A stretch of DNA of 64,000 nt. It comes from Polyangium jinanense. Lineage in GTDB: Bacteria; Myxococcota_A; Polyangia; Polyangiales; Polyangiaceae. Location of the stretch: positions 102,900 through 166,899 of the forward strand of contig NZ_JAGTJK010000012.1 of NCBI RefSeq assembly GCF_028435265.1. The letters are read 5' to 3'. The position numbers and the translations under genes are program-made. The notes below the pieces were generated by a model. That model was not told the origin of the DNA, ran no database searches, and saw only the letters and a program-made list of their open reading frames with translations. This document shows positions 1 to 64,000 of this stretch, one piece after another (positions within the stretch are counted from its first letter, which is position 1; the number at the start of each line of letters is the position of its first letter).

Positions 1-159
1 CGGCGGGCTCGGGCGCGAGGAGCGGGGCGTTCGCTTGCGAATCGGACTTCGGCGTGGGGGAGCACGCGGCGAAGCCGAGGAGGGCGAAGCGGGCGAGGGA
101 CCGGGGCGCGAATCGAGGGGCCGAGGGGAAGGCCATGTGGCCGTGAGCGTGGATCGAAT

Positions 160-285
160 CGAGCAGGCGCGCTCGCGCCTTGGAGCGGCTTTTGCGTGTG
201 GAAATGGCGAATGCCTCACCGTGTTACCATGATGTCGTGAAAATGGTGTTCACGGGATTCGAGCTTTCCGTGGTAGGGTGATCTC
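160..285. repeat. Conserved ~125-bp non-coding element upstream of the HAD lipoprotein gene; a diverged (~75%) second copy lies at 2054-2180
   Basis: Direct alignment: ccttggagcggcttttgcgtgtgga..gtgttaccatgatg..ttcacgggattcgagctttc (copy 1) against ccctggagcggctttgggcgtgtgga..gtgttaccacgatg..ttcaccggattcgagctttc (copy 2). Confidence 0.6.
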
Positions 286-303
286 AGAAAGGGGATCCTT
301 GCC

Positions 304-1758
304 ATGATCAAGATTCGATCTTTTCTTCCCGTCGCGCTCGTTGTGGGGATGGCGACGCTCTCGGCGGCTTGCACGGACGAGGGAGAGAACGGCTCCGGAG
401 GCAACGGGGGAGCAGGCGCGACCGGTGGCACGGGCGGTACGGGCGGCACCGGTGGAATGGGCGGCACGGGCGGAATGGGCGGGGCCGGGGGAATGGGCGG
501 CGCGGGTGGAATGGGCGGCGTCGGCGGGATGGGCGGCGCGGGAGGCGCGATGGCCGCGCCGGACCTGGATTCGAATCTGATGTGGTACGGCCAGAACCGC
601 GAAGCGCTCGACAAGATGATCGACGAGGTCGGGGTGAACAGCGCGTCGTACGATCCGGCGCAGAAGCCCGTCGCGATTTTCGACTGGGACAACACGGTCA
701 TCAAGAACGACGTGGGGGATCTCGTGTTCTTCTGGCTCGTGAAGAACGACAAGATCATGCAGCCGCCGAACAAGGATTGGCGCACGACGAGCCGTTTCCT
801 GACGAATGACGCGCGGAACGCGCTGAACCAGGCGTGCGGAGCGCTGGTCGACGCGGGGATGCCGCTGCCAACGAGCACGAACGCGGAATGCGCGGACGAG
901 ATCCTCGCGGTGTATACGACGGGGAAGACGGTGGACGCGAAGGCGGCGTTCGAGGCGTGGAACTATCGCACGATGGAGCCTGCGTACGCCTGGGCCGCAG
1001 AGGTGCAGGCGGGATACACGCCGGCCGAGATGAAGGCATTCGCGAACACGGCGATCGAAGAGGGGCTCGCCGCGGCGGAGGGGACGAAGCAGACGATCGG
1101 GACGACGTCGGTCAATGCGTACGTGCGGATCTACGAGCAAATCAACGATCTGATCGACGTGATGCAGAAGAATGGGCTCGACGTGTGGGTGATTTCAGCA
1201 TCGCCGCAGCCGAACGTGGAGGCGTTCGCGGAGCGCGTGAACGTGGGCGCGGATCACGTGATCGCGATCCGGAACCTGCTCGACGGGGCCGGGAAGCTGA
1301 CGTACGACTTCGAGGGATGCGGATCGGTCGTGGATGGGTCGGGGAACGGCGCGAATCCCGTCGGCAATACGATGATCACGTACATCGAGGGCAAACGCTG
1401 CTGGATGAACAAGGTGATCTACGGGGTGACCGGGGCCGACGCGGAGAAGCCGAACGCGGACATGAAGAAGCGGCCGGTGTTCGGCGCGGGCGACTCGGAT
1501 ACGGACATCTCGTTCCTGCACGACGCGACGGTGCTGAAGCTCGCGGTGAACCGCAACAAGAACGAGCTCATGTGCAACGCATACGCGAACTACATGAACA
1601 AGTGGCTCGTGAACCCGATGTTCATCCTCCCAAACCCGCAGAAAGCCGCGCCGTACCCGTGTGCGACGACGGGCTGCAAGGACGCGTCGGGCGCCTCCGT
1701 TTCGTGCGTGAACGAGGTGGGTGAGGGGATCCCGGATCAGATGGATACGGTGTTCTGA
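304..1758 (+). CDS. Secreted lipoprotein, HAD-superfamily hydrolase/phosphatase (subfamily IB-like) with an N-terminal Gly-rich linker
   Basis: Signal peptide plus lipobox (LSAAC). HAD motif I DWDNT (DxDxT) and motif IV GDSDTD are present. The ORF is 484 aa with no internal stops. Confidence 0.8.
   Translation: MIKIRSFLPVALVVGMATLSAACTDEGENGSGGNGGAGATGGTGGTGGTGGMGGTGGMGGAGGMGGAGGMGGVGGMGGAGGAMAAPDLDSNLMWYGQNREALDKMIDEVGVNSASYDPAQKPVAIFDWDNTVIKNDVGDLVFFWLVKNDKIMQPPNKDWRTTSRFLTNDARNALNQACGALVDAGMPLPTSTNAECADEILAVYTTGKTVDAKAAFEAWNYRTMEPAYAWAAEVQAGYTPAEMKAFANTAIEEGLAAAEGTKQTIGTTSVNAYVRIYEQINDLIDVMQKNGLDVWVISASPQPNVEAFAERVNVGADHVIAIRNLLDGAGKLTYDFEGCGSVVDGSGNGANPVGNTMITYIEGKRCWMNKVIYGVTGADAEKPNADMKKRPVFGAGDSDTDISFLHDATVLKLAVNRNKNELMCNAYANYMNKWLVNPMFILPNPQKAAPYPCATTGCKDASGASVSCVNEVGEGIPDQMDTVF
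400..545 (+). repeat. In-frame tandem 12/24-bp repeats encoding (GGT/GGM)n Gly-rich linker
   Basis: ggcggcacgggcggaatgggcgg units are repeated and translate to GGTGGTGGTGGMGGTGGMGGAGGMGG. Confidence 0.7.
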
Positions 1759-2053
1759 TCGCGGAAACGAAAAGGGAGGGCTCCGCGCGGGGCCCTCCCC
1801 GGGTGTTCACGGGTTCCGGACGCAACGAAAGCCGAGCCCGGGGACCTCGTAGGTGTGAATGGCGGCGCCGCGGAAGGCGGTCTGGATGCCGAGGTTCGAT
1901 CGATTCCAGCCGCCGCCACGCACGACGTGCACGAGCACGCCGGGCTTTTGCACGTGGGGATCCGTGACGGCGTCGGCGCCATATTTGGCATAGGTGTCGT
2001 CGCACCACTCCCAGACGTTGCCCGCGAGGTCGTGGAGCGTGCCGGTGGGCCAG
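1527..2053. repeat. Segmental duplication A, copy 1 (527 bp; ~99% identical to 3048-3573). It spans the HAD gene 3' end, the convergent intergenic region and the FGE gene 3' end
   Basis: Base-by-base comparison found only a few mismatches (e.g. gtgaacccgatg vs gtgaccccgatg; cacgtgggg vs cacatgggg). Confidence 0.85.
1807..2053 (-). pseudogene. Truncated duplicate of the C-terminal ~80 codons of the FGE-sulfatase gene (intact copy 3328-4371)
   Basis: Lies inside duplication A copy 1. It has the same sequence as 3328-3573 but lacks the upstream 5' portion of the gene. Confidence 0.5.
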
Positions 2054-2180
2054 ATGCGGTCGCGCCCTGGAGCGGCTTTGGGCGTGTGGAGTGCGTGTGG
2101 AAATAGGGAATGGTTCAGCGTGTTACCACGATGTAAATAAAATTACGTTCACCGGATTCGAGCTTTCTGGCGCGGGATGA
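2054..2180. repeat. Second, diverged copy of the conserved upstream element (see 160-285)
   Basis: ~75% identity to 160-285 over ~120 bp. Confidence 0.6.
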
Positions 2181-2361
2181 CCTCTTGGGGGAGTGGGCGC
2201 GACCAGCTGCACGAACACATATCAATTGTTCAGTGTTGTGGCGCATGTCTGTTCCATACTATAGTTCCTTGCCTCTCTGCGAGGGCGTAGTGCTAGGTGG
2301 CACGGGGCGCAGCGCAGCCAGGTGCGGTCAGGATGATCGATAGCAGAGGACGAGGTGAATC

Positions 2362-2793
2362 ATGCCTTCGAGCAAGATCGACGCGATGATGTTCACGGTT
2401 CTCATCGGAATGGTGTCGGCAGGCTGCATCGCCGAGGACGGCTCCGTCCAAGACGAGTATGCGATGCGTGCAGAGGAAGAGGTCGAGGCGGTTGAGGAGG
2501 CCGCGCAGGCGCTCGATACATGCACGACGACCGGCGGCGGCACCTGGGGAAACATCATTACCCTCTGCAGGACGTCGAACAACAGCCTCTACGTCAAGAA
2601 ACGCGACGGTGGGGCGTTTACGTCTTCGGGGACGATGAAGCTCAAGACGTGGTTGGGTACCATCGACACGAGGCCCGTATACGTCGGACAAAAGGAGGTC
2701 TGGTTCGGCCCCCCGGGGCCGGGATGGTATTCTGCTCTCTACGAGTCTAATGCGCCCGGGACGGCTTATACGGGCGAGATTCAGGTCCAGTAA
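2362..2793 (+). CDS. Small secreted/lipoprotein (143 aa) of unknown function, encoded in a lower-GC islet
   Basis: GAGG RBS 7 nt upstream. Signal peptide with lipobox (VSAGC). Codon usage has many A/T-ending codons, unlike the surrounding genes. Confidence 0.55.
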   Translation: MPSSKIDAMMFTVLIGMVSAGCIAEDGSVQDEYAMRAEEEVEAVEEAAQALDTCTTTGGGTWGNIITLCRTSNNSLYVKKRDGGAFTSSGTMKLKTWLGTIDTRPVYVGQKEVWFGPPGPGWYSALYESNAPGTAYTGEIQVQ

Positions 2794-2829
2794 TGATCGT
2801 CTGCCCAGCGCCGCTACCCAAGCGGCGCT

Positions 2830-3047
2830 GGGCGGGTGGGATCAGTCGAGGCCGAGGCGCGCGCGGGCGTCGGCGTACGCGTCGCTCACCGAGAACACGA
2901 TGAGCTCGCGGGCCTCGGCATTGCGACCGATCCAGGTGAGGCGCTCCTTGCCGGACGCCGGAGGCTGGTTCGTGTGGCCGCCAGCCCAGGCAATGCCCGT
3001 GAGCGCGATGTTGGGATCACCGACCGCGAGCAAGCCCGCGCGCGCAC
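2830..3047 (-). pseudogene. Displaced ~99% identical copy (segment B') of the 3' end of the giant TPR gene (original 4331-4548)
   Basis: Direct alignment shows two mismatches in ~218 bp. The segment is joined to duplication A copy 2 at 3047/3048 with gcacgacg microhomology. Confidence 0.75.
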
Positions 3048-3279
3048 GACGGTGCTGAAGCTCGCGGTGAACCGCAACAAGAACGAGCTCATGTGCAACG
3101 CATACGCGAACTACATGAACAAGTGGCTCGTGACCCCGATGTTCATCCTGCCAAACCCGCAGAAAGCCGCGCCGTACCCGTGTGCGACGACGGGCTGCAA
3201 GGACGCGTCGGGCGCCTCCGTTTCGTGCGTGAACGAGGTGGGTGAGGGGATCCCGGATCAGATGGATACGGTGTTCTGA
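3048..3279 (+). pseudogene. Duplicate of the HAD lipoprotein gene 3' end (last ~77 codons), part of duplication A copy 2 (3048-3573)
   Basis: Near-identical to 1527-1758. It encodes TVLKLAVNRNKNELMCNAYANYMNKWLV(T/N)PMF..DQMDTVF with no start or upstream part. Confidence 0.75.
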
Positions 3280-3327
3280 TCGCGGAAACGAAAAGGGAGG
3301 GCTCCGCGCGGGGCCCTCCCCGGGTGT

Positions 3328-4371
3328 TCACGGGTTCCGGACGCAACGAAAGCCGAGCCCGGGGACCTCGTAGGTGTGAATGGCGGCGCCGCGGAAGGCG
3401 GTCTGGATGCCGAGGTTCGATCGATTCCAGCCGCCGCCACGCACGACGTGCACGAGCACGCCGGGCTTTTGCACATGGGGATCCGTGACGGCGTCGGCGC
3501 CATATTTGGCATAGGTGTCGTCGCACCACTCCCAGACGTTGCCCGCGAGGTCGTGGAGCGTGCCGGTGGGCCAGCTTCGCGCGCCCTTCGGATGCGAACG
3601 CACGGGCGAGGTGCCACCGCCGTGGCAGCCGGAGTCGCCTCCGGGCGAGACGAGGACACCAATGGTGAAATCGGCGTGCTCGCAGGTGGGTTCGTCGTTG
3701 CCCCAGGGCCATTTGCGTCCGTCGCCGCCGGTCGCCGCCCATTCCCATTGCGCCTCGGTGGGGAGGTCTTTGCCTTGGGCCTTGCAATACTTCTTGGCCT
3801 TGTCCCAGGAGACCTCGTTGGCGGGGTGATCGGGGCGGCGCGGATAGTTCGCAAAGACTTCGAGGGTCTTCGGCGGGTCGCAGGTCTTTTCGTCGACGCA
3901 TGGTTTCATGGCGGCGACGGTGACCTCGGTCTCGTCCATGCAAAACGGGCGCGTGAGGACGACGCGGTGCGGGCGATCGGAGTCGGGCTGGTGTCCCTTG
4001 CGGAGGCGGCGCGCGCCGCCATTCAAGGTAAAACCTTTGCCCATGACGAATCCGTCAGGGCCGGTTTTCGGGATGTAAACCTCGCCCGCAGGGCAATGCG
4101 GGACACACGCGCCCGTGGCCTCGTCGCAGCGCTCGATCGAGGCGCAGGTGACGCCAGCGCAGCGGGAAGGTTCGGGCGGGGGCGCGGCCGAGGGGAGGGG
4201 CGTGGGCGCCGGCGGCGGAGATGCCGCAGACGCGGGTGGGGTGGGCGCGGGGGAGGCGTCCGGGGAGGAGCAGGCGGCGGCCCCGAGGAGGAGGGCCGCC
4301 GCAGAGGAGAGCAGGCGCGAGGCCAAGCGAGGGCGGGTGGGATCAGTCGAGGCCGAGGCGCGCGCGGGCAT
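3328..4371 (-). CDS. Formylglycine-generating-enzyme (FGE)/sulfatase-modifying-factor family lipoprotein
   Basis: Lipoprotein signal (LLLGAAAC). Cys-rich N-terminal module. C-terminal FGE-sulfatase domain with signature residues (WEW, GGxWxWxxD-like, RGGxW, RCV). Confidence 0.85.
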   Translation of the reverse strand: MPARASASTDPTRPRLASRLLSSAAALLLGAAACSSPDASPAPTPPASAASPPPAPTPLPSAAPPPEPSRCAGVTCASIERCDEATGACVPHCPAGEVYIPKTGPDGFVMGKGFTLNGGARRLRKGHQPDSDRPHRVVLTRPFCMDETEVTVAAMKPCVDEKTCDPPKTLEVFANYPRRPDHPANEVSWDKAKKYCKAQGKDLPTEAQWEWAATGGDGRKWPWGNDEPTCEHADFTIGVLVSPGGDSGCHGGGTSPVRSHPKGARSWPTGTLHDLAGNVWEWCDDTYAKYGADAVTDPHVQKPGVLVHVVRGGGWNRSNLGIQTAFRGAAIHTYEVPGLGFRCVRNP

Positions 4372-7300
4372 CGGCGTACGCGTCGCTCACCGAGAAGACG
4401 ATGAGCTCGCGGGCCTCGGCATTGCGACCGATCCAGGTGAGGCGCTCCTTGCCGGACGCCGGAGGCTGGTTCGTGTGGCCGCCAGCCCAGGCAATGCCCG
4501 TGAGCGCGATGTTGGGATCACCGACCGCGAGCAAGCCCGCGCGCGCACCCCAGCCGTTCACCGCGGTGTTGAGGGTCGAGGCGCGGTTGCCGATGTTGGC
4601 GATGACGTCGGTCGCGAGCGTGCGCACCTGCGGATCGAGGCTCGCCGGGAGCGCCTTGGCGACGCGCGCCGACGCATCGTTGAGCTTGGCCGGGTCGACA
4701 CCTTGCGGGGCAAACCCGGGGCTCAGCGCCTTGAGGTACGCGGCGAGCAGCGGCCAGAGGTCGATCGGCGCGGTGCGCGCGAAGGCCGTGGCATTCGCCT
4801 GGACGACCTTGAGCGCGCGGTGAACGAGGAACGTGCGGACAGCCTCGTTCGTCGCGGCCACGAGCGGCGCGCCGAGCACGATCGTCGGTGGATGCGCGCT
4901 CGCTGCGACGCACACCGAGCCGAGCGTGGACGACTGCAGCACCTTGAGATCCTCGATCCCGTAGGCGCGTGCGAGCTCCTTGATCTCCTCGGCGAGGTGC
5001 GCCTGCGGGGGCGGGAAGGGCGTCGCGCGGACCGACGTGACGTCGAACGGCACGGCCGTGTCGAGCATCGGCCCAGTGCGCTGCAGGAGGTCGCGGAACG
5101 CAGGCGTCATCACGTCGGGCGCGACCAGCTCGTCGAGCGAGAGGTCGCCGGCCGCCACGCCCGCGCCCGGAAGATCGACCGCGCCGCCGTCGAGGGCCGC
5201 CACGCTGCCACGCGCGATGCGCGCGACCTCGGGCCTTCCGCGTAGATCGGCGACGGTGGCGACGGTGCTGAAGAGGTACGGCTCGAAGCGGCCGGTGCCG
5301 AGCGCGCGGCGCGCGTCGGCGACGGCACGATCGAGCAGGACGTTCGCAGCCTGCGCCTGATCGGTGCGCTGGTAGAAGCTCGCGAGCGCGCCGAGCGCGA
5401 CGTCGTCCTTGGGCCAGGTCTTGCGCGCCTGGAGCAAGGTCTGCTCGGCCTTCTTGAGGTCGCCCATCGCCTCGTAGATCTCGGCGAGCTGCGTCGTGCG
5501 ACGGCACTTCGCCTCGGGCTCCTCGACGTTGTTGATGAGGATCGTCTGCTGCTCGAGGGCCTTCGCCGTGTCGCCGAGGTTCTTGTAGAGGTCGACGAGG
5601 CGCTCACGCGCGGGCTCGTTGTTCGCGAAGCGCTTCAAGACCTCCTGGTAGGAGAGCTCGGCGCGCTCGGCGTTCGGCAACGGTCCGTTGTAGAGGTCGC
5701 CGAGGCGCATGTAGAGCTCGGCCTGGCGCTCGGGCTCCGCGACGAGGCGCGCGAGCCGGATCCAGGCCTGCTCCGCGCCGCCCCAGTCGTCTTCCCTCGC
5801 GCAGACGTCGGCAAACGCCGTCAGAGCCTCGACGTGGTCGGGGTTCTGATCGAGCGCCGCCGCGAGAGCCTGCTTCGCCGCCGCCGCGTCGCCGACGTCG
5901 GCGAGCGCGCGGCCACGCAGGACCTCCATCTCGACACGCTCGGCCGGATCGGTGACGGCGTCGAGGCGACGTTCGAGGAGCGCGGCGAGCTCGGCCCGCG
6001 CGCCACTCGCGACGTAGATCGCCTGTAAGCGCTGGAAGACGTCGAGGTACGAGGGATCAACCGCGAAGACGCTCTCGAAGGCGCCACGCGCGCGCTCGGT
6101 CTCGCTCGTCTTGTCGGCCCAGAGGACCGCGGCGAGGTAGAGGTTGCGCACGCGCTCCTCGGCCGTCGCGCTGGTCTGCGCGGCAGCTTCGAGCGTGGTC
6201 GCAGCCCCGACGAAGTCGCCGCTCTGCTCGAGGGCGCGGGCACGTTCGAGGTGCACCACGAGGTGACCAGGCACGAGCTCGATCGCCTTTTCGAGGAGCT
6301 CGCGGGCCTTCTCGGTTTGCCCCGCACGCGTCGCGGACTCGGCAGCGCGCAGCGAGAGCGTGGCGATCTCGGAGGCGCGCTCGGTGCGGTTCGCGAGCTC
6401 GAGGTCGGCTTCGAGCGCCGTCGCCTCGTCGCCGCGCGCGCGAGCATGCGCCGCCGTTTGGCGGAGCGCCCAGAGCCCGCGAGGCTCGTTGCGATAGGCG
6501 ATCTCGACCGGCTCGCGCGTCTCGTCCCAGCCGTGGATGCGGAGGCGGAGGCGCGCGGAGAGGTGCGCATGCGCGATGGCCTCGGGGCCTTCGAGCGTCC
6601 TCGCGAGCGTGAAGACGACCGGCTCGAGCTCCTCGTCGCGGCCGCCCGCGATGAGGGCGCTCGCCACGCGGCGGAGCGTCGGCAGGTGCGTAGGCGTCTC
6701 TTCGAGGATCGTGCGGCGCCAGAGCAGGCCGCTCGCCGCGTCGCCACGGCCGATCTCGTCGAGCTCGGCGAGGCGCTCGTACGCCTGGAGCCGCTCGACG
6801 GAATCCTCCGTCGCGCGGGCGTACTGCAAGAGGCCGTCGACGAGATCACTCGTGCCATGGCCCGCGAGCGCGGCGCGGTACGCGCAGAGCGGCGCGAGGA
6901 GCGTCTCGCCCGCGGCGATGGCTTGCCGCGAGAGGGCCGCGGCCTTCTCGAGGTCGCCGTCGCGCTCGTACTCGAGCGCGGCTTCGAGCGAGAAGCGCGC
7001 GGCGTCGGAGCCCGTGGAGGCAGCCGCGCGCTCGGCACGCCAGGCCGCGCGATCCGCGGGGCGCTCCGGCGAGAGGCGCTCGTAGAGCTCGCGCAGGCCG
7101 ATGTCGTCGGGACGCGCCGTGAGCGCCTGCGCGAGCAGGCCCGCCGCATGCGCCGCGCCTTCCGGCGTGATGAGGGCTTCGCGCACGAAGTCGCGGGCCT
7201 GCTCGATCGGATCCTCGCTCGCCTGACGGCGGAGGTGGAGCCACTCGATGAGGCCGTCGCGATCGCCCACGCCGCGCGCCGTGCGCTCGCCGAGGTGCAC

Positions 7301-9379
7301 GGAGAGCGGGAGGCGCGCGTCGATCTCGGCCGCGCCGCGGAGGAGTTTGTCGCGTTCGTCGTCGATCGAGGTGTCGGGGACCTCGACCTCGAGCAAGCGG
7401 ATCGCCGCCTCCGTGAGCAAGAGCGCGGCGCGCGTGCCAGGCTCGATCGACTGCGCGAGGCCGGCGAGGACACTCGAAGCGGTCGCGGCGTCGGCGCCCG
7501 TCGCGCGAGCGCGCGTGGCGCCTTCGTGGGCCGGATCCGATTGGCGCGCGCGATCGTACCCTTCGGCCGCGAGCTCCGCGTCGCCCGCGAGCTCGGCGAG
7601 GAGCGCGCTCGCCAGCGCGCTGTCGCGATCCCCGTCCTCTGCACCGCGCCACGCGGCGACGGCGCGGGCGACGTTCGCGCCAGCCTTCGACTCGAGGTCG
7701 AGCTCGAGCTTGAGCGCGCGGCCCGTGCCGCTGTCGGCGGCGTGCTCGGTGTAGCCGAGGATCGCCGCCGCGAGGGCGTCGTTCTCGCCGAGGGGCTTGC
7801 CGTCGGGGCGAGCGTCGGCGAGGGCGCGGCCGAGCGCCGCGGAAGCACGCGCGCTCGGGCTGCCAGCGCCGATGACGCTGCTCGAAGACGCGTCGGTTTC
7901 GCGGGAGGCCGCGCTCGCCGCGGCGAGCAGCGGCGCGAGCTCGTCGTCGCCCGCGGCCGCGTCGACGGCCTGGTCGAAGAGCTCGCGCGAGCCTCCGGTG
8001 AGCGCCGTCAAGGAGAGGCGGTCGGCAGCCGAGAACGCGATCGTGTCGCTGCCCTCGACGGCCGCGCGCGCCGCGGCGGCGTCGCCGAGCTCGATCGCGC
8101 GGGCCGCGAGGGCGCGCCGCGCGTCGGCGTCGTGCGTGCCGTCGAGCGCGCCGCGCAGGGCCTCGATCGAGCCCGGACGCGTGTCCTTGCGCGCGGCCGC
8201 GAGCATGCCCGCGAGCCAGCCCGCGCCGCCCTTGAGGGAGGCGGTGCTGCGCAGGCGCCCGAGGCTCGACACCGCGAGGGACACGTCGCCCGCTTCGAGC
8301 GCGGCGCGCGCGCGGAGGAGCGCGTCGTACGCGGAGACGACACCGCGGATGCCACGCGGCACCACGCCGCGGTGGATCGCGACCTGCGTGAACGCGTCGC
8401 GCAGCGCCGAGAGCTCGCTCGTTTCCGGCGCGCGAACCTTCGTGAAGGCGTCGTCGGCGCTGCCGAGCGCCTCGGAGAAGCGCTGCACGTGCGGGCGCGG
8501 ATCCGTGGGCAGCGAGCGCTGCGCGAGGTCCATGCGCTTCTGGGCGCCTTCCTCGTCCTCCTGGCGGATGCGCAGGACCTCGGCGCCGAGCACGGCGGCG
8601 TGGGCCCGCGCGGCCGGCGTCGGCGCGATGCGCGCCTCGGTGTCGAGCACCTCGATCGTGCCTTGCCAGTCCTGATCACGCGCGAGGAGCCCGCGGATCT
8701 GGCGATGCGCGAGCGGAGAGCTCGGCGCGAGCTCGCGCGCCTCGGCCGCGATCGCGCGCGCTGTCTGCTCCTCGCCCGCCATCGCGTAGATCTCGGACAC
8801 CGCCACGAGCGCTCGCGCGCGCGCGGCCTTGTCCTCCATCGCCTCGGCTTCGGCGCGCAGCCACGCGGCCCGCTCGGCCCACGCGTCACGCTGCTGCGTG
8901 CGCACGAGGTGCGCGCTCGCGTCCTGCTCGTCGTCGAACGTGGGCGCTCCCGCGACGGGCGCGCGCTCGCGCCGCGACGGCGCGATCGGCACGTCGTCCT
9001 CGGCTTCCACCTCGGCCACGACCGCGGCCACCGGCGTCTCCACGACGGAAGGTCCCGCGGGCGTCACCGCGTCGTGGGCGCTCGTGTCCGCGGCCGGCAG
9101 CGTGTTCGTCTCGTCGACGAGGGCCTCCACGAGCCCGTCGTCCTCGGGCCTCGTGGGCAACTCGTGCCGCACGTCCTCCTTCATGCGCGCGGTCACCTCG
9201 CCGATCTCCGGCTCGCTGCCGGAGTTCCGCAGCGACGCCATCAGCTCGTCGGGCACGTGCGCCATGATGGTCGCAGCGTCGTCGTCGTCGTCTTCGATCG
9301 CGTCCTCTGCGAGGTCGATCTCGTCGTCTTGGGGCTCGCTCACGGGACCTTGATCCTTTGCTCCAGAGTCGTGGCTCAC
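4343..9379 (-). CDS. Giant TPR/helical-repeat protein (~1678 aa) with an acidic N-terminal region; start reassigned to the GTG overlapping the upstream stop
   Basis: The 2419-aa six-frame ORF is mostly real, but its first ~740 codons are an Arg-rich shadow of the upstream gene. Real protein features begin at VSHDSGAKDQ../MAHVPDELMASL. The GTG at 9377-9379 overlaps the TGA (GTGA) of the upstream gene. TPR-like Ala/Leu-rich repeats run throughout. Confidence 0.7.
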   Translation of the reverse strand: MSHDSGAKDQGPVSEPQDDEIDLAEDAIEDDDDDAATIMAHVPDELMASLRNSGSEPEIGEVTARMKEDVRHELPTRPEDDGLVEALVDETNTLPAADTSAHDAVTPAGPSVVETPVAAVVAEVEAEDDVPIAPSRRERAPVAGAPTFDDEQDASAHLVRTQQRDAWAERAAWLRAEAEAMEDKAARARALVAVSEIYAMAGEEQTARAIAAEARELAPSSPLAHRQIRGLLARDQDWQGTIEVLDTEARIAPTPAARAHAAVLGAEVLRIRQEDEEGAQKRMDLAQRSLPTDPRPHVQRFSEALGSADDAFTKVRAPETSELSALRDAFTQVAIHRGVVPRGIRGVVSAYDALLRARAALEAGDVSLAVSSLGRLRSTASLKGGAGWLAGMLAAARKDTRPGSIEALRGALDGTHDADARRALAARAIELGDAAAARAAVEGSDTIAFSAADRLSLTALTGGSRELFDQAVDAAAGDDELAPLLAAASAASRETDASSSSVIGAGSPSARASAALGRALADARPDGKPLGENDALAAAILGYTEHAADSGTGRALKLELDLESKAGANVARAVAAWRGAEDGDRDSALASALLAELAGDAELAAEGYDRARQSDPAHEGATRARATGADAATASSVLAGLAQSIEPGTRAALLLTEAAIRLLEVEVPDTSIDDERDKLLRGAAEIDARLPLSVHLGERTARGVGDRDGLIEWLHLRRQASEDPIEQARDFVREALITPEGAAHAAGLLAQALTARPDDIGLRELYERLSPERPADRAAWRAERAAASTGSDAARFSLEAALEYERDGDLEKAAALSRQAIAAGETLLAPLCAYRAALAGHGTSDLVDGLLQYARATEDSVERLQAYERLAELDEIGRGDAASGLLWRRTILEETPTHLPTLRRVASALIAGGRDEELEPVVFTLARTLEGPEAIAHAHLSARLRLRIHGWDETREPVEIAYRNEPRGLWALRQTAAHARARGDEATALEADLELANRTERASEIATLSLRAAESATRAGQTEKARELLEKAIELVPGHLVVHLERARALEQSGDFVGAATTLEAAAQTSATAEERVRNLYLAAVLWADKTSETERARGAFESVFAVDPSYLDVFQRLQAIYVASGARAELAALLERRLDAVTDPAERVEMEVLRGRALADVGDAAAAKQALAAALDQNPDHVEALTAFADVCAREDDWGGAEQAWIRLARLVAEPERQAELYMRLGDLYNGPLPNAERAELSYQEVLKRFANNEPARERLVDLYKNLGDTAKALEQQTILINNVEEPEAKCRRTTQLAEIYEAMGDLKKAEQTLLQARKTWPKDDVALGALASFYQRTDQAQAANVLLDRAVADARRALGTGRFEPYLFSTVATVADLRGRPEVARIARGSVAALDGGAVDLPGAGVAAGDLSLDELVAPDVMTPAFRDLLQRTGPMLDTAVPFDVTSVRATPFPPPQAHLAEEIKELARAYGIEDLKVLQSSTLGSVCVAASAHPPTIVLGAPLVAATNEAVRTFLVHRALKVVQANATAFARTAPIDLWPLLAAYLKALSPGFAPQGVDPAKLNDASARVAKALPASLDPQVRTLATDVIANIGNRASTLNTAVNGWGARAGLLAVGDPNIALTGIAWAGGHTNQPPASGKERLTWIGRNAEARELIVFSVSDAYADARARLGLD

Positions 9380-12300
9380 CGGACACCCATGCCGAGCTTC
9401 TTGCGCAGCTCGAGGTAGCTGGGGGAAAGCACGAACGAGAGAAGGCGACGCGAGCGCTCGCTCTCGGTGACCACCGAGCCGAGCTGATCCCGCGGCACGC
9501 TCACGATGTCGCTCAGAACGATCGAGACGTCGCCGGCGGCGATCACCGCCATGCGATCCAGGCTGCGACGCGCCGCGTTCGTCCACGCGCGTGCATCCTG
9601 CTTGCTCGACACGACCTTCTGGCAGACCTCGCCGATGCTCTTGCGGATCTTGCGCGAGATCTCCTTGTGCACCGCGCGCTGGATCTCGCCGTAGACCGCG
9701 TAGCCGGGGTTTTGGACCTTGATGTCGACCTCGTTGCACGCCGCGATGACCACGGACGCGACCGTGGCCTCGTCGCGCGTGCGGAGCGAGGTGATCCCGC
9801 GCCGCAGGGCGAAGACCGTGCGTGCGATGGCCGAGCGCGCCGCCGCGTCGAGCGGCGTCGTGATCCCGGGCCCGACGACGATCGCGGGCACCTCGCCGGC
9901 GACGCCGTGCACGCCCTTCGGCTCGGGGCCGCCCACGTAGAGCTCGAAGTCGCCCTCGAAGCCCACCGCGCCCATCCACTCGGCGACCGCCACGCGCAGC
10001 GGGTGGCCGCCGCGCGAGTCGATGCGCTCCTTCTTGCCGACGTTCAGCGAGCCGAGCGTCGGGCCGAGCGCGAGCGTCACCGTCTCGGCCATGAGCACGA
10101 AGAGCTCCGCGATCGGGCCGTTGTCCTCCGGATCGGCGATCTCGGCCATGGCCTTCGCGTCGAGCACGATCTGCGGCCGCGTCGCGACGCGACCGTCGAT
10201 CCGTTTGAGCTCCGTCGAGATCGCGTCGTCGTCGCGACCGAGCGAGACGAGGCAGCCGAGCGTCGCCTGGCGGAGCGCCGCGTCCTGCCCGGCCTGCGCG
10301 ATCTTCGCGAGCCGCTCGACGCGGTCGGCGTCGCACGGATCCTCGGAGAGCTTCTGCACGAGCACGTTCTTCGCGCGGCCGAGCAGGCGCTGACGGAGCG
10401 ACGCCTCGTAGCTCGTGGTGAGCACGAGATCGAGCGCCTCGCCGTCGTCCGGCGACTCGTCGAGCAGCTTCACGACCGCGCTCTCGGCCTTGAGCGGATC
10501 GTTCTGCTTGTCGCGCCAGATGGCCATCGCGAGCCGCGCGGCCTCCATGCGACCCTCGCGCTTGTCGCGCTCCTGCATGAGCTGCTCGAGGATCGACGTC
10601 GCGCGCGACCACGCGCCCGTCTTCGCCGCGACGCGCGCGAGGCGCTCGCGCACGGGCGGCGTGGACAGGCCCGCCTCGTGGAGACCCACGAGCACCTTGA
10701 GCGCCTTCTCCGGGGCGTTCAGCTTGTTCTCGTAGATGTCCACCGCCGCGACGCCGGACATCAGCCGCTGCTGCGCCGGCGCCTCGCCGATGCCCGAGAG
10801 CCGACCGAGCAGGTCCGCCGCCTCGGCGAACTTGCCCATCGTGATCGAAATCTCGCCGGCGAGCGCGAGCGCGCCGACGTGATCGGGCTCGAGCATCGTG
10901 ACGTTCTCGAGCGCCGACAGCGCGCCCTCGCGATCGCCCTTCTTGCGAAGCACGCGCGCGCGCTCCCAGAAGAGCTTGCCGATTTCCGCCTCGTCGTCGG
11001 CCACGTCGAGACGGCGCCCGATGATGTCGAGCAGCTTGTCGTCCTCGTTGCGCGAACGGACGCGGCGGAAGAGTTTGTCGAAGGCGACCGAACGGCTCGG
11101 ATCCCGATCGAATGCGCGGGCGAACGCGATCTCCGCGTCGTCGTGCGCGTCGGTGTGATCGAGCAGGATGATGCCCGCGGACTCCCAGAACGCCGCGCCG
11201 CGCGTGTCGTCCTTGCTGAGGGCGCCGAGCTGCGCGAGCGCGAGCGCCGTGGAGACGTGGTCGCCGAGCGCCTCGCTCGCCGCGCGCACGCCCTCCCACG
11301 ACACGATGTCGTCCTGGCGGCGCTCGACGGCCGCGCGGAAGGTGGCGAGCGCCGCCTCCACGTTGCCCGCCGCGAGCTCCGACCAGCCGGAGAGCGCCGA
11401 AGCGTCGCTGCCCGCATCCTCGCCGAGCGCCCCGCCCACGTTCTGCAGGGCGAAGGCGCGGCGGCGCGGATCGCAGCCGGGCATCGCGAGCTCCAGGTTC
11501 GCGAGGCGCGTCGCGTCCGACGTGCCGGCGAGCAGGGGCTGCGGCGTGCTCGGCTGATCCAGCATCGCCACGAGCGCGGCCGACGCGTCCATCGCCGACC
11601 ACGGCTCGTCGTCGAGGAACGTTCCCACCGCGCGGCGCGCGGCCACCTCGGCATCACGATCCTTCGCGGCGAGCGCCGCCCCGAGCCACTCGAGCGCGGC
11701 GTAGAGCTTCGGCTCCGCGTCCGCCCAGGCCGCCGCGCGCGACACCGCCGCGCCCGGGTCCTGATCGACCGTGCGCGCAAGGCGATACCGCTCCGCGCGG
11801 GCGATCGCCGTCGCTTCGTCGCCCTGGTCTTCCAGACGATCGAGCGCGCGATCGATCGCCCCACGATCACTCTGCGCCTCGGGCCACGTCAGGCGCGCGA
11901 GCCCCGCGGCGACCGTGATGTCGCCCGAGCCCTCGGCCTCCGCCGTCTCCAGCGCCGTGAGCGCCTCGGGGCGGTCACCCGCCTCGCCCTGGCCCACCTC
12001 CAGGCCGAAGCGCTCGATCGCGATGCTCGCCGGATCGGCGCCCGCCTCCGCTGCCGTGAGCAGCGCGCGGCGACGACCGTCGAGGCTGTCGGGATCGGCC
12101 CCGCGCAGCGCCCACGCGAGCAGCGCCGCGGCCGCCTTCGACGCGCTGCCGCGCGCCTGCTCGATGAGCTCGATCGTCTTCTGCCGATCGCCGATCCGCC
12201 ACGTGAGAAGCGCGGCTTCCAGGTAGAGCGCGGCGCCGAGGTCGATGTCCTCGGTCGCCGTCGCGCATGCCGACAGGATGTTCGACGCGGCCGCGAGGTC

Positions 12301-14205
12301 CCCTGCGCGGCGCTCGAGGTCCGCGAGGAAAAGCGCCACCACCTCGTCCGACGGCTGCGCCTCGTGCAGCTCGCGCAGTCGCGCGCGCGCCGCATCGAGG
12401 TTGCCCGCGCGCGTGCTGCGCAGTGCAGCGACCACCCAGAGGCCCCGCGCGAGGCTCGGGTCCGTCTCGACCTTCGCGAGCTCCTCGATCGTCGCCGCGA
12501 TCGGGCGGAACGCGCTCACCTCGCCCGGCGCCGGCTTCTTCGCGCCGAGCGCGTAGGCCGCGAGCACACGCCCGAGCCACGTGGAGGCATCACCGTCGAG
12601 CGCCGCGAGCTTCGAGAACGCCTCGGCCGCGCCGTCCGCATCGCCTCGGATCGAGCGGCTCCGGCCGAGCTCGAACCAGAGGCTCGCCTCTTCGCCCGGC
12701 TCCGCGCCGCTCGCCACGAGCTCCGCCGTCACCTGCTCGTACCACGCCGCATCGCCCCGAACCGACGCGAGCGTGCGGGCGATCCGCGCGAGCAGCGGCG
12801 CCGGCGTACCGAGCGCCGCGGCCCGACCGAGCGCCGCCTTCGCGGCGTCCGAGTCTCCGGCCTGGCAGGCCCACACGTAGGCCGCGATGATCTCCGCGCG
12901 CGCCTTCGCCTCGTTCGTCGGGCACGACGCGCCCGAAGCTTCGAGCGATCGCGCGAGCGCCGCCGGATCCTGCGCGTCGCTCAAGAGGTCGAGCTCGAGC
13001 GCGCGCGCCATGATCGACGCCGGGTCTGCTTCGAGCGCGCTGCGCAGCGCGGCGAGTGCGCCATCCCGGTCGTTGTCGAGCATCGCCGCCTCGGCGATAC
13101 GCAGCCACAGCGCCGCCGCGGCCGGGCCCGGGGTGCCGCGCTCGAGCTCGGCCCGCGCGAGATCCGCCGCGCCCTTCGCGTCGCCGTTCGTCTCCAGCGA
13201 TGCGAGCCGCGAGCGCGCGATGAGCGACGACTGCGGGAGCTGCTCGGCGGCTCGCGCGAGCAGCTTCACCCAGCCTTCTTGATCCCCCGCGCGCCGCTTC
13301 AGCTCTGCCGCGCGCAGCCACGCGTCGGCTGCGTACTCGGCGCGCCGCGCGTAGCGGGGCACGCCGCTCGCGTCACCGCGCTCTGCGTCTTCGAGGGCCT
13401 CCTCGATGAGCTGCGCTTGACCTTCGAGGGCCCGCGCGAGCGCCGTCGTGTTGTCCTCCCGCGCCGCGATCGCTTCGAGCGTCACCTGCGACCGGAAACG
13501 GCCCTGACCATCCAGCGCGGCGGCGGCGTCGATCAGATCGTAGGCGCGCTGCGTGTCGCCGGCCTTCGCCGACAGCTCCGCGAGCTCGATGAACAGGAAC
13601 GCCTTCCACGTCGGATCGGATGCGAGCTCGGCGCGCGCCTCGATGGCGCGCATGCGGCCGGGCAGATCACCGTCCTTCGCCGCGATGAGCTCGAGCTCGA
13701 GCCACGGCGTCGGGTCCTCGGGGCTCGCGCCGACGGCCTCTTCGAGCGCTTCTTTTGCGCCCGGAAGATTCTGCTCGTAGTCCTGCAAGAACGCGGCGCG
13801 CTCCCAGAACGCGCGGGCACGCTCCTCCGGGGTCACGGAGGCGCGCGTCAGCGCTTCGAGCAGTTTCCCGAGGTTCTTGATGGACTTGCGTCGGGTCAAG
13901 ATCCGGACGAGAGCCTCGAGCGACTCGCGGTTTTGCGGATCCGCGTTGAAGGCGGCGAGGTAGTCCCGCGCGGCGGACGGCTCCTCCCCGTGCTTCTCTT
14001 CGAGGACGCCGCACTCGTGCAGGAGCAGCGCTTGGAGCGCGTTGTCCTCCTGCGCGGCGTGCTCGGACCGTAAACGATTGAGGAAGGCCGCCGCATCCTC
14101 GGCCTGCCCCGTGGGCATGGGTGTCTCTACCGTCATTGGGCTCGACGCGCCTCCCGCGGAGACGGGTTTCTGGTCCATTGCATGCTGCGTGTGGAGACTA
14201 GCCAA
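9376..14205 (-). CDS. Giant TPR/HEAT-like helical repeat protein (1609 aa)
   Basis: Continuous ORF with an Ala/Leu/Glu/Arg-rich helical-repeat composition. It is translationally coupled to the downstream TPR gene. Confidence 0.7.
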   Translation of the reverse strand: MASLHTQHAMDQKPVSAGGASSPMTVETPMPTGQAEDAAAFLNRLRSEHAAQEDNALQALLLHECGVLEEKHGEEPSAARDYLAAFNADPQNRESLEALVRILTRRKSIKNLGKLLEALTRASVTPEERARAFWERAAFLQDYEQNLPGAKEALEEAVGASPEDPTPWLELELIAAKDGDLPGRMRAIEARAELASDPTWKAFLFIELAELSAKAGDTQRAYDLIDAAAALDGQGRFRSQVTLEAIAAREDNTTALARALEGQAQLIEEALEDAERGDASGVPRYARRAEYAADAWLRAAELKRRAGDQEGWVKLLARAAEQLPQSSLIARSRLASLETNGDAKGAADLARAELERGTPGPAAAALWLRIAEAAMLDNDRDGALAALRSALEADPASIMARALELDLLSDAQDPAALARSLEASGASCPTNEAKARAEIIAAYVWACQAGDSDAAKAALGRAAALGTPAPLLARIARTLASVRGDAAWYEQVTAELVASGAEPGEEASLWFELGRSRSIRGDADGAAEAFSKLAALDGDASTWLGRVLAAYALGAKKPAPGEVSAFRPIAATIEELAKVETDPSLARGLWVVAALRSTRAGNLDAARARLRELHEAQPSDEVVALFLADLERRAGDLAAASNILSACATATEDIDLGAALYLEAALLTWRIGDRQKTIELIEQARGSASKAAAALLAWALRGADPDSLDGRRRALLTAAEAGADPASIAIERFGLEVGQGEAGDRPEALTALETAEAEGSGDITVAAGLARLTWPEAQSDRGAIDRALDRLEDQGDEATAIARAERYRLARTVDQDPGAAVSRAAAWADAEPKLYAALEWLGAALAAKDRDAEVAARRAVGTFLDDEPWSAMDASAALVAMLDQPSTPQPLLAGTSDATRLANLELAMPGCDPRRRAFALQNVGGALGEDAGSDASALSGWSELAAGNVEAALATFRAAVERRQDDIVSWEGVRAASEALGDHVSTALALAQLGALSKDDTRGAAFWESAGIILLDHTDAHDDAEIAFARAFDRDPSRSVAFDKLFRRVRSRNEDDKLLDIIGRRLDVADDEAEIGKLFWERARVLRKKGDREGALSALENVTMLEPDHVGALALAGEISITMGKFAEAADLLGRLSGIGEAPAQQRLMSGVAAVDIYENKLNAPEKALKVLVGLHEAGLSTPPVRERLARVAAKTGAWSRATSILEQLMQERDKREGRMEAARLAMAIWRDKQNDPLKAESAVVKLLDESPDDGEALDLVLTTSYEASLRQRLLGRAKNVLVQKLSEDPCDADRVERLAKIAQAGQDAALRQATLGCLVSLGRDDDAISTELKRIDGRVATRPQIVLDAKAMAEIADPEDNGPIAELFVLMAETVTLALGPTLGSLNVGKKERIDSRGGHPLRVAVAEWMGAVGFEGDFELYVGGPEPKGVHGVAGEVPAIVVGPGITTPLDAAARSAIARTVFALRRGITSLRTRDEATVASVVIAACNEVDIKVQNPGYAVYGEIQRAVHKEISRKIRKSIGEVCQKVVSSKQDARAWTNAARRSLDRMAVIAAGDVSIVLSDIVSVPRDQLGSVVTESERSRRLLSFVLSPSYLELRKKLGMGVR

Positions 14206-14385
14206 ACGGTGCGTCGGGAGTAAAGCGTGCTCGCGACGGATCGCGACGATCGCGCGCCTTGCCGCGATGCGCGGGTATTCCCGTGCGGCACGTGTTCGAC
14301 GCGGCCGGTCCCGATCGTGGGCGAGAGCCCCGCCCGTGGACCCCGGTGGGGGCGCCTTCCCGGCCTCGCCTGCTCGCTTGCTCGC

Positions 14386-14682
14386 TCAGGCCTTGCCGAG
14401 CATCGCGTCGAGCTTTTCGTGCAGCTTCGACTCGACCACGGGGCGCATCGCGCGGAGCAGGAGCGGCAGCTCCACCCGGATCCGCACGGCCTCCGCGGTC
14501 ACGCGCACCGACCCCCGCGTCCCCTTCGCAGGCCCGTTTGGCGCGTCGAGCCGGAGCTCGTCGCCCTCCCAGCGCCAGCGCACCCCGCGGCGTTGTTCCA
14601 GCCGCCTCGCCAGGTCCTCGGCGCGCCGCCGCGCCGCGTCCTCGCTCATGCCGTGGGGCCTCAGGATGTCGATCTGCGCCAT
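14386..14682 (-). CDS. Polyhydroxyalkanoic acid system family protein (PHA_gran_rgn-like, 98 aa)
   Basis: MAQIDILRPHGMSEDAARRRAEDLARRLEQR..WEGDELRL..GSVRVTAEAVRIRVELPLLLRAMRPVVESKLHEKLD matches the ~90-aa PHA-system protein family pattern. Confidence 0.7.
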   Translation of the reverse strand: MAQIDILRPHGMSEDAARRRAEDLARRLEQRRGVRWRWEGDELRLDAPNGPAKGTRGSVRVTAEAVRIRVELPLLLRAMRPVVESKLHEKLDAMLGKA

Positions 14683-14707
14683 CGCGTCCGTCCCCTTCGT
14701 ATCGTGC

Positions 14708-15298
14708 CTACTCGATCCGTGTCACGATCCAGTAGCCGCGCGGCGTGTCGACGACCTCGCTCACCGCGCCCTTGGCCAGGCTGAAGAGAACATACTCCGG
14801 CGCGGGCTCCAAAATTCCGCGCGGCAGCCGCCCCGCGTTCTCCATCGAGCCCTTGTCGCCCTTCGCCACCGCCGCCTTGAAGTCCGTCTTCGCCTCCTCG
14901 GCGAGCTGCTTGGCGAGCGTCAGCGCCTCCTCGCGCGGCCGCGCGTTCGGGAGCGCGCCCTGCGCGCCCTTGTACTGCACGAGGATCACCCCGAACACGA
15001 CCGACTTCGGCACCTCACCCGCGAGGGGCGGCGGCGCCTCGCCCGTGAGCAGCAACGTCCCGCCCGCGTCGACCGGACCCGCCGGTTCCACCTCGCTGCC
15101 AGGCTCGCCGCTCGCGCCTGCATCCGAGGGCTCCGCGCCTCCGTCCGCCGCCGTCGCCGCGCCCGCGTCGCTCGGCGCGCCTGCATCGGCCGTCGCCGTC
15201 TCGGTGGACGGGCTTCCGCCGCGACCGCGCGGGACGACGACGAGCGCGATGGCCCCGAGGACCAACACGGCGAAGAGGAAGGCGGTCGCTTTCTGCAT
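14708..15298 (-). CDS. Membrane-anchored PpiC/parvulin-type peptidyl-prolyl isomerase
   Basis: N-terminal TM anchor and Ala/Gly/Asp-rich linker. C-terminal rotamase-like domain (VILVQYKGAQGA...GYWIVTRIE). Confidence 0.6.
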   Translation of the reverse strand: MQKATAFLFAVLVLGAIALVVVPRGRGGSPSTETATADAGAPSDAGAATAADGGAEPSDAGASGEPGSEVEPAGPVDAGGTLLLTGEAPPPLAGEVPKSVVFGVILVQYKGAQGALPNARPREEALTLAKQLAEEAKTDFKAAVAKGDKGSMENAGRLPRGILEPAPEYVLFSLAKGAVSEVVDTPRGYWIVTRIE

Positions 15299-15482
15299 GG
15301 GGCGAGCGCGTTAGCATATTTCCCCGGCCCAGCGGAAGCGAGAGGCGCGAATCCACGCCGCTCGGCCGCCCGCTCGGCCCGCGCTCGCCGCCCTCCTCGT
15401 GTCGCAAAAGAGCCGCGAAGCCTCAAACCCTGGTAGAAGTGAGCAACGCGAACCATCGCGCGCCCCAGGGCCCCTCGAAGGC

Positions 15483-18400
15483 ATGAGCATGGTCAAGGTC
15501 GAGTGCGACTCCTGTAAGTCGCCGTACCAGGTGGAGGAACGACGGATCCCGGCGACGGGGCTCAAGATGCGCTGCTCGAAGTGCGGCACGAGCCTCTTGG
15601 TCCGCAAGCCCTCGGAGCCGGCGGAGGAGGAGATCGATCTCCCCTCGCCGGTCGCGCCGCGCGCGAAAGGTGGCTCCGAGCCGCTGCTCCCGCGCCCCGT
15701 GGCGGGCAAGGCGCCTGCCGCTCCGCTCGCGCCGAAGCCGCCCGTGCTCCCCGCCCAGCCGAAGCCGGCCGCGCCCGCAAAGCCCGCCGCGCCCGCAAAG
15801 CCTGTCGCGCCCGCAAAGCCTGTCGCGCCGGCGAAGCCCGTCGCGTCCGCGCCCGCGCCGAAGCCCGCCGAAGCCACGGAGCTCGATCTGTGGGGCGAAG
15901 GCGACGATCCGGGGTTCGGCGAGATCGATCTTCCCTCGCCCGCGAAGCCGACGGTGCGGCAGATGCCGGCGTCCTTGCCCGCGGCCGAAGAGGAAGAGCT
16001 CGTGGATCTGCCGGTGCCCGCGAAGCCCACGGTCCGGCAGATGCCCGCGGCGGCCGTGAACGAGTTCCCCCTCGATGAGGAAGAGGAGGAAGACGCCGCG
16101 CTCGCGGCGATCGAGCTGCCCCCCGGGATGCCCTCGACCAAGCCGACGGTCCGGCAGATGAAGGCCGTGGCGGCGACGACGTCGCTCGAAGTGGATCTGC
16201 CGTCGCCGTCGCCCTCGCCGACGCGCGCGGCCGCGTCCAAGCCGGGTCCTCCGAAACCGGAGGACAAACCGACCGCGCCCGCGCGTCCCGCGACGAAGGG
16301 GTTCGGCGAGATCGACCTGCCCTCGCCCGCGCGCCCCGCCGCGCCGAAGCCGCCGCCGAAGCCGGACGAAAAGCTCCCCGCGCCCGCGCGTCCCGTCGCG
16401 AAGAGCGCGCCCGAACCGGAGATCGATCTGCCGAGCCCGGCGCGCGCTGCGAAGAAGAGCACGCCCGAGCTCGATCTGCCGGCCCCCGCGCGCCCCGCGC
16501 CCGCGGCCAAGGGCTTCGGCGAGATCGACCTCCCCGCGCCGGCGAGGCCCGCCGCCGCGCGCCCCGCGCCGCCTGCGGCGAAGGGGTTCGGCGAGATCGA
16601 TCTCCCCGCGCCGGCGCGGGCTCCCGCGAAGAACGAGCCCCCCGATCTCCCCGCGCCGGCCCCGCCCGGCCCGAAGCACCGCTCCTCGGGCGCGATGACG
16701 GCGCTGCGCGGAAAACCCTTGAGCAGCTTCGACCTGCCCGCCGTTACCGCCGACACCGACCTCGGCAATTTCGGCGAGATCGATCTCCCGGCGCCCGATC
16801 TCGGCGGCTTCGGCGAGCTCGACCTGCCCGCGCCCGAAGGCCCGTCGTTCGGCGACCTCGAGCTCCCGCTGCCGCCGACCGCGGGCTCCGCGACACGGAA
16901 CGACGTGACCCGCAGGATGGATCCTGGCGCGACCGTCCCGTCCAGCGCGATCGCGGCCTTTGATCCGGGCGACCTCGGCGAGCTCGAGTTTCCCCTCGCG
17001 AGTGACCCTCCGCCTGCGCCCGCCGCCGCGCCCGCCGCGCCTCCGCGCGCCGCTCAGCCCTCGACGCCCAGCTTCGAGCTCGACGACGCGGCCTTCGACG
17101 CCGCGTTCGCCGATCCCCCGCCGAACAGGACCGCTGCCGCGCCCAAGACCACGCCGCATCCGCCGAACAGCACGCGTGCCGCGGCCCCTGTCTCCAAGCC
17201 GGGCGAGGAGTTTTCCCTCGAGCCGGCCATCGACCTCGCGGTGAGCGCGCCGATCAGCACGGGCGCGCCGACCCAGCGCGCCGAGGTCGACCTCGGCGCC
17301 GCGCCCGAGCCGCCTCCGGACGACAGCGCGGGCATCGGCGACGAGGTCGACCTTGCGCCGGGCGAGTCCGACGGAGCTGATGCGCCGCTCGCCAAGCGCG
17401 ACAAACCTCCGAAGAGCGTCGCCAGACCCGCGAGTGAAACGCGTCCCCGCGGCCGTGGCCGCGTCTATGGCATCGGCGCGGCCGTCCTCATCGCGATCGG
17501 CGGCGGCGCGCTCGCGCTCCTGCCCGACATCGGCCCGTTCGGCGTGCACGCCGTGAGTGATCTCGTGAATGCCTCCGCGCACGCCGAGGCGCTCACCGGC
17601 CTCGAAAAGAACACGCAGGCCACGCTCGACGAGGACACCGCCGCGGCCGCCGCGCGCGCGCTCGAAGCTGCCAAGGCCGCGCAGGTCTCGCGCCCGCGCC
17701 ACCGCGCGACGGCTGCGTACGCCGCGTACGTCGCCTTCGCGCGTAGCCTCCGCCATGGCCGCCGTGGCGACGACGAGACCCTCGGCAAGCAGCTCCTCGG
17801 ACAGACCGAGAGCCCGAGCCGCGAGCGCACCCTCGCGGTTGCCGCAGAGCACGCGCTCGCGGGCCGCCTTGAACCAGCCCGTCGCCTCGCCAAGGACGCG
17901 CTCGACGCCAATACGAACGACATCGACGCCGCGGTTCTGATCGGCGAGATCGAGCTCGCCTCCGGCGCCGCCGCCGACGCGCTCGTCGCGTGGAAACGCG
18001 CCGTCTCCCTTCACAAGGGCGCCCGCTCCCTTTATGGCCTCGCCCGCGCCGAGCTCGCCAAGGGCGACGCCGCGAGCGCCGAAAAGACTGCCCGCGCCGC
18101 GCTCGAAGCCTCCCCCAAGCACGCCGGCGCGCGCACCTTGCTCGCCTCGATCCTCGGCCGCGACCCTGCCAAAGAAACCGAGGCCCTCGATCTCCTCGGC
18201 AAGGTCACCGCCGACGGCGACATTCGCGCCTCTGCCAGCGAACGCGAGCTCGTCGAGGCCTACATCGAAATCGGCCGCATTCACCTCGGTCGCTCCCGCA
18301 TCACCGCGGCCGAGCAGGCCTTTGCTGCGGCGCTCAAGATCGACCCGCGCAGCGCGGCCGCGCTCATCGGCGACGGCGAGCTCTTTTATCGATCGAGCCG

Positions 18401-19898
18401 CTTCTCCCAGGCGCTCCTCCGCTTCGAGGAGGCCATGCGCGTCGACGAGACCAGCCTTCCGGCCCGCATCGGCGCCACGAAAACCCTCCTCGCGCTCGAA
18501 CGCCTCAAGGACGGAAAGGCCCTCGCCGAAAAACTCCGCGCCGACAAACCCGACGCCGCCGCCTCCGCCTACTGGCTCGGCCGCGTCGAGGATGCGCTTG
18601 GCAACAAGAAAGAAGCCGAGGCCCTTTACGCCCAGGCCATCAAGCTCGGCGGCGTGCAGACCGAGGCCGTCGAGGCCTACGTCGCGCTCGCCTCGCTCCT
18701 CTCGGCGGCCGGCCGCAATGACGAGGCGCAGGCCAAGCTTGGCGAGGCCAGCACCAAGTTCCCCGATCTCCCGGCGCTCCACCGCGCCAAGGGCGAGGTC
18801 TTCTCGCAGGCGGGCCGTTATTCCGAGGCGCGCACCGAATTCGAGGCTGCGCTCGCCAAGGAGGACGACCTCGGCACGCGCTTCCGCCTCGGCGTCACGC
18901 TCCGCCGCATGGGCTCGTTCGAGGAATCGCAGAAGGTCTTCGACCAGATCGCGACCATCGACAAGGAATTCCCGGGCCTCTCGCTCGAGCGCGGCCTTCT
19001 TTACGAGGAGACGGGCCAGAGCGAGCGCGCGCTCGAGATGTATGCGGCGGCGCTGGAGAAGGCGCCGAATGACATCGACCTCAAAATGCGCGTCGGCTCG
19101 GCGCAGGTCATGGCGGGCCATGCGGCGCAAGCCGAGCCGATTTTGCGTGAGGTCTTGAAGGAGCGCGGAAGCTCCTCGGACGCGAACCATTTCCTCGGCC
19201 GCGCGCTCCTCTTGAAGGGTGGCTCGACGGCGGCGGGGGATGCGATCCGCTTCCTCGAGCGGGCCACGGAGATCGACGGCAATCGCGCTGAATATTACCT
19301 GTACGTCGGCTGGGCGGCGAACGTCCTCGGCCAGTTCCCGAAGGCCGAGGCGGCCTTGAAGCGCGCGCTCGAGCTCGACCGCGAGCTCGCGGACGCCTAC
19401 TGGCAACGCGGCGTCTTGCTCCACAAGCAAGGCCGCACGCTCGATGCCCTCGCGGACCTCGAGATTGCCTTGCAAAAGCGCCCCTCCCGGCACGAGGCGC
19501 ACGCCACGATGGCGCTCTGTTATCAGGAGCTCGGCCGCTGGCCGGAGGCGCAGACGGCGTGGCAAAAGGCGATCGCCGGCAATGGCTCGGTCGCCGAGTG
19601 GCATTATCGGCTCGGGAAGATCTTCGAATCGAACGGGAACAAGCACGCGGCAACGCCGGAGCTCGACAAGGCCGTGGAGCTGCTCCTGCAGAAGGGCGGA
19701 CCGGCGGAGAGCTGGCACGCCGACGCGTATTTCCTCCACGGCGAGGCGATGCGCGCGACGGGGCAAAAGGACAAGGCCGTGAAGAGCTTCCTCCGATTCA
19801 AGGACGTGGCGGCGATGGATAATGCGTACCGCACCGACGTGGAGCGGGCGCTCGTGTCGCTGGGGCAGGGGGGAACCCCCCCTCGCCCCAATCCTTGA
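15483..19898 (+). CDS. Zinc-ribbon (MJ0042-type) / TPR-repeat protein with a long internal tandem-repeat region
   Basis: N-terminal CDSCKSPYQV..RCSKCGT CxxC-x-CxxC ribbon. ~20 repeats of GFGEIDLPxPARPAxx follow. The C-terminal ~900 aa are TPR repeats. Start chosen at MSMVKVECDSCK. Confidence 0.75.
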   Translation: MSMVKVECDSCKSPYQVEERRIPATGLKMRCSKCGTSLLVRKPSEPAEEEIDLPSPVAPRAKGGSEPLLPRPVAGKAPAAPLAPKPPVLPAQPKPAAPAKPAAPAKPVAPAKPVAPAKPVASAPAPKPAEATELDLWGEGDDPGFGEIDLPSPAKPTVRQMPASLPAAEEEELVDLPVPAKPTVRQMPAAAVNEFPLDEEEEEDAALAAIELPPGMPSTKPTVRQMKAVAATTSLEVDLPSPSPSPTRAAASKPGPPKPEDKPTAPARPATKGFGEIDLPSPARPAAPKPPPKPDEKLPAPARPVAKSAPEPEIDLPSPARAAKKSTPELDLPAPARPAPAAKGFGEIDLPAPARPAAARPAPPAAKGFGEIDLPAPARAPAKNEPPDLPAPAPPGPKHRSSGAMTALRGKPLSSFDLPAVTADTDLGNFGEIDLPAPDLGGFGELDLPAPEGPSFGDLELPLPPTAGSATRNDVTRRMDPGATVPSSAIAAFDPGDLGELEFPLASDPPPAPAAAPAAPPRAAQPSTPSFELDDAAFDAAFADPPPNRTAAAPKTTPHPPNSTRAAAPVSKPGEEFSLEPAIDLAVSAPISTGAPTQRAEVDLGAAPEPPPDDSAGIGDEVDLAPGESDGADAPLAKRDKPPKSVARPASETRPRGRGRVYGIGAAVLIAIGGGALALLPDIGPFGVHAVSDLVNASAHAEALTGLEKNTQATLDEDTAAAAARALEAAKAAQVSRPRHRATAAYAAYVAFARSLRHGRRGDDETLGKQLLGQTESPSRERTLAVAAEHALAGRLEPARRLAKDALDANTNDIDAAVLIGEIELASGAAADALVAWKRAVSLHKGARSLYGLARAELAKGDAASAEKTARAALEASPKHAGARTLLASILGRDPAKETEALDLLGKVTADGDIRASASERELVEAYIEIGRIHLGRSRITAAEQAFAAALKIDPRSAAALIGDGELFYRSSRFSQALLRFEEAMRVDETSLPARIGATKTLLALERLKDGKALAEKLRADKPDAAASAYWLGRVEDALGNKKEAEALYAQAIKLGGVQTEAVEAYVALASLLSAAGRNDEAQAKLGEASTKFPDLPALHRAKGEVFSQAGRYSEARTEFEAALAKEDDLGTRFRLGVTLRRMGSFEESQKVFDQIATIDKEFPGLSLERGLLYEETGQSERALEMYAAALEKAPNDIDLKMRVGSAQVMAGHAAQAEPILREVLKERGSSSDANHFLGRALLLKGGSTAAGDAIRFLERATEIDGNRAEYYLYVGWAANVLGQFPKAEAALKRALELDRELADAYWQRGVLLHKQGRTLDALADLEIALQKRPSRHEAHATMALCYQELGRWPEAQTAWQKAIAGNGSVAEWHYRLGKIFESNGNKHAATPELDKAVELLLQKGGPAESWHADAYFLHGEAMRATGQKDKAVKSFLRFKDVAAMDNAYRTDVERALVSLGQGGTPPRPNP
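15905..16870 (+). repeat. Intragenic tandem repeats encoding (G)FGEIDLP(S/A)PA(R/K)P.. units
   Basis: gggttcggcgagatcga(c/t)ct(g/c)cc units recur every ~60-120 bp. Confidence 0.7.
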
Positions 19899-20017
19899 CC
19901 CGCGTTTCCTTCCTCGCCGAGCCAGACCCCAGAAAGCACTTCCTTCCATCCGCTGGCACGTGGTACAGGACCCTACCACGATTGTGCAGTGTGTACTGCT
20001 ACAGTGGATGAGGGGTT

Positions 20018-23000
20018 ATGTCTGGACTCGTATCTTCGTGTCCGAGAAAGGGAGCCGCGTCCGGTGTCGCGGCTCGTGATCGTATTCGGCGCGGCATCGG
20101 GGCCGCGCTCGTCGTCTGGCTCGTCGCGCTCGTCGCGTCGTGCTCCGCCCGCGATGCGGAGCTCTCGATGGGCGAGACCGCGCCTCCGGAGCCGGCGCCT
20201 CTGCGCGCGCCGGGGAAACGCACGCAGACGTCCGCTCCGTTTGATCTCGACGGGGTCATGCGGCAGGTCCATTTCGCTTTCCGGAAGGACGGCGAACGCT
20301 GGACGGGCGGGCACAGCACCTACGAGGTGCGCGCCTCGACCTCGGCCTTCGCGGTTCGGCCCGCGTCTACCGAGGCGCAGGGCGCGGAGGCCACGTTCGA
20401 AACCGTCTCGATGACCCGCGGCGCGGCCCGCAACCTTCGTGGCGTCGAAGGGCGCGTCGAGCAGGATGGCCACCTCGCCATCGCGCGGGGCGACGTCACC
20501 GAGCACCTGCGGAACGACGACGAGGGCGTCGAGCAGAGCTTCTCGTTCGAGGCGCAGCCGAAGGGCCGCGGCGATCTCGAAATCCGCGTCCGGGTCACGG
20601 GCCAGGCCTACGCGGGCGAGACCGCGGCGGGGCACCATTTCGTCGATCCGGCGACGGGCCTCGGGCTTCGGTATGGCCTGGCGACGTGGATCGACGGGCG
20701 CGGGGAACGGACGGCGGTCCCGGTGCGGTATGCCAAGGCCGGGGGCGAGCTCGTCTTGACCGTGCCCGCGGCCGTCGTGGAGGGCTCCGCTTACCCTGCG
20801 GTGCTCGACCCGACGATTGGCCCGGAGTTTGGCCTGGATGCCCCCATTTATTTCCCGGTGTCCGCAGCGCAGACGTACCCGCAGGTCGCCTTCGACGGGA
20901 CGAACTTTCTCGTTACCTGGCTCGACGCGCGGCAGATCAACAAAGTCGGCCTGCAAACGGTCGTGGGCGTCCGCGTCACGCCCGCGGGCGTGATCCTCGA
21001 CCCGGGGGGCTTCGAGATCGGAAACGCGGTACACTCCAACGGCCCAACCAAGGGGCCGGCCGTGGCCTTCACCGGCACCCATTACCTCGTGGTATGGGCG
21101 GGGGGCAGCGCCGAGGGCGGCGTCGTGGTAGGCGCGCGCGTCACGCCGGACGGCGCCGTGCTGGACCCGAAGAAATTGGGAAGCCAGACCGCCGGGGTAA
21201 GCGCGATCGACGTGGCCGCCGCGGGCGCGAATTCCCTTGTCGTCTGGGCGGCCGACGGGAAGGTGCAAGCTGTGCGCGTCGACGCGACGGGCGCGGCCGT
21301 CGGCAGTCAATTCCCCGTCCTCGCGAGCACGGCCAAGATCGAGTCCAACCCCGTGGTGGGGTCGAATGGAACCGACTTCCTCGTCGCGTGGGAAGACACG
21401 CGAAACAACGCCATCGCGGACATCTACGGCGCGCGCGTGACAGCGGCCGGGGCCGTGCTCGATCCCACTGGCTTTGCCATCTCGCTCGGGGCGCAGACCC
21501 AGCTCCTCCCCTCCGTCGCCTCCAATGGAACGGACTACTTCGTCGCCTGGGAAGACGGCAGGTGGGGAAACAAAGACATCTACGGCGCGCGGGTCTCGTC
21601 GTCCGGAGCCTTGCTGGATCCGATCGGCGTGCAGGTTTCCAAGAACGCGGGAACGCAGACGTCCCCCGCTGTCGCGTTCGACGGCAGCGGGTACGTCGTC
21701 GTCTGGAACGACAATCGCACGGGCGACTCCGACATCTGGCAGGGGCGGGTCTCGGTCGCCGGCGCTGCGCTCGATGGGACCGGGACCGCGGTCGCCGTCG
21801 CCACGAACCAGCAATCCCGGCCGAGCGTCGCGTGCGCGGGCGGCGCTTGTTTCGCTGCCTGGGAAGACCTGCGCGCCGGCGGCAATGCGGCCGCCTATGG
21901 TGCGCGCTTCACGGGGAGCACGGTCGACGATGCGGGCGGCCTGATGCTCCTCTCGGCCGCCAACCAGCAGGACGCGCCCTCCCTCGCCTACGACGGCACG
22001 AACTACCTGGTCGTCTGGCAGGACCTGCGCAACAACACGAACCTCGACATCTATGGCGCGCGGGTCTCGCCGGCCGGCGACGTGCTCGATCCCTCGGGCA
22101 TCCAGGTGTCGGCCGCGACCGGCGATCAATCCTCCCCGAAGGTCGTTTGGGGCGGCAGCCAGTACATGATCGTCTGGGAAGACAAGCGCTCGGGGACCTA
22201 TTACGACCTCTACGCCGCGCGCATGACCGCGGCCGGCGTCATCACCGATCCCAGCGGGATCCCCCTCGTCGCCGTCGCCAACCGGCACGAACAAGCCCCG
22301 CAGCTCGCGTTTGACGGCACGAATTACCTCGTCACCTGGCAGGACAATCGTTCGAGCGCCTCCTCCTTCAGCGTCTACGGCGCCCTGCTGACCCAGGCCG
22401 GCACGCTGCTCCAGCCGACCGGCTTCCAGATCGGATCGCTCGGCGTGGCCGGTTTCTCTCACGCCATGGCGTTCGGCGGGGGCCAATACTTCGTGGCATG
22501 GTATACTCCGGGTATCTTGGGCGGCGTGGGGGGCTTCCGAGGGGGGCGCGTCACGACCGCCGGGGCGCTCCTGGACAACACGGCGATCGTCATTCGTAAC
22601 ACCACGACCAACGGCCCCGTTGCGACGGCGTACGACGGGCTGAACTTCACCGTCGCGTACACCAGCACTCGCGTCTTTCTGGCCCGCGTGACGGGCGCCG
22701 GGGTCCTCATCGACACCCTCGACGTCGAGCTGACCCCCTCCAATATCTACAGCAGCCATCCCGCCATCGCCTTCGACGGGACCGATTGCCTCCTCGTCTG
22801 GCGTGACGGGAGGCATGGCAACAATGGTGCCATTTACGGCAGTTGGGTGACCGAGGCCGGCGACGTCCTCACCCCCGGCGGCCAGCCCTTCGCGGGCAAT
22901 GGCGCCATGTTCCACGGTCGCCCGGCGCTCGCGAGCGACGGCGCGGGCCACCTGCTCCTCGCTTATACGAAGGGCGATACCGCGCCTCCCTTCGGAAGCA

Positions 23001-23725
23001 ACCGCATCCGCGCCCGTCTCCTCACGACCTCCCAGCCCCTCGGCGCCGCCTGCTCCGCATCGACCGATTGCGCGAGCGGCTTCTGCGCCGACGGCGTCTG
23101 CTGCAACACGAGCTGCGGCGGCTCCGCGCCCGATTGCCAGGCCTGCGCGGCCGCGCTCGGCGCCTCCGCCGACGGCACCTGCACGCCGCTCACGGGCGCG
23201 ACCTGCAACGACGACAATGCCTGCACGCAAAGCGACACCTGCAATGCGGGCGCGTGCGTCGGCGCCGCTCCCGTCGTCTGCACGGCCCAGGACGAATGCC
23301 ACGATCCCGGCACCTGTGATCCGGCGACGGGCACCTGTGACGACCCGGCGAAGGCGGACGGCGAAGCCTGCGCGGGCGGCACCTGCATGGGCGGGGTTTG
23401 CCAGAGCAGCGGAGCCGGCACGGGCGGGAGTGGCGGCAATGGTGGGAGCGGCGGCAATGGTGGAAGCGGCGGGAGCGGCGGAAGCGGCGGAAGCAGTGAA
23501 TCCAGCTCCTCGGGCACCGGCGTGACCACGACCGGCGCGGGCGGTGGAAACGACCTGGCCCCGGGCGGCGGAGCCGACCAGGCCAAGGGCTCGGCCGTAT
23601 CCGTCGGCTGCCAGGCCGCGAATGCGCCTGCGACGGGCGCTCCGATCGCCGCGCTGATGCTCGCCGCCGGGCTCCTCGCTCGTCGACGCGTCACCTCGCG
23701 CCGCCGCGCCGCCTCTCTCGCCTGA
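20018..23725 (+). CDS. Cell-surface repeat protein with a MYXO-CTERM sorting signal (1235 aa)
   Basis: Signal/lipobox (LVASCS). ~13 copies of a ~55-aa unit (..DGTNYLVVWQD.R.....DIYGARVS.AG.VLDP.G..V). A Cys-rich module (CSASTDCASGFCADGVCCNTSC..). C-terminal GC..hydrophobic stretch..RRR tail typical of the MYXO-CTERM sorting signal. Confidence 0.75.
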   Translation: MSGLVSSCPRKGAASGVAARDRIRRGIGAALVVWLVALVASCSARDAELSMGETAPPEPAPLRAPGKRTQTSAPFDLDGVMRQVHFAFRKDGERWTGGHSTYEVRASTSAFAVRPASTEAQGAEATFETVSMTRGAARNLRGVEGRVEQDGHLAIARGDVTEHLRNDDEGVEQSFSFEAQPKGRGDLEIRVRVTGQAYAGETAAGHHFVDPATGLGLRYGLATWIDGRGERTAVPVRYAKAGGELVLTVPAAVVEGSAYPAVLDPTIGPEFGLDAPIYFPVSAAQTYPQVAFDGTNFLVTWLDARQINKVGLQTVVGVRVTPAGVILDPGGFEIGNAVHSNGPTKGPAVAFTGTHYLVVWAGGSAEGGVVVGARVTPDGAVLDPKKLGSQTAGVSAIDVAAAGANSLVVWAADGKVQAVRVDATGAAVGSQFPVLASTAKIESNPVVGSNGTDFLVAWEDTRNNAIADIYGARVTAAGAVLDPTGFAISLGAQTQLLPSVASNGTDYFVAWEDGRWGNKDIYGARVSSSGALLDPIGVQVSKNAGTQTSPAVAFDGSGYVVVWNDNRTGDSDIWQGRVSVAGAALDGTGTAVAVATNQQSRPSVACAGGACFAAWEDLRAGGNAAAYGARFTGSTVDDAGGLMLLSAANQQDAPSLAYDGTNYLVVWQDLRNNTNLDIYGARVSPAGDVLDPSGIQVSAATGDQSSPKVVWGGSQYMIVWEDKRSGTYYDLYAARMTAAGVITDPSGIPLVAVANRHEQAPQLAFDGTNYLVTWQDNRSSASSFSVYGALLTQAGTLLQPTGFQIGSLGVAGFSHAMAFGGGQYFVAWYTPGILGGVGGFRGGRVTTAGALLDNTAIVIRNTTTNGPVATAYDGLNFTVAYTSTRVFLARVTGAGVLIDTLDVELTPSNIYSSHPAIAFDGTDCLLVWRDGRHGNNGAIYGSWVTEAGDVLTPGGQPFAGNGAMFHGRPALASDGAGHLLLAYTKGDTAPPFGSNRIRARLLTTSQPLGAACSASTDCASGFCADGVCCNTSCGGSAPDCQACAAALGASADGTCTPLTGATCNDDNACTQSDTCNAGACVGAAPVVCTAQDECHDPGTCDPATGTCDDPAKADGEACAGGTCMGGVCQSSGAGTGGSGGNGGSGGNGGSGGSGGSGGSSESSSSGTGVTTTGAGGGNDLAPGGGADQAKGSAVSVGCQAANAPATGAPIAALMLAAGLLARRRVTSRRRAASLA

Positions 23726-23815
23726 TTCGCTCCCCCCTCATTCTTGTGCGCTCGATTTGCCATCCCGTAACCTGGGTCGCCACGGGACTCCTGCGGCCTG
23801 TAGGGAGGGCTTGTC

Positions 23816-25396
23816 ATGACCTCGCACCGTGCGCTCTCACCCTCGTCGAATGCTCGCCTTTGGGGCAACGGTGCCGCCCTGATGCTCGTGGGCGCTGCTG
23901 TGCGGTTTCTTCGGCTTGCGTTTCCGCTGCTCTTCGCTGTTTGCGTCTCGGTATGGCTCGTCGGGTGCGGGGCGGCGGGCGTGCGCGCGGAGGGATGGGC
24001 GCAGGAGCTCCAGGGCAAGAGCTTGTTTCGCGTCTGCCGGCGTCATCCCCGCGTCGGCCCGCATGCGCGCTACTGGTACGAGCTCGGGGACGGAGTGCAT
24101 CGACCGGCGTTCGAACCGCTCGAAAAGCTCCTGGAAAACCCTTCGGTCAAGGCCGTCTTCATCCATGACCCCCACGCGCCGCCCGAGAGCCGGAGGCTTT
24201 TGGGGCTCGCGTATCAGGATCTGCCCTGCGACAAGCCGCCGCCGCCGCCGCCGCCGCCGCCCGAGAAGATTGCGGCGGAAGAGCCGGAAGCCGGGCCGGC
24301 CAAGCGCACCACGGTCCGAACCGAGACGCGGACGTCGGCGATGAGGCCCTGCGAGAGGCCGCGCAAGAGGCCACCCGATCAGCGTTTCCTCGGGCAAACG
24401 GCGCCCACGCCCGCTCCGATGCCTGGGACGAGGGTGCCGTGTCCGCCGCCTCCTCCGGGGAAGACATACGAAGAACAGAAAGTCAACCTGGCGCGGAGGG
24501 ACGCCGAGGAGGAGGCGAGGCGCACGGGGGAGCGGATCGGGCGCGAGTGGGGGGCGACGCTCGGCAAGGCGGCTGGAGTGAAGGACTCCATCGACGTCAC
24601 GTATTTAGGAAACTTCGATTATGACATTCGGGACAAACCTGATGCCGAAGTCTTCGAAGTCATCCGGACCAATCTTGCCAAACAACTCGATGCAATCCCT
24701 GACCTGCCGACATACGACGACGAGCGGCTCGCCACGATCGCCTGGGAGGGCTTCCTCAAGGGGTATGGGCGAGGCTGGGCGGACGCCGAGCTGAAATTCG
24801 CGATCGTGAACGCCCTGGCGGACACCTTGTTGATGGTCGCCTCCGGGGGAGCGGCGGCCCTGGAGACCGTGGGGGCGAGGGTGCTGCGGGGCGCCCAGCA
24901 GAGGCTACGAAGTATGCCGGTGTTCCTGCCGAGCGCGGCGGGCGGACCGGGCGGGTTCTTGCGGCGGCCGAAGCTGCCGAGTCCGCCGGCCGCGAGCACG
25001 CCGAAGGCAGTGGCACCGCCCAGCGCGACGACAGTCACGACGACGACGAAGCCGGTCAGGGCGCCGAACGGCGCGGCGGGGCAGGCGGGGGCGCCGAAAA
25101 TTCGGAACCAGCACCTCGCGGGCAAGAACCACCCCAAGACCGGGGTGCCCTTCGATGCCGAGGGGTATCCGGATTTCAAGGCTGCTGGCGTCGTAAAAAG
25201 GGAGGTAAAGATCACCCAGACGGGGGACCGGCCTCATGATTACCGGCTCGCGAATGAGGCAGCGGGAGAGAAAGTAACGCCCAAAGACCATACGTGGCAC
25301 CATCACCAGGACGGGAAGACGATGCAGCTCGTGCCCACACAAATTCATGCGGACACAGGACATACCGGCGGGGTCGCAACGAAGGGGAGACCATGA
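23816..25396 (+). CDS. Lipoprotein polymorphic toxin with a C-terminal WHH-type HNH/EndoVII nuclease domain
   Basis: Lipobox LVGCGAAG. Pro-rich linkers (PPPPPPPPPPE, PCPPPPPGK). C-terminal ..KDHTWHHHQDGKTMQLVPTQIHADTGHTGG (WHH + H..H + GG). Its stop overlaps the immunity gene start by 1 nt spacing. Confidence 0.7.
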   Translation: MTSHRALSPSSNARLWGNGAALMLVGAAVRFLRLAFPLLFAVCVSVWLVGCGAAGVRAEGWAQELQGKSLFRVCRRHPRVGPHARYWYELGDGVHRPAFEPLEKLLENPSVKAVFIHDPHAPPESRRLLGLAYQDLPCDKPPPPPPPPPEKIAAEEPEAGPAKRTTVRTETRTSAMRPCERPRKRPPDQRFLGQTAPTPAPMPGTRVPCPPPPPGKTYEEQKVNLARRDAEEEARRTGERIGREWGATLGKAAGVKDSIDVTYLGNFDYDIRDKPDAEVFEVIRTNLAKQLDAIPDLPTYDDERLATIAWEGFLKGYGRGWADAELKFAIVNALADTLLMVASGGAAALETVGARVLRGAQQRLRSMPVFLPSAAGGPGGFLRRPKLPSPPAASTPKAVAPPSATTVTTTTKPVRAPNGAAGQAGAPKIRNQHLAGKNHPKTGVPFDAEGYPDFKAAGVVKREVKITQTGDRPHDYRLANEAAGEKVTPKDHTWHHHQDGKTMQLVPTQIHADTGHTGGVATKGRP

Positions 25397-25397
25397 C

Positions 25398-25916
25398 ATG
25401 GAAATCACAGACCGCGGAGAACCTTTGAGCGAGCAGGCCCTCCGAGAGTTGGAGGAGAAGCTCGGCGTGCGCCTGCCCGAACCCTATCGCCGGTTTTTGC
25501 AAGAGTACAATGGAGGCCGGCCAGACCCGGACATACTCGACATCGCCGGAGCCCCCTTCAAGGGCGCGGACGTCCACGTATTCTTTGGCCTAGGACGAGA
25601 GTACGAATCCGAGGATCTCTTGTGGAACAATGAGGACTGGAAGCGGCCCAGCTTGGGCAATGATGTCCTCGCAATCGCGTGTGATTCAGGCGGAAGCCTC
25701 TTCGGCATCGTCACCGAGGGGGAGCAGCGAGGCCGCGTGTACTATTTCGACTACTATGCGGACTGGGAGCCCTACTTCGTCGCCAGCGACTTCGACGCGT
25801 TCCTCCAGAAACTGCGAGCGTGGACGCCCGAGGAGCTAGCCGAGATCAAAAAGCTCGCGGCGGAGAACGCGGCGGCGAACGCCGCGGAGCTTGACCCCGA
25901 CAAACCTGCCGAGTAG
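25398..25916 (+). CDS. SUKH-1 (Smi1/Knr4) family immunity protein
   Basis: Hallmark LPEPYRRFLQEYNGG motif. 172 aa. Lies immediately downstream of the toxin (TGA-N-ATG). Confidence 0.8.
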   Translation: MEITDRGEPLSEQALRELEEKLGVRLPEPYRRFLQEYNGGRPDPDILDIAGAPFKGADVHVFFGLGREYESEDLLWNNEDWKRPSLGNDVLAIACDSGGSLFGIVTEGEQRGRVYYFDYYADWEPYFVASDFDAFLQKLRAWTPEELAEIKKLAAENAAANAAELDPDKPAE

Positions 25917-25932
25917 GATTCGCGGCAGAGAC

Positions 25933-26616
25933 ATGGACGACCAACTCGACCTCGGTCCGGCGTACGCGCCGTCCGCCGCGTCGCCGCCCGCCGCGCCCCT
26001 CCCCAGCGTGGTCGCGCCCTACGAAAGGGTGGTGATGTTCTCTTTCCCGGTCGGCGTCGTGGTCGGGCTGGTTGTAGGCTCTGTGGAGTATCTCCGGTTC
26101 GCCTACGCGCTGAGCTTCTTCGATCCGGACAAGCTCCTCCCGTATTTCACGGGCATCGCCGTGCTCCGCGTGATAGGCCCCTCCAGCGCCATGATCGCCG
26201 CATCGATCACGGCGGTCCTCGTCCTTCATCGCGCCGGGCGCAGGGCAAGCGGACCCATCGAGATCGATCACGCGCGCGTGCTCCTCGTCCTGGCGGCGCT
26301 CCCACATCTCACGGTCGTGACGATGCCATTCTGCGTCCTCGGCGCCCTGCTGGTGTGGCTTGCAAGAACCGCGGGAGCCGTGACCGTGTTTTTGAAAGCC
26401 ATGCTCGACGTCGGGGTGATATGGACCCATTTCGCTTTCGGCCTGGCCTTCACCGCGCTCTGCGGGCTTTGGCTCACGTACCTGCTCCGCATCGGGGCAA
26501 ACTGGCTCACCACGAAGAAGCACGGCCTCGCCCTGAAGCTCTTCGTCGCATTCGCCTCGCTCGCCATACCCAATGCTGTTCTACGGGCTGTCCTTTCGCT
26601 CGTGGATCCGGTTTGA
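25933..26616 (+). CDS. Polytopic membrane protein, function unknown
   Basis: 5-6 hydrophobic helices. No recognizable catalytic motif. Start uncertain (alternative upstream ATG at 25891). Confidence 0.5.
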   Translation: MDDQLDLGPAYAPSAASPPAAPLPSVVAPYERVVMFSFPVGVVVGLVVGSVEYLRFAYALSFFDPDKLLPYFTGIAVLRVIGPSSAMIAASITAVLVLHRAGRRASGPIEIDHARVLLVLAALPHLTVVTMPFCVLGALLVWLARTAGAVTVFLKAMLDVGVIWTHFAFGLAFTALCGLWLTYLLRIGANWLTTKKHGLALKLFVAFASLAIPNAVLRAVLSLVDPV

Positions 26617-26619
26617 GCC

Positions 26620-26945
26620 CGCTCTTCCGGTTGCACACCTCAGCTACCCAGCGGGTCGTCCTCAGCGAGCCGGCAGGCCGTCCTCGTCCTTCCGCAGGCC
26701 GTCGTCACCTACGCGGCAAGCCGTCCTCGTCCTTCCGTAGGCCGTTCTCATCTACGCGGCAGGCCGTCCTCACCTAACCGGAAGGCCGTCCTCACCTACC
26801 CGGCAGGCCGTCCTCGTCCTCCCGCAGGCCGTCGCCACCTACCCGGCAGGCCATCCTCAGCCTCCGAGAGCCTGGCCTCAGCGAGGCAAAAGCCCATCCT
26901 CGTCCTCCCGCACCCCGTCCTCAACCTCCGCCCCTGACGAGATCG
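26620..26945. repeat. Non-coding tandem array of ~43-bp units (each built from two ~21-bp half-units sharing the 10-mer ggccgtcctc)
   Basis: cggcaggccgtcctcgtccttccgcaggccgtcgtcacctac-like units appear ~7 times head-to-tail with point variation. Confidence 0.75.
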
Positions 26946-27009
26946 TGCTGCCCCTGAAGGAAATATCCGGCGTCAGCGTCTCTCGCGCACCCCTAACCGG
27001 AGGTGCTCG

Positions 27010-27510
27010 ATGACGACGGATACGTTCTCTCCTTATGCTGGCCCTTATGATGTGACCCTCGCTGACGTGAAGGACGATCTCGTCGATCTCCCCGCTGGAT
27101 CCTCCAAGGGCTTCCGTGGCGTGCAGCCTGGCATCGAGGACGTCGTCGACGAGCTTGCCGGCGCCATTCCCGTGTTCGGTGATGCCGCGGGGATCCCCGC
27201 GAAGGTCTACGAGCGCTTCACCGTCGAGACGATGAGCATCGACGCCCTCACCAGGAAGGAGGCGCTCCTCGAAAAGATGCTCGAGGCCACCCGCGAGTCG
27301 AGGCGCCTCAAGGTCCACCAGCGCGAGAACACCATCGCCCAGATGGTCGACATCGCCAAGTCCACCGCCCAGCGCACCCGCAACAAGGGCATCCTCGCGC
27401 CCTTCGAGAAGACCGTCCGCTACAACGCCCAGACCGCGCTCAAGGCCGTGAAGACCCGCCGCAAGAACGAAGCCGCGAAAGCCGCGGCCACGTCAAGCCT
27501 CGAAAAGTAG
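27010..27510 (+). CDS. Hypothetical protein (166 aa), first gene of the T6SS-containing block
   Basis: GGAGG RBS 7 nt upstream. Predicted helical and basic C-terminus. No recognizable family. Confidence 0.5.
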   Translation: MTTDTFSPYAGPYDVTLADVKDDLVDLPAGSSKGFRGVQPGIEDVVDELAGAIPVFGDAAGIPAKVYERFTVETMSIDALTRKEALLEKMLEATRESRRLKVHQRENTIAQMVDIAKSTAQRTRNKGILAPFEKTVRYNAQTALKAVKTRRKNEAAKAAATSSLEK

Positions 27511-27692
27511 CCCTTCGTTCGACGCTCGGGGGCTACGCGCGGGCAAGCCGAGCTACGCCCCCAAACCCCCGCCCCCTCCTCGGCCATCCCACAGCCGTCC
27601 CCCCTAACCCATCGATTCCGCTCTCCTCTGTAGTCTACCTTCGCGAGTTTGTAGACCCGTCCCGCACGATCGCTCTACCCTATACGACACTC

Positions 27693-28190
27693 ATGGGTTC
27701 GTGTAGGCACGCTCGGGGCGGAGCGAGGGGCAGGGCGCGATGGATCGCAGCGCTTGCCCTGGTCTTGCCTTTGGGCCTCGGGTGCTCCGCGGGTCCCCCG
27801 CCGACCCGGTTTCTCGTCGAGGTCGCAATCACCGCCAAGGCGAACCGGAATTCGCCCGTCCCCATGACCCTCGTCGCGGTCCAGGACGCGAAGCTCTTCG
27901 ACCAGATCATCAAGCTCACCGCCAAGCAGTGGTACGAGCAGCGCGAGCAGATGCGCCGGGATTTCCCGAGCGGCACCGCGTTCACCGAGTGGGATTGGGA
28001 ATTCGTCCCGGGCCAGGCCCCACCACCCATGGTCGTCGAGGTCGACGGCAAGGCCCTCGGCGCCGTCATCTTTGCAAACTACCGCTCGCCCGGCGATCAT
28101 CGCTTTCGTATTGGCCCGCAACGCCGGATGCGGGTCGACCTCGGCGACGACGACCTCGTCGTGAGCCCCCTCGATGCTCCGGAGGATTGA
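27693..28190 (+). CDS. tssJ: Type VI secretion lipoprotein TssJ
   Basis: ~165 aa. Lipobox LGLGCS. The size and position immediately before tssK fit TssJ. Confidence 0.7.
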   Translation: MGSCRHARGGARGRARWIAALALVLPLGLGCSAGPPPTRFLVEVAITAKANRNSPVPMTLVAVQDAKLFDQIIKLTAKQWYEQREQMRRDFPSGTAFTEWDWEFVPGQAPPPMVVEVDGKALGAVIFANYRSPGDHRFRIGPQRRMRVDLGDDDLVVSPLDAPED

Positions 28191-28191
28191 C

Positions 28192-29520
28192 ATGCGCGCC
28201 GACGACATTCCGCTCGCGATTCAATGGCACGACGGGATGCTCCTGTCGCCGCAGCACTTCCAGGAAGCCGATCGCAGATCCGAACGCCTGCTCGCCTATC
28301 ACCTCGGACAAGCCGCGCCGTATCACCACGGCATCGTCGAACTCAAGCTCGCCGAAGGCACGCTCGGCAGCGGTCTCCTCCGTGTTCAGAAGGTCGAAGC
28401 CATCATGCCCGATGGCACCCTCGTCCATCACGCCGGCGGCAAACACGACCTCTCCGTCGACCTCCGCCCCCAGGCCGCGCTCGTCCGCGACGCACCCGCC
28501 ACCGTCTTCCTCGCCGTCCCGCGCGCGCAGGCCGCCGTCTCCGCCTCCGCCGCGGACCTTGCGCGCCACCGCTCCGCCGAAGGCGCGGCCGTCGTCGACG
28601 AACACACCGGCGAAGATCCCCTCGAGATCCCGCGCATCGCCCCGAGCGTCCGCCTCCTCGTCGCGGCCGAACCTCCGCCGCGCCTCGTCTGTTTGCGCAT
28701 CGCGCGCGTTCGCCTCGAAGGCGAGGCGTTCGTCGCGACCGACTACATCCCGCCGACCCTCGGCGTCGCCCCGGGCTCGCCCCTCGACGAGATGTGTCAA
28801 CGCCTTGCCGGTCGCCTCCGCGAGAAGGCCATGCGCCTCGCCGAAAAGGCGAACTTCCTCTCACGCACCACCGATCGCGAGCTCATCGGCGAGATCCGCC
28901 GCCAGATCCAGTGCCTCGTCGCCGCGCTCCCTCCCTTCGAGGCCGTCCTCTACTCCGAGCGCCCGCATCCGTTCTCCCTGTTCGTCACGCTCACGGGCCT
29001 CGTCGGCCAGATCTCCTCGCTCGCGCGCACGCCCGTGCCGCCGCTCCTGCCGAGGTACCGGCACGACGACCTCCGCGCGACCTTCGAGAATGCCCGCGAT
29101 CACATCTTCCGCATGGTCGACGAGGGCATCATCGAGTCGTTCACGGCCTATCCGTTCGACCTCAAGGAGGGCAAGTACAACGTCCTCTTCCAGCGCGAGT
29201 TCCGAACGCGCGCCGTCGTCATCGCCGTCCGCGCCCCGCGTGGCGTGCGCGAGGATCAGCTCCTCAACTGGATGAACGGCGCGCTCATCGGCGCCCCGGG
29301 GCGCCTGCGCACCATGCAGGAGAGCCGCATCCTCGGCGCTGGCAGGAAGCGCGTCGAGCGCCACGGCGACCTCGTCGCCACGCCCGGCACCTTGCTCTTC
29401 GAGCTCGAAGAGCAGAGCGTCTACCTCGACCCGGGCGAGCCGCTCACCTTGTGCAACACGGCCGATCCGACGGGCCAGAGCGGACCGTCCGAGGCGGTCC
29501 TCTACGTGAAGAGCGGGTAG
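28192..29520 (+). CDS. tssK: Type VI secretion baseplate protein TssK
   Basis: The N-terminus IQWHDGMLLSPQHFQEADR matches the TssK signature (W.EGMFL.PQHFQQ.DR). 443 aa. Confidence 0.85.
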   Translation: MRADDIPLAIQWHDGMLLSPQHFQEADRRSERLLAYHLGQAAPYHHGIVELKLAEGTLGSGLLRVQKVEAIMPDGTLVHHAGGKHDLSVDLRPQAALVRDAPATVFLAVPRAQAAVSASAADLARHRSAEGAAVVDEHTGEDPLEIPRIAPSVRLLVAAEPPPRLVCLRIARVRLEGEAFVATDYIPPTLGVAPGSPLDEMCQRLAGRLREKAMRLAEKANFLSRTTDRELIGEIRRQIQCLVAALPPFEAVLYSERPHPFSLFVTLTGLVGQISSLARTPVPPLLPRYRHDDLRATFENARDHIFRMVDEGIIESFTAYPFDLKEGKYNVLFQREFRTRAVVIAVRAPRGVREDQLLNWMNGALIGAPGRLRTMQESRILGAGRKRVERHGDLVATPGTLLFELEEQSVYLDPGEPLTLCNTADPTGQSGPSEAVLYVKSG

Positions 29521-29527
29521 GGGCGCG

Positions 29528-30283
29528 ATGGCTGCTTCTCCGGGACGCTTTGCGCTCGGCCCCAAACAGGCCGCCCTGCGGGACCAGCGCGTCCTCGTCG
29601 ACGCGTTCTGCAACTTCCACGCGGACGTCGTCACGCAGAAGCGCATCGTCGTCGCCTCGGGCGGCGTCATGCCCTACGACGCCGTCCAGCAGCGCCTCCT
29701 CGACGCCTTCGAACAGCAGGCCGGCAAGATCCAGAGCTCGCTCCCCGAGCACGAACGCCGCCTCTTCGAGGAGACCCGCTACGTCATGATCGCCATGGCC
29801 GACGAGGTCTTCCTCCACCTCGACTGGTTTGGCAAAGAGTACTGGGCAGACAAACCGCTCGAATCGATCGTCTTTCAGACCCGCGACTCGGGCGATCGTT
29901 TCTTCAATCGCATCGACGACGCCCTCAACGGACGCACCCCGGCGTCGTCGCAGCTCCTCACGGTGTACCTCACGGCCCTCGCGCTCGGCTTCCGCGGCCG
30001 GTACGCGCCCCTCGGCACCGGCGAGCCCGAGACCTACCGCGCGCGTATCGTCGACTTCCTCGCCCGCACCGATCCCGAGATCGTCCGCGGCGAAGACCTC
30101 TGCCCCCAGGCGCACGAGCACACCGCGACCGATACGCCCCAGAAACGTTTGCCCTCCCTCTCCCGAGGCATCCTGCCGTTCCTCGTCGTCATCCTCGGCT
30201 GGATCGTCATCGGTGAGATCCTCTGGCTTTATCGCACGGCCGAGCTCGACACCGTGCTCGACCGCATCGAGGACGCCACGTGA
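29528..30283 (+). CDS. tssL: Type VI secretion membrane protein TssL (DotU family)
   Basis: DotU-like core (LLTVYLTALALGFRGRY). Single C-terminal TM helix. Confidence 0.85.
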   Translation: MAASPGRFALGPKQAALRDQRVLVDAFCNFHADVVTQKRIVVASGGVMPYDAVQQRLLDAFEQQAGKIQSSLPEHERRLFEETRYVMIAMADEVFLHLDWFGKEYWADKPLESIVFQTRDSGDRFFNRIDDALNGRTPASSQLLTVYLTALALGFRGRYAPLGTGEPETYRARIVDFLARTDPEIVRGEDLCPQAHEHTATDTPQKRLPSLSRGILPFLVVILGWIVIGEILWLYRTAELDTVLDRIEDAT

Positions 30284-33200
30284 CCGTCGGCACCCTCCTC
30301 AAGATCGTCGCCGGCCTGATCGCGCTCGCCGTCGTTGGCGTCGGGATCTACGCGTTCGTCCTCGCGCAGAAAAAGAAAGCGCAGAAGGCCGCGGAGCTCG
30401 CGAGGCAGGGCGGCGCGCCCGATCCCATCGCCGAGATCCGCGCCTCCGTGGCCAAGGCCAAAGCCGCGCTCGTCAAGAAGGTCCAGGACAAGACCGCGCG
30501 CGAGGAGATGCCGCGCTACCTCGTCCTCGGCGAACCCTCGTCCGGAAAAACCACGCTCCTCGGCGGCTCGGGCCTCAGCGTCCAGCTCATGGAGGGCGGC
30601 GATCCCGCGCCCGGCGATACGTCGTCCGTCAACCTCTGGATGCTCGGCAAGGCCCTCATCGTCGACGTCGCCGGCCGCCTCCTCTTCGGCGAGGGCGGCA
30701 CGGCCGCGCCCGATCCGCCGTATCGCGCCCTGCTCCAGGAGCTCAAGCGCCTCCACCCCGATCGCCCCATCGACGGCATCCTGCTCACGGTCCCTTGCGC
30801 CGAGGTCATGCAGACGGCGCGCTCCACGCCCGCCGAGCGCAAGCGCAAGGCCACGATCCTGCGCGCCGCCATCTCCTTGGCGCAGCAGACCCTCGGCATG
30901 AACGTCCCGGTCTACGTGATCGTCACGCAGACCGATCGCCTCGCCGGTTTCCGTAGCCTCGGCATGGAGGTCGCGCAGACCCGTCGCGACGACATCCTCG
31001 GCTGGTCGAGCCCGCACCCGCCCTTCACCGACGGCTCCGAGGACTGGGCCTCCGAAGCGCTCGGCACCGTCCGCGATGCACTCCTCCGTTACCAGGCGCG
31101 ACGCTTCGCCGGCCCCTCCGTCGTCCGCGCGCCTGACGACTTTTTCCTGTTCCCGAGCGAGATCGAGGCGCTCACCGACGGCCTGCAAACCTACGTCGAC
31201 CCCGTCTTTCTCGAAGGCGCCGGCCAGGACACGCTCACCCTCCGCGGCATCTACTTTTGCGGCCTCGCCGATCCGCCCGGTCCTCCGCAGCTCACGGCCC
31301 CGGGCGCCACGCCCGCCGCGCTCGCGCCGCCGCCCGCGGCCGCGGCTGGGTCGGGCAAGGTCCTCTTCTCGAAGGACCTCTTCGAGCACAAAGTGTTTGC
31401 CGAGCGGAACCTCGGCCAGCCCGCGGCCGCCGCGCTCAGGAGCCGCCGGCGTATCAACCTCGCGCTCCAGATCGCGGCGTGTTGCCTCGGCGGCGCCTTC
31501 CTCGCGGCCCTCTGGATCGACGCCTCGCGCCTCGAACGCCGCACGAACGCGCTGATGCCGTTCCTCCGCGACGTGCAGAGCAACGTCCTTTCGGCGAAGA
31601 GCGAGGCCCCGGGCACCGAGGCGAACTTCGACGCCAAGAAGCTCCGCGCCAAGGCCCTGATCGAAAAACTCGAAACGATCGAAGAGTCGGGCCGCCTCCG
31701 CTCCCCGCTGAACCCCTCTTCCTGGTGGGGCCGCCTCGATCGCCGCGTCGATCAGGCGTTCGTCGTGGCCCTCGAGAGTGTCCTCGTCGACACCTTCCGC
31801 GCCGGCCTCAACGAGGAGGCCGCGCACCTCTTGCGCCCGCTCCCGCCGCAGCCCCCGCCCGACGCGTTTTTCCCCCTCAGCGTCGAGAAGAGCCAGGAGT
31901 ACATCAACCTGGAGACGTGGCTGCGCGAGCTCACCGCGTTCGAGGCCCACGTCGCGCGCCACGACGGCCTGCTCGGCGAGTTGCCCAAGGACGCCACGCC
32001 CGACGCCCGCATGCAGAGCGTCGCCGACCTCTCGGATTACCTGCTCGGCTACAAGACTTCGCCCACGATCGCGGTCGACTACTACCGCAACGCCCTCGCG
32101 CGCGGCGCGCGCCGTCAGCCCTTTGACGTCGCCCCGCGCCGCGATCCGGCTCGGGAGAAGGCCACGGCGCTCTTCAAGGGCCTGCAGGATCGGGTCCTCG
32201 AAGCCTACAGCGACGCCGTCGTCCGCGCCGACGTCGAGCAGCTCGTGCAGAGCCTCAAGGACCTCGAAACGAAGGGCGCCGAGTACACCGTGCAGGACCT
32301 CTGGACCTTGCGCGACACGATCGCCCGGGTCGAAGCGCACCTCGGCGCGCCCACGCTCTCCTGGGTCTCGGGCGAGTCGCTCCCGCCGAACGAGGGCATC
32401 GCGAACCTGCTCAAGACCGTCAAGAATTCGCGCCTCCTCGGCCCCGACGTCGAGGCGTCCTTGCGCGGCGGCGTCGACGCGCGCCTGCTCGACCTCAAGA
32501 CCTACGTCGCGAGCGCGGGCGCGCCCCTCTCCGGGCCCATCCTGGAGCGCAAGGGCGGCGTCCTGCTCATGCGCCTCTCGCCCTTCATCCTCGGGCTCAA
32601 GGCGCCCATCGACGCGCTCCGCCAGCAGACGTTCATGACGGCCGAGGAGGAGAAGACCCTCACGCCCGACGTCGATCGCTCGCGTGTCGACTGGGACGGC
32701 GAGGTGCTCAAAGAGGCCGCGCGTTTGCCCAAGGACTACGAGGCCTTCGTCCAGGGCGGCGTCCTCAAGACGGTCGATTCGCGCATCCGCAACACCATCT
32801 CCGACCTCACGGTCCGCCAGGTCAAGGCGAACACCCTCGGCGCCGTCGCCCGCGCCGCGCGCCCGGCCACGCCGCTGTCGGGGAACAACAATCGCCAGTT
32901 CGAGAACGTCCGCGCCGACGCCGCGAACCTCGGCCAGGCGATGGCGCCCATTCGCGAGATGATCGGCGCGTTCGTGCGCCTGCGCATGGACGACGCCCGC
33001 GATCGCCTGCGCGAGGTCTTGCGTGGCCAGGGCTCCGAGGTCCTCGGCCGCGGCGCCGACGTCCTGCGCGCCGAGAACCTCTACGGCCTCAAGAAGGGCG
33101 GCTTCACCTGGTGGGATGGCAAATCGACGCCGGCGTTCGAGGCGTTCAGCGTCCCCGACGCCGGGCGTTTGTCCGAGTATGCCGCGGCCCAGCGCACGCG

Positions 33201-34326
33201 CGCGGCCACGTTGCACAAGGAGCTCGCCGAGCCGCTGCTCACGGCCATGGAGAGCCCCGAGGTCGCGGGCGACGCGAGCGGTGATCCCAACGTCTCGCTC
33301 TGGCAGAACGTCGCCTGGCCGCTCAAGGATTACGAGAACAAGAAGGCGGGCAACGGGGTCTCGAACCTGGAGACCTTCATGCTCTCGGATCTCCCGCTCA
33401 TCACGGCGAAGAACTGCATCGCCGAGCTCGACAAACGCGCCGGCGTCGACGGCTCGGGCGGCTTCTTCGCGGGCAAGCAGAAGTACATCGTCGAGGAGCT
33501 GCGCGAGCGGTGCCGCGTCCTTGCCGGCGAGGAGATGCGTGATCGTTATGCCGCGCTCCGCCGCACCTTCAACCGCGAGCTGTCGGGCAAGTTCCCCTTC
33601 GTGAAGATCGAGCCGGGCATCCGCGTCGAGGACGCGCGGCCCGAGACCGTGCGGCGTTTCCTCCAGGACGCCGCCGATTTCCGTTCCGATTTCGGCTACG
33701 TCCTCGGCAAGGACACGAAGGCCTCGGCCGGCGAGGTCGGGCGATTCCTCGAAAAGATCGAGGCTGTCCGCGCCTTCATGATGCCCATGTGGGCGCAGGT
33801 CGAGTCGGCCGAGGACGGCATCTACGACGTCAAGGTCGAGTTCCGCGTCAATCCCGGCCTCGAGGTCGGCGGCAACCGCATCGCCGAGTGGGCCGTGCGC
33901 CTCGCGGACGAACGCCTGTGGCGCGACGGCCCCAAGGCCGAGGCGAGCTGGCGCGTGAACGACTCGGTCCGCCTCGATCTGCGCTGGGCGAAGAGCAGCC
34001 TCGACGTCCCGCTGCCGACGCAGGGCCCCAATGTCTTCGTCAATGATCGGACCGTCACGTTCGAGGAGCGCGGCCCCTGGGCGCTCTTGCGCATGATCGC
34101 GTTCCATCAGACCGCGGCGCGCGACGGCTCGCAGAAGACCGAGGGGGGCTCGCACGTGCTCGGCTTCGTCGTGCAATCGTCGCCCGATCCGACGGGTGGC
34201 TTCATCGAGCGCGTCGGCACCGACGCCAACACCGTCCGTGTCTTCATCCGCGTCGCGCTCACCGGCGTCGAGAAGGACCGGCTCCTCCGATACCCCGAGT
34301 TTCCGGCGATCGCCCCGAACCTTTAG
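30280..34326 (+). CDS. tssM: Type VI secretion membrane ATPase TssM (IcmF family)
   Basis: N-terminal TM. Walker A GEPSSGKTT. 1348 aa. The GTG start overlaps the tssL stop. Confidence 0.85.
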   Translation: MTVGTLLKIVAGLIALAVVGVGIYAFVLAQKKKAQKAAELARQGGAPDPIAEIRASVAKAKAALVKKVQDKTAREEMPRYLVLGEPSSGKTTLLGGSGLSVQLMEGGDPAPGDTSSVNLWMLGKALIVDVAGRLLFGEGGTAAPDPPYRALLQELKRLHPDRPIDGILLTVPCAEVMQTARSTPAERKRKATILRAAISLAQQTLGMNVPVYVIVTQTDRLAGFRSLGMEVAQTRRDDILGWSSPHPPFTDGSEDWASEALGTVRDALLRYQARRFAGPSVVRAPDDFFLFPSEIEALTDGLQTYVDPVFLEGAGQDTLTLRGIYFCGLADPPGPPQLTAPGATPAALAPPPAAAAGSGKVLFSKDLFEHKVFAERNLGQPAAAALRSRRRINLALQIAACCLGGAFLAALWIDASRLERRTNALMPFLRDVQSNVLSAKSEAPGTEANFDAKKLRAKALIEKLETIEESGRLRSPLNPSSWWGRLDRRVDQAFVVALESVLVDTFRAGLNEEAAHLLRPLPPQPPPDAFFPLSVEKSQEYINLETWLRELTAFEAHVARHDGLLGELPKDATPDARMQSVADLSDYLLGYKTSPTIAVDYYRNALARGARRQPFDVAPRRDPAREKATALFKGLQDRVLEAYSDAVVRADVEQLVQSLKDLETKGAEYTVQDLWTLRDTIARVEAHLGAPTLSWVSGESLPPNEGIANLLKTVKNSRLLGPDVEASLRGGVDARLLDLKTYVASAGAPLSGPILERKGGVLLMRLSPFILGLKAPIDALRQQTFMTAEEEKTLTPDVDRSRVDWDGEVLKEAARLPKDYEAFVQGGVLKTVDSRIRNTISDLTVRQVKANTLGAVARAARPATPLSGNNNRQFENVRADAANLGQAMAPIREMIGAFVRLRMDDARDRLREVLRGQGSEVLGRGADVLRAENLYGLKKGGFTWWDGKSTPAFEAFSVPDAGRLSEYAAAQRTRAATLHKELAEPLLTAMESPEVAGDASGDPNVSLWQNVAWPLKDYENKKAGNGVSNLETFMLSDLPLITAKNCIAELDKRAGVDGSGGFFAGKQKYIVEELRERCRVLAGEEMRDRYAALRRTFNRELSGKFPFVKIEPGIRVEDARPETVRRFLQDAADFRSDFGYVLGKDTKASAGEVGRFLEKIEAVRAFMMPMWAQVESAEDGIYDVKVEFRVNPGLEVGGNRIAEWAVRLADERLWRDGPKAEASWRVNDSVRLDLRWAKSSLDVPLPTQGPNVFVNDRTVTFEERGPWALLRMIAFHQTAARDGSQKTEGGSHVLGFVVQSSPDPTGGFIERVGTDANTVRVFIRVALTGVEKDRLLRYPEFPAIAPNL

Positions 34327-34340
34327 GAGACAGAGCCTCG

Positions 34341-35420
34341 ATGTCGACGAAGGCCCCGCTCATCGATCTGGAGATCCTGCTCCAGCCCATCTCCGAGGAG
34401 GCGCCTTGTGGCACGTCTCTCCGGTACGAAGGCACCTACGATCGGGTCCGCGAGGCGCGCCGCGAGGACGACCCCTCGCTGCCGATGGGCGAATGGGAGA
34501 CCAAGCTCAAGGTCTCCGACCTCGCGCTCGTGGACAAACTTTGCCAGGAAGCGCTGCGCAAGAAATCGAAGGACCTCCAGATCGCGGCCTGGCTCGTGGA
34601 GGCGTGGCTCCGGCGTTACCGCGTGAAGGGCCTCGGCCATGGTTTGTCCCTCGTCACCGGGCTCTGCGAGCGATTCTGGGACGGCCTCTTCCCCGAGGTG
34701 GGCGACGACCCCGACGCCGCGGCGCGCGCCGCGCTTTACGAGTGGATGGACGACGTCCTCTCCGATCGCCTGCGCCGCACGCCTTTCACGGAGGGCGACG
34801 GATCCTTTTCGCTGCTCGATTGGGAGCTCGGCGGCGCGTCTGTGTCCGCCGACGGGGAAGGGGAGGGCGCGCGGCCCACGCGAGAATCGCTGCTCGCCAA
34901 GATCTCGCTCGGCGGCGCGGGCACGCGCTGGACCGACATCGCGCTCGACGCGGGCACGGCCATCATGGCGGCCGAGGCGGCCGAGGCGGCGATCGCCGCG
35001 CAGATCTCGCGCCCGCCCACGCTCCGCCGCGTGCGGGAGGTCCTCACGCAGATCGAGCTCCTCGCGCGCGAAACGGCGCGTATCAACGGCGAGAGCGTGC
35101 CCGTGGCGAGCGCGCCCGCGGCGAGCCCGCCGCCGCTCGGATCGGCCGCTGCGGCTGCGGCGGCGTTCACGGCGCCTTCCGGGGGAGGGGCGGGCGGCTC
35201 GTTTGCGATCACGAGCCGCGCCGACGCCTATTATCGGCTCGCCGAGGCGGCCGAGTACCTCATGCGGACCGAGCCGCACAGCCCTGTGCCGTACCTGGTC
35301 AAACGTGCGGTGCAGTGGGGCAACATGTCGCTCGCCCAGCTCCTCTACGAGTTCGTAGGAAACCCCGATGATCTCGTGGCGATACAGCGCTTGCTCGGGA
35401 TGCGCGGGAGGGAGGAGTAA
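34341..35420 (+). CDS. tssA: Type VI secretion protein TssA (ImpA N-terminal domain)
   Basis: ImpA_N-like N-terminus (PISEEAPCGTSLRYEGTYDRVREARRED...WETKL..DL). Confidence 0.8.
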   Translation: MSTKAPLIDLEILLQPISEEAPCGTSLRYEGTYDRVREARREDDPSLPMGEWETKLKVSDLALVDKLCQEALRKKSKDLQIAAWLVEAWLRRYRVKGLGHGLSLVTGLCERFWDGLFPEVGDDPDAAARAALYEWMDDVLSDRLRRTPFTEGDGSFSLLDWELGGASVSADGEGEGARPTRESLLAKISLGGAGTRWTDIALDAGTAIMAAEAAEAAIAAQISRPPTLRRVREVLTQIELLARETARINGESVPVASAPAASPPPLGSAAAAAAAFTAPSGGGAGGSFAITSRADAYYRLAEAAEYLMRTEPHSPVPYLVKRAVQWGNMSLAQLLYEFVGNPDDLVAIQRLLGMRGREE

Positions 35421-35593
35421 CGCCGGGGGGAAAAAGGGGGGGTGCGAGAGAGCGCCCCTACGAGGGTGTTGTGTTGACGAGCCTGGGCACGGTAAAAGGG
35501 TAATGCGCCAGCCTTACGCGCCGTGCGCGGGCGGGTTTTCGGAGAGTTCGCAAGCCGCGGCGCCGCCGCGAGAGCCGAGGAAGGGAGCCATCG

Positions 35594-36094
35594 ATGGCAG
35601 AGAGCAAGCAGCACTGGCTGGACCGAAACCGTCCGCCGCGTGTGCAGATCACCTATGACGTCGAGACGGGCAACGCAATCGAGAAGAAAGAGATCCCGTT
35701 CGTGGTCGGCGTGCTCAGCGACCTGGGGCGGAACGAGGCAAACCCGCTGCCCAAGCTGAAGGATCGCAAGTTTGTCGAGATCGACCGCGACAATTTCAAC
35801 GACGTCCTCGCCTCGACGAAGCCCGAGATCACGGTGAAGGTCGACGACGTCCTCAAGGGCACCGGCAAGATCGGGATTCCGCTGACGTTCACGCACCTCG
35901 ACGATTTCCGGCCCGAGCGTCTCGTCGAGCGGATCCCGGAGCTCCGCAAGCTTCTTCGCGCGCGCGAGCGCCTGAACGATCTTCTCGCCAAGCTCGAGGG
36001 CAACGACGAGCTTTCGGCGGCGCTGCGTGAGGTCATGGAGAGCACGGATGCTCTCCAGAAGATCACGGCGGAAGTCTCCAAGGATCAGAGCTAG
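35594..36094 (+). CDS. tssB: Type VI secretion sheath small subunit TssB (VipA)
   Basis: RVQITYDVETG...EIPFVVGVLSDL matches the TssB N-terminal signature. Confidence 0.9.
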   Translation: MAESKQHWLDRNRPPRVQITYDVETGNAIEKKEIPFVVGVLSDLGRNEANPLPKLKDRKFVEIDRDNFNDVLASTKPEITVKVDDVLKGTGKIGIPLTFTHLDDFRPERLVERIPELRKLLRARERLNDLLAKLEGNDELSAALREVMESTDALQKITAEVSKDQS

Positions 36095-36114
36095 GCCGCG
36101 CGGAGGGTACGAAC

Positions 36115-37617
36115 ATGCCGGAAACTGTAAGCGTCAAGCAACTCATCGCCTCGAGCGCGGACGGCTCTGCCATCATCGATCAGATCCTCTCCGAGGGCGC
36201 GATGGTTCGCGGGGACAACCCCGTTCAGAAGAAGCACGCGCGCGACATCATCGGGGAGTTTTGCCAGCAGATCCTCGACGAGCGGGATCCGAACGACAAG
36301 CAGCGGGCCCTCGATCTCGGCGCGGTCGCGGCCATTCAGGATCGCATCAACGAGATCGACGAGATCATCGGCAAGCAGCTCGACGCGATCCTGCACGCGC
36401 CCGAGTTCCAGTATCTCGAGTCGCGTTGGCGGGGGCTTCACTACCTCGTCATGAACACGGAGACGAGCACGCGTCTCAAGATTCGCGTGATGAACGTCCG
36501 CAAGGACGAGCTACGCAAGGATTTTGAAGCCTCGCCCGAGTTCGATCGCAGCTCGCTTTTCAAGAAGGTGTACGAGGAGGAGTACGGCACGTTTGGCGGC
36601 GCGCCCTACGGCCTGCTTCTCGGCGACTACGAGTTCGACGGTTCGAATCCGGACGTCGGCCTTTTGACCGAGCTTTCGAAGGTCGCGGCGGCGGCGCACG
36701 CGCCCTTCATCTCGGCGGCGAGCCCGCACCTCTTCGACATGGAGAACTTCGGCCAGATCGGCGTGCCCGGTGATCTCGCCAAGCTCTTCGAGAGCACGCA
36801 GCTCATCAAGTGGAAGGAGTTCCGCGAGAGCGAGGACAGCCGTTATGTCGGCCTCGTCCTGCCGCACGTCCTCGTGCGCCTGCCGTATGGCCCGAAGGGC
36901 GTCCCCGTGGACGGGTTCGTCTACGAGGAGAACGTCGGCGCCGAGGACAAGAACTTCCTCTGGGGCAACGCGGCGTACGCGCTCGGCCAGCGCATCACGA
37001 ACGCGTTCGCGCATTATGGCTGGTGCGCGGCGATCCGCGGCGTCGAGGGCGGCGGCCTCGTCGAGAACCTCCCGGTGCACGTCTTCAAGACGAGCGAGGG
37101 CGATCTCGCGGTGAAGACGCCGACCGAGGTGGCGATCACCGATCGCCGCGAGAACGAGCTCTCGGAGCTCGGCTTCATCGGGCTTTGTTATCGCAAGAAC
37201 AGCGGCCAGGCCGCGTTCTTCGGCGGCGCGACCGCGAACAAGCCCAAGGTGTACAACCTGCCCTCGGCGACGGCGAACGCCCGTTTGTCGGCGCAGCTCC
37301 CGTACATCCTCGCGACGAGCCGGTTCGCCCATTACATCAAGGTCATGATGCGCGACAAGATCGGCAGCTTCATGACGAAGGACAACGTGTCGTCGTACCT
37401 CAACAACTGGATCGCGGACTACGTGCTCCTGAACGACGACGCGGGTCAGGACACGAAGGCGCGACTGCCTTTGCGTGAGGCGCGGATCGACGTGACGGAC
37501 GTGCCCGGCAAGCCCGGCGCGTACCGTGCTGTCGTTTTCTTGAAGCCGCACTTCCAGCTCAACGAGCTCACGGTCTCGATGCGCCTCGTGGCGGATCTTC
37601 CGCCTCCGGCTGCGTGA
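36115..37617 (+). CDS. tssC: Type VI secretion sheath large subunit TssC (VipB)
   Basis: 500 aa. Conserved TssC core (LHAPEFQYLESRWRGLHYLV..; FISAASP.LF). Confidence 0.9.
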   Translation: MPETVSVKQLIASSADGSAIIDQILSEGAMVRGDNPVQKKHARDIIGEFCQQILDERDPNDKQRALDLGAVAAIQDRINEIDEIIGKQLDAILHAPEFQYLESRWRGLHYLVMNTETSTRLKIRVMNVRKDELRKDFEASPEFDRSSLFKKVYEEEYGTFGGAPYGLLLGDYEFDGSNPDVGLLTELSKVAAAAHAPFISAASPHLFDMENFGQIGVPGDLAKLFESTQLIKWKEFRESEDSRYVGLVLPHVLVRLPYGPKGVPVDGFVYEENVGAEDKNFLWGNAAYALGQRITNAFAHYGWCAAIRGVEGGGLVENLPVHVFKTSEGDLAVKTPTEVAITDRRENELSELGFIGLCYRKNSGQAAFFGGATANKPKVYNLPSATANARLSAQLPYILATSRFAHYIKVMMRDKIGSFMTKDNVSSYLNNWIADYVLLNDDAGQDTKARLPLREARIDVTDVPGKPGAYRAVVFLKPHFQLNELTVSMRLVADLPPPAA

Positions 37618-37654
37618 CGGGCCTCGCGAATCGGTGTAGGGTACATCAGGATGT

Positions 37655-37690
37655 TGCCGTCCCGCGCTCGAAGGGAGCGCGCGGGCGGCG
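37655..37690 (+). terminator. Imperfect GC-rich hairpin between tssC and hcp (possible attenuator/processing site)
   Basis: cccgcgctc-gaaggga-gcgcgcggg inverted repeat in the 103-bp tssC-hcp spacer. No clear U-tract. Confidence 0.25.
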
Positions 37691-37720
37691 ACGGTCGACG
37701 GGGACGCGGAGGATTGCACG

Positions 37721-38215
37721 ATGGAAACTAGTTTCTTGGAGATCGAGGGCGTCAAAGGCGAGAGCACGGCGAGCCAGGGGAAGGACAAGATCGAGATCCT
37801 TTCCTTCAGCCACACCGTCGCGATGCCTCTGACGGCGGGCGGCTCGGCGAACGCGCGCGCGCACGGCCGCACGGTTCATTCGGACTTCACGTTCAGCAAG
37901 TATCTCGACATCTCGTCGCCCACGCTGAACCTCAAGTGCAGCGGCGGCGACAACATCAAGAAGGCCGAGCTCACCGTCTTCCAGGCCGACAAGAATGACG
38001 GCGACATGGTTCTTTATTACAAGATCACGTTCGAGGACGTGATCCTGACGAACGTCGCGGTGAGCGGCGGCAGCGGCGGTCGTCCGGTCGAGACGGTCAC
38101 GTTCAACTACCGCAAGATCAAGTGGTCGTACGCCCAGCAGGGCCAGCCTTCGCCGGCCGGCAAGAAGGGCACGGCCGAGGCGGGGTGGACGCTCGAGGAA
38201 AACAAGAAGCTCTAA
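37721..38215 (+). CDS. hcp: Type VI secretion tube protein Hcp (TssD)
   Basis: 164 aa. The N-terminus FLEIEGVKGEST....KIEILSFSH is a classic Hcp signature. GGAGG RBS. Confidence 0.9.
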   Translation: METSFLEIEGVKGESTASQGKDKIEILSFSHTVAMPLTAGGSANARAHGRTVHSDFTFSKYLDISSPTLNLKCSGGDNIKKAELTVFQADKNDGDMVLYYKITFEDVILTNVAVSGGSGGRPVETVTFNYRKIKWSYAQQGQPSPAGKKGTAEAGWTLEENKKL

Positions 38216-38251
38216 CCCGAGGACGATTCGGCGTCCCAGGGGAACGACAGA

Positions 38252-38728
38252 ATGGCGAAAGCGTGGGGAGCCACGAGCGCGGGCAGGGTTCCCCTGTTCG
38301 ACCGGCTGGTCGACGAGAACCCTGCTCAAAAACAGGAAGCCGTCCCCTATTGCACCCTCGATCGAGACGGGCTGCGCGCCTCGGTGGCCCGCGAGCTCGG
38401 TCGAATCCTCGGCACCCGCAGCCCCATCTCCGGCGACGAGGCTCTCTCCCGGCAGCGCACGACCATCGATTATGGTTTGCCCGACCTCGAGCTCGGCGGC
38501 CGTGCGCTCGTCCCGGAGGAGCTTCGCCGTCTCGTGCGCCTCGTGCAAAAGACGATCGAGGCGTACGAGCCGAGGCTCCAGAACGTACGCGTGGAAATCA
38601 AGCGATGCGAGGACGCGCCGCCGCATGCGCGCCTCGTGGTCGCGCTCTCGGCGACGCTCGTCACCGACGAGGTGCGTGAGCCCCTCTCGTTCGAGGCGCC
38701 GCTCGAAGGAGGCCCGGGGGCCGCATGA
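38252..38728 (+). CDS. tssE: Type VI secretion baseplate protein TssE (gp25-like)
   Basis: PLFDRLVDE..SV.RELGRILGTR...YGLPDL...RLV.L.IE.YEPRL..V.V matches the TssE/GPW-gp25 pattern. Confidence 0.85.
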   Translation: MAKAWGATSAGRVPLFDRLVDENPAQKQEAVPYCTLDRDGLRASVARELGRILGTRSPISGDEALSRQRTTIDYGLPDLELGGRALVPEELRRLVRLVQKTIEAYEPRLQNVRVEIKRCEDAPPHARLVVALSATLVTDEVREPLSFEAPLEGGPGAA

Positions 38729-40533
38729 GCAAGGGTGATCCGGATCGGGAAATGCTCGAGCTGTATGCGCGTGAGCTCGCGTATCTGCGCGAGCGTGGCG
38801 CCGAGTTCGCCAAGGATTATCCGAAGATCGCGGCGCGCCTCGGCACCTCGAACCAGGCCTCGTCCGATCCACACGTCGAGCGCCTGGTCGAGGCATTCGC
38901 GTTCCTCTCGGCGCGCCTCACGCGCGACATCGAGGCGGAGCTGCCGATTTACACGACCTCGCTGCTCGGCACCCTTTATCCGCAGCTCGCGTGTCCCGTG
39001 CCGGCGATGGCGATCGCCGGGTTCGAGATCGACCCGAAGGAGGCCAAGCTCGGCTCCGGGTACACGGTCGAGAAGCACACGCCGCTTTTCGCGGCCTCGC
39101 AAACCGGGCCGGTCTGTCATTTCCGCACCGCGTATCCGGTCACGCTCTGGCCGATCGAGATCGTCAATGCGGGCATGGTCCCGCCCGAGAACCTCGACGT
39201 TCCCTCGTGGCTGCTCACGAACGCGGCGGCGGCGCTGGAGATCGAGATCGCGACGGGCGGCGTTCCGCTCGACAAACTCGGCATGCGCTCGCTCCGCTTC
39301 CACATCACGGGCGGGGGCATGGGCGCGGCGCGCCTCTACGATCTGCTCGCGGCGCACGCCGTGCAGGTCCTCGTGGTCGGGGAAAAACCCTCGGAGGACT
39401 GGGCCTACGGAAAGATCCGGCCCGTCGGCTTCGAGGCGAACGAGGACGTCCTGCCGTATCCGCCGCACGCGCACCGCGGCCATCGCCTCGTGCAGGAGTA
39501 TTTCGCGTTCCCGGAGAAGTTCCATTTCTTCGACCTCGAACTGCCGAAGCTCCCGCCGCGCAAGAACGCGAAGATCCTCGTCCTCTTCGATCAGAAGCCG
39601 CCGGCCGGCGTCGCGGTTCGCCCGACGACGTTGAAGCTCGGCTGCACCCCGATCATCAACCTCTTCCCGCGCAGCGCCGAGCCCATCCGCGTCGATCACA
39701 CCCGGCCCGAATATCGCCTCGTCGCGGACGCGCGTCGCGAGCGGACCACGGAGATCCATTCGATCACGCGCGTCGCGGCCACGGCGCCCGGCGAGCCCAA
39801 GCAGATCGATTACGCGCCTTTCTTCTCGTTCGTGCACCACCGCGCGGGCGAAAGACCCCGCGCGTTCTGGCACGCGCGCCGCGTCGCCACGGGCCGCAAG
39901 GATCTGCCGGGCACCGACGTCTGGCTCACGTTCGTCGACACCGATTTCAAGCTCTCACGTCCCCCGTCGGAGACCGTTTACGCCGGCGTCCTCTGCACGA
40001 ACCGCGACCTCGCGAACGAGATCGCCAAGGACACGCAGCTCTCCCCCGAGCGCCCCGTCCCGGCCAAGAAAATCGTTTGTCTGACGAAACCAACCCCCCA
40101 GCGCGCCGCGCCGATGGGCGGCGAAGCGCTCTGGCGGCTCGTCTCGAACCTTTCGCAGAACCACCTCTCGATCACGGACGGCAAGACCGGCGTCGCCGCG
40201 CTCCGCGAGATCCTGCGCGCCTACGTCTTCGGCGATTCGCCCGACGCCGAGCGCCAGATCGACGCGCTCCTCGAAATTTCGAGCCGCGTGGTCACGCGTC
40301 GCCTCGGCAATGACGCGTGGCGGGGGTATTGCCGGGGCCTCGAGATCACGCTCACGCTCGCGGACGAGCAGTTCGCCGGATCGAGCCCGGTCCTTTTGGC
40401 CTCGGTCTTGAGCCGATTTTTCGCCTTGCAGGCGCACATCAATGCGTTCACCGAGCTCGTCCTGAAGCGCGCCTCGCGCGCGGAGGTCTGGAAACGATGG
40501 CCGCCCACGGCTGGCGAAAGAGCCCTTCTGTAG
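38725..40533 (+). CDS. tssF: Type VI secretion baseplate protein TssF
   Basis: N-terminus LELYARELAYLRERGAEFAKDYPKIAARLG..DPHVERLVEAFAFLSARL is the TssF signature. 602 aa. Confidence 0.9.
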   Translation: MSKGDPDREMLELYARELAYLRERGAEFAKDYPKIAARLGTSNQASSDPHVERLVEAFAFLSARLTRDIEAELPIYTTSLLGTLYPQLACPVPAMAIAGFEIDPKEAKLGSGYTVEKHTPLFAASQTGPVCHFRTAYPVTLWPIEIVNAGMVPPENLDVPSWLLTNAAAALEIEIATGGVPLDKLGMRSLRFHITGGGMGAARLYDLLAAHAVQVLVVGEKPSEDWAYGKIRPVGFEANEDVLPYPPHAHRGHRLVQEYFAFPEKFHFFDLELPKLPPRKNAKILVLFDQKPPAGVAVRPTTLKLGCTPIINLFPRSAEPIRVDHTRPEYRLVADARRERTTEIHSITRVAATAPGEPKQIDYAPFFSFVHHRAGERPRAFWHARRVATGRKDLPGTDVWLTFVDTDFKLSRPPSETVYAGVLCTNRDLANEIAKDTQLSPERPVPAKKIVCLTKPTPQRAAPMGGEALWRLVSNLSQNHLSITDGKTGVAALREILRAYVFGDSPDAERQIDALLEISSRVVTRRLGNDAWRGYCRGLEITLTLADEQFAGSSPVLLASVLSRFFALQAHINAFTELVLKRASRAEVWKRWPPTAGERALL

Positions 40534-41558
40534 AGGCCTGGCTCTTCGACGAGGGGCACGCCTTCGATTTTTATCAGGCCGTCTCCCTCCTCGAACGCTT
40601 TCGGGAAGGCGACGCCGTCCCCGTCGGCGAGGGCTCCGATCCTTCGCGCGAGTCCGTGCGATTCGCCGGGAGCATCGCGCTCGCCTTCCCCGAGACCGAC
40701 GTCGCGCGCATTCGCCCGCCGCACCGCGAACGCGAGCCCGCGCAGATGCTCGTGAACTTCCTCGGTCTCGGCGGCGCCCTCGGCCCACTGCCGCCGCCGA
40801 TCGTCGAGTCGATTTACATGCGCGCCGTCCGCGGCGACACCGCGGCGCGGGATTTCCTCGACATCTTCAACCATCGCCTCGTCTCGTTCGCATATCGCAT
40901 CCGCAAGAACCATCGCCTCGGCCTCGGCATCTCCTCGCCCGAAAAAGACGGCGCGGCGCGGCACCTCTTCGCGCTCATGGGCCTCGGCTTTCAGGCGCTC
41001 GAAGGCCGCCTCGCGGTCCAGGATCGCGCCCTGCTCGAACACGCGGCAAACCTCGGAAGCGAGTCCCGTTCGCTCGAAGGCCTCGTCGCCATTCTCCGCC
41101 GGCATTTCGGCGTCCCCATCGAGCCCATCCCGCTCACAGGCGCCTTTCACCCGATCGAGGAAAACGATCGCACGGCGATCGGCCGATCCGGTCAGAACCG
41201 CGCACTCGGCCGCGACGCATGTCTGGGGGGCCGTTTCTGGGATCAGGAGTCCACGTTCGATCTGCGCATCGGGCCCATGAAGCTCGATGAATTCCTGCGA
41301 TTCCTCCCGGACGGCGACGCGCTCCGGCCTCTCTGCTCCCTCGTCCGTTTTTATGCAGGCGCACGATTCCACTTTGGCCTCATCCTCGTGCTGGCCGAGG
41401 GCGAGGCGCCGCGGATCGAGCTCGGCCGCGCCACGTGCGCGCTCCTCGGCCAAATCGCCTGGCTCGGAAACGTGAACAAGCACGGCGGCAGGGTGCGCGA
41501 GGTGCGTTTGTCGCGTGCGGCCATTCGGAAAGGCCTCGGTGAGGCGCCGGGCGGCTGA
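40497..41558 (+). CDS. tssG: Type VI secretion baseplate protein TssG
   Basis: FDFYQAVSLLE motif. 353 aa. Overlaps the tssF 3' end. Confidence 0.85.
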   Translation: MAAHGWRKSPSVEAWLFDEGHAFDFYQAVSLLERFREGDAVPVGEGSDPSRESVRFAGSIALAFPETDVARIRPPHREREPAQMLVNFLGLGGALGPLPPPIVESIYMRAVRGDTAARDFLDIFNHRLVSFAYRIRKNHRLGLGISSPEKDGAARHLFALMGLGFQALEGRLAVQDRALLEHAANLGSESRSLEGLVAILRRHFGVPIEPIPLTGAFHPIEENDRTAIGRSGQNRALGRDACLGGRFWDQESTFDLRIGPMKLDEFLRFLPDGDALRPLCSLVRFYAGARFHFGLILVLAEGEAPRIELGRATCALLGQIAWLGNVNKHGGRVREVRLSRAAIRKGLGEAPGG

Positions 41559-41611
41559 AACACTCCCTTGTCAACCGTCTGCGCGCCGGGATATCGTTCT
41601 GCTGAGGCCTT

Positions 41612-44600
41612 ATGACGACTGCAGAACAGAGCCAGGGCGCCACGGAGAGCATTCCGAGCAAGCTCGGGAAGTTCGCCACGGAGCAGATCGACAAGGCCGA
41701 GGTCACGGTCACGAAGGGCGTCTCTACCGTCCGTGACTCCACGAACCAGATCATCAGCAAGGCCGAAGAGCAGATCCTCAAGCTCAACAAGGCCCTCTAC
41801 GAGACCAAGAACGGCATCTCGTCCGGCATCGACACGGCCATCAAGGAGACGGAAGGCCAGCTCAAAGGGATCACGCCCGAGCTCAAGAAGATGGGCGAGG
41901 ATGCGATCAAGACGGCCAAGGACAAACTCGACGGACTCGTCGACGAGGTCGAGGGCAAGCTCGAATCGCAAAAAGACTCGCTCGTCAAGACGGCGCAGGA
42001 TCAGATTCGGAACGCGGCCGATCAGGCGAAGGGCAAGATCGACGAGATCGGACAGCTCGGCGAGGATCAGGCGAAGAAGGTCCTCGATGCGGTCAAGACG
42101 CAGGCCGACACCGTCGATCAGAAGCTCGGCGATCTCGAGGGGCAGATCGACGGCAAGATCCAGGCGATCGGCGACGACGTGCGCGGCAAGTTCGAAGCGG
42201 CGCTCGCCAAGGTGCCGGATCACGACGGCGCGAAGGTCGAGATGTCGGCGAACGTCGACGCCGTCGTCGCGGAGCTGCGTAGTGCCACGAAGGACTCGAT
42301 CGAGCAGGCGCGCGAGACGCTCAAGTCGCTGGTCAAGCAGACCGACGACACGATCATGCAGACGATCGGCGACGTGCGGCGCGCGATCGGCGAGGTCCCC
42401 GCTCGCATCAACCAGTGTGCGCAGGACATCCTCGCGAAGGTCAATGACGCGATCCAGAAGACGATCGACGAGATCTCGAACCTCGCGCACGGGCTCGTGG
42501 CGCGCACGGCGGAGCTGCTCAACCAGGCGCTGCTCACGATCACGAGCACCGTCGACAAACTCCTCGCCGACGGCTTCGCGCTCGTGCGTGGGATCAAGGC
42601 GGATCTCGATCGTCTCCTCGACAAACTGCTCGAACAGATCCGGGATCTGACGCTCGGCACGCTGGAGGACGTCCGCAAGGCGGCGAACGAGCTACTCGGC
42701 ACGTTCGAGGCTGAATGCAAGAAGATCCTCCAGACGATGGAGGAGTCCGTCATCGGCTCGGTCGAGGAGCTCGGCGGCAAGATGAACGCCTCGATCAAGG
42801 CGCTCCAGGCCGACCTGAACCTCGATGCCGACAAGATCGTCCGGGACCTCGTGGCCGAGGGCGCGAAAGGGCACGACGACGCGCTCGCCGACTTCATCAG
42901 CGCTGGTTATTCCGAGGACACCTCGGTCATCCCCAAGATCCGGGCCAAGGGCGAGGCTGCGATCAAGCAGATCGAGGCCAAGACGAAGGCCCAAGGGGAG
43001 AAGCTGATCAAGGACTTCGAGATGCAGGCGACCCTGCTGAAGCCCAAGATCCAGGCGCAGGGTATCAAGGTCGTCGCGCAGATCGCCGCGCTCGGACCGA
43101 AGCTTGCGATGCAGGCGGTCCAGATTGCGACGAGCATCGCGTCGTCCATCAAGGACAAGGGCGAGGCGGTCAAGAAGACGTTCGAGGAGCTGCAAAAGAC
43201 GCTCGTCGACGCGATCACGAAGAAGATCCCCGATTACCTCGAAAACTGCAAGAAGCAGATCAAGGCCGCGGCCGATGCGCTCGTCGAGGCGGGCAAGACG
43301 TTCTACGAGAAGACGCTCGCCGACATCATGGGGGCGATCAAGGCGGCCGAGGCGCGGTTCAAGCAGCTTGCCTCGGAGATGAAGGACCTCATCGAGACGC
43401 AGGTCCTCGCGCTCGTGGCCTCCATTCGCAGGACGGTGGAGACGTCCATCCAGCGCTTCAAGGATCTCGGCGCCGCGTTCGAGGAAAAGACGAATGCGCT
43501 CGTCAACGACATCCCGGCGCGGCTCATCAAGCTGGAGCAGGTCGCGCGGCTCGCGGTCGAGCGCGAGATCACGCTGGCGAAGGGGCTCGCCAATGCGACG
43601 AAGGACGACATTCTCCTGAAGGCGCGGACGACGCTGTCGGAGATCAAAAAAGCGGCGTACGGGGTCCTCGGCGGCATCCGGGGCGATTTCGGCGCGGTGC
43701 AGGGATCGCTCGCGCTCATCGTCCCGGCGGGCGCGGGGCTCGACGCGGCGGGCGCGATCAACCTCGCGGTCTCGGGCGGGCTCGAAGGGATGATCGCGTC
43801 GGCGGCGAATGCGGCGCAGGCCGCGGTGACGGCGGGCGTGAATGCGGCCGAGGCCGTGAACAATGCAGCCGAGCAGGCGGCGGCCGCGATGAGCGCGGCT
43901 GGATTCGACGGCGCGGCGAAGTCATTGACGGACGTGCTCTCGCAGCAGATGGGCGAGGTGCGGACGGAGGGCGAGAAGGCCAAGAACGTCATTGCCGCGG
44001 CGAAGGAGAAGATGACGGCGGTCGCCAAGGAGGCGACGGACACCTGCACGCAGGCGGCGCAGGCGGCGCAGGCCGCGGCCGCGGAGGTCGTGGCGGCCGC
44101 GAATTCGACGGGCGACGCGATCAAGGCGTCGGCGGAGAACCTGACGAAGGGCCTCGAAAAGGCGAAGGACATCGTCAAGGATGCCGGCAAGGCCGCGATG
44201 CAATCGATGAAAGAGGCCCAGGACGTGCGCAAGGGAGGCGACGGCGCGCAAGCCGGCGCGGGTGCGCAGGCCAAGGCCGGCGGGGCGGATGGCGCGGCGG
44301 CGGGCGCGGATGCGGGCGGCGCGGATGGCTTGGCGGTGCCCGAGGGCGAGGCGGCGGCTCCGGAAGGGGAGGCGGCCGCGGCTCCGGGCGGCGCGGAGGC
44401 GGCTCCGGACGGCGCGGCGGCGGCTCCGGATGTCAAGGCAGCGGCTCCGGATGCCAAGGCGGCGGTTCCGGATGCCAAGGTGGCGGTTCCGGATGCCAAG
44501 GTGGCGGTTCCGGATGCCAAGGTGGCGGCTCCGGATGCCTCGAAATCGGCGCCGGATGTCCCGAAATCGGCGCCGGATGTCTCGAAACCGGAACTGGACG

Positions 44601-45289
44601 TCTCGAAACCGGAACCAGGCGCCGATGTAGCGGCGGTGGCCGCCAAGGTACCGGATCCGGCTGCCAAGGTAGCGGCTCCGGCCGCCAAGGTAGAGGTGCC
44701 GGCCGCCAAGGTAGAGGCGCCGGCCGCCAAGGTAGAGGCGCCGGCCGCCAAGGTAGAGGCGCCGGCCGCCAAGGTAGAAATTCCGGGCGCCCCGAAAGCG
44801 GCGCCGGCCGCCAAGGTAGAAATTCCGGCCGCCCCGAAGGCGGCGCCGGCCGCCAAGGTAGACATTCCGGCTGCCAAGGTAGACGTTCCGGCTGCCAAGG
44901 CGGTGCCCGGCGTGCCGGAAGGCAAGGCTCCGGCGCCCCCAGGCAAAGCTGCGATGCCGGAAGGCAAACCGCAGGTGCCCGAAGGCGGCATGCCCGGGGT
45001 GCCAAAAACCGGCGAAAAGCCCGCCTTTCCTCCCGCCCCCGCGCCTCAGGCCCCCGCGCCTCCCGCTCCGGCGGACGTGGCCCCCTTCGCGCCCGCGCCG
45101 AAGCCGCCGGCCGCGCCCGCCGTCCCTGCCGGCGCGAAACCCGCGCCCGCCGCGCCCGCCGCCCCCGTGATCCCTGCCGGCGCGAAACCCGCGCCCGCCG
45201 CGCCCGCGCCGCCCGCCACGCCCGCGGCCAAGCCCGTCGTTCCCGCCGCCCCCGGCAGCAAATGGCCTGGCAGCGGCAACAAGCCTTGA
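41612..45289 (+). CDS. Giant (1225 aa) all-helical repeat protein with C-terminal 7-aa tandem repeats and an Ala/Pro-rich tail. Function unknown. Located 53 bp after tssG
   Basis: No Cys/Trp-rich domains. K/E/D/A/Q-rich amphipathic 11/22-mer-like helices over ~1000 aa. Then (VPDAKVA)n and (PAAKVEA)n repeats, then a PAPAPKP-type tail. Weak GAGG RBS. Confidence 0.7.
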   Translation: MTTAEQSQGATESIPSKLGKFATEQIDKAEVTVTKGVSTVRDSTNQIISKAEEQILKLNKALYETKNGISSGIDTAIKETEGQLKGITPELKKMGEDAIKTAKDKLDGLVDEVEGKLESQKDSLVKTAQDQIRNAADQAKGKIDEIGQLGEDQAKKVLDAVKTQADTVDQKLGDLEGQIDGKIQAIGDDVRGKFEAALAKVPDHDGAKVEMSANVDAVVAELRSATKDSIEQARETLKSLVKQTDDTIMQTIGDVRRAIGEVPARINQCAQDILAKVNDAIQKTIDEISNLAHGLVARTAELLNQALLTITSTVDKLLADGFALVRGIKADLDRLLDKLLEQIRDLTLGTLEDVRKAANELLGTFEAECKKILQTMEESVIGSVEELGGKMNASIKALQADLNLDADKIVRDLVAEGAKGHDDALADFISAGYSEDTSVIPKIRAKGEAAIKQIEAKTKAQGEKLIKDFEMQATLLKPKIQAQGIKVVAQIAALGPKLAMQAVQIATSIASSIKDKGEAVKKTFEELQKTLVDAITKKIPDYLENCKKQIKAAADALVEAGKTFYEKTLADIMGAIKAAEARFKQLASEMKDLIETQVLALVASIRRTVETSIQRFKDLGAAFEEKTNALVNDIPARLIKLEQVARLAVEREITLAKGLANATKDDILLKARTTLSEIKKAAYGVLGGIRGDFGAVQGSLALIVPAGAGLDAAGAINLAVSGGLEGMIASAANAAQAAVTAGVNAAEAVNNAAEQAAAAMSAAGFDGAAKSLTDVLSQQMGEVRTEGEKAKNVIAAAKEKMTAVAKEATDTCTQAAQAAQAAAAEVVAAANSTGDAIKASAENLTKGLEKAKDIVKDAGKAAMQSMKEAQDVRKGGDGAQAGAGAQAKAGGADGAAAGADAGGADGLAVPEGEAAAPEGEAAAAPGGAEAAPDGAAAAPDVKAAAPDAKAAVPDAKVAVPDAKVAVPDAKVAAPDASKSAPDVPKSAPDVSKPELDVSKPEPGADVAAVAAKVPDPAAKVAAPAAKVEVPAAKVEAPAAKVEAPAAKVEAPAAKVEIPGAPKAAPAAKVEIPAAPKAAPAAKVDIPAAKVDVPAAKAVPGVPEGKAPAPPGKAAMPEGKPQVPEGGMPGVPKTGEKPAFPPAPAPQAPAPPAPADVAPFAPAPKPPAAPAVPAGAKPAPAAPAAPVIPAGAKPAPAAPAPPATPAAKPVVPAAPGSKWPGSGNKP
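44440..44900 (+). repeat. In-frame 21-bp tandem repeats (ggcggttccggatgccaaggt x4; gccggccgccaaggtagaggc x4 and variants)
   Basis: Direct reading of the sequence. The repeats encode (A/V)VPDAKV and APAAKVE heptads. Confidence 0.8.
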
Positions 45290-45296
45290 AGAGCGC

Positions 45297-45686
45297 TCAG
45301 GGCACCTGCACCGTGACCTGCCCGGGGAACGAGATCTGAATCACCCCGCCCCACATGCACATCAGCTTCGAGCTGTTGTTCAGCGCGGGCATGTTCGCGA
45401 GCAGCACCGTTGGGGCACCGACGATCCACGGCGCCGGCGTGTTCGGAATGCACGGCATTGGCGTGAGCACGCCCATCGCCGCCGCCGTCGCCGCGGCCAC
45501 CGTCGGGTTCGCCAGGCTCTGACACATCCCGAACGGCAGCACGTTCAGCATGGGCTTGCCGTCCATGATGTTCGCCAGCGGCCCCGCGCTGTTCATCGTC
45601 CGGTTCGCGGGAAGCACCGTGAGCGAGCTCGGCGCCACGCCGAAGCTGCATTGCATCATCGCCCCCATGCATACGTGCTGGCCCAT
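45297..45686 (-). CDS. DUF4280-family PAAR-like protein (T6SS spike tip)
   Basis: VCMGAMMQCSFGVAPSSL.V...N......PLANIMD..P..NVLPFGMC.S.ANP.V...TAAAMGVLTPMPCIP.T..PW..GAPTVL....PAL...S...C.WGG.I.I.FPGQ matches the DUF4280 pattern. Confidence 0.85.
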   Translation of the reverse strand: MGQHVCMGAMMQCSFGVAPSSLTVLPANRTMNSAGPLANIMDGKPMLNVLPFGMCQSLANPTVAAATAAAMGVLTPMPCIPNTPAPWIVGAPTVLLANMPALNNSSKLMCMWGGVIQISFPGQVTVQVP

Positions 45687-45688
45687 CG

Positions 45689-46441
45689 TCAGCCTCCCGC
45701 GAGCTTGTTCACGACCTTGTCGAAGAAGGACTCTTTTTTCTCCTCCTTCGCCTTCGGAATGCCCTTGTCGTCGTACTCGACCTCGCCGCGCTTCTCGCCG
45801 TCCTTGTACGTCGCCTTCGCCTTCAGCTTGCCCTGCACGTCGTAGCTGAACGCGTCGCCTTGCTTCTTGCCGTTGTCATAGATGGCGCGCTCGCGGACCT
45901 CGCCGTTCGGGAAGTACTCGATCACCTCCCCGTGCAGTTTGTCGGCCTTGTAGCTCGCTTTGCGCAGGGTGTTGCCCTTGCCGTCGAGGAACAAGGATTC
46001 CCCTTCGAGCTTGCCGTTCTTGTAGAACGACCGGACGACCTCGTTGCCCTGCTCGTCGAACGACATGAACGGGCCGTTCTGCTTGCCCTTCTCGAAATGC
46101 ATGAGCGTCCGGAGCCGGCCGTCGTCGTAGAGCCGCGTCGGCCCGTGCTGCTCGCCCTTCGCGAACGTGACGATCTGCGAGACCTTGCCGTTCTCGTCTA
46201 CGATCTTCGTCTCGCCGTGGAGCACGCCGTCCTGGAATGACGAACGCTCGACCTCGCGTCCTTCCGGATCGTACGTGATCGACAAACCGTGCAGCTTGCC
46301 GTTCTTGTAATTCGCCCGGTGCGCGATCTGCTTTTCGGTCTCCCCGTACTGGACGAACTCGCCGTGGAGCACGCCGTCTTCCATCTCGAACCGGGAGATC
46401 AGCTTGCCGTTCTCGTCGCGCTCTTCGTGGTCGGTCGGCAT
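45689..46441 (-). CDS. MORN-variant (YwqK-family) repeat protein
   Basis: Eight repeats of Y/F-K-N/D-G-K-x-H/Q-G-x-x-x-x-Y/F-D-x-x-G. Confidence 0.8.
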   Translation of the reverse strand: MPTDHEERDENGKLISRFEMEDGVLHGEFVQYGETEKQIAHRANYKNGKLHGLSITYDPEGREVERSSFQDGVLHGETKIVDENGKVSQIVTFAKGEQHGPTRLYDDGRLRTLMHFEKGKQNGPFMSFDEQGNEVVRSFYKNGKLEGESLFLDGKGNTLRKASYKADKLHGEVIEYFPNGEVRERAIYDNGKKQGDAFSYDVQGKLKAKATYKDGEKRGEVEYDDKGIPKAKEEKKESFFDKVVNKLAGG

Positions 46442-46451
46442 CGGATCCTCG

Positions 46452-48452
46452 CTAATTGATCTTCACCATGCCGCCCTTCAAGGTCAGCATGCCGCCGCCC
46501 TCCACCGCCGCCTGCGCGCCGCCCTTCGCCTTCAGCGCGATCGCGCCCTCGAGCGTCATGTTCGTCCCGCCCTTGGCCTTGAAATCGGTGCCGGCCTTCA
46601 GGTCCATCGCCGTCCCGGACTCGGCCTTGAAATCCGTGCCCGCCTTCATCGAAAACGCCTGCTTGGCCTTGATCGTGACGCTCTTCGCCTCGATCACGAG
46701 GTCGCCGTCGACCTTGATCGTGTAGTTCTTCGTCACCTTGTAATCGAGGTTCGCCTTGTTCGTGTGCGCCTCGTCCTTGGTGACCGTGAGCGTGCGTTTG
46801 CCCTTCACGCTGTGCGTCTCGTCGCCCTTGTCGACCTTGATCGTGCGGTTGCCCTTGGTGACCGTGAGCGTCTCGTCGCCCTCCTCGATCGTCACCTTCC
46901 GCTCGTTTTTGACGTTCTTCGTGTAATCGTGGAGGACCTTGACCGTCCAGTCGTTCTCCACCTCGAAGAGCATGTCCTTCTGGGCGTGCGCGTAAAACTC
47001 CTCGTTATCCTTCTTGTCGTCGAAGCGCAGTTCGTTCCCCGCCTCGCCCTCCTTCGACGATCGGCTCAGGATCGTGCTCTTCGTCTGCGCGCCCGGCAGC
47101 CCATAAGGCACCGTCTGCTCGGCGTTGTACACCGAGCCCGTCACGAGCGGCCTGTCCGGGTCGCCGTCGATGAAGCTCACGACGACCTCCTGCCCGATGC
47201 GCGGCAAGAACCACGCGCCCCAGCTCTTGCCCGCCCACGCCTGCACGACGCGCACGAAGCACGAGCTCTTGTCGTCCTTCGCGCCCTTGCGATCCCAGTG
47301 GAACTGGACCTTGATGCGCCCGTATTCGTCGGTCCACTGCTCCTCGCCGCTCTTGCCCACGACGACGGCCGTCTGCGTGCCGGGGATCGCGGGCTTCGGC
47401 GTGATGCGCGGCGGGCGGTACGACGTCTTCTTCGGGAACGCCTCGAAGGTATTCGTGTACCCCTCCTGGCTTGCGCGGTGCATGATCGAGGTGAGAACCC
47501 AGTCCGTGTTCGCGTCGTCCCGATCGTGCTCGTCGAGCTTGAACGCGTGCCCCGCCGTGAAGGCGCGGCAGCTCGATGTACCCGACAAACGCACCGCCCG
47601 CGCCTCCTCGGCCTCGATGCGGAGCTTCGCGCGCGTGTCGCCCGGGCTTTTCTCGATGTGCCCGCCCGGGTACTCGAAGAGCTCGAGCTTGGCCGTTTCG
47701 CCCGAGACCTCCGCGAGCAGCGACGTGCTCGGCATCTCGAAGTTGTAATCCGTCGACGCGTACTTTCCCGCGACGATCTCCTCTTCGAGCGTGCACTCGA
47801 GGACGGCGTCCTCGTCCGTCGACGTGGAGAACTGCTCGACGAACCGCGCCTTGTCGAGGTTCGGGCACGGCGCGGCCGACGCGCTGTCGTCCGAGAGCAC
47901 CATCACGTGCTTGCCGTCCTCGTGCTTGAAATAATAATGGATCCCCTCGTCCTCCATGAGCCGCGACACGAAATCGAGCGCGGTCTCCTGGTACTGCACG
48001 CAGTAGGGGCGCGGGGTGTAGGAGCCCTTCAGCGAATCCTTGAAGTGCTCGCCCGACGAGAAGCCGAGCTCCTGGAAGAGCGCCTTCAGGATGTCGGGCA
48101 CGCTCTTCTCCTGGAAGATCCGGCAATCGCTGGTCTTGCCGAGCAGCCATAACCACGGGTGCAGCTCCGCGCGGTAACGCGTCTGCTTGCCGACGCGCCC
48201 CGCCTGGACGAACCGCGTGCAGATCCCGTGGATGAAGCGCGGCTTCTCCTTGGCCATGCCCCGGATCGTCAAGGTCACGCCCTTGCCGACGATCGCCTTG
48301 AAGTCGAGCGCCTTCTCCGGCGACAAAAGCTCGAGCTCGAAGCGGAAGAGCCCCGAGATCCGCTCTTCGCCATGCAGATCGACGAGCAGCACCGCGTCCG
48401 CGCCGAAGGGCGTCGAGATGGCGATGCCGAGGGTGCCCTGCGGATAAGGCAT
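46452..48452 (-). CDS. vgrG: Type VI secretion spike protein VgrG (TssI), 666 aa, no C-terminal toxin extension
   Basis: The N-terminal gp27-like and gp5-like regions are conserved (..TRYRAELHPWLWLL..; ..IKVQFHWDR...SCFVRV.Q.WAG..WGA.F.PRIGQEVVVSFIDGDPDRP). C-terminal beta-helix repeats. Confidence 0.9.
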   Translation of the reverse strand: MPYPQGTLGIAISTPFGADAVLLVDLHGEERISGLFRFELELLSPEKALDFKAIVGKGVTLTIRGMAKEKPRFIHGICTRFVQAGRVGKQTRYRAELHPWLWLLGKTSDCRIFQEKSVPDILKALFQELGFSSGEHFKDSLKGSYTPRPYCVQYQETALDFVSRLMEDEGIHYYFKHEDGKHVMVLSDDSASAAPCPNLDKARFVEQFSTSTDEDAVLECTLEEEIVAGKYASTDYNFEMPSTSLLAEVSGETAKLELFEYPGGHIEKSPGDTRAKLRIEAEEARAVRLSGTSSCRAFTAGHAFKLDEHDRDDANTDWVLTSIMHRASQEGYTNTFEAFPKKTSYRPPRITPKPAIPGTQTAVVVGKSGEEQWTDEYGRIKVQFHWDRKGAKDDKSSCFVRVVQAWAGKSWGAWFLPRIGQEVVVSFIDGDPDRPLVTGSVYNAEQTVPYGLPGAQTKSTILSRSSKEGEAGNELRFDDKKDNEEFYAHAQKDMLFEVENDWTVKVLHDYTKNVKNERKVTIEEGDETLTVTKGNRTIKVDKGDETHSVKGKRTLTVTKDEAHTNKANLDYKVTKNYTIKVDGDLVIEAKSVTIKAKQAFSMKAGTDFKAESGTAMDLKAGTDFKAKGGTNMTLEGAIALKAKGGAQAAVEGGGMLTLKGGMVKIN

Positions 48453-48570
48453 GGATCTTCAGACGAGAGCGTACCGGGCTTCTCGGGTTTTCGGCAAGAG
48501 GCTTGATCTCCGGCGCACACTCATCGATGATCGAGCGCGCTGTGGTGTGCTTTCAGGAAGAGACCTGCCG

Positions 48571-49860
48571 ATGACGTTCTTCCGAACGGGCCATGGTCTC
48601 TTCCAGTTCGGGAGGCCGAAGCGCCTCGACAGGCACGGGATCCTCGCCTTTCTGCGCAGCGTCGCGACCGATCGTGGAGGCATGCTGGAGCTTCGGCGCA
48701 TCCTCGCCGACGAGCTGCATCGCACGTCGATCCACAACATGCGCGACGAGCTCGTGATCGAGCAGCTCGCGGACCGTTACCTGCGCGGCTCGCTCACGCT
48801 CGTCCACGTGCGCCCGCTCGACATCGGGATCGAGCTCGAGGGCTTCCTCGTCGAAGGCGCGGACGCCACGCCTTTGACCGGCCCGAAGAACGAGGCCGGC
48901 GACCTGCGCCCCGCGCCCGAGGTCCCACCCGAATATCCGGTCCTCGCGCGTGTCGAGTCCGATCAGATCATCGACTCCACGCTGAAGCTCGTCGCGAAAC
49001 TCGGCGATCTGCTCTTCGGGGCGTTTGGCCTGCAAAAACGTCCCTCGACGCTCGCGAAGGAGCTCGTGCTGCTCGCCGCCGAAGAGGCGAGCGGCGTGAA
49101 GCTCGCGAACACGAAGGTCGATCTCGATCTCGGGTTGCAACTGCATCCGCAGGGCAAGATCCTGCTGCCCGATCCGCAAGTGAAGGACGCGTACGTCGCC
49201 GCGGCGGCCGAGATCGCGGCGGGGCCGCGTCCGGCGGCAAAGGGTCTCATCGATTTGATGTGGCCGCTCACGCGGGTCGACACGAACCGCCGCTTCGACA
49301 ATCCCGTCGGGGCCGGGCCGGTGAAGAGCGATCAAAGCGACGGGAAGAAGGGCCCCGAGGCCGCGCTGGATTGGGTCGAAATCGAGCTCGTCGACGACGG
49401 CGATCCGCCGAAGCCCTACGCCGGCGCGCGGTATCGAATCGAGCTCGAGGGCGGCAAGGTGATCGAGGGGACGCTCGACGACGACGGCAAGGCGCGCGTC
49501 GATGGGATTCCGTCGGGCAGCGGGACCGTCACGTTCCCGGACATCGACGCCGGGTTTTGGGGGACGAACGGCGCAGGCAGCGCAGGCGCCGCCGCGCCGC
49601 CGCCTCCGTCTTCGTCGTCGTCCTCCGCGGTCTCCGCGGACGAGGCGTGGGTCGAGATCGAGCTCGTCGACGACGACGACCCGCCGAAGCCCCGCGCCGG
49701 CGCGCGATATCGTATCGAGCTCGAGGGCGGCAAGGTGGTCGAGGGGACGCTCGACGACCAAGGGAAAGCGCGCGTCGACGGGATTCCGTCGGGCAGCGGG
49801 ACCGTCACGTTCCCGGATATCGATGGCAGCACGTGGGGGCCGGGAGAACGAGGCACATGA
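48571..49860 (+). CDS. Hypothetical protein (429 aa) with two C-terminal copies of a ~55-aa repeat (W.EIELVDD.DPPKP.AGARYRIELEGGKV.EGTLDD.GKARVDGIPSGSGTVTFPDID)
   Basis: AGGAAG RBS. The internal duplication is exact at many positions. No catalytic motif recognised. Divergent from vgrG. Confidence 0.55.
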   Translation: MTFFRTGHGLFQFGRPKRLDRHGILAFLRSVATDRGGMLELRRILADELHRTSIHNMRDELVIEQLADRYLRGSLTLVHVRPLDIGIELEGFLVEGADATPLTGPKNEAGDLRPAPEVPPEYPVLARVESDQIIDSTLKLVAKLGDLLFGAFGLQKRPSTLAKELVLLAAEEASGVKLANTKVDLDLGLQLHPQGKILLPDPQVKDAYVAAAAEIAAGPRPAAKGLIDLMWPLTRVDTNRRFDNPVGAGPVKSDQSDGKKGPEAALDWVEIELVDDGDPPKPYAGARYRIELEGGKVIEGTLDDDGKARVDGIPSGSGTVTFPDIDAGFWGTNGAGSAGAAAPPPPSSSSSSAVSADEAWVEIELVDDDDPPKPRAGARYRIELEGGKVVEGTLDDQGKARVDGIPSGSGTVTFPDIDGSTWGPGERGT

Positions 49861-50072
49861 GCGACGAAGTCCTTTACTCCGATCTCGGGATTCCCGAGTG
49901 GGATCCGGACCGCGAACCTGCGGCGGAGCCCGAGGCCGGCGCGTCCCCCCCGGGGCCGCCCGCGCAGGGCTCCATCGAGGATATGGGCGTGCGCTGCGTG
50001 GCGCGGTCGGCGGACGGGACACGAGCGGTGTGTACGCTCGAAGTGCTGCGGCCGTTTGTCCTGTCCGCTTGA
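49857..50072 (+). CDS. Small acidic hypothetical protein (71 aa), translationally coupled (ATGA) to the upstream gene
   Basis: The ATG overlaps the stop of 48571-49860. Short ORF, so weak support. Confidence 0.3.
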   Translation: MSDEVLYSDLGIPEWDPDREPAAEPEAGASPPGPPAQGSIEDMGVRCVARSADGTRAVCTLEVLRPFVLSA

Positions 50073-50098
50073 GCTGACGACGCATCCTGGAGAACGCC

Positions 50099-53000
50099 AT
50101 GAGCAAGAAGATGCCGACGAAAGGGGTGCTCACGTTCGAGGCCGAGGGCAGCGACTCGAGCAGCTCGCCTTATTACTCGCGCGTGCTCCACCACCCGACG
50201 ATGGGGTCGGGCGTGACGATCGGCCGCGGCTACGACATGAAGGACCGTTCGTCCGCGGACGTCGAAAAAGATTTCGTCGCGGCGGGTCTGTCCGCGGATG
50301 TCGCGAAGAAGTATGCCAAAGGCGCGGGGCTCACGGGGTCCGAGGCGCGGACGTTCGTCACGAACAACAAGGGCGTCTTGCCCGAGCTCACGTGGGACCA
50401 GCAGCTCGCGCTCTTCGAGTCCACGTATGCGTGGCACGAGAAGGACGTCAAGCGCATCTGCGACAAGGAAGATTGTCAGAACATCTACGGCGTCGTGGAC
50501 TTCAAGACGCTCCACCCGCGCATCCTCGACGTGCTCGTGGATCTCAGGTTCCGCGGCGACTACACGCCCGCGTCGCGCAAGCGCATCCAGAAGCTCGTCG
50601 TCGAGAACGATTATGCGCGCTTCCGCGCGGACCTCTCCAATCGGTCGAACTGGAGCGCGGTGCCGGAGGACCGTTTCGATCGGCGGAGCAAGTACCTGAA
50701 GGACGCGCCGCAGACGGACGACACGGCCGATCACGAGGATGTGACGTACAGCACGCCGACCAAATCGTTTGACCTCAAGACGATGGGCGAGGCAGAGCTC
50801 TACGATCACCTCCGGAGCGTGTGGAAGGCGGAGCAGAAGGCGTTCGGCAACGAGGGCAAACCCGAATTCGACTTCCAGGACGAGGAGGGCCGCGTGAACC
50901 TGCTCGGCGCGCGCGGGTTCGACGCCGACCAGATGGTGCCCGTGCCGAGCACGAACACGAAATACGACGACACGCTTTTCCTCGTCTACAAGAAGGACGG
51001 CGCGAAGCACGTCGAGAAGTTCCACTACTCGAGCGAGTGGACGAGGACGGGCTCGAAGGGGGCCGTGATCATCCTCGGGCAGCACAAGTACTGCCTGGCG
51101 ATCCACAAGAAGCTCAAGGAAGACGGCACGCCCTACCCGTACAACAAGCTCCCCGCGTGGCGCGATTACTACAACACGAACAAGACGCAGCCGCCGGGAG
51201 CCGGTTACCGCGCATTGAACCCGGACCCGACGGTCGGCATCGTCCGCGTGCACGATGCAAGCGCGGCAGGATCCGTGGGCGCTGAGACCACGGGGGTCAC
51301 GCAGAACGCCTCGATCAACATCCATTACGGCGGCGAGGTGCCGAGCGGCTGGACGCCCAGCAAGGGGTGGTCCGACGGGTGCCAGGTCCTCATGCGCGGC
51401 GACCGGTACCTGCGGTTCATGGAGGTCATCGAGTCCGATCACTCCCTGAAGGGCACGATCAACAACGAGCTCGCGCCCAAGCCTTCGGCCGACGGGAAGC
51501 GGTCGCTCATCTACACGCTCGTCAAGGGCGACTCCCTCGCGCCGAGGGACGCGCCGTCCATGGGGTTCCCCGTGGACATCGGCAAAGGGAAGAAGATCGA
51601 CAATTCGACCACGCTCGCGATGTTCGAGCACACCGAGAAGACGATCGACAGCGGCTATTTCCCTCTCGGGACGAATACGACCTGGCACGGCGGCGCCCAT
51701 TTGCACGTCGCCGAGGGGACCGCGGTCCACGCGATGTTCGACGGGCGGATCGTCGCCGCGCGGCTGCCCGCGGCGGCGGACAAATCGAAGGGGGCCTTCG
51801 GCAGCAGGAACTTCATCCTGATCCGGCACGAGATCGACGGGGATCGCTTGAACAAGGCGAATGCCCTGCTCAAGCGCACCCTCATCGGGTACACGATCCG
51901 CGCCGAGACGCTCGTGCTCCGCAAGGAGCCGGGCAACGCCGCGGCCGTCGTCGATACCTTGAAGGTGGGCGACGAGGTGCTGCTGAAGACCGTCCCCCAT
52001 CCGAAGAAGGACGGCGTCTCGTGGGCGCACGTCGTCGTTTCCAAATCGGCGAAGGAAGGCCTGAAGGACAAGGTCGGCTATGTGGCCGCCACGTCCTTGC
52101 TCGTCACGCCCAGGTACGCGCCGCCGAAGGAGCGCGTGAAGCCGTCCGAGACGCGGGTGGTGTATTCGCTCTACATGCACCTCGGGCCCCAGGCGCTCGA
52201 CACGACGAACTCCGTCCTCGCCTCGATCCCCTGGGTCTCGGGGGCGCAGTGGAGCGTGTCGGACGACGTCCGGCTCCGCAGCGCGCCGGGCGTCCCGGAT
52301 CCGGACAAGACGCAGATCGGTACGCTCGTCTCCGGCGACACGTTCGTGCAGCTCACCCCCGACCTCGTGACCGCGGGGAGTTATCAGTGGATGAAGGTCC
52401 GCGTCACCAAGGCGAAAGACGCGAAGCTCGCGAACAAGGAGGGGTTCGTCGCGAAGCTCGACAAACGCATGAGCCTCACGAAGGCGCCGAGCGCGGAGAT
52501 CCTCGACAAGCTCAAGTCCGGCGACGTGGTCAAGCTCGACAAACCGGTGGTCGCGGGGGAGCAGATCTGGACGGCGGGCACGATGACGGGGGCCTCGGGT
52601 GGGGCGCAGGCGGGCATTCACTGGGAGGTCTTCTCGGAGCAGCCCCTCTTCCCGGACTGGCCGTCCGCCGACGATCCCGACGAAAATCTGAACATGGACG
52701 TGAAGAAGATTTTCGACATGATCGAGCAGGAGTTCTGGGGGTACAACGACACGATCTCCGCGTCCGAGCTGAACGATTTCTACAAGAACAATCCCAAGGC
52801 GAAATCGCTGCGATACTACGCGTGCCGGTTCATGAGCGAGTGGGGCTGCGACATCGACAAGGCCGTCGCGCAGATCCAATCGAGGGGGCTCTACAGCGTC
52901 TCGGGGCTCGCCGACAAGATGCGGCCCTACCTGTGGTGGAAGGAGGCGGAGGGCAAGAAGGTGGAGCTGCCGAAGAGCCCGATCGTCTGGCACTACAACC

Positions 53001-53986
53001 CGATCGGGTTCGTCTACGCGATGACCAAGATCGAGGAGACCCCCGCCCCGCGCACCGAGCCGGCGCAGACGAAGGAGGATCCGAAGGTCGCCACGGAGAC
53101 GCAATGGTCCGGCGTCGCGTACGGCGATTACGTGCTGAAGAAGGGCGACGACGACGGCAAGCAGACCTGGGGCGGCCTCGCGCGCAAGGAGAAGGGCACA
53201 TACGTGGTCGAGCTGCAGAAGGATCTGCTCGAGCTCGGCTACTGGATCAGCGCCGCGAGCTCGAACAAGGGGATGAACGCCGACGGCAATTTCGGCGGCA
53301 CGGTGCGCGGCGCCGTCATGCTCTTCCAGCGCGAGCACGGGTTGAAGGAGACGGGGGAGGTCGACGCGGCGACGGCGAAGCTCATCAAGGAAAAGACGAA
53401 GGTAGCGAACTACGAGCGGCCCGGGCACAAGGCGGGCGATTACGGTCAGTTTTATCAGCTCCCGCCTTCGGAGAACTACGAGCGGTACGACGAGGTGCGC
53501 GACGACAATTGCATCCCGAAGGACAACTGGGGCACGAAGGAGATGATCAAGATGCTCACCTCCGCGGGCAAGGCCTGGAAGGAGCAAGGAAAGTCGCTGT
53601 TCCTGGTCGGGGACGTCTCGCTCTACAACGGTGGCAAGATGGACCCGCACAAGTCCCACCAGGACGGCACCGGCGTGGACCTCGACTCCGATGAGCTGTG
53701 CAGCATCAACCGGGCGACGTTCAAGAAAGAGGAGTCCCTGTCGCTCACGCAGCTGCTCATCAAGCACGGCGCGAAGCGCGTCCTCTTCAATTGCAAGTAC
53801 GTGACCGACCAGGTGCCCGAGGCGTTCGCGTTATCGGGGCACCACCACCATTACCACGTCGACGTGAAGCCGGGGCTGAAGACGAACGAGCACCCCGAGG
53901 AGGAGTGCAAGTGGTGCCACAAGTCGGTGTACAAGAAGTGCGACTACGCCAAGAAGGCGAAGCGCTCGGACTCGGAGCTCACCTGA
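50099..53986 (+). CDS. Multi-domain peptidoglycan hydrolase (1295 aa): N-terminal lysozyme-like (phage/pesticin-type) domain, M23/LytM-like domain with atypical metal-ligand motifs, PG-binding domain and C-terminal M15/VanY-like (LAS) peptidase domain
   Basis: GSGVTIGRGYDM..LVDLRFRGDY (T4-lysozyme-like). EGTAVHAMFDGRIVAA / YSLYMHLG / TGASGGAQAGIHWEVF (M23 pattern with HLHF replaced by IHWE). LQKDLLELGYW..DGNFGG.VRGAVMLFQREHGL (PG_binding_1). KSHQDGTGVDLD...HHHYHVD (SxHxxGxAxD-like M15 motif). GGAGA RBS. Confidence 0.75.
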   Translation: MSKKMPTKGVLTFEAEGSDSSSSPYYSRVLHHPTMGSGVTIGRGYDMKDRSSADVEKDFVAAGLSADVAKKYAKGAGLTGSEARTFVTNNKGVLPELTWDQQLALFESTYAWHEKDVKRICDKEDCQNIYGVVDFKTLHPRILDVLVDLRFRGDYTPASRKRIQKLVVENDYARFRADLSNRSNWSAVPEDRFDRRSKYLKDAPQTDDTADHEDVTYSTPTKSFDLKTMGEAELYDHLRSVWKAEQKAFGNEGKPEFDFQDEEGRVNLLGARGFDADQMVPVPSTNTKYDDTLFLVYKKDGAKHVEKFHYSSEWTRTGSKGAVIILGQHKYCLAIHKKLKEDGTPYPYNKLPAWRDYYNTNKTQPPGAGYRALNPDPTVGIVRVHDASAAGSVGAETTGVTQNASINIHYGGEVPSGWTPSKGWSDGCQVLMRGDRYLRFMEVIESDHSLKGTINNELAPKPSADGKRSLIYTLVKGDSLAPRDAPSMGFPVDIGKGKKIDNSTTLAMFEHTEKTIDSGYFPLGTNTTWHGGAHLHVAEGTAVHAMFDGRIVAARLPAAADKSKGAFGSRNFILIRHEIDGDRLNKANALLKRTLIGYTIRAETLVLRKEPGNAAAVVDTLKVGDEVLLKTVPHPKKDGVSWAHVVVSKSAKEGLKDKVGYVAATSLLVTPRYAPPKERVKPSETRVVYSLYMHLGPQALDTTNSVLASIPWVSGAQWSVSDDVRLRSAPGVPDPDKTQIGTLVSGDTFVQLTPDLVTAGSYQWMKVRVTKAKDAKLANKEGFVAKLDKRMSLTKAPSAEILDKLKSGDVVKLDKPVVAGEQIWTAGTMTGASGGAQAGIHWEVFSEQPLFPDWPSADDPDENLNMDVKKIFDMIEQEFWGYNDTISASELNDFYKNNPKAKSLRYYACRFMSEWGCDIDKAVAQIQSRGLYSVSGLADKMRPYLWWKEAEGKKVELPKSPIVWHYNPIGFVYAMTKIEETPAPRTEPAQTKEDPKVATETQWSGVAYGDYVLKKGDDDGKQTWGGLARKEKGTYVVELQKDLLELGYWISAASSNKGMNADGNFGGTVRGAVMLFQREHGLKETGEVDAATAKLIKEKTKVANYERPGHKAGDYGQFYQLPPSENYERYDEVRDDNCIPKDNWGTKEMIKMLTSAGKAWKEQGKSLFLVGDVSLYNGGKMDPHKSHQDGTGVDLDSDELCSINRATFKKEESLSLTQLLIKHGAKRVLFNCKYVTDQVPEAFALSGHHHHYHVDVKPGLKTNEHPEEECKWCHKSVYKKCDYAKKAKRSDSELT

Positions 53987-53990
53987 GCCG

Positions 53991-54665
53991 CTAGAGCCCG
54001 TACACCTTCGCGAGCGCCTTCTGCGTCGTCGCGTCGTACTTGCCCGTCACGGAGATCTTTTCGGCGCGCTGGAAGGCCTCGATCGCCGCGGTCGTCGCCT
54101 CGTCGAGCGTGCCGCTCGGCTCGTCGGCATGAAGCCCGAGGTTCTTGAGGCGCGTTTGCGCCCCGCGGATCGTGTCGATCGGCTCGAGCTCGCCGAGCGC
54201 GAGCTTGTACGTTTGTCGCCGGTTCGGCAGCTTCAGCACCGCCTCGGCCTGATCCGCCGGCACCTCGGCTTCCAGTGTCCCGTCGTCCCCTGTCGTCCCC
54301 TCGAGCTTGCGCTCGCCGCACTCGATCTCCCAGGGCTCGTTCGCGAGCGGCTCCTGGCCCGCGGTGAGCTTCAGGTAGACCCGGACCTTTTCGCGCTTGA
54401 CCACGAACCTGTGCGACTTGCCCGTCTCGATCGGCGACGGCTTCGGCTTCGGCTGCGGCACCGTCACCTTGTCGCCCGGCGCGAGCACGTTCGGATCCTT
54501 GCGCAGCTTGCGCAGCGCCGCGTTCTCCGGCGCCTCCCATACCGTCTTCCACGGAAGACCGTATTTCGCCGCGATCGTCGCGATGCACTCCCCCGCCTGG
54601 ACGTCGTGTGTCGTGCCTGCCATGGCGATTCCCAGGCGATGATACACGTCGCGCTGTCCGATCAC
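53991..54665 (-). CDS. LysM + PG-binding-domain protein carrying the same ~55-aa repeat found in 48571-49860
   Basis: LysM (HDVQAGECIATIAAKYGLPWKTVW...LAPGDKVTVP). Repeat-like core (..WEIECGERKLEGTTGDDGTLEAEVP). C-terminal PG_binding_1 (IDTIRGAQTRLKNLGLHADEPSGTLDEATTAAIEAFQ). Convergent with the hydrolase gene, 4 bp apart. Confidence 0.7.
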   Translation of the reverse strand: MIGQRDVYHRLGIAMAGTTHDVQAGECIATIAAKYGLPWKTVWEAPENAALRKLRKDPNVLAPGDKVTVPQPKPKPSPIETGKSHRFVVKREKVRVYLKLTAGQEPLANEPWEIECGERKLEGTTGDDGTLEAEVPADQAEAVLKLPNRRQTYKLALGELEPIDTIRGAQTRLKNLGLHADEPSGTLDEATTAAIEAFQRAEKISVTGKYDATTQKALAKVYGL

Positions 54666-56203
54666 TCCATCAAAAAGCCCATCCGCGCAAAGCGCAGGAG
54701 CTTCTGCTCGGTGATCTCGGCGAACACCTCCGCATCCGTGCAGGGCGCGCCGTTCATCTCCACCGACACCACACAGCGACGCGCGTCCTCGAGCGCCGCC
54801 TCCGTGAGCGCCGAAGCGTCACGCGTCCCATCCATGCGCGCGAGGATCGCCCGATCGAACGTGTCGACCTGCACGCCCTCGTGCAGGAGCGTGGTGCAAA
54901 ACGGGCTGCCCACGCTCGCCTGATAACGCGCGAACGGGAAGACGCGCGGGCGCTCGGCGGGCGCCTGGGCCACGGGCTTTGGCGAGGCCCAGAGCCGGAT
55001 CGCGCCTTTCGTGTAGAGCCCGAGGAGGTTTCGCGCGAGCCGCGCCCGCGCCTCGCCCTCGAACGCCGCGAGCCCGAGCTTCTCGCCGGTTTGCCACGCG
55101 AGCGCGTCGAACGGGAGCCCGCCGGGCGTGTATTCGGAGAGCGTGACGAGCGCGGCCTTGAGCGTGGCCTGATCGGTGCCGATCGCCCCGCCTGGCCCGA
55201 TGAACGTTTCCTCCACGCCCTCGGCGAGGTTTGGCGCCGTGACCCCCGGCGCGAGCGGCGAGGCGAGCACGAGCGAAAAGATTCGATCGGCCGAGACGCG
55301 GGGCGAGAGCGGGGCGTCGTCGCGGCAAAGGACGGCGCGGCGAAAACACCGGAGCTCGAGGAGGTCGAGCGATTGCTGGAGGGAGACGAGGTCGCCACTG
55401 CCTGCCCGCGCCCGGACGGCCTCGTCGGCGGCGGGCCCGAGGCGCTCGGGAAACACGAGCGGCACGTGGGCGTCGGTGACGAACGCGAGCCCCGCGCCTT
55501 CCATGTCGCGGACGAAGTCGGCGAAATACTCGGCGTGGTTGTTCGGGGCGAGGTGCTCACCGATCAGGTAGTGGTCCGAGAGCTCGGCGAGGGTTTGCAG
55601 CTCGCTCGCGAGCCAGGCGCGCGTGGGATCGGAGCCTGTGGCCTCGGTGCCGAGGAAACGCAAAAAAGCGCGCGCCTTCGCGACGCGCTCGGCGGCGGAT
55701 CCTTCCGTGCCGACCTCACGCCGTAGCATGTCGCGGATCGCGCCGCGCAGGTGCCAGCCGGGCAAGGTATTGAAGCTGATGTAGGCGAGGCCGTGGGGCG
55801 CGAGGTGCCGGCGGACGACGCGGCGAATGGCTTCGCGGGCGTCGTCGGGGACCCACGAGTAGACGCCGTGGCAGACGATGTAATCGAAGGAGCCGGGTTC
55901 GTCCTCGAATTCGCGGATGTCGGCGAGGTGGAGGGCGAGGTTTGCGAGCCGGGCGCCCTCGGCGTGTTTTCGAGCGACGGCGAGCGAGTCTTCGGCGCGA
56001 TCGAGGGCGACGAAGCGGCTCTCGGGGAAGGCGGCGGCCATGGGAAGGACGTTGCCGCCGGTGGCGGTGCCGATCTCGAGGACGCGGCATCGAGCGGGCG
56101 GGGCGGGCCGGAGGCCAAAGAGGACGCCGATCGCGCCGAGGTGGTCGGGGTGCGTCTCGGCGAAGGGCAGGGCCTCGTAGAAATAATCCTCGTTCGCGTC
56201 GGC
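54662..56203 (-). CDS. Class I SAM-dependent methyltransferase with a C-terminal regulatory/unknown domain. Start uncertain (non-ATG)
   Basis: Motif I VLEIGTATGGN. Acidic motif ..FDYIVCHGV. The upstream part of the six-frame ORF is an antisense shadow of 56313-57233. Overlaps the LysM gene by 4 nt. Confidence 0.6.
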   Translation of the reverse strand, partial: ADANEDYFYEALPFAETHPDHLGAIGVLFGLRPAPPARCRVLEIGTATGGNVLPMAAAFPESRFVALDRAEDSLAVARKHAEGARLANLALHLADIREFEDEPGSFDYIVCHGVYSWVPDDAREAIRRVVRRHLAPHGLAYISFNTLPGWHLRGAIRDMLRREVGTEGSAAERVAKARAFLRFLGTEATGSDPTRAWLASELQTLAELSDHYLIGEHLAPNNHAEYFADFVRDMEGAGLAFVTDAHVPLVFPERLGPAADEAVRARAGSGDLVSLQQSLDLLELRCFRRAVLCRDDAPLSPRVSADRIFSLVLASPLAPGVTAPNLAEGVEETFIGPGGAIGTDQATLKAALVTLSEYTPGGLPFDALAWQTGEKLGLAAFEGEARARLARNLLGLYTKGAIRLWASPKPVAQAPAERPRVFPFARYQASVGSPFCTTLLHEGVQVDTFDRAILARMDGTRDASALTEAALEDARRCVVSVEMNGAPCTDAEVFAEITEQKLLRFARMGFLME

Positions 56204-56312
56204 CAAGCGCGTCCTCCGGAAGGGCCGCCACCTTGGCGGGATCGGGAGGCGGGCGCAAGTGTTTGCCTTGAAGGGCCTGCCTGCCCCATGCTGGGCGCGC
56301 GCCGGTGCGCGT

Positions 56313-57233
56313 ATGGATGGGCTCTCGTTGATTCTGGTCGCGGTGGTCTGCGCGCTCGCGCTCGTGATCGGAGTGCTTTTGCGATCACGAGGCGCGCTCG
56401 CGCGGGAGCTCGGGGCCGCGCGGGAAGAGGCGCGGGCGCTCGGGAAAGCCGCCGCCGAGGCGAAGCGGGCTCTGCCGCAGGCGGAGGCGGAAGCGGGAGC
56501 GGCGGCGGCAGCGGAGGCGGCGGCGGCAGCGGAGGCGGCGGCGGCAGCGGAGGCGCGCGCGAGATCCGCGGAGCTGGAAAGCGAGCTCCGGGAAGCGCGC
56601 GAGCGGTCCGAAGAGCTGTCCCGAGTGGTCGGGGAGGCGCGCAAGAGCGCCGAAGAGCTGTCCCGAGACGTCAGGGAGGCGCGCAAGAGCTCCGAAGTGC
56701 TGTCCCAAGAGGTCGGGGAGGCGCAAAAGAGGTCCGAAGAGCTGTCCCGCGACGTCGGGGAGGCTCGCAAGAGCTCCGAAGCGCTGTCCGGAGAGCTCCG
56801 GGAGGCGCGCGCAAGGGCCGAGGCGCTCGAACGTGAGCTCGCCGAGGCCCGCAGCAAGACCGATGACAGGGGAGGGGACCTCGCCGCCGCGATGCGCCGC
56901 ATCGAGGAGCTTTCGCGCGCCTATCGGCAAGCCGAGCAGGACGTCGAGGCCCTCTCGATACAAAAGGACGCCTTTGCCGCCGAGGTGCGCGCCCTCAGGG
57001 ACGAACTCGAGCGCCGCAAGAAGGCCGCGGAGGCCGCAGCCGCCGTCGAAGGAAAACCGCTCGCCGCGCCGCCGTCCCGGCAGCCAGCCAAGAAGCCGCC
57101 GCCGCCCGAGCCTATCACCGCGTTTTTCTGTCTCATTTGCGGGGAGGGGAGCTCGGGGGCAAAGCCGCACCGCTGCCTCGTCGAGGAGGCGGAGCTCGCG
57201 AAGAAGAAAGCTGCGGCGACAGTGAAGCGGTAG
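56313..57233 (+). CDS. Membrane-anchored coiled-coil protein with 5 tandem SEELSRDVGEARKS-type repeats and a C-terminal CxxC..C motif
   Basis: N-terminal TM (LSLILVAVVCALALVIGVLL). Repeat region. Pro-rich spacer. FFCLICGEG...HRCL. Confidence 0.55.
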   Translation: MDGLSLILVAVVCALALVIGVLLRSRGALARELGAAREEARALGKAAAEAKRALPQAEAEAGAAAAAEAAAAAEAAAAAEARARSAELESELREARERSEELSRVVGEARKSAEELSRDVREARKSSEVLSQEVGEAQKRSEELSRDVGEARKSSEALSGELREARARAEALERELAEARSKTDDRGGDLAAAMRRIEELSRAYRQAEQDVEALSIQKDAFAAEVRALRDELERRKKAAEAAAAVEGKPLAAPPSRQPAKKPPPPEPITAFFCLICGEGSSGAKPHRCLVEEAELAKKKAAATVKR

Positions 57234-57346
57234 GCGGCGGGGTGCGGCGCGTATCGCCTGGATCGGCCGCAACACTCTTGTAAGGAGGTCCTCGCTGCGG
57301 ATACGATGGGACCGCCCTCTCACCTTTTTATCAGGCAGGCAGCCCT

Positions 57347-60300
57347 ATGACGCGGCGGACCGGGTACTCCTTGCTGGGGCTCTTGATGGCGGCGATGACC
57401 ATCCTGAGCTGCACCACGATCCTCGGCATTGATACCGAGAGCGACGAGAACCCGTGCAGCGCCGGGGACCTGCCGCCGCTCGAGTGCGGCGTCGGCGCCT
57501 GCCGCACGATCCGGCCCGCGTGCGTGAACGGCCTGCCGATGACCTGTCCGCCCGTCGACTCCCAGGCCGACGAGATCTGCGACGGCATCGACAACAACTG
57601 CGACGGGCTCATCGACGAGGGGTGTCCCTGCATGGAAGGGGCGGTCCAGAGTTGTTATAGCGGCGCGCCCCTCACCCGGAACGTCGGTATCTGCGTCACC
57701 GGCATCCAGACCTGCACGAACGGCATCTGGCTCGATTGCACCGGCGAGGTGCTACCGGGCCTCGAGAACTGCGACGACAGCTTCGACAACGATTGCAACG
57801 GCAAGGTCAACGACAACTGCGCCTGCACCGAGGGGCAGACCCGCAAGTGTTACGGCGGCCCGCCGATCACGCAGGGCGTCGCGAACTGCAAGGAAGGTGA
57901 TCAGACCTGCCTGAACGGCTTCTGGGGCGACTGCAAGGCGGACGTCATCCCCGGCGGCGAGGTCTGCGACGGCGTCGACAACAACTGCGATGGCGCCATC
58001 GACGAGATTTCCGGCTGCGAGTGCTCCGGGGATCAGACGAAGGAGTGTTACACGGGCGACGACAAGTTCGTCGGCATCGGCGTCTGCAAGAAGGGGTATT
58101 ACCCCTGCAAGGGCGGCAAGTTCGACGAGACGAAGTGCCTGACCGAGGTGCTCCCCGGCGCCGAGGTCTGCAATGGCCTCGACGACGATTGCAACGGCCT
58201 GCCCGACGACGCGATGGGCCTCGGCCTCGATTGCACGACGAAGCTGCCCGGCATCTGCAAGTTCGGCAAGACGGATTGCGGCATCGACGAGGAGACGGGC
58301 AAGCCGGGCACGATCTGCACGCCCGACGTCAAGCCCTTCCAGAACCCCGAGCAGGGCTGCAACCTGGTCGACGACAACTGCGACGGCGTCATCGACGAGG
58401 GCGTCCTCTGCTGCCCGGAAGACGGCATTCAGAACGGCAGCGAGACCGACGTCAACTGCGGCGGCACCTGCGTGATCAAGTGCCCCGACGGCAAGAAGTG
58501 CAACACGGGCGACGACTGCGTCTCGCAGGTCTGCGTGAGCGGCATCTGCGTCGGCGACACGTGCGACGACGCGACGGAGAACGGCACGGAGACGGACGTC
58601 GATTGCGGCGGCTCCGCCTGCCCCGGCTGCCAGCCCACGAAGAACTGCGAGTACGGGTCCGACTGCCTCTCGAACGTGTGCGTCGGCGGCAAGTGCCAGG
58701 CGCCGACCTGCTTCGACGGCGTGGAGAACGGTAACGAGAGCGACAAGGACTGCGGCGACGCCTGCAAGCCTCTGCTCTGCGTCAACCTCCAGAATTGCAA
58801 CAGCGCGCTCGATTGCGTGAGCCTCTCCTGCAAGGACAAGGTCTGCCAGGCGGCGACCTGCGGCGACACCACGAAGAACGGCAGCGAGACGGACATCGAT
58901 TGCGGCGGTGGCCAGTGCCAGGGCTGCGGCACGGGGCAGGGCTGCAACGTCGGCGCCGATTGCAAGGAGAAGGTCTGCGGGGCGAACAAGACGTGCCTCG
59001 CGCCGACGTGCACCGACAGCGCGGCGAACGGGCAGGAGACGGACGTCAACTGCGGCGGCCCCGACTGCGTCGCCCGCTGCGACACGGGCCAGAAGTGCCT
59101 CGTGGCGACCGACTGCCAGAGCAAGATCTGCACGAACAACATCTGCGCCCCCTCGCAGTGCACGGACTTCGTGCAGAACGGGACCGAGACGGACGTCGAT
59201 TGCGGCGGCGGTTGTCCGGAGAAATGCGACCCGTCCGAGAAGTGCAAGACCAACGTCGACTGCAAGAGCGACGTCTGCACGGGCGGCATCTGCCTTTCGC
59301 CGACCTGCTCGGACAACAAGAAGAACGGCGCCGAGACGGACCTCGACTGCGGCGGCCCGTGCGTGCAGGAGCAGAAGAAGTGCTCGGACGGCAAGCAGTG
59401 CCAGTTCGCCGGCGACTGCCAGAGCGGCGTCTGCACGGGCGGCATCTGCGTGCCCGCGCAGTGCAACGATCAAACGAAGAACGGCAACGAGACGGACATC
59501 GACTGCGGCGGCGGCCTGCCCTGCCAGGCCTGTGACATCGGCAAGAATTGCCTGAACGCCATCGACTGCAAGACGAACATCTGCTCGGCCGGCAAGTGCG
59601 CGCCGAAGCCGATCGGCGAGTTCTGCCTCTCGGCGCTCGAGTGCGCGAGCGGCAACTGCGTCGACGGGTTCTGCTGCAACAGCTCCTGCGACGGCACCTG
59701 CTTCGCGTGCTCGGCCGCCAAGAAAGGCCAGGGCAACAACGGCTTCTGCCAGGCGATCGTCGGCAACGCCGATCCGGACAACGAGTGCGCGTCGGACAAC
59801 CCGAGCAGCTGCGGCAACACGGGCTTCTGCAACGGCGCCGGGGCGTGCGCGAAATACAGCAATAGCGTCGAGTGCGTGGTGGCGACGTGCAAGGACATCA
59901 CGACGGCGAAGCTGCCGCAGTTCTGCAACGGCAACGGCGCGTGCCTGACGAGCGCCGAGCAGTCGTGCGTGCCGTACACGTGCAGCGCCGGCCAGTGCAA
60001 CACGAGCTGCGCGATCGACGCGCAATGCGCGGGCGGGTACTACTGCAACAATAGCCAGTGCATTCCGAAGGGCACCATCAGTTCGTCGTGCCAGACGAAC
60101 AACCAGTGCGCGAGCGGCAACTGCGTCGACGGCGTCTGCTGCGACTCGGCCTGCACGGGCACCTGCTACGCGTGCTCGGCGGGCAAGAAGGGCCAGGGTA
60201 GCGACGGCATCTGCGGGCCGGTCGTGAACAACGGAGACCCCGACAACGAGTGCGCGACGACGTCGATCGCGAGCTGCGGGACGACGGGCGTCTGCGACGG

Positions 60301-63300
60301 CACGGGCAAATGCGCCCTGCACCCGAACGGCGCCCCCTGCGCCGCGGCGGAGTGCCTCAACGCGACGACCCTGAGCCCGAGCTCGACCTGCAACGGCTCC
60401 GGCACCTGCACGGCCACGTCGCAGATCTCGTGCGCGCCATACCTCTGCAAGAACAACGCGTGTTCGAGCACGTGCGTGGGCGACGTGGACTGCGCGACGG
60501 GCAACTACTGCCTGCTTTCGTCTTGCCAGGCGAAGAAGGCGGACGGCAACTCGTGCATTGGCAACAACGAGTGCGCGAACGGCAACTGCGTCGACGGCGT
60601 CTGCTGCAACAACGCGTGCACGGGCCTCTGCCAGGCCTGCTCGGCGGGCAAGAAGGGCAGCGGCGCGGACGGTACGTGCGGGCCGATCGCGAACGGCCAA
60701 GACCCCGACAACGATTGCATGGACGGCCAGTGCGCGGACAGCACCACGCTCAACGTGACGCAGGTCTGCAACGGCGCGGGTGCGTGCAAGGCCGGGGTCA
60801 CGGCGAGCTGCACGCCCTACGTGTGCGCGCCGGGCGTCTCCTGCCCGACGACGTGCACGAGCGACGCAAACTGCGCGTCGACGCATTATTGCAACGCCTC
60901 GAACCAGTGCGTCTCGAAGAAGGCGACGGGACAGACCTGCACGAACCCGACCGGCAACGAGTGCACGAGCGGCAACTGCGTCGACGGCTATTGCTGCAAT
61001 GAGGCGTGCGCGGGGACGTGCCGGGCGTGCTCGATCGCGGCGGGCGCGGCGACGAACGGCTCCTGCGCGAACATCCAGAACGGCGGCACGGACGCGAACC
61101 CGGTCTGCGGCGGGCTCAACACGTGCGACGGCGGGGGCGTCTGCAAGAAGGCGCTCGGTCAGGCGTGCGGCGTGGGGAGCGATTGCTCGAGCGGTTTCTG
61201 CGCGGACGGCGTCTGCTGCAACGAGGCGTGCGGCGGGACGTGCCGGGCCTGCACGCTGGCGAAGAAGGGCGCCGGGACCGACGGGCAATGCGGCAACATC
61301 GCGTCGGGCAGCACGGATGACGCGCCCGTTTGCGGCGGCGCGAACGTGTGCGACGGGACCGGCGCGTGCAAGAAGAAGATGGGCGAGGCTTGCGTCGTCG
61401 GGACGGAGTGCGTGAGCGGCTCCTGCGTCGACGGCGTTTGCTGCAGCTCGGGGTCGTGCTCGACGTGCCAGACCTGCAACAAGAACATCATGACCGCCGG
61501 CACGTGCCAGAACATCAACGCCGGCACGACGGACAACAACCCCGTCGGCGCCTGCACCGGCACGAACACCTGCGACGGGAGCGGGACCTGCAAGAAGAAC
61601 GACGGGCAGGTCTGCGGGAACGCCAGCGAATGCCTGAGCGGCAACTGCGTGGACGGGGTCTGCTGCAACGGCACGTGCACCGGTGAATGCCAGGCGTGCT
61701 CGGTGGCGGCGGGCGCCGCGACGAACGGCGTTTGCGGCAACATCACGTCGGGCCAGCCCGACAATTACCCCGCGAACACGTGCGCCGCGCCGAAAGCCTG
61801 CGACGGCGGCGGGGTGTGCAAGAGCGCGAATGGCATCGTGTGCGCGACGGGCAGCGACTGCGTCACCGGCAACTGCGTGGACGGGGTCTGCTGCGACACC
61901 TCGTGCACCGGCGTCTGCAAGGCGTGCTCGGTGGCGAAAGGCGCCGCGGCGAACGGCGTCTGCGGGAACATCGCGCCGGGCAGCACGGACGACGCGCCCG
62001 TCTGCGGTGGCTCGAACGTCTGCAACGGCAGCGGCGCGTGCCTGAAGACGAAGGGCGAGGTGTGCTCGACGGCCTCCGAGTGCGCGAGCGGCGCGTGCGT
62101 CGACGGGGTTTGCTGCACGGCGATGGCCTGCGGGTCGTGCCAGACCTGCAACAAGAACATCATGCTCGCCGGCACCTGCACGAACATCGACAGCGGTCAG
62201 CCGGACAATTTCCCGGCGGGCAACTGCACGGGGACGAACGTGTGCGACGGCGCCGGCGTGTGCAAGGAGCTGAACGGCAGCGCGTGCTCCACGGCCGGCG
62301 AGTGCTTCAGCGGCAACTGCATCGACGGGTTCTGCTGCGACTCCGCGTGCAACGGCACCTGCCGGACGTGCGCGGCGGCATCGGGCGCGCCGGCAAACGG
62401 CACGTGCGGCAACGTCACGTCGGGCACGCAGGACACGGTCCCGGCGAACGCCTGCACCGGGACGAACGTGTGCGACGGTACGGGCACATGCAAGAAGTCG
62501 AACGGCGCGGTGTGCGGCGCGGGGAACGAATGCCTGAGCGGCAACTGCGTGGACGGGGTCTGTTGCAACAGCACGTGCACGAGCACCTGTCAGGCGTGCT
62601 CGGCGGCGGCGAAGGGGCAAGGCTCGGACGGCACGTGCGGCAACATCGTGTCGGGCATGCAGGACAACGTCGCGGCGAGCACCTGCGTCGGGATGAACGC
62701 GTGCAACGGCTCGGGCGTCTGCAAGGAGACGAATGGCTCGGCGTGCTCGACGACCGGCGAATGTTTGAGCAACTTCTGCGCGGACGGGGTCTGCTGCAAC
62801 GCGGCATGCACGGGCACCTGTGATGCCTGTTCGATCGCGGCCGGCGGGACCACGGACGGCACGTGCGGCGACATGATCCCCGGCCTGGAGGACACGAACG
62901 CGACGACTGTCTGCAGCGGCGCGAACGCGTGCGGGCCGAGCGGCACGTGCGTCAACAACAAGAAGGAAAATGGCCAGTCTTGCACCATGGCGAACGACTG
63001 CGCCTCGGGGCAATGCGTCGAGGGGGTCTGCTGCAACTCGGCGTGCACTGGCACGTGCCAGTCGTGCAGCGTGACGGGCAATGTCGGTATGTGCTCGCCG
63101 ATCCCGGCAGGACAGCCGGACAACGTGCCAGCGAACACGTGCACGGGGACGAGCGCCTGCGACGGCGCGGGCACCTGTGAAAAGGCCAATGGCCAGACCT
63201 GCTCGACGCCCGACGAATGCGGCAGCGGCAATTGCGTGGACAACGTCTGCTGCAACTCGTCGTGCAACGGGGTCTGCCAGGCGTGCAATACCGCCGGAAA

Positions 63301-63625
63301 CCCGGGCGTGTGCTCGCCCGTCCCCGTGGGCACGTCCGATTCGCTCTGCCCCACGGGCCAGGGCTGCGACGGCGCGGGCGGCTGCAAGAAGCTGAACGGG
63401 CAGGCGTGCGCCAGTGCAGCGGAGTGCAACAGCGGCCACTGCGTGGACGGCGTCTGCTGCAACGGCGCCTGCTCGGGTGTCTGTGAGGCTTGCTCGGCGG
63501 CGGCGAAGGGCAGCGGGGGCAACGGGACCTGTCAACCGATCACCTCGGGTAAGTACGACGACTTCCCGGCGAACACCTGCGTCGCCCCGAGCGCCTGCAA
63601 CGGCGCCGGCGTCTGCTCCCCGTGA
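57347..63625 (+). CDS. Giant Cys-rich repeat lipoprotein (2092 aa). N-terminal MopE-like DxDNNCDGxIDE motifs, then ~11 TDVDCGG-type ~38-aa repeats, then ~26 Dickkopf-N-like ~50-aa repeats (GNCVDGVCCNxxCxGxCxACSxAxxG..)
   Basis: Lipoprotein signal (MAAMTILSCTT). Extreme Cys periodicity visible by direct translation. Single uninterrupted ORF. Confidence 0.8.
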   Translation: MTRRTGYSLLGLLMAAMTILSCTTILGIDTESDENPCSAGDLPPLECGVGACRTIRPACVNGLPMTCPPVDSQADEICDGIDNNCDGLIDEGCPCMEGAVQSCYSGAPLTRNVGICVTGIQTCTNGIWLDCTGEVLPGLENCDDSFDNDCNGKVNDNCACTEGQTRKCYGGPPITQGVANCKEGDQTCLNGFWGDCKADVIPGGEVCDGVDNNCDGAIDEISGCECSGDQTKECYTGDDKFVGIGVCKKGYYPCKGGKFDETKCLTEVLPGAEVCNGLDDDCNGLPDDAMGLGLDCTTKLPGICKFGKTDCGIDEETGKPGTICTPDVKPFQNPEQGCNLVDDNCDGVIDEGVLCCPEDGIQNGSETDVNCGGTCVIKCPDGKKCNTGDDCVSQVCVSGICVGDTCDDATENGTETDVDCGGSACPGCQPTKNCEYGSDCLSNVCVGGKCQAPTCFDGVENGNESDKDCGDACKPLLCVNLQNCNSALDCVSLSCKDKVCQAATCGDTTKNGSETDIDCGGGQCQGCGTGQGCNVGADCKEKVCGANKTCLAPTCTDSAANGQETDVNCGGPDCVARCDTGQKCLVATDCQSKICTNNICAPSQCTDFVQNGTETDVDCGGGCPEKCDPSEKCKTNVDCKSDVCTGGICLSPTCSDNKKNGAETDLDCGGPCVQEQKKCSDGKQCQFAGDCQSGVCTGGICVPAQCNDQTKNGNETDIDCGGGLPCQACDIGKNCLNAIDCKTNICSAGKCAPKPIGEFCLSALECASGNCVDGFCCNSSCDGTCFACSAAKKGQGNNGFCQAIVGNADPDNECASDNPSSCGNTGFCNGAGACAKYSNSVECVVATCKDITTAKLPQFCNGNGACLTSAEQSCVPYTCSAGQCNTSCAIDAQCAGGYYCNNSQCIPKGTISSSCQTNNQCASGNCVDGVCCDSACTGTCYACSAGKKGQGSDGICGPVVNNGDPDNECATTSIASCGTTGVCDGTGKCALHPNGAPCAAAECLNATTLSPSSTCNGSGTCTATSQISCAPYLCKNNACSSTCVGDVDCATGNYCLLSSCQAKKADGNSCIGNNECANGNCVDGVCCNNACTGLCQACSAGKKGSGADGTCGPIANGQDPDNDCMDGQCADSTTLNVTQVCNGAGACKAGVTASCTPYVCAPGVSCPTTCTSDANCASTHYCNASNQCVSKKATGQTCTNPTGNECTSGNCVDGYCCNEACAGTCRACSIAAGAATNGSCANIQNGGTDANPVCGGLNTCDGGGVCKKALGQACGVGSDCSSGFCADGVCCNEACGGTCRACTLAKKGAGTDGQCGNIASGSTDDAPVCGGANVCDGTGACKKKMGEACVVGTECVSGSCVDGVCCSSGSCSTCQTCNKNIMTAGTCQNINAGTTDNNPVGACTGTNTCDGSGTCKKNDGQVCGNASECLSGNCVDGVCCNGTCTGECQACSVAAGAATNGVCGNITSGQPDNYPANTCAAPKACDGGGVCKSANGIVCATGSDCVTGNCVDGVCCDTSCTGVCKACSVAKGAAANGVCGNIAPGSTDDAPVCGGSNVCNGSGACLKTKGEVCSTASECASGACVDGVCCTAMACGSCQTCNKNIMLAGTCTNIDSGQPDNFPAGNCTGTNVCDGAGVCKELNGSACSTAGECFSGNCIDGFCCDSACNGTCRTCAAASGAPANGTCGNVTSGTQDTVPANACTGTNVCDGTGTCKKSNGAVCGAGNECLSGNCVDGVCCNSTCTSTCQACSAAAKGQGSDGTCGNIVSGMQDNVAASTCVGMNACNGSGVCKETNGSACSTTGECLSNFCADGVCCNAACTGTCDACSIAAGGTTDGTCGDMIPGLEDTNATTVCSGANACGPSGTCVNNKKENGQSCTMANDCASGQCVEGVCCNSACTGTCQSCSVTGNVGMCSPIPAGQPDNVPANTCTGTSACDGAGTCEKANGQTCSTPDECGSGNCVDNVCCNSSCNGVCQACNTAGNPGVCSPVPVGTSDSLCPTGQGCDGAGGCKKLNGQACASAAECNSGHCVDGVCCNGACSGVCEACSAAAKGSGGNGTCQPITSGKYDDFPANTCVAPSACNGAGVCSP

Positions 63626-63715
63626 AATGGCAGCGGCCCGGCTCCCTTCGCGGGGGCCGGGCCGGCAGAAGGCGGGCGCCGCAAGGGCGTCCGCGGTGCT
63701 TCGAGGGACGACCGA

Positions 63716-64000
63716 TCAGAACTTCGCGCGGAACGACGCGATCATGCGCATCCCCTCGGTACGCGTCGACTCCGGCGCGCTCTTCTCGAACAGATAAAAG
63801 ACGAAGGTCTTCTCCTCGCGTCCCGCGTCGACGACGGCATACTGGAAGCCCGCTTCGCCCATGGCGATGCGGCATGCGCCGTCGCTCGCCTTCGCCTCGA
63901 GCTGCCCCTCACCCACGCGAATCGAGCGTTCCTCGGCGAGACGCACCTCGGTCGCGCCGAACACGGCGAGCGCGGCGTCGCGCTTGCCGGCCAGGGTGTC
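63716..64000 (-). CDS. Partial ORF running off the window edge, hypothetical
   Basis: An open frame continues to position 64000. There is no family assignment and the true start lies outside the window. Confidence 0.25.
   Translation of the reverse strand, partial: DTLAGKRDAALAVFGATEVRLAEERSIRVGEGQLEAKASDGACRIAMGEAGFQYAVVDAGREEKTFVFYLFEKSAPESTRTEGMRMIASFRAKF

Follow-up and report, generated by a model that had tools for sequence, protein, structure and literature searches.

The locus described here lies within the first part of the window, by which we mean the whole 64-kb stretch of Polyangium jinanense DNA that was analyzed, and its features are listed in Table 1. All three resident coding sequences, HAD, FGE and TPR, are full-length. 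The HAD protein matches Pfam PF12710 (E 8e-11) and, only below their curated cut-offs, the NCBIfam HAD-IB models; its orthologues in relatives share 84-95% amino acid identity. The FGE protein, which has a signal peptide, matches Pfam PF03781 (E 1.5e-38) and its likely start codon is the TTG at 4326-4324, while the B2 copy alone has an ATG at 4371, as a derived change. Upstream of U lies a further gene, 2-136(-), whose translation shows a lipoprotein signal peptide, and the terminator hairpin in A1 is bidirectional and folds at -31.8 kcal/mol. The HAD and FGE sequences, together with that of a chimeric ORF (2836-3279), had no entry in the protein collection searched, and the lipoprotein and HAD proteins of the window found no exact match in the contig index. 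The chimeric ORF had been put forward as a product of rearrangement; it is mechanically present, but no evidence marks it as a gene.

Table 1. Features of the duplicated locus, with positions counted along the window.
Feature	Position	Strand	Remarks
U, HAD upstream region	160..303	+	shared with the divergent lipoprotein gene starting at 136(-)
HAD-IB-like lipoprotein gene, intact, 484 aa, Gly-rich linker	304..1758	+	Pfam PF12710
A1, repeat copy 1	1526..2053	.	functional HAD 3' end, terminator hairpin 1774-1799, dead FGE fragment 1807-2053(-)
I, 776-bp insert	2054..2829	+	no counterpart in any relative
U', diverged U homologue	about 2049..2192	+	~75% identity to U
Small orphan lipoprotein gene, 143 aa	2362..2793	+	lipobox VSAGC
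Terminator-like hairpin	2800..2836	+	13-bp perfect stem, 2803-2815 / 2821-2833
B1, repeat copy 1	2830..3047	.	dead TPR 3' fragment and region just upstream of FGE start
A2, repeat copy 2	3047..3574	.	dead HAD fragment 3049-3279, second terminator, functional FGE 3' end
FGE-sulfatase-domain lipoprotein gene, intact	3328..4326	-	Pfam PF03781
Y, FGE segment	3575-4330		756 bp; its place in the first unit is taken by I
B2, repeat copy 2	4331..4548	.	functional 3' end of TPR gene
TPR gene, 2419 aa	4343-11602	-	

Two pairs of direct repeats organize the locus, and they are the only repeats of at least 98% identity in the 64-kb window. A1 and A2 are identical at 525 of 528 bases (BLAST E 0), with three mismatches at 1613A/3134C, 1629C/3150G and 1954G/3475A, and B1 and B2 at 216 of 218 (E 1e-108), with two mismatches at 2869G/4370A and 2896C/4397G; the longest identical runs inside the repeats measure 324 and 151 nt. 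The original prediction of two segmental duplications of about 99% identity around an insert thus holds, and its segments were right, though two of the ends were off by one (A is 1526-2053 / 3047-3574). The predicted gene tails of FGE (1807-2053, minus) and HAD (3049-3279, plus) are likewise present. A third fragment, the TPR tail at 2842-3047(-) in B1, had not been listed; it comprises 68 codons and a stop. Every substitution in the functional copies is synonymous, and the single non-synonymous one, an N-to-T change, falls in the dead HAD tail of A2.

Five Polyangium relatives (L001, L002, L003, L004 and L010) carry an uninterrupted HAD-FGE-TPR order, with A and B once each and without the insert, and the gain of 1,521 bp is therefore specific to this lineage; a comparison with insert-free sister strains had been proposed as a check of the duplication, and these relatives agree with it. 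In L010, positions 1-2068 of the window correspond to 9698-11756 and positions 3047-6000 to 11214-14166. Polarized by outgroups, the differences between copies comprise one derived change each in A1, A2, B1 and B2, and one that is ambiguous. Divergence between copies amounts to 5/746 (0.67%; 0.6-0.9% per repeat), compared with about 4-5% to the nearest species. The sliding identity profile is unremarkable, and a recent exchange with a relative across FGE was rejected on this ground.

The three junctions, J1 (2053/2054), J2 (2829/2830) and J3 (at 3047), all fall within 1 kb. J3 joins the end of B (equivalent to 4548) to the start of A (equivalent to 1526) in direct orientation. An 8-nt microhomology, gcacgacg, had been claimed for this joint, which overstates an overlap of really 1-4 nt: parental B reads gcgcgcac/ccc (slash at the joint) and both parents share only c, the 4-nt overlap gcac being obtained only if a 5-nt slip of cgacg is assumed. 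At J1, CAG is shared with U, which need not be the donor sequence. The last four nucleotides of the terminator-like hairpin, GGGC, are also the first four of B1 and mark J2, and the symmetry of the hairpin suggests GGGC as the overlap there.

These junctions also bear on whether the structure could be an assembly artefact, be it a collapse, as the original prediction had allowed, a chimera, a mis-threaded small circle together with wild-type chromosome, or a mixed population. Identical runs of 324 and 151 nt are resolved by short-read assemblers only with read pairs, and the assembly graph also permits HAD-A-Y-B-A-I-B-TPR; the order of the units, with I in the first and FGE in the second, rests on the assembler having linked variants across these runs. 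However, each 31-mer spanning a junction is unique in the window and must exist in the reads, and the adjacency of B end and A start, which no ancestral arrangement contains and whose two sides have 4 nt in common at most, is not a join that a k-mer graph can invent. Each copy moreover carries its own derived substitutions, and two GenBank accessions exist for the cassette gene. Collapse loses copies and does not create three unique junctions, so we regard an artefact as very unlikely.

The insert I matched nothing in 11 related loci save for the similarity of U' to U, has no second copy elsewhere in the 64-kb window and found no match in plasmid and phage collections. Its lower GC content, noted earlier, is real but mild (the gene has 60%, HAD 64.5% and the window as a whole 68.5%), and a strongly foreign composition was rejected, since the GC3 of the lipoprotein gene (78%) is that of the TPR gene. 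The lipoprotein gene is the only ORF in I having homologues. Its 143-aa product is 100% identical to the P. jinanense protein P0001, the only member of its family on record for the species; the gene has two GenBank accessions, counted on two contigs, which probably represent two assemblies. The family is small, with four other homologues among 5.8 billion proteins and 21 cluster representatives among 1.84 billion. Searches of the protein against Pfam, NCBIfam and PHROGs, and a metagenome scan with the lipoprotein alignment, gave no match, and a literature search on Polyangium jinanense found no matching paper. A small beta-sandwich is predicted for the C-terminal ~90 aa, from a structure model with a pLDDT of 65 that gives weak DUF3244-like matches and, in a PDB fold search, a generic small beta-sandwich. 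The hairpin behind the gene folds at -39.7 kcal/mol (z -6.7), and homologous lipoprotein genes elsewhere likewise end with GC-rich hairpins. The contig of the closest homologue, P0002, was examined as a possible layout of upstream lipoprotein, U' and small lipoprotein; its intergenic region measures 337 bp vs 338 bp predicted for such a layout. However, no 191-aa partner emerged when the N-terminus of the upstream lipoprotein was used as query, and this assignment is probably wrong.

A diverged copy of the HAD upstream element had been reported between A1 and B1, and U' is indeed a true homologue of U (160-294), with 75% identity (nhmmer E 1e-33) and an internal 12-nt tandem duplication. U itself is conserved at 89-96% in the five Polyangium relatives, and U' is about equally distant (73-76%) from the U of every species. 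Because U' is 25% diverged as against 0.7% for A and B, the idea that it was copied from the local U alongside A and B was rejected. An origin through a diversity-generating retroelement was rejected as well, the mismatches between U and U' being of all types and not adenine-specific; no reverse transcriptase was matched among the ORFs other than TPR scanned in 1-4400. A conserved hairpin common to both elements was also discarded, as the palindromes are out of register when the alignment is inspected by eye. Nothing credible for U or U' was returned by Rfam on 1-5000, a promoter scan found nothing, and a metagenome scan with a 47-nt U/U' consensus pattern gave no match. We infer that the new lipoprotein gene is expressed from U'.

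Could the lipoprotein gene have arrived on a mobile element, such as an IS, a MITE, an integron cassette or an integrative island? Homologues of the gene lie in differing contexts in Sorangium and a Polyangiaceae MAG, one of these loci adjoining an rve fragment and a McrBC system, and U' is bracketed by a direct repeat of 13 nt (2049-2061 / 2317-2329) as well as by an inverted repeat of 10 nt (2058-2067 / 2195-2204). Against such an insertion, no transposase, integrase or attC-like site was seen and no tRNA lies in 1-20000; the duplicated flanks, 528 and 218 nt in length, greatly exceed the size expected of target-site duplications; apart from the one copy U', U-like sequence is confined to the region upstream of HAD, and is thus not multicopy; and DNA similarity to the homologous loci stops at the borders of the coding sequence. 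We find a mobile element hardly credible.

Our tentative preference is for a lineage-specific duplication-insertion that arose by illegitimate, recombinase-free joining, most likely in two steps. Starting from the ancestral order still present in the relatives, HAD(+), terminator, FGE(-) and TPR(-), a 1,501-bp segment whose borders lie within the 3' ends of HAD and TPR would first have been duplicated in tandem, creating the B-end/A-start join at 3047 with its 1-4 nt overlap; this end-to-start adjacency is the diagnostic join of a tandem duplication. In the redundant upstream unit, 756 bp of FGE, namely its 5' two-thirds and start codon, would then have been exchanged for the 776-bp cassette through two more short-overlap joins at 2053/2054 and 2829/2830. 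Along with the small lipoprotein gene, the cassette would bring a promoter-like region and the gene's terminator hairpin. The units as they stand are not equivalent, I occupying the first and Y the second, and only their ends A and B are doubled. The net result would be one self-contained gene placed between HAD and FGE, with HAD, FGE and TPR retaining their full coding sequences and native flanks, and with the repeats and the three gene tails left as scars. We infer both the order of the steps and an outside origin of the cassette. Tandem duplications are unstable, and the second step would need to strike one copy before the duplication was lost, which is a point against this history. It also leaves unaccounted for the near-equal sizes of the replaced and replacing segments (756 and 776 bp), and that a cassette from elsewhere carries a homologue of the HAD upstream region found 1.9 kb away.

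The original prediction had offered Campbell-type integration or an MMBIR-like event; both fit the topology, but the simpler tandem duplication route was omitted. One-step template switching and Campbell integration would each yield the same final structure, and the sequence fixes no order of events. Replicative repair in a single step, through serial template switches (MMBIR/FoSTeS-like, or SDSA with filler DNA), is possible, if on the doubtful side. A broken or stalled 3' end at 2053 in FGE would have moved to the cassette and run to the foot of the hairpin, then to B (4331-4548), to the start of A (1526) and back onto the original template. A single event would thereby account for everything, including the restoration of every resident gene, and it agrees with the direct orientation of all added pieces, two of them short copies from within 2.5 kb, with the 1-4 nt overlap at every joint, and with the position of J2, which coincides with the 3' foot of a very stable hairpin, a plausible site of polymerase dissociation. 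However, a template for the cassette is required, and the window holds no second copy and the species one family protein; U', at 25% divergence, was not copied from the local U; and overlaps of 1-4 nt barely exceed what chance would give in a genome of 70% GC. That the whole structure came from one break-repair or replication-restart event, with exogenous DNA as filler taken up through three microhomology template switches, seems to us somewhat unlikely. The filler would then run exactly from the promoter/leader homologue to the 3' foot of the terminator hairpin, and local recopying would regenerate the resident genes.

Campbell-type integration would begin in a sister strain of the arrangement HAD-A-I-B-TPR, in which the cassette had replaced part of FGE; a fragment A-I-B from this donor would have been circularized by end joining (the joint at 3047) and would have entered a wild-type chromosome through one homologous crossover within A. 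In line with this, A1 and A2 form 528-nt direct repeats of the homology block around I and B1, the added unit is a circular permutation of A-I-B, and the 0.6-0.9% differences between copies could be allelic differences at strain level. Both the 13-mer at 2317-2329 and the FGE-like bases found at J1 (ATGCGGTCGC) look like the FGE allele of L001-L003 and not like that of the window itself, yet the J1 bases are equally readable as derived from U', with 11 of 15 matching U. The recurrence of the J1 13-mer at 2317-2329 hints at a layered history or a donor strain, and could also be the trace of an extra template switch. Campbell integration needs the most steps of all (donor replacement, transfer, circularization and crossover), and no donor allele was found among the 11 related loci, no episome, att site, integrase or vector sequence was seen at the locus, and plasmid, phage and metagenome searches were empty. 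We consider it unlikely.

Myxobacterial genomes are very large, and many of their genes are lineage-specific. The locus provides a natural example of an apparently foreign orphan gene added between convergent genes with no recombinase and with its neighbors undamaged, the duplicated gene ends acting as buffers for them, and the ancestral state is kept in five sister genomes. It can also serve as a test case of tandem duplication vs template switching vs end joining in myxobacterial genome growth. If true, the single-event reading would mean recombinase-free gene acquisition that is "scarless for the neighbors" in a myxobacterium.

Work of the Roth laboratory reportedly describes RecA-independent tandem duplications with short-junction joins in Salmonella and Escherichia coli. 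As in those duplications, a head-to-tail unit is found here with a novel end-to-start join of few-base overlap, and the genes cut by the unit ends are intact on the outer sides. Unlike them, the units are unequal, 756 bp having been swapped for a 776-bp cassette in the first, and whereas laboratory duplications are quickly lost, the structure here has persisted to 0.67% divergence. The concept of FoSTeS is said to be the subject of a published review. Clustered breakpoints, short overlaps and nearby sequence copied in direct orientation are shared with MMBIR/FoSTeS, but one piece is apparently non-local and there are no inverted segments. Repeated template switching has been proposed for the amplification of E. 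coli lac, and complex duplications have been so interpreted (PMC3161906); that amplification is selected, in contrast to the natural isolate studied here.

In Campbell-type integration, a single crossover of circular DNA leaves the homology block as a direct repeat on either side of the insert. Such repeats flank the insert here, but there is no replicon, vector, att site or integrase, and the "circle" would consist of chromosomal pieces and the cassette only. Homology-facilitated illegitimate recombination in bacteria integrates foreign DNA with illegitimate joints. In yeast, small-fragment-driven amplification is known in which incoming fragments can set the borders of a duplication (PMC3521702). 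These last two systems depend on a homologous anchor or on 20 nt or more of homology, whereas the overlaps here measure 1-4 nt and no crossover took place at the one longer similarity, that of U' to U (75%). Taken together, the event is of a known kind, a fairly ordinary product of illegitimate recombination, and represents no new kind of system.

Two near-identical segmental duplications had been claimed at this locus by the original prediction, and both were borne out when the window was searched for repeats and compared with itself by BLAST: repeat A (copies A1 and A2; 528 nt, 3 mismatches) and repeat B (copies B1 and B2; 218 nt, 2 mismatches), each in direct orientation. These pairs are the sole repeats of at least 98% identity within the 64-kb window, the remainder being diverged intragenic domain repeats; the diverged tandem repeats (65-92%) at 58400-63600, 49372-49823, 44250-44900 and 26640-26920 are probably repeated domains inside large genes. 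A 776-bp insert (I), single copy in the window, lies between A1 and B1, and the overall structure reads X-A-I-B-A-Y-B-Z, where Y is a segment of the FGE gene and X and Z are the outer flanks. Repeat A comprises the 3′ end of the HAD gene, a bidirectional terminator hairpin and the 3′ end of FGE, and repeat B the final 68 codons of the gene that the original prediction named TPR, together with the bases immediately upstream of the FGE start. Any given copy thus serves one gene and is a dead remnant of another, and HAD, FGE and TPR are all complete despite the rearrangement; each would also retain its native terminator and upstream sequence.

Features of the locus and differences between repeat copies (window coordinates; relatives served as outgroups for polarity)
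Feature	Position	Strand	Remark
HAD-family lipoprotein gene (HAD)	304-1758	+	
Repeat copy A1	1526-2053		
FGE tail	1807-2053		dead fragment in A1
Insert I	2054-2829		
143-aa lipobox protein gene	2362-2793	+	in I
Repeat copy B1	2830-3047		
TPR tail	2842-3047		dead fragment in B1
Repeat copy A2	3047-3574		
HAD tail	3049-3279		dead fragment in A2
FGE-sulfatase-domain lipoprotein gene (FGE)	3328-4326	-	
FGE segment Y	3575-4330		
Repeat copy B2	4331-4548		
2419-aa ORF (TPR)	4343-11602	-	
A1/A2 difference	1613 / 3134		derived in A2
A1/A2 difference	1629 / 3150		derived in A1
A1/A2 difference	1954 / 3475		polarity ambiguous
B1/B2 difference	2869 / 4370		derived in B2
B1/B2 difference	2896 / 4397		derived in B1

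Scanning the HAD protein against species-representative genomes gave 11 Polyangium/Polyangiaceae loci, among them five close relatives (L001, L002, L003, L004 and L010) with 85-96% nucleotide identity to the window. In all five, window positions 1-2068 and 3047-6000 align in colinear order to stretches that overlap each other, A and B are single-copy and the insert is absent, so the 1,521-bp gain is lineage-specific. Four of the more distant Polyangium relatives (L005, L006, L007 and L011), compared over window 1758-4343, lack FGE and have the TPR 3′ end ~70 bp from the HAD end, which indicates that the convergent HAD/TPR junction acquired genes more than once (at least twice). In the HAD lipoprotein, the Gly-rich GGxGG linker (390-550) cross-matches a Gly-rich tract in L002 (7200-7650) and L003 (7520-7920) that belongs to a large upstream ORF in the relatives (1503 aa in L010).

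The functional copies carry synonymous changes, and the sole non-synonymous change falls in the dead HAD tail. Copies differ by 0.67%, compared with ~4-5% to the nearest species; the duplication-insertion postdates the split from that species, yet is not brand new. One derived change affects annotation: the ATG listed as the FGE start (4369-4371) is a G-to-A change unique to B2, reading ACG in B1 and all outgroups, and the true start is probably the TTG at 4326-4324, yielding the lipoprotein signal MASRLLSSAAALLLGAAAC. Assembly collapse, which the original prediction had allowed for, is made very unlikely by the copy-specific derived substitutions and by three junction sequences unique in the window, all of them beyond an assembler's power to invent. 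With no more than 4 nt in common between the end of B and the start of A, that adjacency could not have been created by a k-mer graph. The insert gene has two GenBank accessions (MDC3956729.1 and MDC3984792.1), counted on two contigs; their numbers differ by ~28,000, a gap larger than a single proteome, from which we infer two assemblies. The order of the two units (with I and with FGE) still depends on how the assembler connected variants on either side of stretches of 324 and 151 nt in which the copies are identical. What the locus shows is a genuine, complex structural variant of a type already known: a duplication-insertion via illegitimate joining, carrying a rare orphan lipoprotein gene.

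The 143-aa lipoprotein shares its entire sequence with a Polyangium jinanense protein (100% identity) and matched no Pfam, NCBIfam or PHROGs family; its own family numbers 5 proteins in 5.8 billion and 21 cluster representatives in 1.84 billion. Members in Sorangium and a Polyangiaceae MAG occupy unrelated contexts, one adjoining McrBC and an rve fragment, and structure prediction gives a small beta-sandwich, with weak matches only. The lower GC noted for this gene is present but mild, with GC3 equal to that of TPR. A source within Polyangiaceae is plausible; metagenome scans and plasmid and phage collections gave no match. The gene is predicted to come with its own upstream region and terminator. 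Recombination between A1 and A2 would remove the cassette precisely, so its persistence to 0.67% divergence suggests tolerance or selection.

Upstream of this gene, the insert carries U′, a homologue of the HAD upstream region U (nhmmer E 1e-33, ~75% identity). U′ is roughly equidistant from the U of every species compared; given this and the low identity, the local U was not its template when the 99% repeats arose. No further U-like sequence turned up in the window or among 17 retrieved loci, including upstream of the lipoprotein homologues. U′ contains a 12-nt tandem duplication (2079-2102; GGGCGTGTGGAG / TGCGTGTGGAAA), and a perfect 10-nt inverted repeat (2058-2067 / 2195-2204) flanks its core. 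U itself (160-294) shows 89-96% conservation in five species, on a par with coding DNA, contains the palindrome CGTGAA-N7-TTCACG and gave no Rfam match or sigma-70-like site; it may act as a leader or as a site for regulator binding.

At the first joint (J1, 2053/2054), CCAG ends the FGE tail, and the U′/U alignment begins at ~2051, where U reads GCAG. At the second (J2, 2829/2830), the B homology starts with GGGC, which also makes up the final four base pairs of a perfect 13-bp hairpin 3′ of the lipoprotein gene; GC-rich hairpins also terminate homologous genes elsewhere, so this one is probably native to the cassette, and it would also halt antisense transcripts entering from B1, where the FGE upstream region is duplicated. 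At the join of B end to A start (J3, 3047), parental B reads gcgcgcac/ccc and parental A ctgcacgacgc/gacggtg, an overlap of 1 base without indels or of gcac if a 5-nt cgacg slip is allowed; the 8-nt microhomology proposed earlier was overstated. Overlaps of 1-4 nt are what end joining or template switching usually leaves, and they lie only slightly above chance in 70% GC DNA. No transposase, integrase, tRNA, att-like site or vector sequence was found at the locus (tRNA scan of 1-20000; plasmid and phage collections). Target-site duplications were ruled out for the flanking repeats, 528 and 218 nt being far too long.

The 13-mer GCCAG(A/G)TGCGGTC occurs at J1 (2049-2061) and at 2317-2329, a direct repeat 268 bp apart that brackets U′, and nowhere else in the window (2 matches, 0.22 expected). 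What P. fumosum FGE has at exactly the J1 site is identical to the second copy; the window's intact FGE and L010 have a different allele there, a +4/-4 compensated change. FGE codons just past repeat A (3575-3587 and equivalents in L010 and L001-L004) read PKGARSW in the window and L010 versus PKGDRAW in L001; this small patch by the breakpoint is hypervariable between species. Recurrence of the 13-mer possibly reflects chance, a two-layer insert history or an FGE fragment of another strain. This third reading would speak for Campbell integration of a circularised A-I-B from a strain with the cassette already in place of Y, a route that we rank third and consider improbable, as it takes more steps than the others and presupposes a donor allele that was not seen.

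We tentatively rank first a tandem duplication of the 1,501-bp A-Y-B segment, with its join point at J3, after which the cassette would have replaced Y in the redundant upstream unit via J1 and J2; such duplication is the commonest bacterial rearrangement, and it would have made the later hit harmless. Ranked second, and rather doubtful, is a single replicative repair with three template switches (from 2053 to the cassette, to B, to the start of A), which accounts for everything in one event, including J2 at the hairpin foot, but requires the cassette in the cell as template. The original interpretation is partly supported: template switching and Campbell integration, as it suggested, are both compatible with the structure. 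Complex events in E. coli have been read as template switching (PMC3161906), and the single-repair route at this locus resembles them.

Follow-up and report, generated by a model that had tools for sequence, protein, structure and literature searches.

A putative lipoprotein toxin cassette of Polyangium with a SitA-like general plan, an exchangeable nuclease tip and a linked MlaE-like gene

Introduction

Among the bases of kin discrimination in myxobacteria, SitA toxins are the best understood. The prototype pair, SitA1/SitI1, itself combines a WHH/Colicin-DNase toxin with a SUKH immunity protein (PMC5562445, PMC8546572), and genomes with SitA toxins hold from 15 to more than 80 such loci (PMC10433427). 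The published homologues of SitA1/2/3 that were checked all come from the Cystobacterineae (PMC5562445, supplementary file 1). In a survey that covered genera other than Polyangium, traAB was present in Sorangium, Byssovorax, Aetherobacter and Minicystis and absent from Chondromyces crocatus, and no outer-membrane exchange was observed for Sorangium, a relative of Polyangium (PMC6372800). No paper addressing traAB in Polyangium was found. Thus, several Polyangiaceae have traAB, yet neither exchange nor cargo was found to be shown there in the literature.

Other toxin systems share parts of this organization. In the cytoplasm-entry domains of CdiA-CT and the translocation domains of colicins, a conserved, delivery-independent segment separates the delivery part from a variable nuclease tip. 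WHH nucleases are also delivered by other platforms, as in the RhsP-WHH/RhsPI pair of Vibrio parahaemolyticus (PDB 8bd1, 8h8a/b), where an Rhs shell serves as the delivery part, whereas the toxin described here has a lipoprotein N-terminus in its place.

This study deals with a predicted toxin and its neighbouring genes in the soil myxobacterium Polyangium jinanense, described in an earlier note on this DNA as a SitA/SitI-like pair. Toxin and immunity gene very probably form a cassette of a polymorphic lipoprotein family, with toxicity, immunity and lipidation as predicted properties. Current annotations label the genes of the cassette ‘HNH endonuclease’, ‘hypothetical protein’ or ‘ABC transporter permease’ and nothing more.

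Domain layout of the toxin

Coordinates throughout are positions in the window, i.e., the whole 64,000-nt stretch of DNA analysed, and the toxin gene, its domains and the two genes that follow all lie on the + strand. The toxin gene (23816..25396, stop codon included) was taken from the list of open reading frames and by its Pfam WHH and Colicin-DNase matches. It encodes a 526-aa protein that is 99% identical to the P. jinanense ‘HNH endonuclease’ P0001. Sequence and hydropathy indicate a type II signal peptide (23816..23968) composed of a basic n-region and a 16-residue hydrophobic stretch followed by W-L-V-G-C51-G-A-A-G, ending in the lipobox L48-V49-G50-C51 (23957-23968). The lipobox is kept as L-[LVF]-[GA]-C across all full-length relatives, and many distant relatives of the toxin also have lipoprotein-type signals. 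Residue +2 is Gly and residue +7 is Arg, i.e., neither the Lys+2 nor the Ala+7 retention signal of the lipoprotein sorting rule, which was derived from another host, M. xanthus (PMC5562445). Since Lys is missing at +2, the toxin would be sorted to the outer membrane. Export by the Tat system was also considered and rejected: a twin arginine occurs in some paralogues only, and there is none in the window copy. A scan for promoters and terminators yielded nothing beyond chance expectation.

The mature N-terminal region comprises two separable modules. Module A (aa 52-140, 23969..24235) is a small alpha/beta domain modelled by AF2 at pLDDT 90-96, with conserved C74 and C138 and the motifs VCRRHPxV...W.Y and DPHAPPESRRLLG. 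It had no match in the PDB, but many lipoproteins encoded in Polyangiaceae or on metagenome contigs without an organism name matched it on its own (profile positions ~25-165). A disordered linker rich in Pro, Thr and Arg follows (aa 141-215, 24236..24460; 33% Pro, AF2 pLDDT <50), which starts with nine Pro and includes C179 and C209. Module B (aa 216-385, 24461..24970) is a helical pre-toxin domain whose predicted helices (aa 218-325) reach pLDDT 75-96. It contains the motif IPDLPTYDDE..A..GFLKGYG...RLRSMPVFLPSAAGGPGGFLRR and a moderately hydrophobic helix at aa 328-349, was also matched alone (profile positions 198-395), and gave no specific structural match. Within module B, an internal variable patch (aa 250-300, 24563..24715; GC3 0.50-0.60) exists in several allelic types among paralogues. 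Nucleotide identity in this patch is 47-58% to most paralogues, yet 96% to copy 3 of locus L001. This patch (24566-24715 by GC3), located within the N-terminal region, is a second low-GC3 variable stretch that the earlier note had missed.

The N-terminal region was searched by a word-based method, by a full profile search with HMMER across 1.84 billion proteins and against NCBIfam. The word-based search retrieved 22 proteins, and all those with an organism name belong to Polyangium. The profile search gave 69 matches, about half of which are metagenome proteins without an organism name, and every named one comes from Polyangium, Sorangium or a Polyangiaceae MAG. No NCBIfam model matched the N-terminus. 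At the level of sequence, the ~425-aa N-terminus defines an undescribed family, confined to Polyangiaceae among named matches.

Nuclease tip and immunity gene

The toxin ends in a WHH/Colicin-DNase nuclease domain (aa 446-522, 25151..25381). Pfam profiles Tox-WHH (PF14414; 56.9 bits, cut-off 25.1) and Colicin-DNase (PF12639; 51.4 bits, cut-off 25) both scored above their curated thresholds, which points to a WHH nuclease. The W-H-H motif (W494-H495-H496-H497, nt 25295-25306) is accompanied by downstream His residues, and the fold resembles that of a solved WHH nuclease; the solved homologue is RhsP, a toxin of the Rhs family. HINT-type polymorphic toxins encoded on Streptomyces plasmids terminate in the same WHH domain, with 59.6% identity. 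An origin of the cassette from a plasmid or mobile element was rejected, as the plasmid records match the WHH tip alone; no mobile element was seen beside the cassette. A search with the WHH tip retrieved short stand-alone WHH proteins only, and SitA1 was not among them.

Directly downstream, the immunity gene (25398..25916) encodes a 172-aa SUKH-1/SMI1_KNR4 protein (Pfam SMI1_KNR4 2e-20, 74.1 bits against a threshold of 25.4; SUKH_6 at 7e-19) that contains LPEPYRRFLQEYNGG. The toxin stop codon TGA occupies 25394-25396 and the immunity ATG lies at 25398, with GGGGAG just 5' of it; an ATG at 25347 was discarded as an in-frame upstream artefact of the list of open reading frames. Its identity is 100% to the protein of the P. 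jinanense locus L014 and 72-84% to those of the other WHH cassettes, and it had no match among PDB sequences. The earlier note had described a type II signal with lipobox, poly-Pro linkers, a WHH tip and a SUKH gene 1 nt past the toxin stop. Each of these was recovered here, with C51 conserved across the full-length family and proline runs at aa 141-149 and 210-214.

Swapping of the tip and immunity module

A junction linker (aa 386-430, 24971..25105) connects module B to the nuclease. It carries TTVTTTT at 25028-25048, within a nearly invariant motif TTV(T/K)TTT(K/R)PV..PNG.AAGQA with invariant columns T405, T406 and T409-411. A short conserved motif of this kind marks the swap point in CdiA, where it is VENN, in parallel to TTVTTTT here. 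Nucleotide identity to paralogues amounts to 85-97% in the N-terminal part, drops to ~40% from ~25100 to ~25880, and then rises again to 80-98%. Because identity to paralogues with other tips collapses past ~25100, the junction linker is taken as the left boundary of the swapped module. The sharp boundaries at ~25100 and ~25880 agree with the proposal of the earlier note that the C-terminal module had been swapped, as does its statement of a lower GC3 in this part: GC3 is 0.81 for toxin aa 1-425, 0.69 for aa 426-526 and 0.77 for the immunity gene, and neighbouring genes range from 0.83 to 0.94.

About 2-6 cassette copies were seen per Polyangium genome, and paralogues that share the N-terminus carry WHH, HNH, Tox-GHH or Tox-REase-9 tips. 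In the wider family, AHH (15 of the 51 scanned), MafB19 deaminase and CdiA_C tips are found. Different tips also occupy orthologous loci, namely the DUF3160...P450 site in P. fumosum, P. jinanense and P. sorediatum, and the site between a 239-aa gene and a Ser/Thr kinase in strain 15x6, P. fumosum and P. mundeleinium. Locus L016 retains the fossil 3' end of a SUKH gene. These comparisons show that tip and immunity gene are exchanged together by recombination between the TTVTTTT junction and the MlaE-like gene that follows.

Several candidates for additional parts or forms of the cassette were rejected. Truncated family members were rejected as orphan modules, at least one of them, P0018 (locus L017), being an annotation artefact with the full N-terminus intact upstream. 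The link of orf166 (27010-27510) to the cassette is weak, since besides the window a homologue lies near toxin copies at one other locus only (L010). A 22-nt repeat array is missing from the loci of all other genomes.

The MlaE-like third gene

The locus had been described as a two-gene pair, a view that has to be extended, as a third gene (25933..26616) follows every cassette copy examined. It encodes a 227-aa protein with approximately six membrane helices, which is a probable distant relative of MlaE by the match of its family profile in the PDB (6xbd_G, E 3.1e-4, aligned to MlaE residues 52-216). PF02405 was precomputed in 11 of 19 relatives; the window protein alone had no Pfam match at E <=0.01 and reached only E 0.81 with NCBIfam TIGR00056. 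Its AF2 model (pLDDT 47.7) was unusable. Relatives of this protein occur solely in Polyangium or in unnamed metagenome contigs. The likeness to the MlaE permease of MlaFEDB (PDB 6xbd) thus consists of several membrane helices and the family-profile alignment, but the Polyangium gene is found only beside toxin cassettes, is fast-evolving, and no Mla partner genes were seen with it: none of MlaF (ATPase), MlaD (MCE) or MlaB is attached to the cassette at annotated loci. The ABC-transporter genes present at the P450 site belong to a separate MacAB-type operon, ~3.5 kb downstream.

Pooled dN/dS of the third gene is 0.88 (~0.9), compared with 0.33-0.43 for the toxin and immunity genes, and hot segments are located at aa 51-90 and 155-185. 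These two segments, possibly facing the periplasm, look as if they may be under diversifying selection. Co-evolution of the membrane protein with any block of the toxin was discarded, with correlations of -0.14 to 0.09. In alignments of cassette copies, the swapped module is bounded on its right by the third gene as a conserved flank.

Comparison with SitA and Rhs toxins

The claim of a SitA/SitI-like system holds for the general plan (lipobox, N-terminus of ~400 aa, polymorphic nuclease, downstream immunity gene, paralogues). Indeed, SitA and the window toxin are alike in a lipobox without Lys+2 and a family-defining N-terminal region of ~375-425 aa, and both systems show a polymorphic C-terminal nuclease, an immunity gene directly downstream and several paralogues per genome. 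It finds no support for the N-terminus as a member of one of the six described SitA escort families (SitA1/2, 3, 4, 5, 6, 7), as indicated indirectly by the lack of an NCBIfam match and by the 69 profile matches, the named ones being all from Polyangiaceae. Whereas SitA loci have sitB upstream, the window locus lacks it and has the conserved MlaE-like gene downstream. The N-terminus differs from that of SitA in consisting of two separable modules, one of them common to Rhs toxins, and the copies per Polyangium genome are few, not dozens. The host, Polyangium, belongs to the Sorangiineae, where neither a SitA family nor exchange was found reported in the literature. As the N-terminus has no detectable relative among Cystobacterineae proteins, SitA biology cannot simply be carried over to the window toxin.

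Rhs/Tc-type toxins of Sorangium (SpvB-TcdB_mid-RHS) likewise carry module B, together with the preceding PPPPGK(D/T)(Y/F). In these proteins, module B sits directly after the DPxGM cleavage motif, with the delivery part before it and the toxic tip behind it, and they have neither lipobox nor module A nor an MlaE-like gene nearby. Because module B precedes the toxic tip in these toxins too, it appears to be independent of the delivery platform. Judged by domain sharing only, its probable role is to bring the nuclease out of the periplasm and through the inner membrane. To the CdiA-CT entry and colicin translocation domains, module B showed no relationship in sequence or fold.

Delivery route

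We propose a sequence of events in which the toxin, as its sequence suggests, would leave the cytoplasm through Sec, receive its lipid anchor at Cys51 and then be directed to the outer membrane. In the producer and its clonemates, the cytoplasmic SUKH protein would neutralise the WHH DNase, in keeping with what is known of the family. The toxin would then reach other Polyangium cells along a pathway for the transfer of outer-membrane lipoproteins. In the recipient, module B would carry the nuclease across the inner membrane, and if this cell has no matching SUKH protein, its DNA would be degraded by the WHH domain. For a three-gene chromosomal cassette with this whole chain, including contact-dependent transfer of an outer-membrane lipoprotein between Polyangium cells, we see the chances for and against as evenly balanced. 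By analogy, SitA-like outer-membrane exchange is the leading candidate route, and delivery specifically by TraAB-type exchange is a tentative proposal, placed slightly below even chances.

The neighbourhood of the window cassette suggests another route. Downstream of it there is a complete T6SS cluster (TssK, L, M, A, B, C, Hcp, E, F, G, VgrG). Its TssK gene begins at 28174, and an ORF for a lipoprotein that begins at 27693 is a putative TssJ, which places the beginning of the cluster ~1.1-1.8 kb from the cassette. The T6SS located ~1.6 kb downstream of the pair by the earlier note is therefore real, but its value as a clue to delivery is lost, since the adjacency is limited to the window species: the window and its same-species twin L014 are the only loci with T6SS genes near the cassette. 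TssJ/TssK were not found within 10 kb at twelve loci of other genomes (L001-L012), nor at loci L015-L018, and the other cassette loci adjoin P450/ADH/MacAB genes or a Ser/Thr kinase. Module B, common to Rhs proteins of which some are T6SS effectors, and the Rhs-family homologue RhsP, itself a T6SS effector, could also be taken to mean that the toxin serves as cargo of the adjacent T6SS. However, T6SS effectors load from the cytoplasm, whereas signal peptide and lipobox are conserved throughout this family, and neither the toxin nor its neighbours include PAAR, MIX, FIX, VgrG, an Rhs part or an adaptor gene (DUF4123, DUF1795, DUF2169). Furthermore, a VgrG is encoded in the cluster itself, with candidate effectors beside it, and the Sorangium Rhs proteins with module B sit in SpvB/TcdB-type loci, not in T6SS loci. 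We consider cargo delivery by this T6SS highly improbable. Comparison of the loci argues instead that the neighbouring cluster would not be the delivery device, and in all likelihood the cassette is independent of the T6SS and their adjacency coincidental.

A more serious competitor, although an unlikely one, retains the same cassette but has the toxin delivered by outer-membrane vesicles or surface display without TraAB-type exchange, through vesicle fusion or direct contact, with module A as a receptor-binding or targeting part. The lipobox and sorting to the outer membrane would equally suit vesicle cargo, module A is predicted to be a separate, well-folded, Cys-containing domain, and the N-terminal family appears unrelated to the SitA families. 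Exchange went undetected in Sorangium and C. crocatus lacks traAB (PMC6372800), which would also fit. Nevertheless, vesicle loading and surface exposure are purely putative, the general plan most resembles that of the only system by which lipoprotein nucleases are known to travel from one myxobacterial cell to another (PMC5562445, PMC8546572), and traAB is reported in several genera of Polyangiaceae (Sorangium, Byssovorax, Aetherobacter and Minicystis; PMC6372800). Still less probable is that the toxin acts as an outer-membrane or vesicle nuclease for predation or DNA scavenging, with SUKH protecting the producer only before export. As predators, myxobacteria release lytic proteins (PMC10433427), a nuclease anchored as a lipoprotein could work outside the cell, and the cytoplasm of the producer needs an immunity gene in any case. 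However, the swapping of tip and immunity gene at orthologous loci, the paralogues and the conserved junction better fit a toxin-immunity arms race among relatives than a digestive enzyme. In addition, deaminases, tRNase-type CdiA_C and REase toxins, all of which act inside cells, are found among the tips, and module B is common to Rhs toxins.

Within the reading based on transfer between Polyangium cells, the third gene allows a bolder version, to which we give only a small chance, namely that the cassette may be an unrecognised three-component kin-discrimination system of Polyangiaceae with the MlaE-like protein as a polymorphic gate. The lipid-anchored toxin may reach the outer membrane of a neighbour and then its inner membrane by a lipid-handling route, where the MlaE-like protein may be an entry receptor for the toxin or an entry-exclusion factor.

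Significance

The family described here is a concrete candidate exchange cargo for Polyangiaceae. It offers as further leads a defined swap junction and a strictly linked, fast-evolving MlaE-like gene, and module B, common to lipoprotein and Rhs/Tc platforms, provides a handle on the passage of nucleases across the inner membrane. If true, the three-component reading would add a membrane-level self/non-self specificity above SUKH immunity, and would supply the first candidate outer-membrane-exchange cargo in the Sorangiineae.

A lipoprotein nuclease toxin followed by a SUKH immunity gene

The gene at 23816-25396 (+) of the ORF list encodes a 526-aa protein that has at its N-terminus a basic n-region and a hydrophobic stretch of 16 residues; the lipobox L-V-G-C51 comes next, continuing as G-A-A-G. 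This agrees with the lipobox described in the earlier note, and the poly-Pro linkers claimed there are likewise present (aa 141-149 and 210-214). A single nucleotide separates the toxin stop codon (TGA, 25394-25396) from the ATG of the next gene (25398), which is preceded by GGGGAG. This gene (25398-25916, +) encodes a 172-aa protein matching SMI1_KNR4 (2e-20) and SUKH_6 (7e-19) in the profile search. The spacing of the two genes, the Smi1/Knr4 (SUKH) identity of the second and the WHH nuclease assignment of the toxin C-terminus, all proposed previously, were found to be correct. A longer ORF for the immunity gene, starting at ATG 25347, was rejected as an artefact of mechanical ORF listing. 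The reported decrease in GC3 was also reproduced, with values of 0.81 over the first 425 toxin residues and 0.69 over aa 426-526, as against 0.77 in the immunity gene and 0.83-0.94 in adjoining genes. This is very probably a toxin-immunity cassette of an undescribed lipoprotein polymorphic-toxin family restricted to Polyangiaceae.

Directly 5' of the toxin, a gene at 20018-23725 (+) encodes a 1235-aa protein with weak beta-propeller repeat matches, Cys-rich repeats and a GGSGGN low-complexity run, whose C-terminus (Gly-Cys, a hydrophobic helix and an Arg-rich tail) looks by its sequence like a MYXO-CTERM-type sorting signal. A 2092-aa ORF at 57347-63625 has Cys-rich repeats of a similar kind.

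Family distribution and exchange of the toxic tip

A protein search with the toxin N-terminal 425 aa retrieved 22 proteins, all of those with an organism name being from Polyangium, and the top match was a P. jinanense 'HNH endonuclease' (99% identity). From the 1235-aa gene to TssK, gene order in the window matches that at locus L014 of P. jinanense, with protein identities of 98.6-100%, so that the window comes from P. jinanense itself or a very near relative. Across the family alignment the lipobox is kept, and the N-terminal ~400 aa of full-length members are 60-99% identical, up to a nearly invariant junction, TTV(T/K)TTT(K/R)PV..PNG.AAGQA (aa 405-425), which marks the end of family conservation. 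Beyond it the aligned tips are of several mutually unrelated types, namely WHH, HNH/HNH_5, Tox-GHH and Tox-REase-9, with others unassigned. The 12 loci found by scanning a single genome of each species all belong to isolates or a MAG of Polyangium, and each genome has 2-6 copies.

Among other family members (P0016-P0019), several are annotated publicly as short proteins of 278-331 aa. At the P. jinanense locus L017 (3835-5436), the truncation is an annotation artefact, since aa 1-425 are intact upstream of the annotated start (88.6% identity). Short stand-alone relatives of the WHH tip (P0123-P0150; 69-174 aa, 43-83% identity) were encountered in Polyangium sp. 15x6 and a Polyangiaceae MAG, as well as in Corallococcus and many metagenomes; these could be either orphan modules of the toxin or pieces cut off by short contigs.

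When the window was compared at the nucleotide level with paralogues carrying other tips (L006, L007 and L016), identity was 85-97% across the N-terminal coding part, fell to ~40% from ~25100 to ~25880, recovered to 80-98% over the downstream membrane gene and was gone past ~26600. Because identity collapses and recovers at these points, the tip and the immunity gene form a cassette between two homology arms; together with the GC3 dip, this upholds the swapped C-terminal module postulated earlier. L016 retains a fossil SUKH 3' end ahead of its membrane gene, while its toxin is now HNH. An extra variable patch (24563-24715, GC3 0.50-0.60) lies in the second part of the conserved N-terminus, module B. 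Two chromosomal sites are orthologous across species, yet differ in tips or unit numbers: the site between DUF3160 and P450-ADH-MacAB holds three units in P. fumosum, GHH in P. jinanense and HNH in P. sorediatum, and that between a 239-aa gene and a Ser/Thr kinase holds WHH in strain 15x6 and HNH in both P. fumosum and P. mundeleinium. The P. fumosum tandem (L001/L013, 4286-12793) has its three units at one site, consisting of WHH + SUKH, HNH + DUF4265/RraB-like immunity, and WHH + SUKH + membrane gene, and a 25-aa remnant of a membrane-gene start (6325-6399) lies past the first unit.

Two modules in the conserved N-terminus

A fully sensitive HMMER search of 1.84 billion representative proteins with the N-terminal profile gave 69 matches at E <=1e-3. 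They divide between module A (profile positions ~25-165), a small domain past the lipobox, and module B (~198-395), which is helical. Many module-A proteins start with lipoprotein-type signals. Of 30 looked-up matches, those with an organism name were all Polyangium, Sorangium or Polyangiaceae MAG and none was from Cystobacterineae, while approximately half were metagenome proteins lacking an organism name. C-terminal domains, surveyed over 51 of the 69 matches, included AHH (15), MafB19 deaminase, CdiA_C, HNH and Tox-REase-9. A distant lipoprotein relative in Polyangium sp. 15x6 (L012, 5094-6470; lipobox LSGC, 32% identity over module A, other C-terminus) exemplifies another sub-family, to which P0083, P0089, P0093 and P0105 also belong and which has only module A in common.

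In Sorangium Rhs proteins, encoded in SpvB/TcdB_mid-type loci, module B begins right behind the DPxGM motif closing the Rhs core, and its PPPPGK(D/T)(Y/F) lead-in is common to these proteins and the Polyangium toxins. Since module B thus links the toxic tip to the delivery part on two platforms that are not related to each other, it would act after delivery, most plausibly carrying the nuclease from periplasm to cytoplasm. In the AlphaFold model (mean pLDDT 72), module A is predicted with confidence as alpha/beta (aa ~61-145), the Pro-rich linkers are disordered and module B is helical at aa ~218-325; no specific match to either module was found in the PDB.

A linked, fast-evolving MlaE-like gene

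Searches by tblastn placed a membrane-protein gene (25933-26616 in the window, +) 3' of the immunity gene at nearly every fetched locus, irrespective of the tip; at L002, L005 and L010 it is absent or a remnant. Three further loci, reached from the membrane-protein or toxin side, have identical gene order, and all copies examined lie directly 3' of a toxin-immunity unit. Relatives of the protein form 19 clusters, those with an organism name all being Polyangium. The family profile matches E. coli MlaE (6xbd_G; E 3.1e-4, ~150 residues), by which the gene appears MlaE-like, with the window copy under Pfam/NCBIfam thresholds; no ATPase or MCE partner gene is attached to the cassette.

Pooled Nei-Gojobori dN/dS values, which are rough owing to non-independent pairs, recombining genes and constrained GC3, were 0.43 for the toxin N-terminal region, 0.40 for the SUKH gene and 0.33 for the WHH tip, but 0.88 for the membrane gene (nine copies), with about 2.1 at aa 51-90 (bootstrap 95% interval 1.2-4.4), about 1.5 at aa 155-185 (0.86-3.0) and 0.37 at aa 181-226. 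The contrast between the membrane gene and the toxin and SUKH genes is still meaningful because the latter carry the same caveats. Membrane-protein variation did not correlate with any toxin block (r -0.14 to 0.09).

A 22-nt unit with the consensus CCTCAnCnACCCGGCAGGCCGT is repeated head to tail ~12 times (26638-26923), filling the 394 nt that separate the membrane gene from orf166, just 5' of the T6SS cluster; a 43-nt period with 75-82% matches was scored as well. Its core, GGCAGGCCGTCCTC, has 10 matches in the window at <=2 mismatches (1.7 expected) and, among the fetched loci, occurs only in same-species L014. The gene orf166 (27010-27510, +; 166 aa), between cassette and T6SS genes, has neither a Pfam or NCBIfam match nor a signal peptide; in P. 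fumosum, a homologue with 46% identity (L010, 8595-9059, minus) adjoins two divergent copies of the toxin.

Delivery and relationship to SitA/SitI

The full T6SS cluster of the window runs from a lipoprotein ORF, the putative TssJ (27693-28190), through TssK, DotU/TssL, TssM, TssA, TssB, TssC, Hcp, TssE, TssF and TssG (up to 41558), with VgrG at 46452-48452 (minus) and no ClpV-type ATPase among the window ORFs scanned. Candidate T6SS cargo lies around VgrG (41612-53986): a 1225-aa coiled-coil protein (41612-45289), a MORN-repeat protein (45689-46441, minus), a 469-aa protein (48451-49860) and a 1295-aa protein with peptidoglycan-binding and M74-like murein endopeptidase domains (50099-53986). 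The conserved Sec/lipoprotein signal of the toxin speaks against its delivery through this T6SS. Moreover, domain searches of the toxin detected nothing of the PAAR, MIX, Rhs or VgrG type, nor was an adaptor gene found beside it, and no TssJ/TssK was found within 10 kb at the loci of other genomes (L001-L012) or, in a later search of the same kind, at L015-L018. On these grounds the adjacency is considered incidental, and the cassette is most likely independent of the neighbouring T6SS.

Among known systems, SitA/SitI comes closest. The toxin of this system, SitA, is a lipoprotein of the outer membrane in which an escort domain of ~375 aa, specific to each family, is joined to a modular nuclease at the C-terminus. 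SitA passes from cell to cell by TraAB-mediated outer-membrane exchange, and the pathway it takes into the cytoplasm of the target depends on the escort domain (PMC5562445, PMC8546572); SitA1/SitI1 itself is a WHH/Colicin-DNase and SUKH pair (PMC5562445). The Polyangium toxins resemble SitA in having a lipobox without Lys+2, a conserved N-terminal region and a modular tip, in being followed by an immunity gene and in occurring at several loci. In contrast, judging from the organisms of the family matches, they lack homology to described escort domains, and the cassette lacks sitB, mobile-element association and dozens of copies per genome. The SitA/SitI-like reading of the earlier note therefore holds for architecture but not for the described escort-domain families; by sequence, the toxin appears built like SitA, yet outside them. 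'SitA-like' is an architectural and functional label, and class membership hinges on TraAB-dependent delivery.

Reported traAB orthologues include those of Sorangium, Byssovorax, Aetherobacter and Minicystis, in a survey without Polyangium; no transfer was seen in Sorangium, and the genes are missing from Chondromyces crocatus (PMC6372800). Outer-membrane exchange is the leading, still tentative model, and its main rival, delivery by vesicles or at the cell surface, is considered somewhat less likely. Compared with SitA, the Polyangium family adds a two-module N-terminus and a linked MlaE-like gene; a specialist would find new the strict linkage and fast evolution of this gene and the module common to Rhs toxins.

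Follow-up and report, generated by a model that had tools for sequence, protein, structure and literature searches.

An H3-like type VI secretion cluster without clpV in Polyangium jinanense and other Polyangiaceae

The two operons of the Pseudomonas H3 type VI secretion system (H3-T6SS) are headed by lip3 (PA2364) and hsiB3 (PA2365) (PMC3804575), and clpV3 directly follows tssG in clusters of this type. Myxococcus xanthus, a member of the same phylum as Polyangium, also retains clpV in its cluster (MXAN_4800-4813), in which the remaining tail and baseplate genes come a few genes after tssB-tssC (TssB MXAN_4807, TssC 4808, ClpV 4813; PMC4239648). Other systems encode no clpV: it is lacking from all group 1.2a clusters, including K2/K3 of P. 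putida (bioRxiv 10.1101/2025.08.14.670259), and from the HSI-II loci of P. fluorescens A506, SS101 and BG33R (PMC3390384). The Francisella sheath is disassembled by the housekeeping ClpB, the Campylobacter jejuni T6SS has been proposed to rely on a distal ATPase or to disassemble in some other way, and clpV-less T6SSs other than that of Francisella are also functional.

The locus described here lies in a 64-kb stretch of DNA from the soil myxobacterium Polyangium jinanense (the window), which encodes TssJ, K, L, M, A, B, C, Hcp, E, F, G, VgrG and a PAAR-like DUF4280 protein at 27.7-48.5 kb (Table 1). Twelve of the 13 core components of a canonical T6SS-i are thereby identified through Pfam, NCBIfam and structure matches, as an earlier note on this DNA had proposed, the exception being ClpV/TssH. 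The sheath (TssB/TssC), tube (Hcp), spike (VgrG), baseplate (TssE, TssF, TssG and TssK, with TssA) and membrane complex (TssJ, TssL and TssM) are all represented; TssM, which scores below the NCBIfam cutoff, aligns over its full length by tblastn with the TssM of related loci. The TssC and VgrG products are identical to P. jinanense MDC3956749.1/MDC3984812.1 and MDC3956756.1, respectively. Start and stop codons do overlap at J/K, L/M, E/F and F/G, but the cluster is not uniformly compact as had been described, since a 3.7-kb open reading frame (ORF) separates tssG from a vgrG-MORN-DUF4280 module that is inverted relative to the remaining genes. The same trio recurs in four related loci (L004, L012, L077 and L006). 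The right flank, previously taken as clearly non-T6SS, may instead resemble effector cargo: its 1295-aa protein, with peptidoglycan-binding and LAS/M74 peptidase domains and no signal peptide, may be carried by the T6SS.

Table 1 Features of the P. jinanense T6SS cluster (positions in the window).
Feature	Position	Strand	Evidence and remarks
tssJ, Lip3-type outer-membrane lipoprotein	27693-28190	+	Lipobox LGLGC, Cys31; synteny; predicted fold
tssK	28174-29520	+	Pfam T6SS_VasE, E 1.6e-47
tssL	29528-30283	+	Pfam DotU, E 3.4e-29
tssM	30280-34326	+	Pfam IcmF-related_N, E 1e-45; NCBIfam TssM, E 7e-60, below cutoff
tssA	34341-35420	+	NCBIfam TIGR03363 TssA, 263 bits (cutoff 161); Pfam ImpA_N
tssB, small sheath subunit	35594-36094	+	Pfam T6SS_VipA, E 8e-53
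tssC, large sheath subunit	36115-37617	+	Pfam VipB, E 5e-131; VipB_2
hcp (tssD)	37721-38215	+	Pfam T6SS_HCP, E 3.7e-37
tssE	38252-38728	+	Pfam GPW_gp25, E 1e-13; between hcp and tssF
tssF	38725-40533	+	Pfam T6SS_TssF, E 6e-196
tssG	40497-41558	+	Pfam T6SS_TssG, E 7e-87; 353-aa start as in public gene call
1225-aa ORF	41612-45289	+	Between tssG and inverted vgrG module; clpV slot of relatives; missed by the earlier note
PAAR-like DUF4280 spike-tip protein	45297-45686	-	Pfam DUF4280, E 1e-35; weak NCBIfam IglG match
MORN-repeat protein	45689-46441	-	Pfam MORN_2; conserved vgrG partner in this T6SS subtype
vgrG (tssI)	46452-48452	-	Pfam Phage_GPD, E 3.5e-97; Phage_base_V; Gp5_trimer_C

The tssJ product has no match in Pfam, NCBIfam or PDB-sequence searches. 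Its AlphaFold model (pLDDT 75) finds TssJ1 (3ZHN), Lip (4A1R) and SciN (3RX9) as top matches (E 4e-7 to 2e-5), along with 6IXH; homologues precede tssK in many related loci, and the Pseudomonas members of the family, among them those of P. aeruginosa and P. fluorescens, carry the name 'type VI secretion protein'. The cluster had earlier been drawn from 27010, yet the ORF at 27010-27510 was rejected as tssJ because it encodes a 166-aa non-lipoprotein without a family match. As a by-product, the predicted fold provides structural evidence that a Lip3-type lipoprotein unrecognised by any HMM is TssJ.

Sequence comparison assigns the cluster to the Pseudomonas H3-T6SS type (putatively group 4B / i4b), on the grounds of TssJ family, closest TssC/TssF/TssG relatives and layout. 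The Lip3-type TssJ family, which escapes the Pfam SciN model, is shared with Pseudomonas H3-T6SS and H3-like clusters of the P. fluorescens group, whose TssC is about 63% identical to that of Polyangium; common to both is a tssB-tssC-hcp-(tssE)-tssF-tssG block and then vgrG-MORN-DUF4280. The loci of the Pseudomonas relatives consist of divergent J-K-L-M-A and B-C-Hcp-F-G-ClpV-VgrG arms, matching the described H3 layout, and this divergent lip3/hsiB3 arrangement together with the Lip3-family TssJ points to the H3 type. Two differences stand out: J-K-L-M-A forms a divergent operon in Pseudomonas, whereas tssJ to tssG are colinear in Polyangium, as in L020, L073 and L004; and clpV, directly after tssG in the H3-type clusters, is missing there in Polyangium. 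The synteny comparison with M. xanthus gives the same contrast, clpV being inside the cluster in M. xanthus and missing from that of Polyangium.

Like Polyangium, Francisella (T6SS-ii) and C. jejuni encode no clpV with the system. A Francisella-type T6SS-ii was rejected, as the Polyangium components match standard T6SS-i Pfam and NCBIfam models (VipA/VipB, TssF, TssG, TssK) and not IglA/B/C or PdpB; the sole Igl link is a sub-threshold NCBIfam IglG match of the DUF4280 protein (63 bits, cutoff 200). The ClpV-less Pseudomonas clusters (group 1.2a and HSI-II) are, like that of Polyangium, canonical T6SS-i with a lineage-wide lack of clpV and are considered potentially functional, but they belong to another phylogenetic group and phylum, and the genomes that hold them also carry other T6SS clusters with clpV. 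These Pseudomonas lineages and Campylobacter had already provided documented ClpV-less T6SS-i clusters, so Polyangium adds another case and does not challenge current understanding. The rarity previously ascribed to ClpV-less T6SSs was overstated, given these Pseudomonas clusters and five of 47 close relatives that lack the gene in the 4-7 kb retrieved after tssG.

The 64 kb contain no ClpV gene, other double-AAA+ gene or remnant of one. Scanning the whole window in six frames for Walker A motifs returned a single P-loop in a real coding frame, that of TssM (GEPSSGKT, at about 30529), and three ClpVs of related clusters used as tblastn queries gave chance matches only (21-23 bits at E<=10). 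The gene is likewise missing within 10 kb on either side of the P. mundeleinium cluster on a complete 13.2-Mb contig, in the available sequence of the Polyangium sp. 15x6 locus (L003) and within 10 kb on either side of the locus in a Polyangiaceae metagenome-assembled genome (MAG; L004). The absence of clpV/tssH from the cluster and its surroundings, as the earlier note had claimed, is thus confirmed, and because other family members share the gap it is not an artefact of assembly or of the window edge. As weak evidence against an orphan ClpV elsewhere in the genome, neither Polyangium nor any other Myxococcota appeared among the best 120 of 8000 scored TssH matches to a profile of the related ClpVs.

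The former position of clpV can be read from related loci. Among 47 that extend 4 kb or more beyond tssG, clpV follows tssG in 42 (within 600 bp in 40, about 2 kb away in two) and is absent from the 4-7 kb retrieved after tssG in the other five. L020 (Thermoanaerobaculia) has the identical gene order plus clpV, and two further loci (L006 and L077) continue as ClpV-VgrG-MORN(-DUF4280). In the Polyangiaceae MAG (TssC 67% identical) the order is the same, with clpV cleanly missing and tssG leading straight into vgrG. Since this MAG, P. mundeleinium and Polyangium sp. 15x6 all lack the gene, its loss is ancient and stable across Polyangiaceae. This synteny suggests an ancestral order J-K-L-M-A-B-C-Hcp-E-F-G-ClpV-VgrG-MORN-DUF4280, from which an ancestor of Polyangiaceae would have cleanly lost the clpV lying between tssG and vgrG. 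An inversion of the vgrG-MORN-DUF4280 module would have come later, in the genus Polyangium, where the gene for a giant helical protein would also have entered the vacated slot.

With one core gene missing, and with degenerate T6SSs reported from some species in a comparative study of myxobacteria (PMC10196010), the cluster might be a decaying, non-functional remnant in which clpV was the first gene to go. We consider this highly improbable: an intact copy of each of the 12 remaining core ORFs is present in P. jinanense, Polyangium sp. 15x6, P. mundeleinium and the distant MAG, and between P. jinanense and P. mundeleinium nine core genes have dN/dS values of 0.06-0.36, with gap-free alignments except for tssA. 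These values indicate that purifying selection still acts on the core genes; selection has maintained the machine without a cluster-encoded ClpV.

The ORF in the former clpV slot starts 53 bp after tssG on the same strand and is predicted to encode very long alpha-helices (about 870 aa) with a tail of Pro/Ala-rich repeats (about 350 aa). In its place the public collection has a 562-aa minus-strand shadow ORF; the GC3 frame profile identifies the plus frame as coding, and the P. mundeleinium homologue is called as a 1268-aa protein. At least three Polyangium species carry the ORF at this place (P. jinanense, sp. 15x6 and P. mundeleinium), and its conservation between the first and last of these equals that of the core genes (92.8% identity, gap-free over 874 aa, dN/dS 0.23). 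Position, strand and conservation would all suit a Polyangium-specific T6SS accessory or substrate, be it a sheath tether or length factor, a substitute for ClpV turnover or a secreted effector. Such a role is nonetheless very unlikely: the Walker-A scan detects no ATPase motif in the protein, its structure model is all-helical (pLDDT 59), the ORF is not present in the equally ClpV-less MAG, a promoter-like site of its own lies upstream (41568-41597), and merely landing beside a cluster shows no function in it. Moreover, of just 31 matches in 1.84 billion representative proteins, three distant full-length homologues had flanks long enough to judge (L082-L084), and no T6SS genes lie at their loci. 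A more specific form of this reading, in which the coiled-coil, Pro/Ala-tailed protein is a new sheath- or baseplate-associated filament that alters sheath clearance or anchoring and makes an ATP-dependent ClpV unnecessary, is likewise very unlikely.

The N-terminal helix of TssC, the docking site of ClpV, bears on how sheaths are cleared. It reads AIIDQILSEGAMV in P. jinanense (about residues 24-36, LLDxII-type) and SLIDEILDQGHLV in the MAG, and is recognisably conserved in three ClpV-less Polyangiaceae genomes. Against the consensus SLLDxIIxEGRMA, the D, I and G are kept in P. jinanense, and the motif score of 28.7 falls within the range of ClpV-positive relatives (34.9 +/- 5.3), albeit in the lowest ~12%. 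The LL to II and R/K to A/H changes are rare among those relatives: I occurs in one of 44 at each L position, and A is outside the five commonest residues at the R/K position. The helix in which the earlier note proposed to look for a ClpV-binding motif is thus kept as a conservative variant with unusual substitutions. Its retention fits an external unfoldase and is no proof of one, because this helix also has a structural role in the recycling domain of the sheath.

We favour, at a probability of about one half, a functional H3-type T6SS-i cluster that lost clpV in the Polyangiaceae ancestor and whose sheaths are cleared by an unfoldase encoded elsewhere. Contracted sheaths would most likely be dismantled by a protein from another part of the 12-13 Mb genome, the candidates being a housekeeping ClpB, as in Francisella, or an orphan ClpV, either of which would dock on the retained TssC helix. 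The pairing of ClpV with TssC can be highly specific, as in EAEC (PMC5048182), which makes it less likely that a non-cognate ATPase is readily used. A less likely, tentative alternative is a slow, low-turnover T6SS without active recycling, in which sheaths, once contracted, disappear by dilution or degradation and new subunits are synthesised. V. cholerae delta-clpV cells still fire and retain killing activity (PMC10433429), so the earlier statement that recycling must use another factor was too strong; the group 1.2a clusters, all without clpV and reportedly used in competition, offer a possible parallel, the loss in Polyangiaceae is old and stable, and slow turnover may be tolerable to slow-growing myxobacteria. 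This alternative is at odds with the conserved TssC helix and with P. aeruginosa H1, where loss of ClpV1 abolishes Hcp secretion.

Besides correcting the annotation of a conserved 1225-aa gene missed by the public gene call, the analysis adds a well-delimited, ancient and selectively maintained loss of clpV to an H3-like lineage whose other members almost always keep the gene by tssG, in a phylum whose T6SS biology has been studied mainly in the clpV carrier M. xanthus. Polyangiaceae may offer a natural experiment on whether ClpB can recycle H3-type sheaths or whether these go without any recycling.

[quoted passage not shown] A six-frame Walker A scan of the 64-kb window yields the P-loop of TssM as its single site in a genuine coding frame, and tblastn with three ClpVs from related clusters returns chance matches only (21-23 bits, E<=10). 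Together these searches show neither a clpV nor a pseudogene remnant of it in the cluster, in the 27 kb before it or in the 15 kb after it. A profile of seven related ClpVs, used to look for a TssH in Polyangium, is uninformative, as its best 120 of 8000 matches contain no Myxococcota protein. The tally of 12 of 13 core genes also stands, with most assigned by Pfam and NCBIfam and TssJ by fold; ORFs were filtered by third-position G+C because the G+C content of the window is about 68%. Database proteins of P. jinanense are identical for TssC (MDC3956749.1 / MDC3984812.1), TssF (MDC3956752.1) and VgrG (MDC3956756.1), and the TssC look-up places the locus on GCA_028435365.1, contig JAGTJJ010000023.1. 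The earlier note's observation is confirmed apart from some corrections, one of them to the cluster start.

Features of the T6SS cluster and its flanks in the window
Feature	Position	Strand	Description
526-aa protein	23816-25396	+	lipoprotein-type signal (…WLVGCG…); C-terminal WHH / colicin-DNase nuclease domain
Membrane ORF	25891-26616	+	multi-pass; downstream of the 526-aa protein
Tandem array	26638-26923		imperfect; roughly six copies of a ~43-nt unit matching at 75-82% (TRF); in the intergenic region that precedes the 166-aa ORF and the cluster
166-aa ORF	27010-27510		no lipobox, no family match
tssJ	27693-28190		lipoprotein ORF, lipobox LGLGC
TssK, TssL, TssM, TssA, TssB, TssC, Hcp, TssE, TssF, TssG	28174-41558		one colinear run (Pfam, NCBIfam)
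Sigma-70-like match	41568-41597	+	TTGTCA-18-TATCGT, 9/12; in the 53 bp that separate tssG from the 1225-aa ORF
1225-aa ORF	41612-45289	+	follows tssG and precedes the inverted vgrG module
DUF4280 PAAR-like protein	45297-45686	minus	Pfam/NCBIfam
MORN-repeat protein	45689-46441	minus	Pfam/NCBIfam
VgrG	46452-48452	minus	Pfam/NCBIfam
469-aa ORF	48451-49860	+	two ~60-aa repeats (WVEIELVDD.DPPKP…TVTFPDID)
1295-aa protein	50099-53986	+	no signal peptide; PG_binding_1 and M74/LAS-type peptidase end
224-aa ORF	53991-54665	minus	LysM/PG-binding
2092-aa ORF	57347-63625	+	Cys-rich, MopE-type metal-binding motifs
Shadow ORF	57752-63535	minus	near full-length; product of the 2092-aa ORF's composition

A TssC scan with one genome per species gave 80 related loci, 47 of which carry at least 4 kb after tssG (4-7 kb retrieved) and were tallied for clpV. 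In 40 of the 47 the gene shares the strand of tssG and lies no more than 600 bp from it, and in two it lies about 2 kb further on; it is missing from the sequence retrieved after tssG in the remaining five. The order in a Thermoanaerobaculia locus (L020) is exactly J-K-L-M-A-B-C-Hcp-E-F-G-ClpV, and two other related loci (L006 and L077) run on as ClpV-VgrG-MORN(-DUF4280). The locus of a Polyangiaceae MAG (L004, TssC 67% identical) has the same gene order with tssG directly followed by vgrG-MORN-DUF4280 and no clpV, and clpV is likewise absent from the P. mundeleinium locus (L085; GCA_028369105.1, JAQNDO010000001.1, a complete contig of 13.2 Mb, searched 10 kb to either side) and from the sequence available for Polyangium sp. 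15x6 (L003), indicating that the deletion occurred before these Polyangiaceae diverged. The M. xanthus cluster, unlike theirs, retains clpV (MXAN_4813; PMC4239648). Gene replacement seems to have a hotspot at the tssG-vgrG junction. In two further clusters of the subtype, the position after tssG holds no clpV: a deaminase-like ORF and an eCIS_core (DUF4157) ORF stand there in Magnetospirillum (L063, 15257-17114), and an unknown 643-aa ORF in Azospirillum (L056, 15489-17420).

Reading the cluster as a decaying remnant is argued against by core ORFs that are all intact in four genomes and by dN/dS values that span 0.06-0.36 across nine core genes when P. jinanense is compared with P. mundeleinium. 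The description of ClpV-less T6SSs as rare is overstated. Such systems are known from several lineages: clpV is lacking in Francisella, which uses ClpB, in C. jejuni, in the HSI-II loci of P. fluorescens (PMC3390384) and throughout Pseudomonas group 1.2a, P. putida K2/K3 included (bioRxiv 10.1101/2025.08.14.670259). A literature search covering the assembly accessions and Polyangium/Sorangium T6SS analyses found nothing specific.

The N-terminus of TssC in ClpV-positive relatives contains SLLDxIIxEGRMA, an LLDEII-type motif (Forster et al.). The corresponding helix is AIIDQILSEGAMV in the window and SLIDEILDQGHLV in the Polyangiaceae MAG. It scores 28.7 in the window versus 34.9 +/- 5.3 for 44 distinct ClpV-positive segments, inside the ClpV-positive range although among its lowest ~12%. 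By sequence, the helix is therefore retained as a conservative variant. Such retention fits a trans-acting unfoldase, but the structural role of the helix explains it as well. We consider it most likely, at roughly one chance in two, that an unfoldase encoded outside the cluster would act on the retained TssC helix. Against easy use of a foreign ATPase, ClpV-TssC pairing can be specific (EAEC, PMC5048182). That the system runs without active recycling ranks next and is a tentative reading; T6SS firing persists in a V. cholerae clpV deletion mutant (PMC10433429).

The 1225-aa ORF after tssG has a coding-type G+C profile along its entire length, and its P. mundeleinium orthologue is annotated at the equivalent position (1268 aa), the N-terminal 874 aa aligning gap-free at 92.8% identity with dN/dS 0.23. 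The public gene call places a 562-aa minus-strand shadow ORF there instead, and by NCBI protein numbering no more than two proteins fit in the interval from TssG to VgrG. The protein carries no ATPase motif; its predicted structure is all-helical, with a few helices up to ~230 residues long, at a low confidence that does not allow an informative fold search (pLDDT 59), and its C-terminus comprises ~350 aa of Pro/Ala-rich repeats. A word-indexed search with the full protein found nothing, the Pro/Ala tail swamping the 8000 candidates, and exhaustive phmmer with the N-terminal 900 aa recovered a small, rare family of 31 related clusters out of 1.84 billion representatives. A core motif, GY.EDTSVIP.IR.KGE (about aa 430-450), is strongly conserved across the family, and some members bear an OmpA domain. 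A T6SS link for the family found no support among the homologues examined: the three placed with enough flank (P0001, P0009 and P0007) have no T6SS neighbours, while the contigs of two others (P0005 and P0016) are shorter than 2 kb and give no context information. Since the gene is also absent from the Polyangiaceae MAG locus, we treat it as a genus-specific insertion and at most a putative ClpV substitute. Judging from the sigma-70-like match, it may have its own promoter.

On the left flank, the 526-aa protein and the membrane ORF resemble a myxobacterial SitA-like lipoprotein polymorphic toxin with its immunity gene, not T6SS cargo. On the right, three divergently transcribed ORFs (469, 1295 and 224 aa) adjoin the vgrG start, and the 1295-aa protein is a plausible candidate for a peptidoglycan-targeting T6SS effector.

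Contrary to the earlier note, the cluster does not begin at 27010; the 166-aa ORF there is rejected as tssJ, since it lacks a lipobox and a family match and has no counterpart upstream of P. mundeleinium tssJ. The true TssJ has no match in Pfam, NCBIfam or a profile against PDB sequences, so fold comparison settled its identity: the top ten PDB matches of its AlphaFold model (pLDDT 75) are only TssJ structures, with E from 4e-7 (3ZHN, 4A1R, 3RX9, 4Y7O and 6IXH among them). In dozens of related clusters a homologue precedes tssK, and the Pseudomonas homologues, that of P. aeruginosa included, carry the name 'type VI secretion protein'. The Pseudomonas relatives have the divergent lip3-hsiB3 layout described for the H3-T6SS, which marks the lineage as H3-like. 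The Lip3-type TssJ family, including the 158-aa P. aeruginosa protein (alignment A1/A3), folds like TssJ and goes undetected by Pfam SciN, NCBIfam TssJ and PDB sequence profiles. In automated core-gene counts for T6SSs, Lip3-type clusters would register as lacking TssJ.

Follow-up and report, generated by a model that had tools for sequence, protein, structure and literature searches.

This locus of Polyangium jinanense raises the question of what a type VI secretion system (T6SS) spike carries when its VgrG has no fused toxin, and what is contributed by the MORN-repeat protein encoded between vgrG and a gene for a DUF4280 PAAR-like protein. The initial annotation had seen in the MORN protein a possible adaptor or chaperone for a cargo encoded elsewhere. 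In the window (the whole stretch of 64,000 nucleotides that was analyzed), the three genes it named are minus-strand ORFs at exactly the positions it had assigned to them (Table 1). Their GC3 of 0.91-0.94, compared with an overall GC of about 0.68, indicates that they are real genes. The vgrG/MORN and MORN/DUF4280 junctions measure 10 nt and 2 nt, respectively, with the ribosome-binding sites GAGGA and GGGAGG; the genes thus constitute a single operon and, judged from the sequence, are translationally coupled. A promoter and terminator scan over positions 45000-50200 gave scores no better than those for shuffled sequence. The operon adjoins a full T6SS core cluster, and a tblastn search with ClpV3 found no clpV in the window. 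Farther along, at 57-63 kb, small antisense ORFs have no Pfam match, whereas a 2092-aa plus-strand ORF has one.

Table 1. Coordinates of the spike operon and neighboring features within the window
Feature	Position	Strand	Remarks
T6SS core cluster tssK, L, M, A, B, C, hcp, tssE, F, G	28174..41558	+	Pfam matches
Helical (apolipoprotein-like) protein, Pro/Ala-rich tail	41612..45289	+	1225 aa; convergent on the operon; context only
DUF4280 PAAR-like tip protein, stand-alone	45297..45686	-	129 aa; four conserved cysteine columns
MORN_2-repeat protein	45689..46441	-	250 aa; syntenic TseF/TeoL family member
vgrG (TssI)	46452..48452	-	666 aa; VgrG3-like blunt-ended spike, C-terminal effector domain absent
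Gene divergent from vgrG, probable cargo adaptor	48571..49860	+	429 aa from M41 of a 469-aa ORF
71-aa ORF	49857..50072	+	start overlaps preceding stop; 71-aa gene called at same position in near-identical assembly L002
Multi-domain peptidoglycan hydrolase, candidate polymorphic T6SS toxin	50099..53986	+	1295 aa
Protein with LysM-like N-terminus (by eye) and C-terminal PG_binding_1	53991..54665	-	224 aa (210 aa from M at 54623)

The VgrG matched the Pfam profiles Phage_GPD (3.5e-97), Phage_base_V, and Gp5_trimer_C as well as TIGR03361 (3.8e-183), and it has the gp27/gp5 hub, OB fold, and β-helix of the TssI family. The Pfam and TIGR profile search found no further domain after the VgrG core, which bears out the description of the protein as short and toxin-free. 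It terminates as a β-helix with the sequence '...GGGMLTLKGGMVKIN', is collinear with P. aeruginosa VgrG3 over the full length at 44% identity (666 versus 668 aa), and shares its C-terminal end, KGGMVKIN, with other trio-type and direct-type VgrGs. The DUF4280 protein was likewise correctly called as a stand-alone PAAR-like protein, on the basis of its ORF and a PF14107 match (1.1e-35; IglG-like, 3.1e-17). It contains five cysteines, and an alignment of 11 sequences shows four invariant cysteine columns; domain and cysteines together place it among the DUF4280/IglG-type tip proteins by the four-cysteine criterion of Lays et al. 2016.

The sole significant Pfam match of the MORN protein was MORN_2 (PF07661, 1.4e-18). 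Its repeats comprise eight GxxxG signatures, one degenerate copy (ADKLHG), and a partial tenth, so that the MORN repeats reported initially are present but their count of eight was slightly low, nine and a partial tenth being found. The AlphaFold2 model (mean pLDDT 95.9) has 19 strands and, at the C-terminus, a helix (residues 239-247); its best fold matches are MORN1 and junctophilin. A PDB sequence search retrieved only the MORN region of SET7/9, TseF having no structure in the PDB. The N-terminus, MPTDHEERDENGK, is charged and reads as lacking a signal peptide. A repeat array with neither enzymatic domain nor signal peptide is also a feature of the family of the T6SS-associated proteins TseF and TeoL. 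Identity to TseF is 29% (E 3e-17) and to the Cupriavidus TeoL orthologue 27%, but the repeat consensus carries much of both values, and MORN_2 proteins of the generic type, encoded outside any T6SS context, reach scores nearly as high as those of TseF/TeoL-type members. When the MORN protein alone served as query in a word-index search, most hits were such generic proteins, located on a marine contig, on a giant-virus-like contig, and in Bacteroidota housekeeping neighborhoods unrelated to T6SS, and a profile built from the syntenic proteins likewise failed to distinguish the family from generic MORN_2. Assignment to the TseF/TeoL family is therefore based on synteny and on a C-terminal amphipathic helix motif common to the MORN proteins of Polyangium, Cupriavidus (TeoL type), Paraburkholderia, Duganella, Azohydromonas, and Gemmatimonadota. 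Between Polyangium loci the MORN protein is 94/90/73% identical, compared with 98.5/96/84% for VgrG and 100/98/85% for DUF4280, and this faster divergence would be typical of cargo surfaces.

Gene order was examined by tblastn and by a genome scan with the DUF4280 alignment; the MORN alignment contained no sufficiently conserved stretch. Side-by-side VgrG (40-45% identity), MORN (27-32%), and DUF4280 (62-69%) genes were found in Pseudomonas, Paraburkholderia, Cupriavidus, and Azospirillum, and same-slot MORN proteins of other trios are 27-33% identical to that of Polyangium. Among the best 80 DUF4280 loci in species-representative genomes, about 15 hold the collinear trio, in Polyangia, Duganella, Azohydromonas, Gemmatimonadota, and Pyrinomonadaceae. 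The prevailing order is tssEFG-clpV-vgrG-MORN-DUF4280-tssKLM, with the trio mostly within the core cluster, and the MORN gene occupies the identical slot in at least four phyla. The synteny survey proposed earlier thus revealed a trio that recurs across Proteobacteria, Myxococcota, Gemmatimonadota, and Acidobacteriota, and on the evidence of gene order it is a conserved unit of one T6SS subtype. Examples are the T6SS-b of P. phymatum (vgrG, YwqK, and a PAAR-like gene) and the H3-T6SS of P. aeruginosa, where vgrG3 is accompanied by a 178-aa "YwqK family antitoxin," which is TseF (PA2374), and a DUF4280 protein (PA2375). The Polyangium MORN gene has the corresponding position directly 3′ of a VgrG3-like vgrG, adjoining DUF4280 and beside an H3-like T6SS.

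Like the Polyangium protein, TseF is built of MORN repeats, carries the RefSeq name YwqK family antitoxin, and has neither an enzymatic domain nor a partner immunity gene; the DUF4280 proteins of the two trios are 64% identical. The systems differ in that TseF is about three repeats shorter, PA2375 is inverted relative to tseF, and in Polyangium no clpV lies between tssG and vgrG and the vgrG operon runs in the opposite direction to the core. H3-T6SS-dependent secretion of TseF and its direct binding to VgrG3 were reported (Lin et al. 2017, PMC5379069), whereas a 2025 review describes its biological activity as contentious. TeoL (Reut_A1725) was described as a T6SS1 effector of C. necator that binds LPS and recruits vesicles; it is encoded as clpV1-vgrG1-teoL...tssM1, directly after vgrG1, and its secretion was reported to be tssM1-dependent (Li et al. 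2021, PMC8776902). The published teoL reverse primer is an exact match to the 3′ end of the Cupriavidus MORN ORF (L008:9971-9996), and the forward primer matches its start except for one C in a C-run. By these gene ends, which are the only parts compared, TeoL corresponds to the MORN ORF between vgrG and DUF4280 in Cupriavidus sp. P-10 and belongs to the same MORN family as TseF. The C-terminal helix motif of TeoL, ..RLERWVRG, resembles ..KVVNKLAGG of the Polyangium protein, compared with which the Cupriavidus orthologue has one internal repeat fewer. TseF and TeoL, which have been studied separately, are thus both members of one MORN family, with TeoL placed by its gene ends. No statement of TseF-TeoL homology was found in the literature searched, nor any description of TeoL as a MORN protein or TseF homolog in the TeoL literature searched. 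Judged by gene order, this family is locked into the vgrG-MORN-DUF4280 trio across the four phyla named above.

The Polyangium trio is therefore a further member of a known trio type, the MORN protein of which has been reported as a secreted cargo in two other bacteria. The view that the operon lacks a gene for the cargo is not supported, as the MORN protein is a syntenic homolog of TseF and TeoL, both reported to be secreted by T6SS. Because the syntenic TseF is reported to be secreted and to bind VgrG, and TeoL is of the same family, the MORN protein is, by analogy, most likely itself a spike-carried, non-enzymatic cargo, beyond an adaptor alone. We favor, with moderate confidence, the interpretation that it is a TseF/TeoL-type passenger of a complete puncturing tip and that a divergent cassette next to vgrG supplies a second, toxic cargo.

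It is possible, if on the unlikely side, that the MORN protein is instead a non-toxic accessory that stabilizes the VgrG-DUF4280 tip or bridges cargo such as the cassette proteins, and that it may be co-secreted with no extracellular function. The MORN fold is a protein-binding scaffold, and a TseF that is reported to bind VgrG3 (PMC5379069) but whose effector role is disputed would suit such an accessory. Its gene lies between vgrG and the PAAR-like gene, as do those of two tip-linked accessory proteins, DUF2169, which works with VgrG-DUF4150 (PIPY) tips (Sachar et al. 2025, PMC11883445), and Ate3, the adaptor linked to VgrG and the DUF4280 protein Pte3 in Bacteroides (PMC13402684). Additionally, it is retained within the core structural cluster in several phyla, and in this respect the protein resembles an accessory component more than it does a typical accessory effector. 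However, DUF2169 has a novel fold and Ate3 an open β-barrel, both unrelated to the MORN protein, and the Pfam search found no match to the adaptor and chaperone families DUF4123/Tap, DUF1795/Eag, and DUF2169. Whereas DUF2169 co-occurs strictly with its tip type, DUF4280 tips can do without the MORN gene: in at least eight loci, including Acidobacteriaceae and Bryobacteraceae, DUF4280 comes directly after a VgrG that has this C-terminal end, and Caballeronia T6SS clusters of the same kind also lack the MORN gene. The MORN protein is thus not obligatory for tip assembly, and a strict DUF2169-like chaperone role is not supported. Also against the adaptor interpretation, published reports describe TseF and TeoL as secreted proteins that act outside the cell, and the cassette has its own adaptor-like protein.

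This adaptor-like protein is the 429-aa product of the gene divergent from vgrG. Its N-terminal ~250 aa are conserved and Polyangium-specific, while the C-terminus varies between strains, with the breakpoint inside the gene at ~49331-49347, and here carries two transthyretin/prealbumin-like domains whose repeats are matched by extensions at the C-terminus of VgrG and PAAR proteins. AlphaFold2 models two β-sandwich domains at residues 267-321 and 359-413, with local confidence only (pLDDT 68.5, pTM 0.26). The 1295-aa hydrolase matches PG_binding_1 (4.3e-12) and carries a C-terminal LAS/M74-like metallopeptidase domain (Peptidase_M74, 1.8e-07); over its residues 207-578 it is 50% identical to a 1707-aa protein from the L003 cassette, from which it otherwise differs. 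The 224-aa protein (PG_binding_1, 2.9e-12) marks the end of the variable cassette, and its homologs directly follow VgrGs ending in a transthyretin-like domain in L060 and L098. The strain variability and polymorphic-toxin architecture uphold the hydrolase as a candidate cargo, as first proposed, and the cassette is probably the second, toxic cargo.

The MORN gene stays constant while this neighboring toxin cassette changes between Polyangium strains, which would also suit an adaptor. The same constancy speaks against a YwqK-type immunity protein or antitoxin directed at a toxin nearby or elsewhere, an explanation suggested by the MORN_2 match and by the name "YwqK family antitoxin" given by sources including RefSeq. 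The namesake, YwqK of B. subtilis YwqJK, has the same Pfam MORN_2 repeat type, but in Polyangium the context is a T6SS spike operon with no adjacent YwqJ-like toxin: a toxin-less VgrG lies upstream and DUF4280 downstream. Having no signal peptide, the MORN protein could not protect the periplasm from the adjacent peptidoglycan hydrolase, and TseF, in the same slot in P. aeruginosa, has no reported partner toxin. With the same slot being kept in at least four phyla, an immunity function is extremely unlikely, in agreement with the initial annotation.

Very unlikely, too, is that the convergent 1225-aa helical protein is the true cargo and the MORN protein its loader. Its gene adjoins the operon with the stop codons only 7 nt apart, and apolipoprotein-like amphipathic helices (sub-threshold Pfam matches only) could act on membranes. 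However, the gene is on the opposite strand, continuing the tssG operon, and the protein has no known T6SS cargo marker and no homolog in other trio loci. L001 and L002 contain it, but the related Polyangium locus L021, in which tssG and the DUF4280 gene are directly convergent, does not, and it has no T6SS-linked relatives among the 99 loci examined. On these last two grounds, the earlier suggestion that it is the cargo was rejected.

For the favored passenger interpretation, the present analysis provides the gene structure, the domains and the fold, the cross-phylum synteny, the relationship to the family, and the variability of the cassette, and the literature on homologs provides secretion, VgrG binding, and vesicle recruitment; for the Polyangium protein we infer these three activities, and a role of the C-terminal helix, by analogy. 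VgrG would form the blunt-ended, VgrG3-like trimer of the puncturing tip, capped by the cysteine-containing DUF4280 protein as a PAAR-like cone. The MORN protein, a predicted single-layer β-hairpin ribbon without enzymatic domain and the putative Polyangium member of the TseF/TeoL family, would attach non-covalently to this spike, possibly via its conserved C-terminal amphipathic helix, and be fired out together with it. Both TseF and TeoL are reported to act extracellularly by binding a vesicle-surface ligand and an outer-membrane receptor, the ligand being species-specific (PMC5379069, PMC8776902). By analogy with TseF (PQS) and TeoL (LPS O-antigen), the Polyangium protein may tether membrane material or outer-membrane vesicles to receptors in the producer's outer membrane, but the reported ligands, PQS or a given O-antigen, cannot be transferred to it. 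The peptidoglycan hydrolase would be the second, toxic cargo, probably recruited via the transthyretin-like domains of the vgrG-adjacent gene. A speculative adaptor with unknown cargo is thereby replaced by a testable assignment, that is, a TseF/TeoL-type passenger with a neighboring strain-variable peptidoglycan-hydrolase cassette. As most trio organisms presumably make no PQS, the conserved function of the family cannot be PQS-specific, a point relevant to the dispute over what TseF does.

Finally, an unexpected observation was that in Firmicutes close DUF4280 relatives with no VgrG nearby likewise occur together with MORN proteins, a linkage that provides a lead on the function of PAAR-like proteins in bacteria without T6SS. 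DUF4280 and MORN could be an old, VgrG-independent pair, with TseF/TeoL-type proteins docking to the tip primarily as structural or targeting accessories and the iron and vesicle phenotypes being lineage-specific. We regard this as unlikely; if true, the Firmicute pairs would represent an undescribed non-T6SS use of PAAR-like proteins. In Bacilli, membrane-anchored MORN proteins adjoin DUF4280 genes of 70-73% identity, and in Clostridia they lie within ~3.5 kb. These Firmicute DUF4280 proteins are the nearest neighbors of the trio DUF4280 proteins in a neighbor-joining tree, which suggests a direct DUF4280-MORN partnership and, like the linkage itself, counts in favor of the MORN protein as a tip accessory.

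The three minus-strand ORFs proposed in the initial annotation were recovered with identical coordinates as vgrG, a MORN gene and a DUF4280 gene (hereafter the trio). Because their GC3 is 0.91-0.94 compared to an overall GC content of about 0.68, these ORFs represent genuine genes. The junctions of 10 nt and 2 nt each carry a Shine-Dalgarno sequence, and the trio therefore forms one translationally coupled operon. As had been suggested, the VgrG lacks a fused toxin, its C-terminal end being a plain β-helix with no further domain. The earlier count of eight repeats in the 250-aa MORN protein was slightly low, as there are nine, including one whose signature is degenerate, and a partial tenth. 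Its AlphaFold2 model showed 19 strands and a C-terminal helix (pLDDT 95.9), with a fold that matches MORN1 and junctophilin. The 129-aa DUF4280 protein has five cysteines, four of them in invariant columns of the alignment; four conserved cysteines are the hallmark of the DUF4280 family (Lays et al. 2016).

Coordinates and features of the trio, its surroundings and comparison loci (L-numbers; positions without a prefix refer to the window)
Feature	Coordinates	Strand	Remarks
Complete T6SS core	28174-41558	plus	tssK, L, M, A, B, C, hcp, tssE, F, G
1225-aa helical protein	41612-45289	plus	Slot 3' of tssG; apolipoprotein-like helices, long Pro/Ala-rich tail
DUF4280 gene	45297-45686	minus	DUF4280 1.1e-35; resembles Francisella PAAR-like IglG
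MORN gene	45689-46441	minus	Pfam MORN_2 1.4e-18
vgrG	46452-48452	minus	Phage_GPD 3.5e-97, Phage_base_V, Gp5_trimer_C, TIGR03361 3.8e-183
429-aa protein (cassette)	48571-49860	plus	~60-aa repeats at 49372-49547 and 49648-49823
71-aa ORF (cassette)
1295-aa protein (cassette)			PG_binding_1 and M74/LAS-like peptidase
224-aa protein (cassette)	53991-54665		PG_binding_1; LysM-like N-terminus (by eye)
Variable block	49331-54624		Compared with L003:329-6357 and L001:1-2994
2092-aa ORF	57347-63625	plus	MopE-type metal-binding motif
L003 cassette proteins			280-aa version of first protein, 260-aa protein, 1707-aa protein
Firmicute DUF4280-MORN loci	L025:5998-8318, L086:2877-6384		Further 17: L027, 29, 32, 33, 35, 37, 39, 41, 50, 52, 61, 68, 83, 90, 94, 96, 97
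M91-family gene, P. aeruginosa	L004:12997-14064, L102:2257-3324		Directly upstream of vgrG3
328-aa ORF, Azospirillum argentinense	L013:10585-11571		Transposase-like by eye
VgrG with transthyretin-like end, then 224-aa homologue	L060:9444-12377, L098:10582-12378

When plasmid and megaplasmid records were searched by tblastn with the DUF4280 protein, copies with 62-69% identity were found in Paraburkholderia, Cupriavidus, Azospirillum and one P. aeruginosa record. The flanking pvdQ and lldA indicate that the P. aeruginosa region is the chromosomal H3-T6SS, in which tssH is followed by two genes, tssI (vgrG3), a 178-aa "YwqK family antitoxin" and the DUF4280 gene. This "antitoxin" gene is tseF (PA2374), located beside vgrG3, whose MORN-motif product is reported to be secreted in an H3-T6SS-dependent manner, to bind VgrG3 and to link PQS-containing vesicles to FptA and OprF (Lin et al. 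2017, PMC5379069). The P. phymatum T6SS-b annotation likewise lists vgrG, YwqK and a PAAR-like gene, and local tblastn showed adjacent VgrG (40-45% identity), MORN (27-32%) and DUF4280 (62-69%) in six of these records. Annotated as an M91-family zinc metallopeptidase, the gene that directly precedes P. aeruginosa vgrG3 may, judging from its location, be the reported H3 effector TepB, in which case a separate effector also adjoins the P. aeruginosa trio.

The synteny survey called for by the initial annotation was performed by scanning one genome per species with the DUF4280 alignment, which returned at least 593 relatives. The trio recurs, collinear and with strong MORN scores, in about 15 of the best 80, distributed over three Polyangia, Duganella, Azohydromonas, other Burkholderiales, Gemmatimonadota and Pyrinomonadaceae (Acidobacteriota). 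Overall, the analysis covered 20 or more trio loci. Clustering of flanking ORFs gave the usual order tssEFG-clpV-vgrG-MORN-DUF4280-...-tssKLM, which places the MORN gene inside the structural cluster. The MORN gene and an inverted DUF4280 gene of Azospirillum argentinense are separated by a 328-aa ORF. Six loci from Chromatiales and other Gammaproteobacteria (L023, L038, L040, L045, L051, L065) encode VgrGs with a Cys-rich tail (..GTPFCEKCE..), followed by a non-MORN gene of about 600 bp before the DUF4280 gene, which may represent a third type of interposed accessory gene.

A second characterized protein, TeoL (Reut_A1725), is a T6SS1 effector of C. necator that binds LPS and recruits vesicles (Li et al. 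2021, PMC8776902), in the gene order clpV1 (A1727), vgrG1 (A1726), teoL (A1725) ... tssM1 (A1715). In Cupriavidus sp. P-10, a MORN ORF (L008:9280-9996) is flanked by vgrG and DUF4280, and the published teoL reverse cloning primer exactly matched its 3' end (L008:9971-9996). The forward primer matched the start of this ORF except for one C in a C-run, and the ends that the primers encode, MHATAP... and ...LERWVRG, coincide with the termini of the MORN protein. Judged from these gene ends, TeoL seems to belong to the TseF family of MORN proteins; no mention of MORN repeats or TseF homology was found in two papers on TeoL. TseF and TeoL would thus be two characterized members of a syntenic family, both reported to be secreted, non-toxic and vesicle-recruiting.

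The MORN protein shares 29% identity with TseF (E 3e-17), mostly from the repeat consensus, and generic MORN_2 proteins from unrelated contexts gave nearly equal scores. The family assignment is based on the conserved position, the collinear VgrG and DUF4280, and a family-specific C-terminal amphipathic helix (SFFDKVVNKLAGG, ILDRLQKLVRGS, RLVKHLEKWVRG, FSRRLERWVRG, MLAKALKTIRGGK), which is present in most trio lineages and absent from Azospirillum and Pyrinomonadaceae. The window VgrG is 44% identical to VgrG3 from end to end. The trio is a new, myxobacterial example of the already known VgrG3-TseF/TeoL-DUF4280 type; modest novelty lies in the broader synteny, in the connection to TeoL and in an association in Firmicutes.

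On the basis of the two experimental precedents, together with other evidence, the MORN protein is best interpreted as a passenger that would itself be loaded on the spike and secreted. Among Polyangium loci, identities of 94/90/73% for MORN, 98.5/96/84% for VgrG and 100/98/85% for DUF4280 show quicker divergence of the MORN protein, which fits a surface-interacting passenger. Our confidence is only moderate because TseF activity was called contentious by a 2025 review, the ligands identified so far are specific to their species, and the fixation of the MORN gene within the core cluster of several phyla might just as well reflect a co-secreted accessory. An accessory or adaptor reading is also kept alive by the DUF4280-MORN association in Firmicutes. 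The initial annotation had favored an adaptor or chaperone over immunity. Its preference over immunity holds, as an immunity role is very unlikely for a protein that lacks a signal peptide, has no adjacent toxin gene and stays constant while the neighboring toxin changes. An obligate tip chaperone is unlikely, since VgrGs ending in the same "...GGGMLTLKGGxVKIN" are directly followed by DUF4280 in Acidobacteriaceae and Bryobacteraceae, and Caballeronia clusters of the same kind lack the MORN gene. Whereas DUF2169 serves DUF4150 tips, the MORN gene is optional beside DUF4280 tips.

Among the same best 80 of at least 593 DUF4280 relatives, 13 Bacilli loci encode a membrane-anchored classical-MORN (PF02493) protein of 560-800 aa directly downstream of a DUF4280 gene that is 70-73% identical to the query alignment. 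A similar MORN protein is encoded 1.3-3.5 kb upstream of the DUF4280 gene in six Clostridia loci. No VgrG was found near these pairs in the 12-kb loci. A neighbor-joining tree, built without bootstrap support values, placed the Firmicute DUF4280s beside those of the trio and most from direct vgrG-DUF4280 arrangements elsewhere, with P. aeruginosa and two Pyrinomonadaceae loci as exceptions. This linkage outside any T6SS and the tree placement suggest a direct DUF4280-MORN partnership that predates the T6SS trio or extends beyond it. Within the literature library searched, no report mentions DUF4280 and MORN together.

The window matches a contig of assembly GCA_028435365.1 at 99.5% identity, and a Polyangium jinanense entry is identical (100%) to one of its proteins. 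No ClpV/TssH homolog was detected anywhere within the 64-kb window, and the slot that holds clpV in most other trio clusters is occupied by the convergent 1225-aa helical protein. Its proposed role as cargo is unsupported, as the related Polyangium locus L021 does not encode it and none of the other trio loci contains a relative. Opposite the 2092-aa ORF, consecutive high-GC3 ORFs gave no Pfam matches and are probably spurious.

The divergent peptidoglycan hydrolase, also proposed as cargo, gained support from a polymorphic, strain-variable cassette between a methyltransferase gene and vgrG. Two other Polyangium-like sequences keep the trio at 97% and 88% nucleotide identity, and both diverge wholly from a point within the gene divergent from vgrG, at about 49331-49347; similarity to L003 resumes at about 54624. 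The large 1295-aa and 1707-aa proteins of the two cassettes have only residues ~207-578 in common (50% identity); a common loading part combined with a differing toxic part is typical of polymorphic toxins. The 429-aa protein combines a conserved Polyangium-specific N-terminal half with two C-terminal repeats, modeled by AF2 as β-sandwiches and labeled prealbumin/CarboxypepD_reg-like by Pfam in a paralog. L003 lacks both these repeats and the 224-aa protein. The transthyretin-like repeat likewise constitutes the C-terminal end of VgrGs in Pigmentiphaga and Solibacteraceae and of PAAR proteins (P0176, P0177), and at two loci such VgrGs are followed by homologs of the 224-aa protein. On the basis of the polymorphic large proteins and the transthyretin-like domains that end VgrG and PAAR proteins elsewhere, the assignment of the divergent cassette as a second set of cargo, with a probable adaptor of its own, is well supported.
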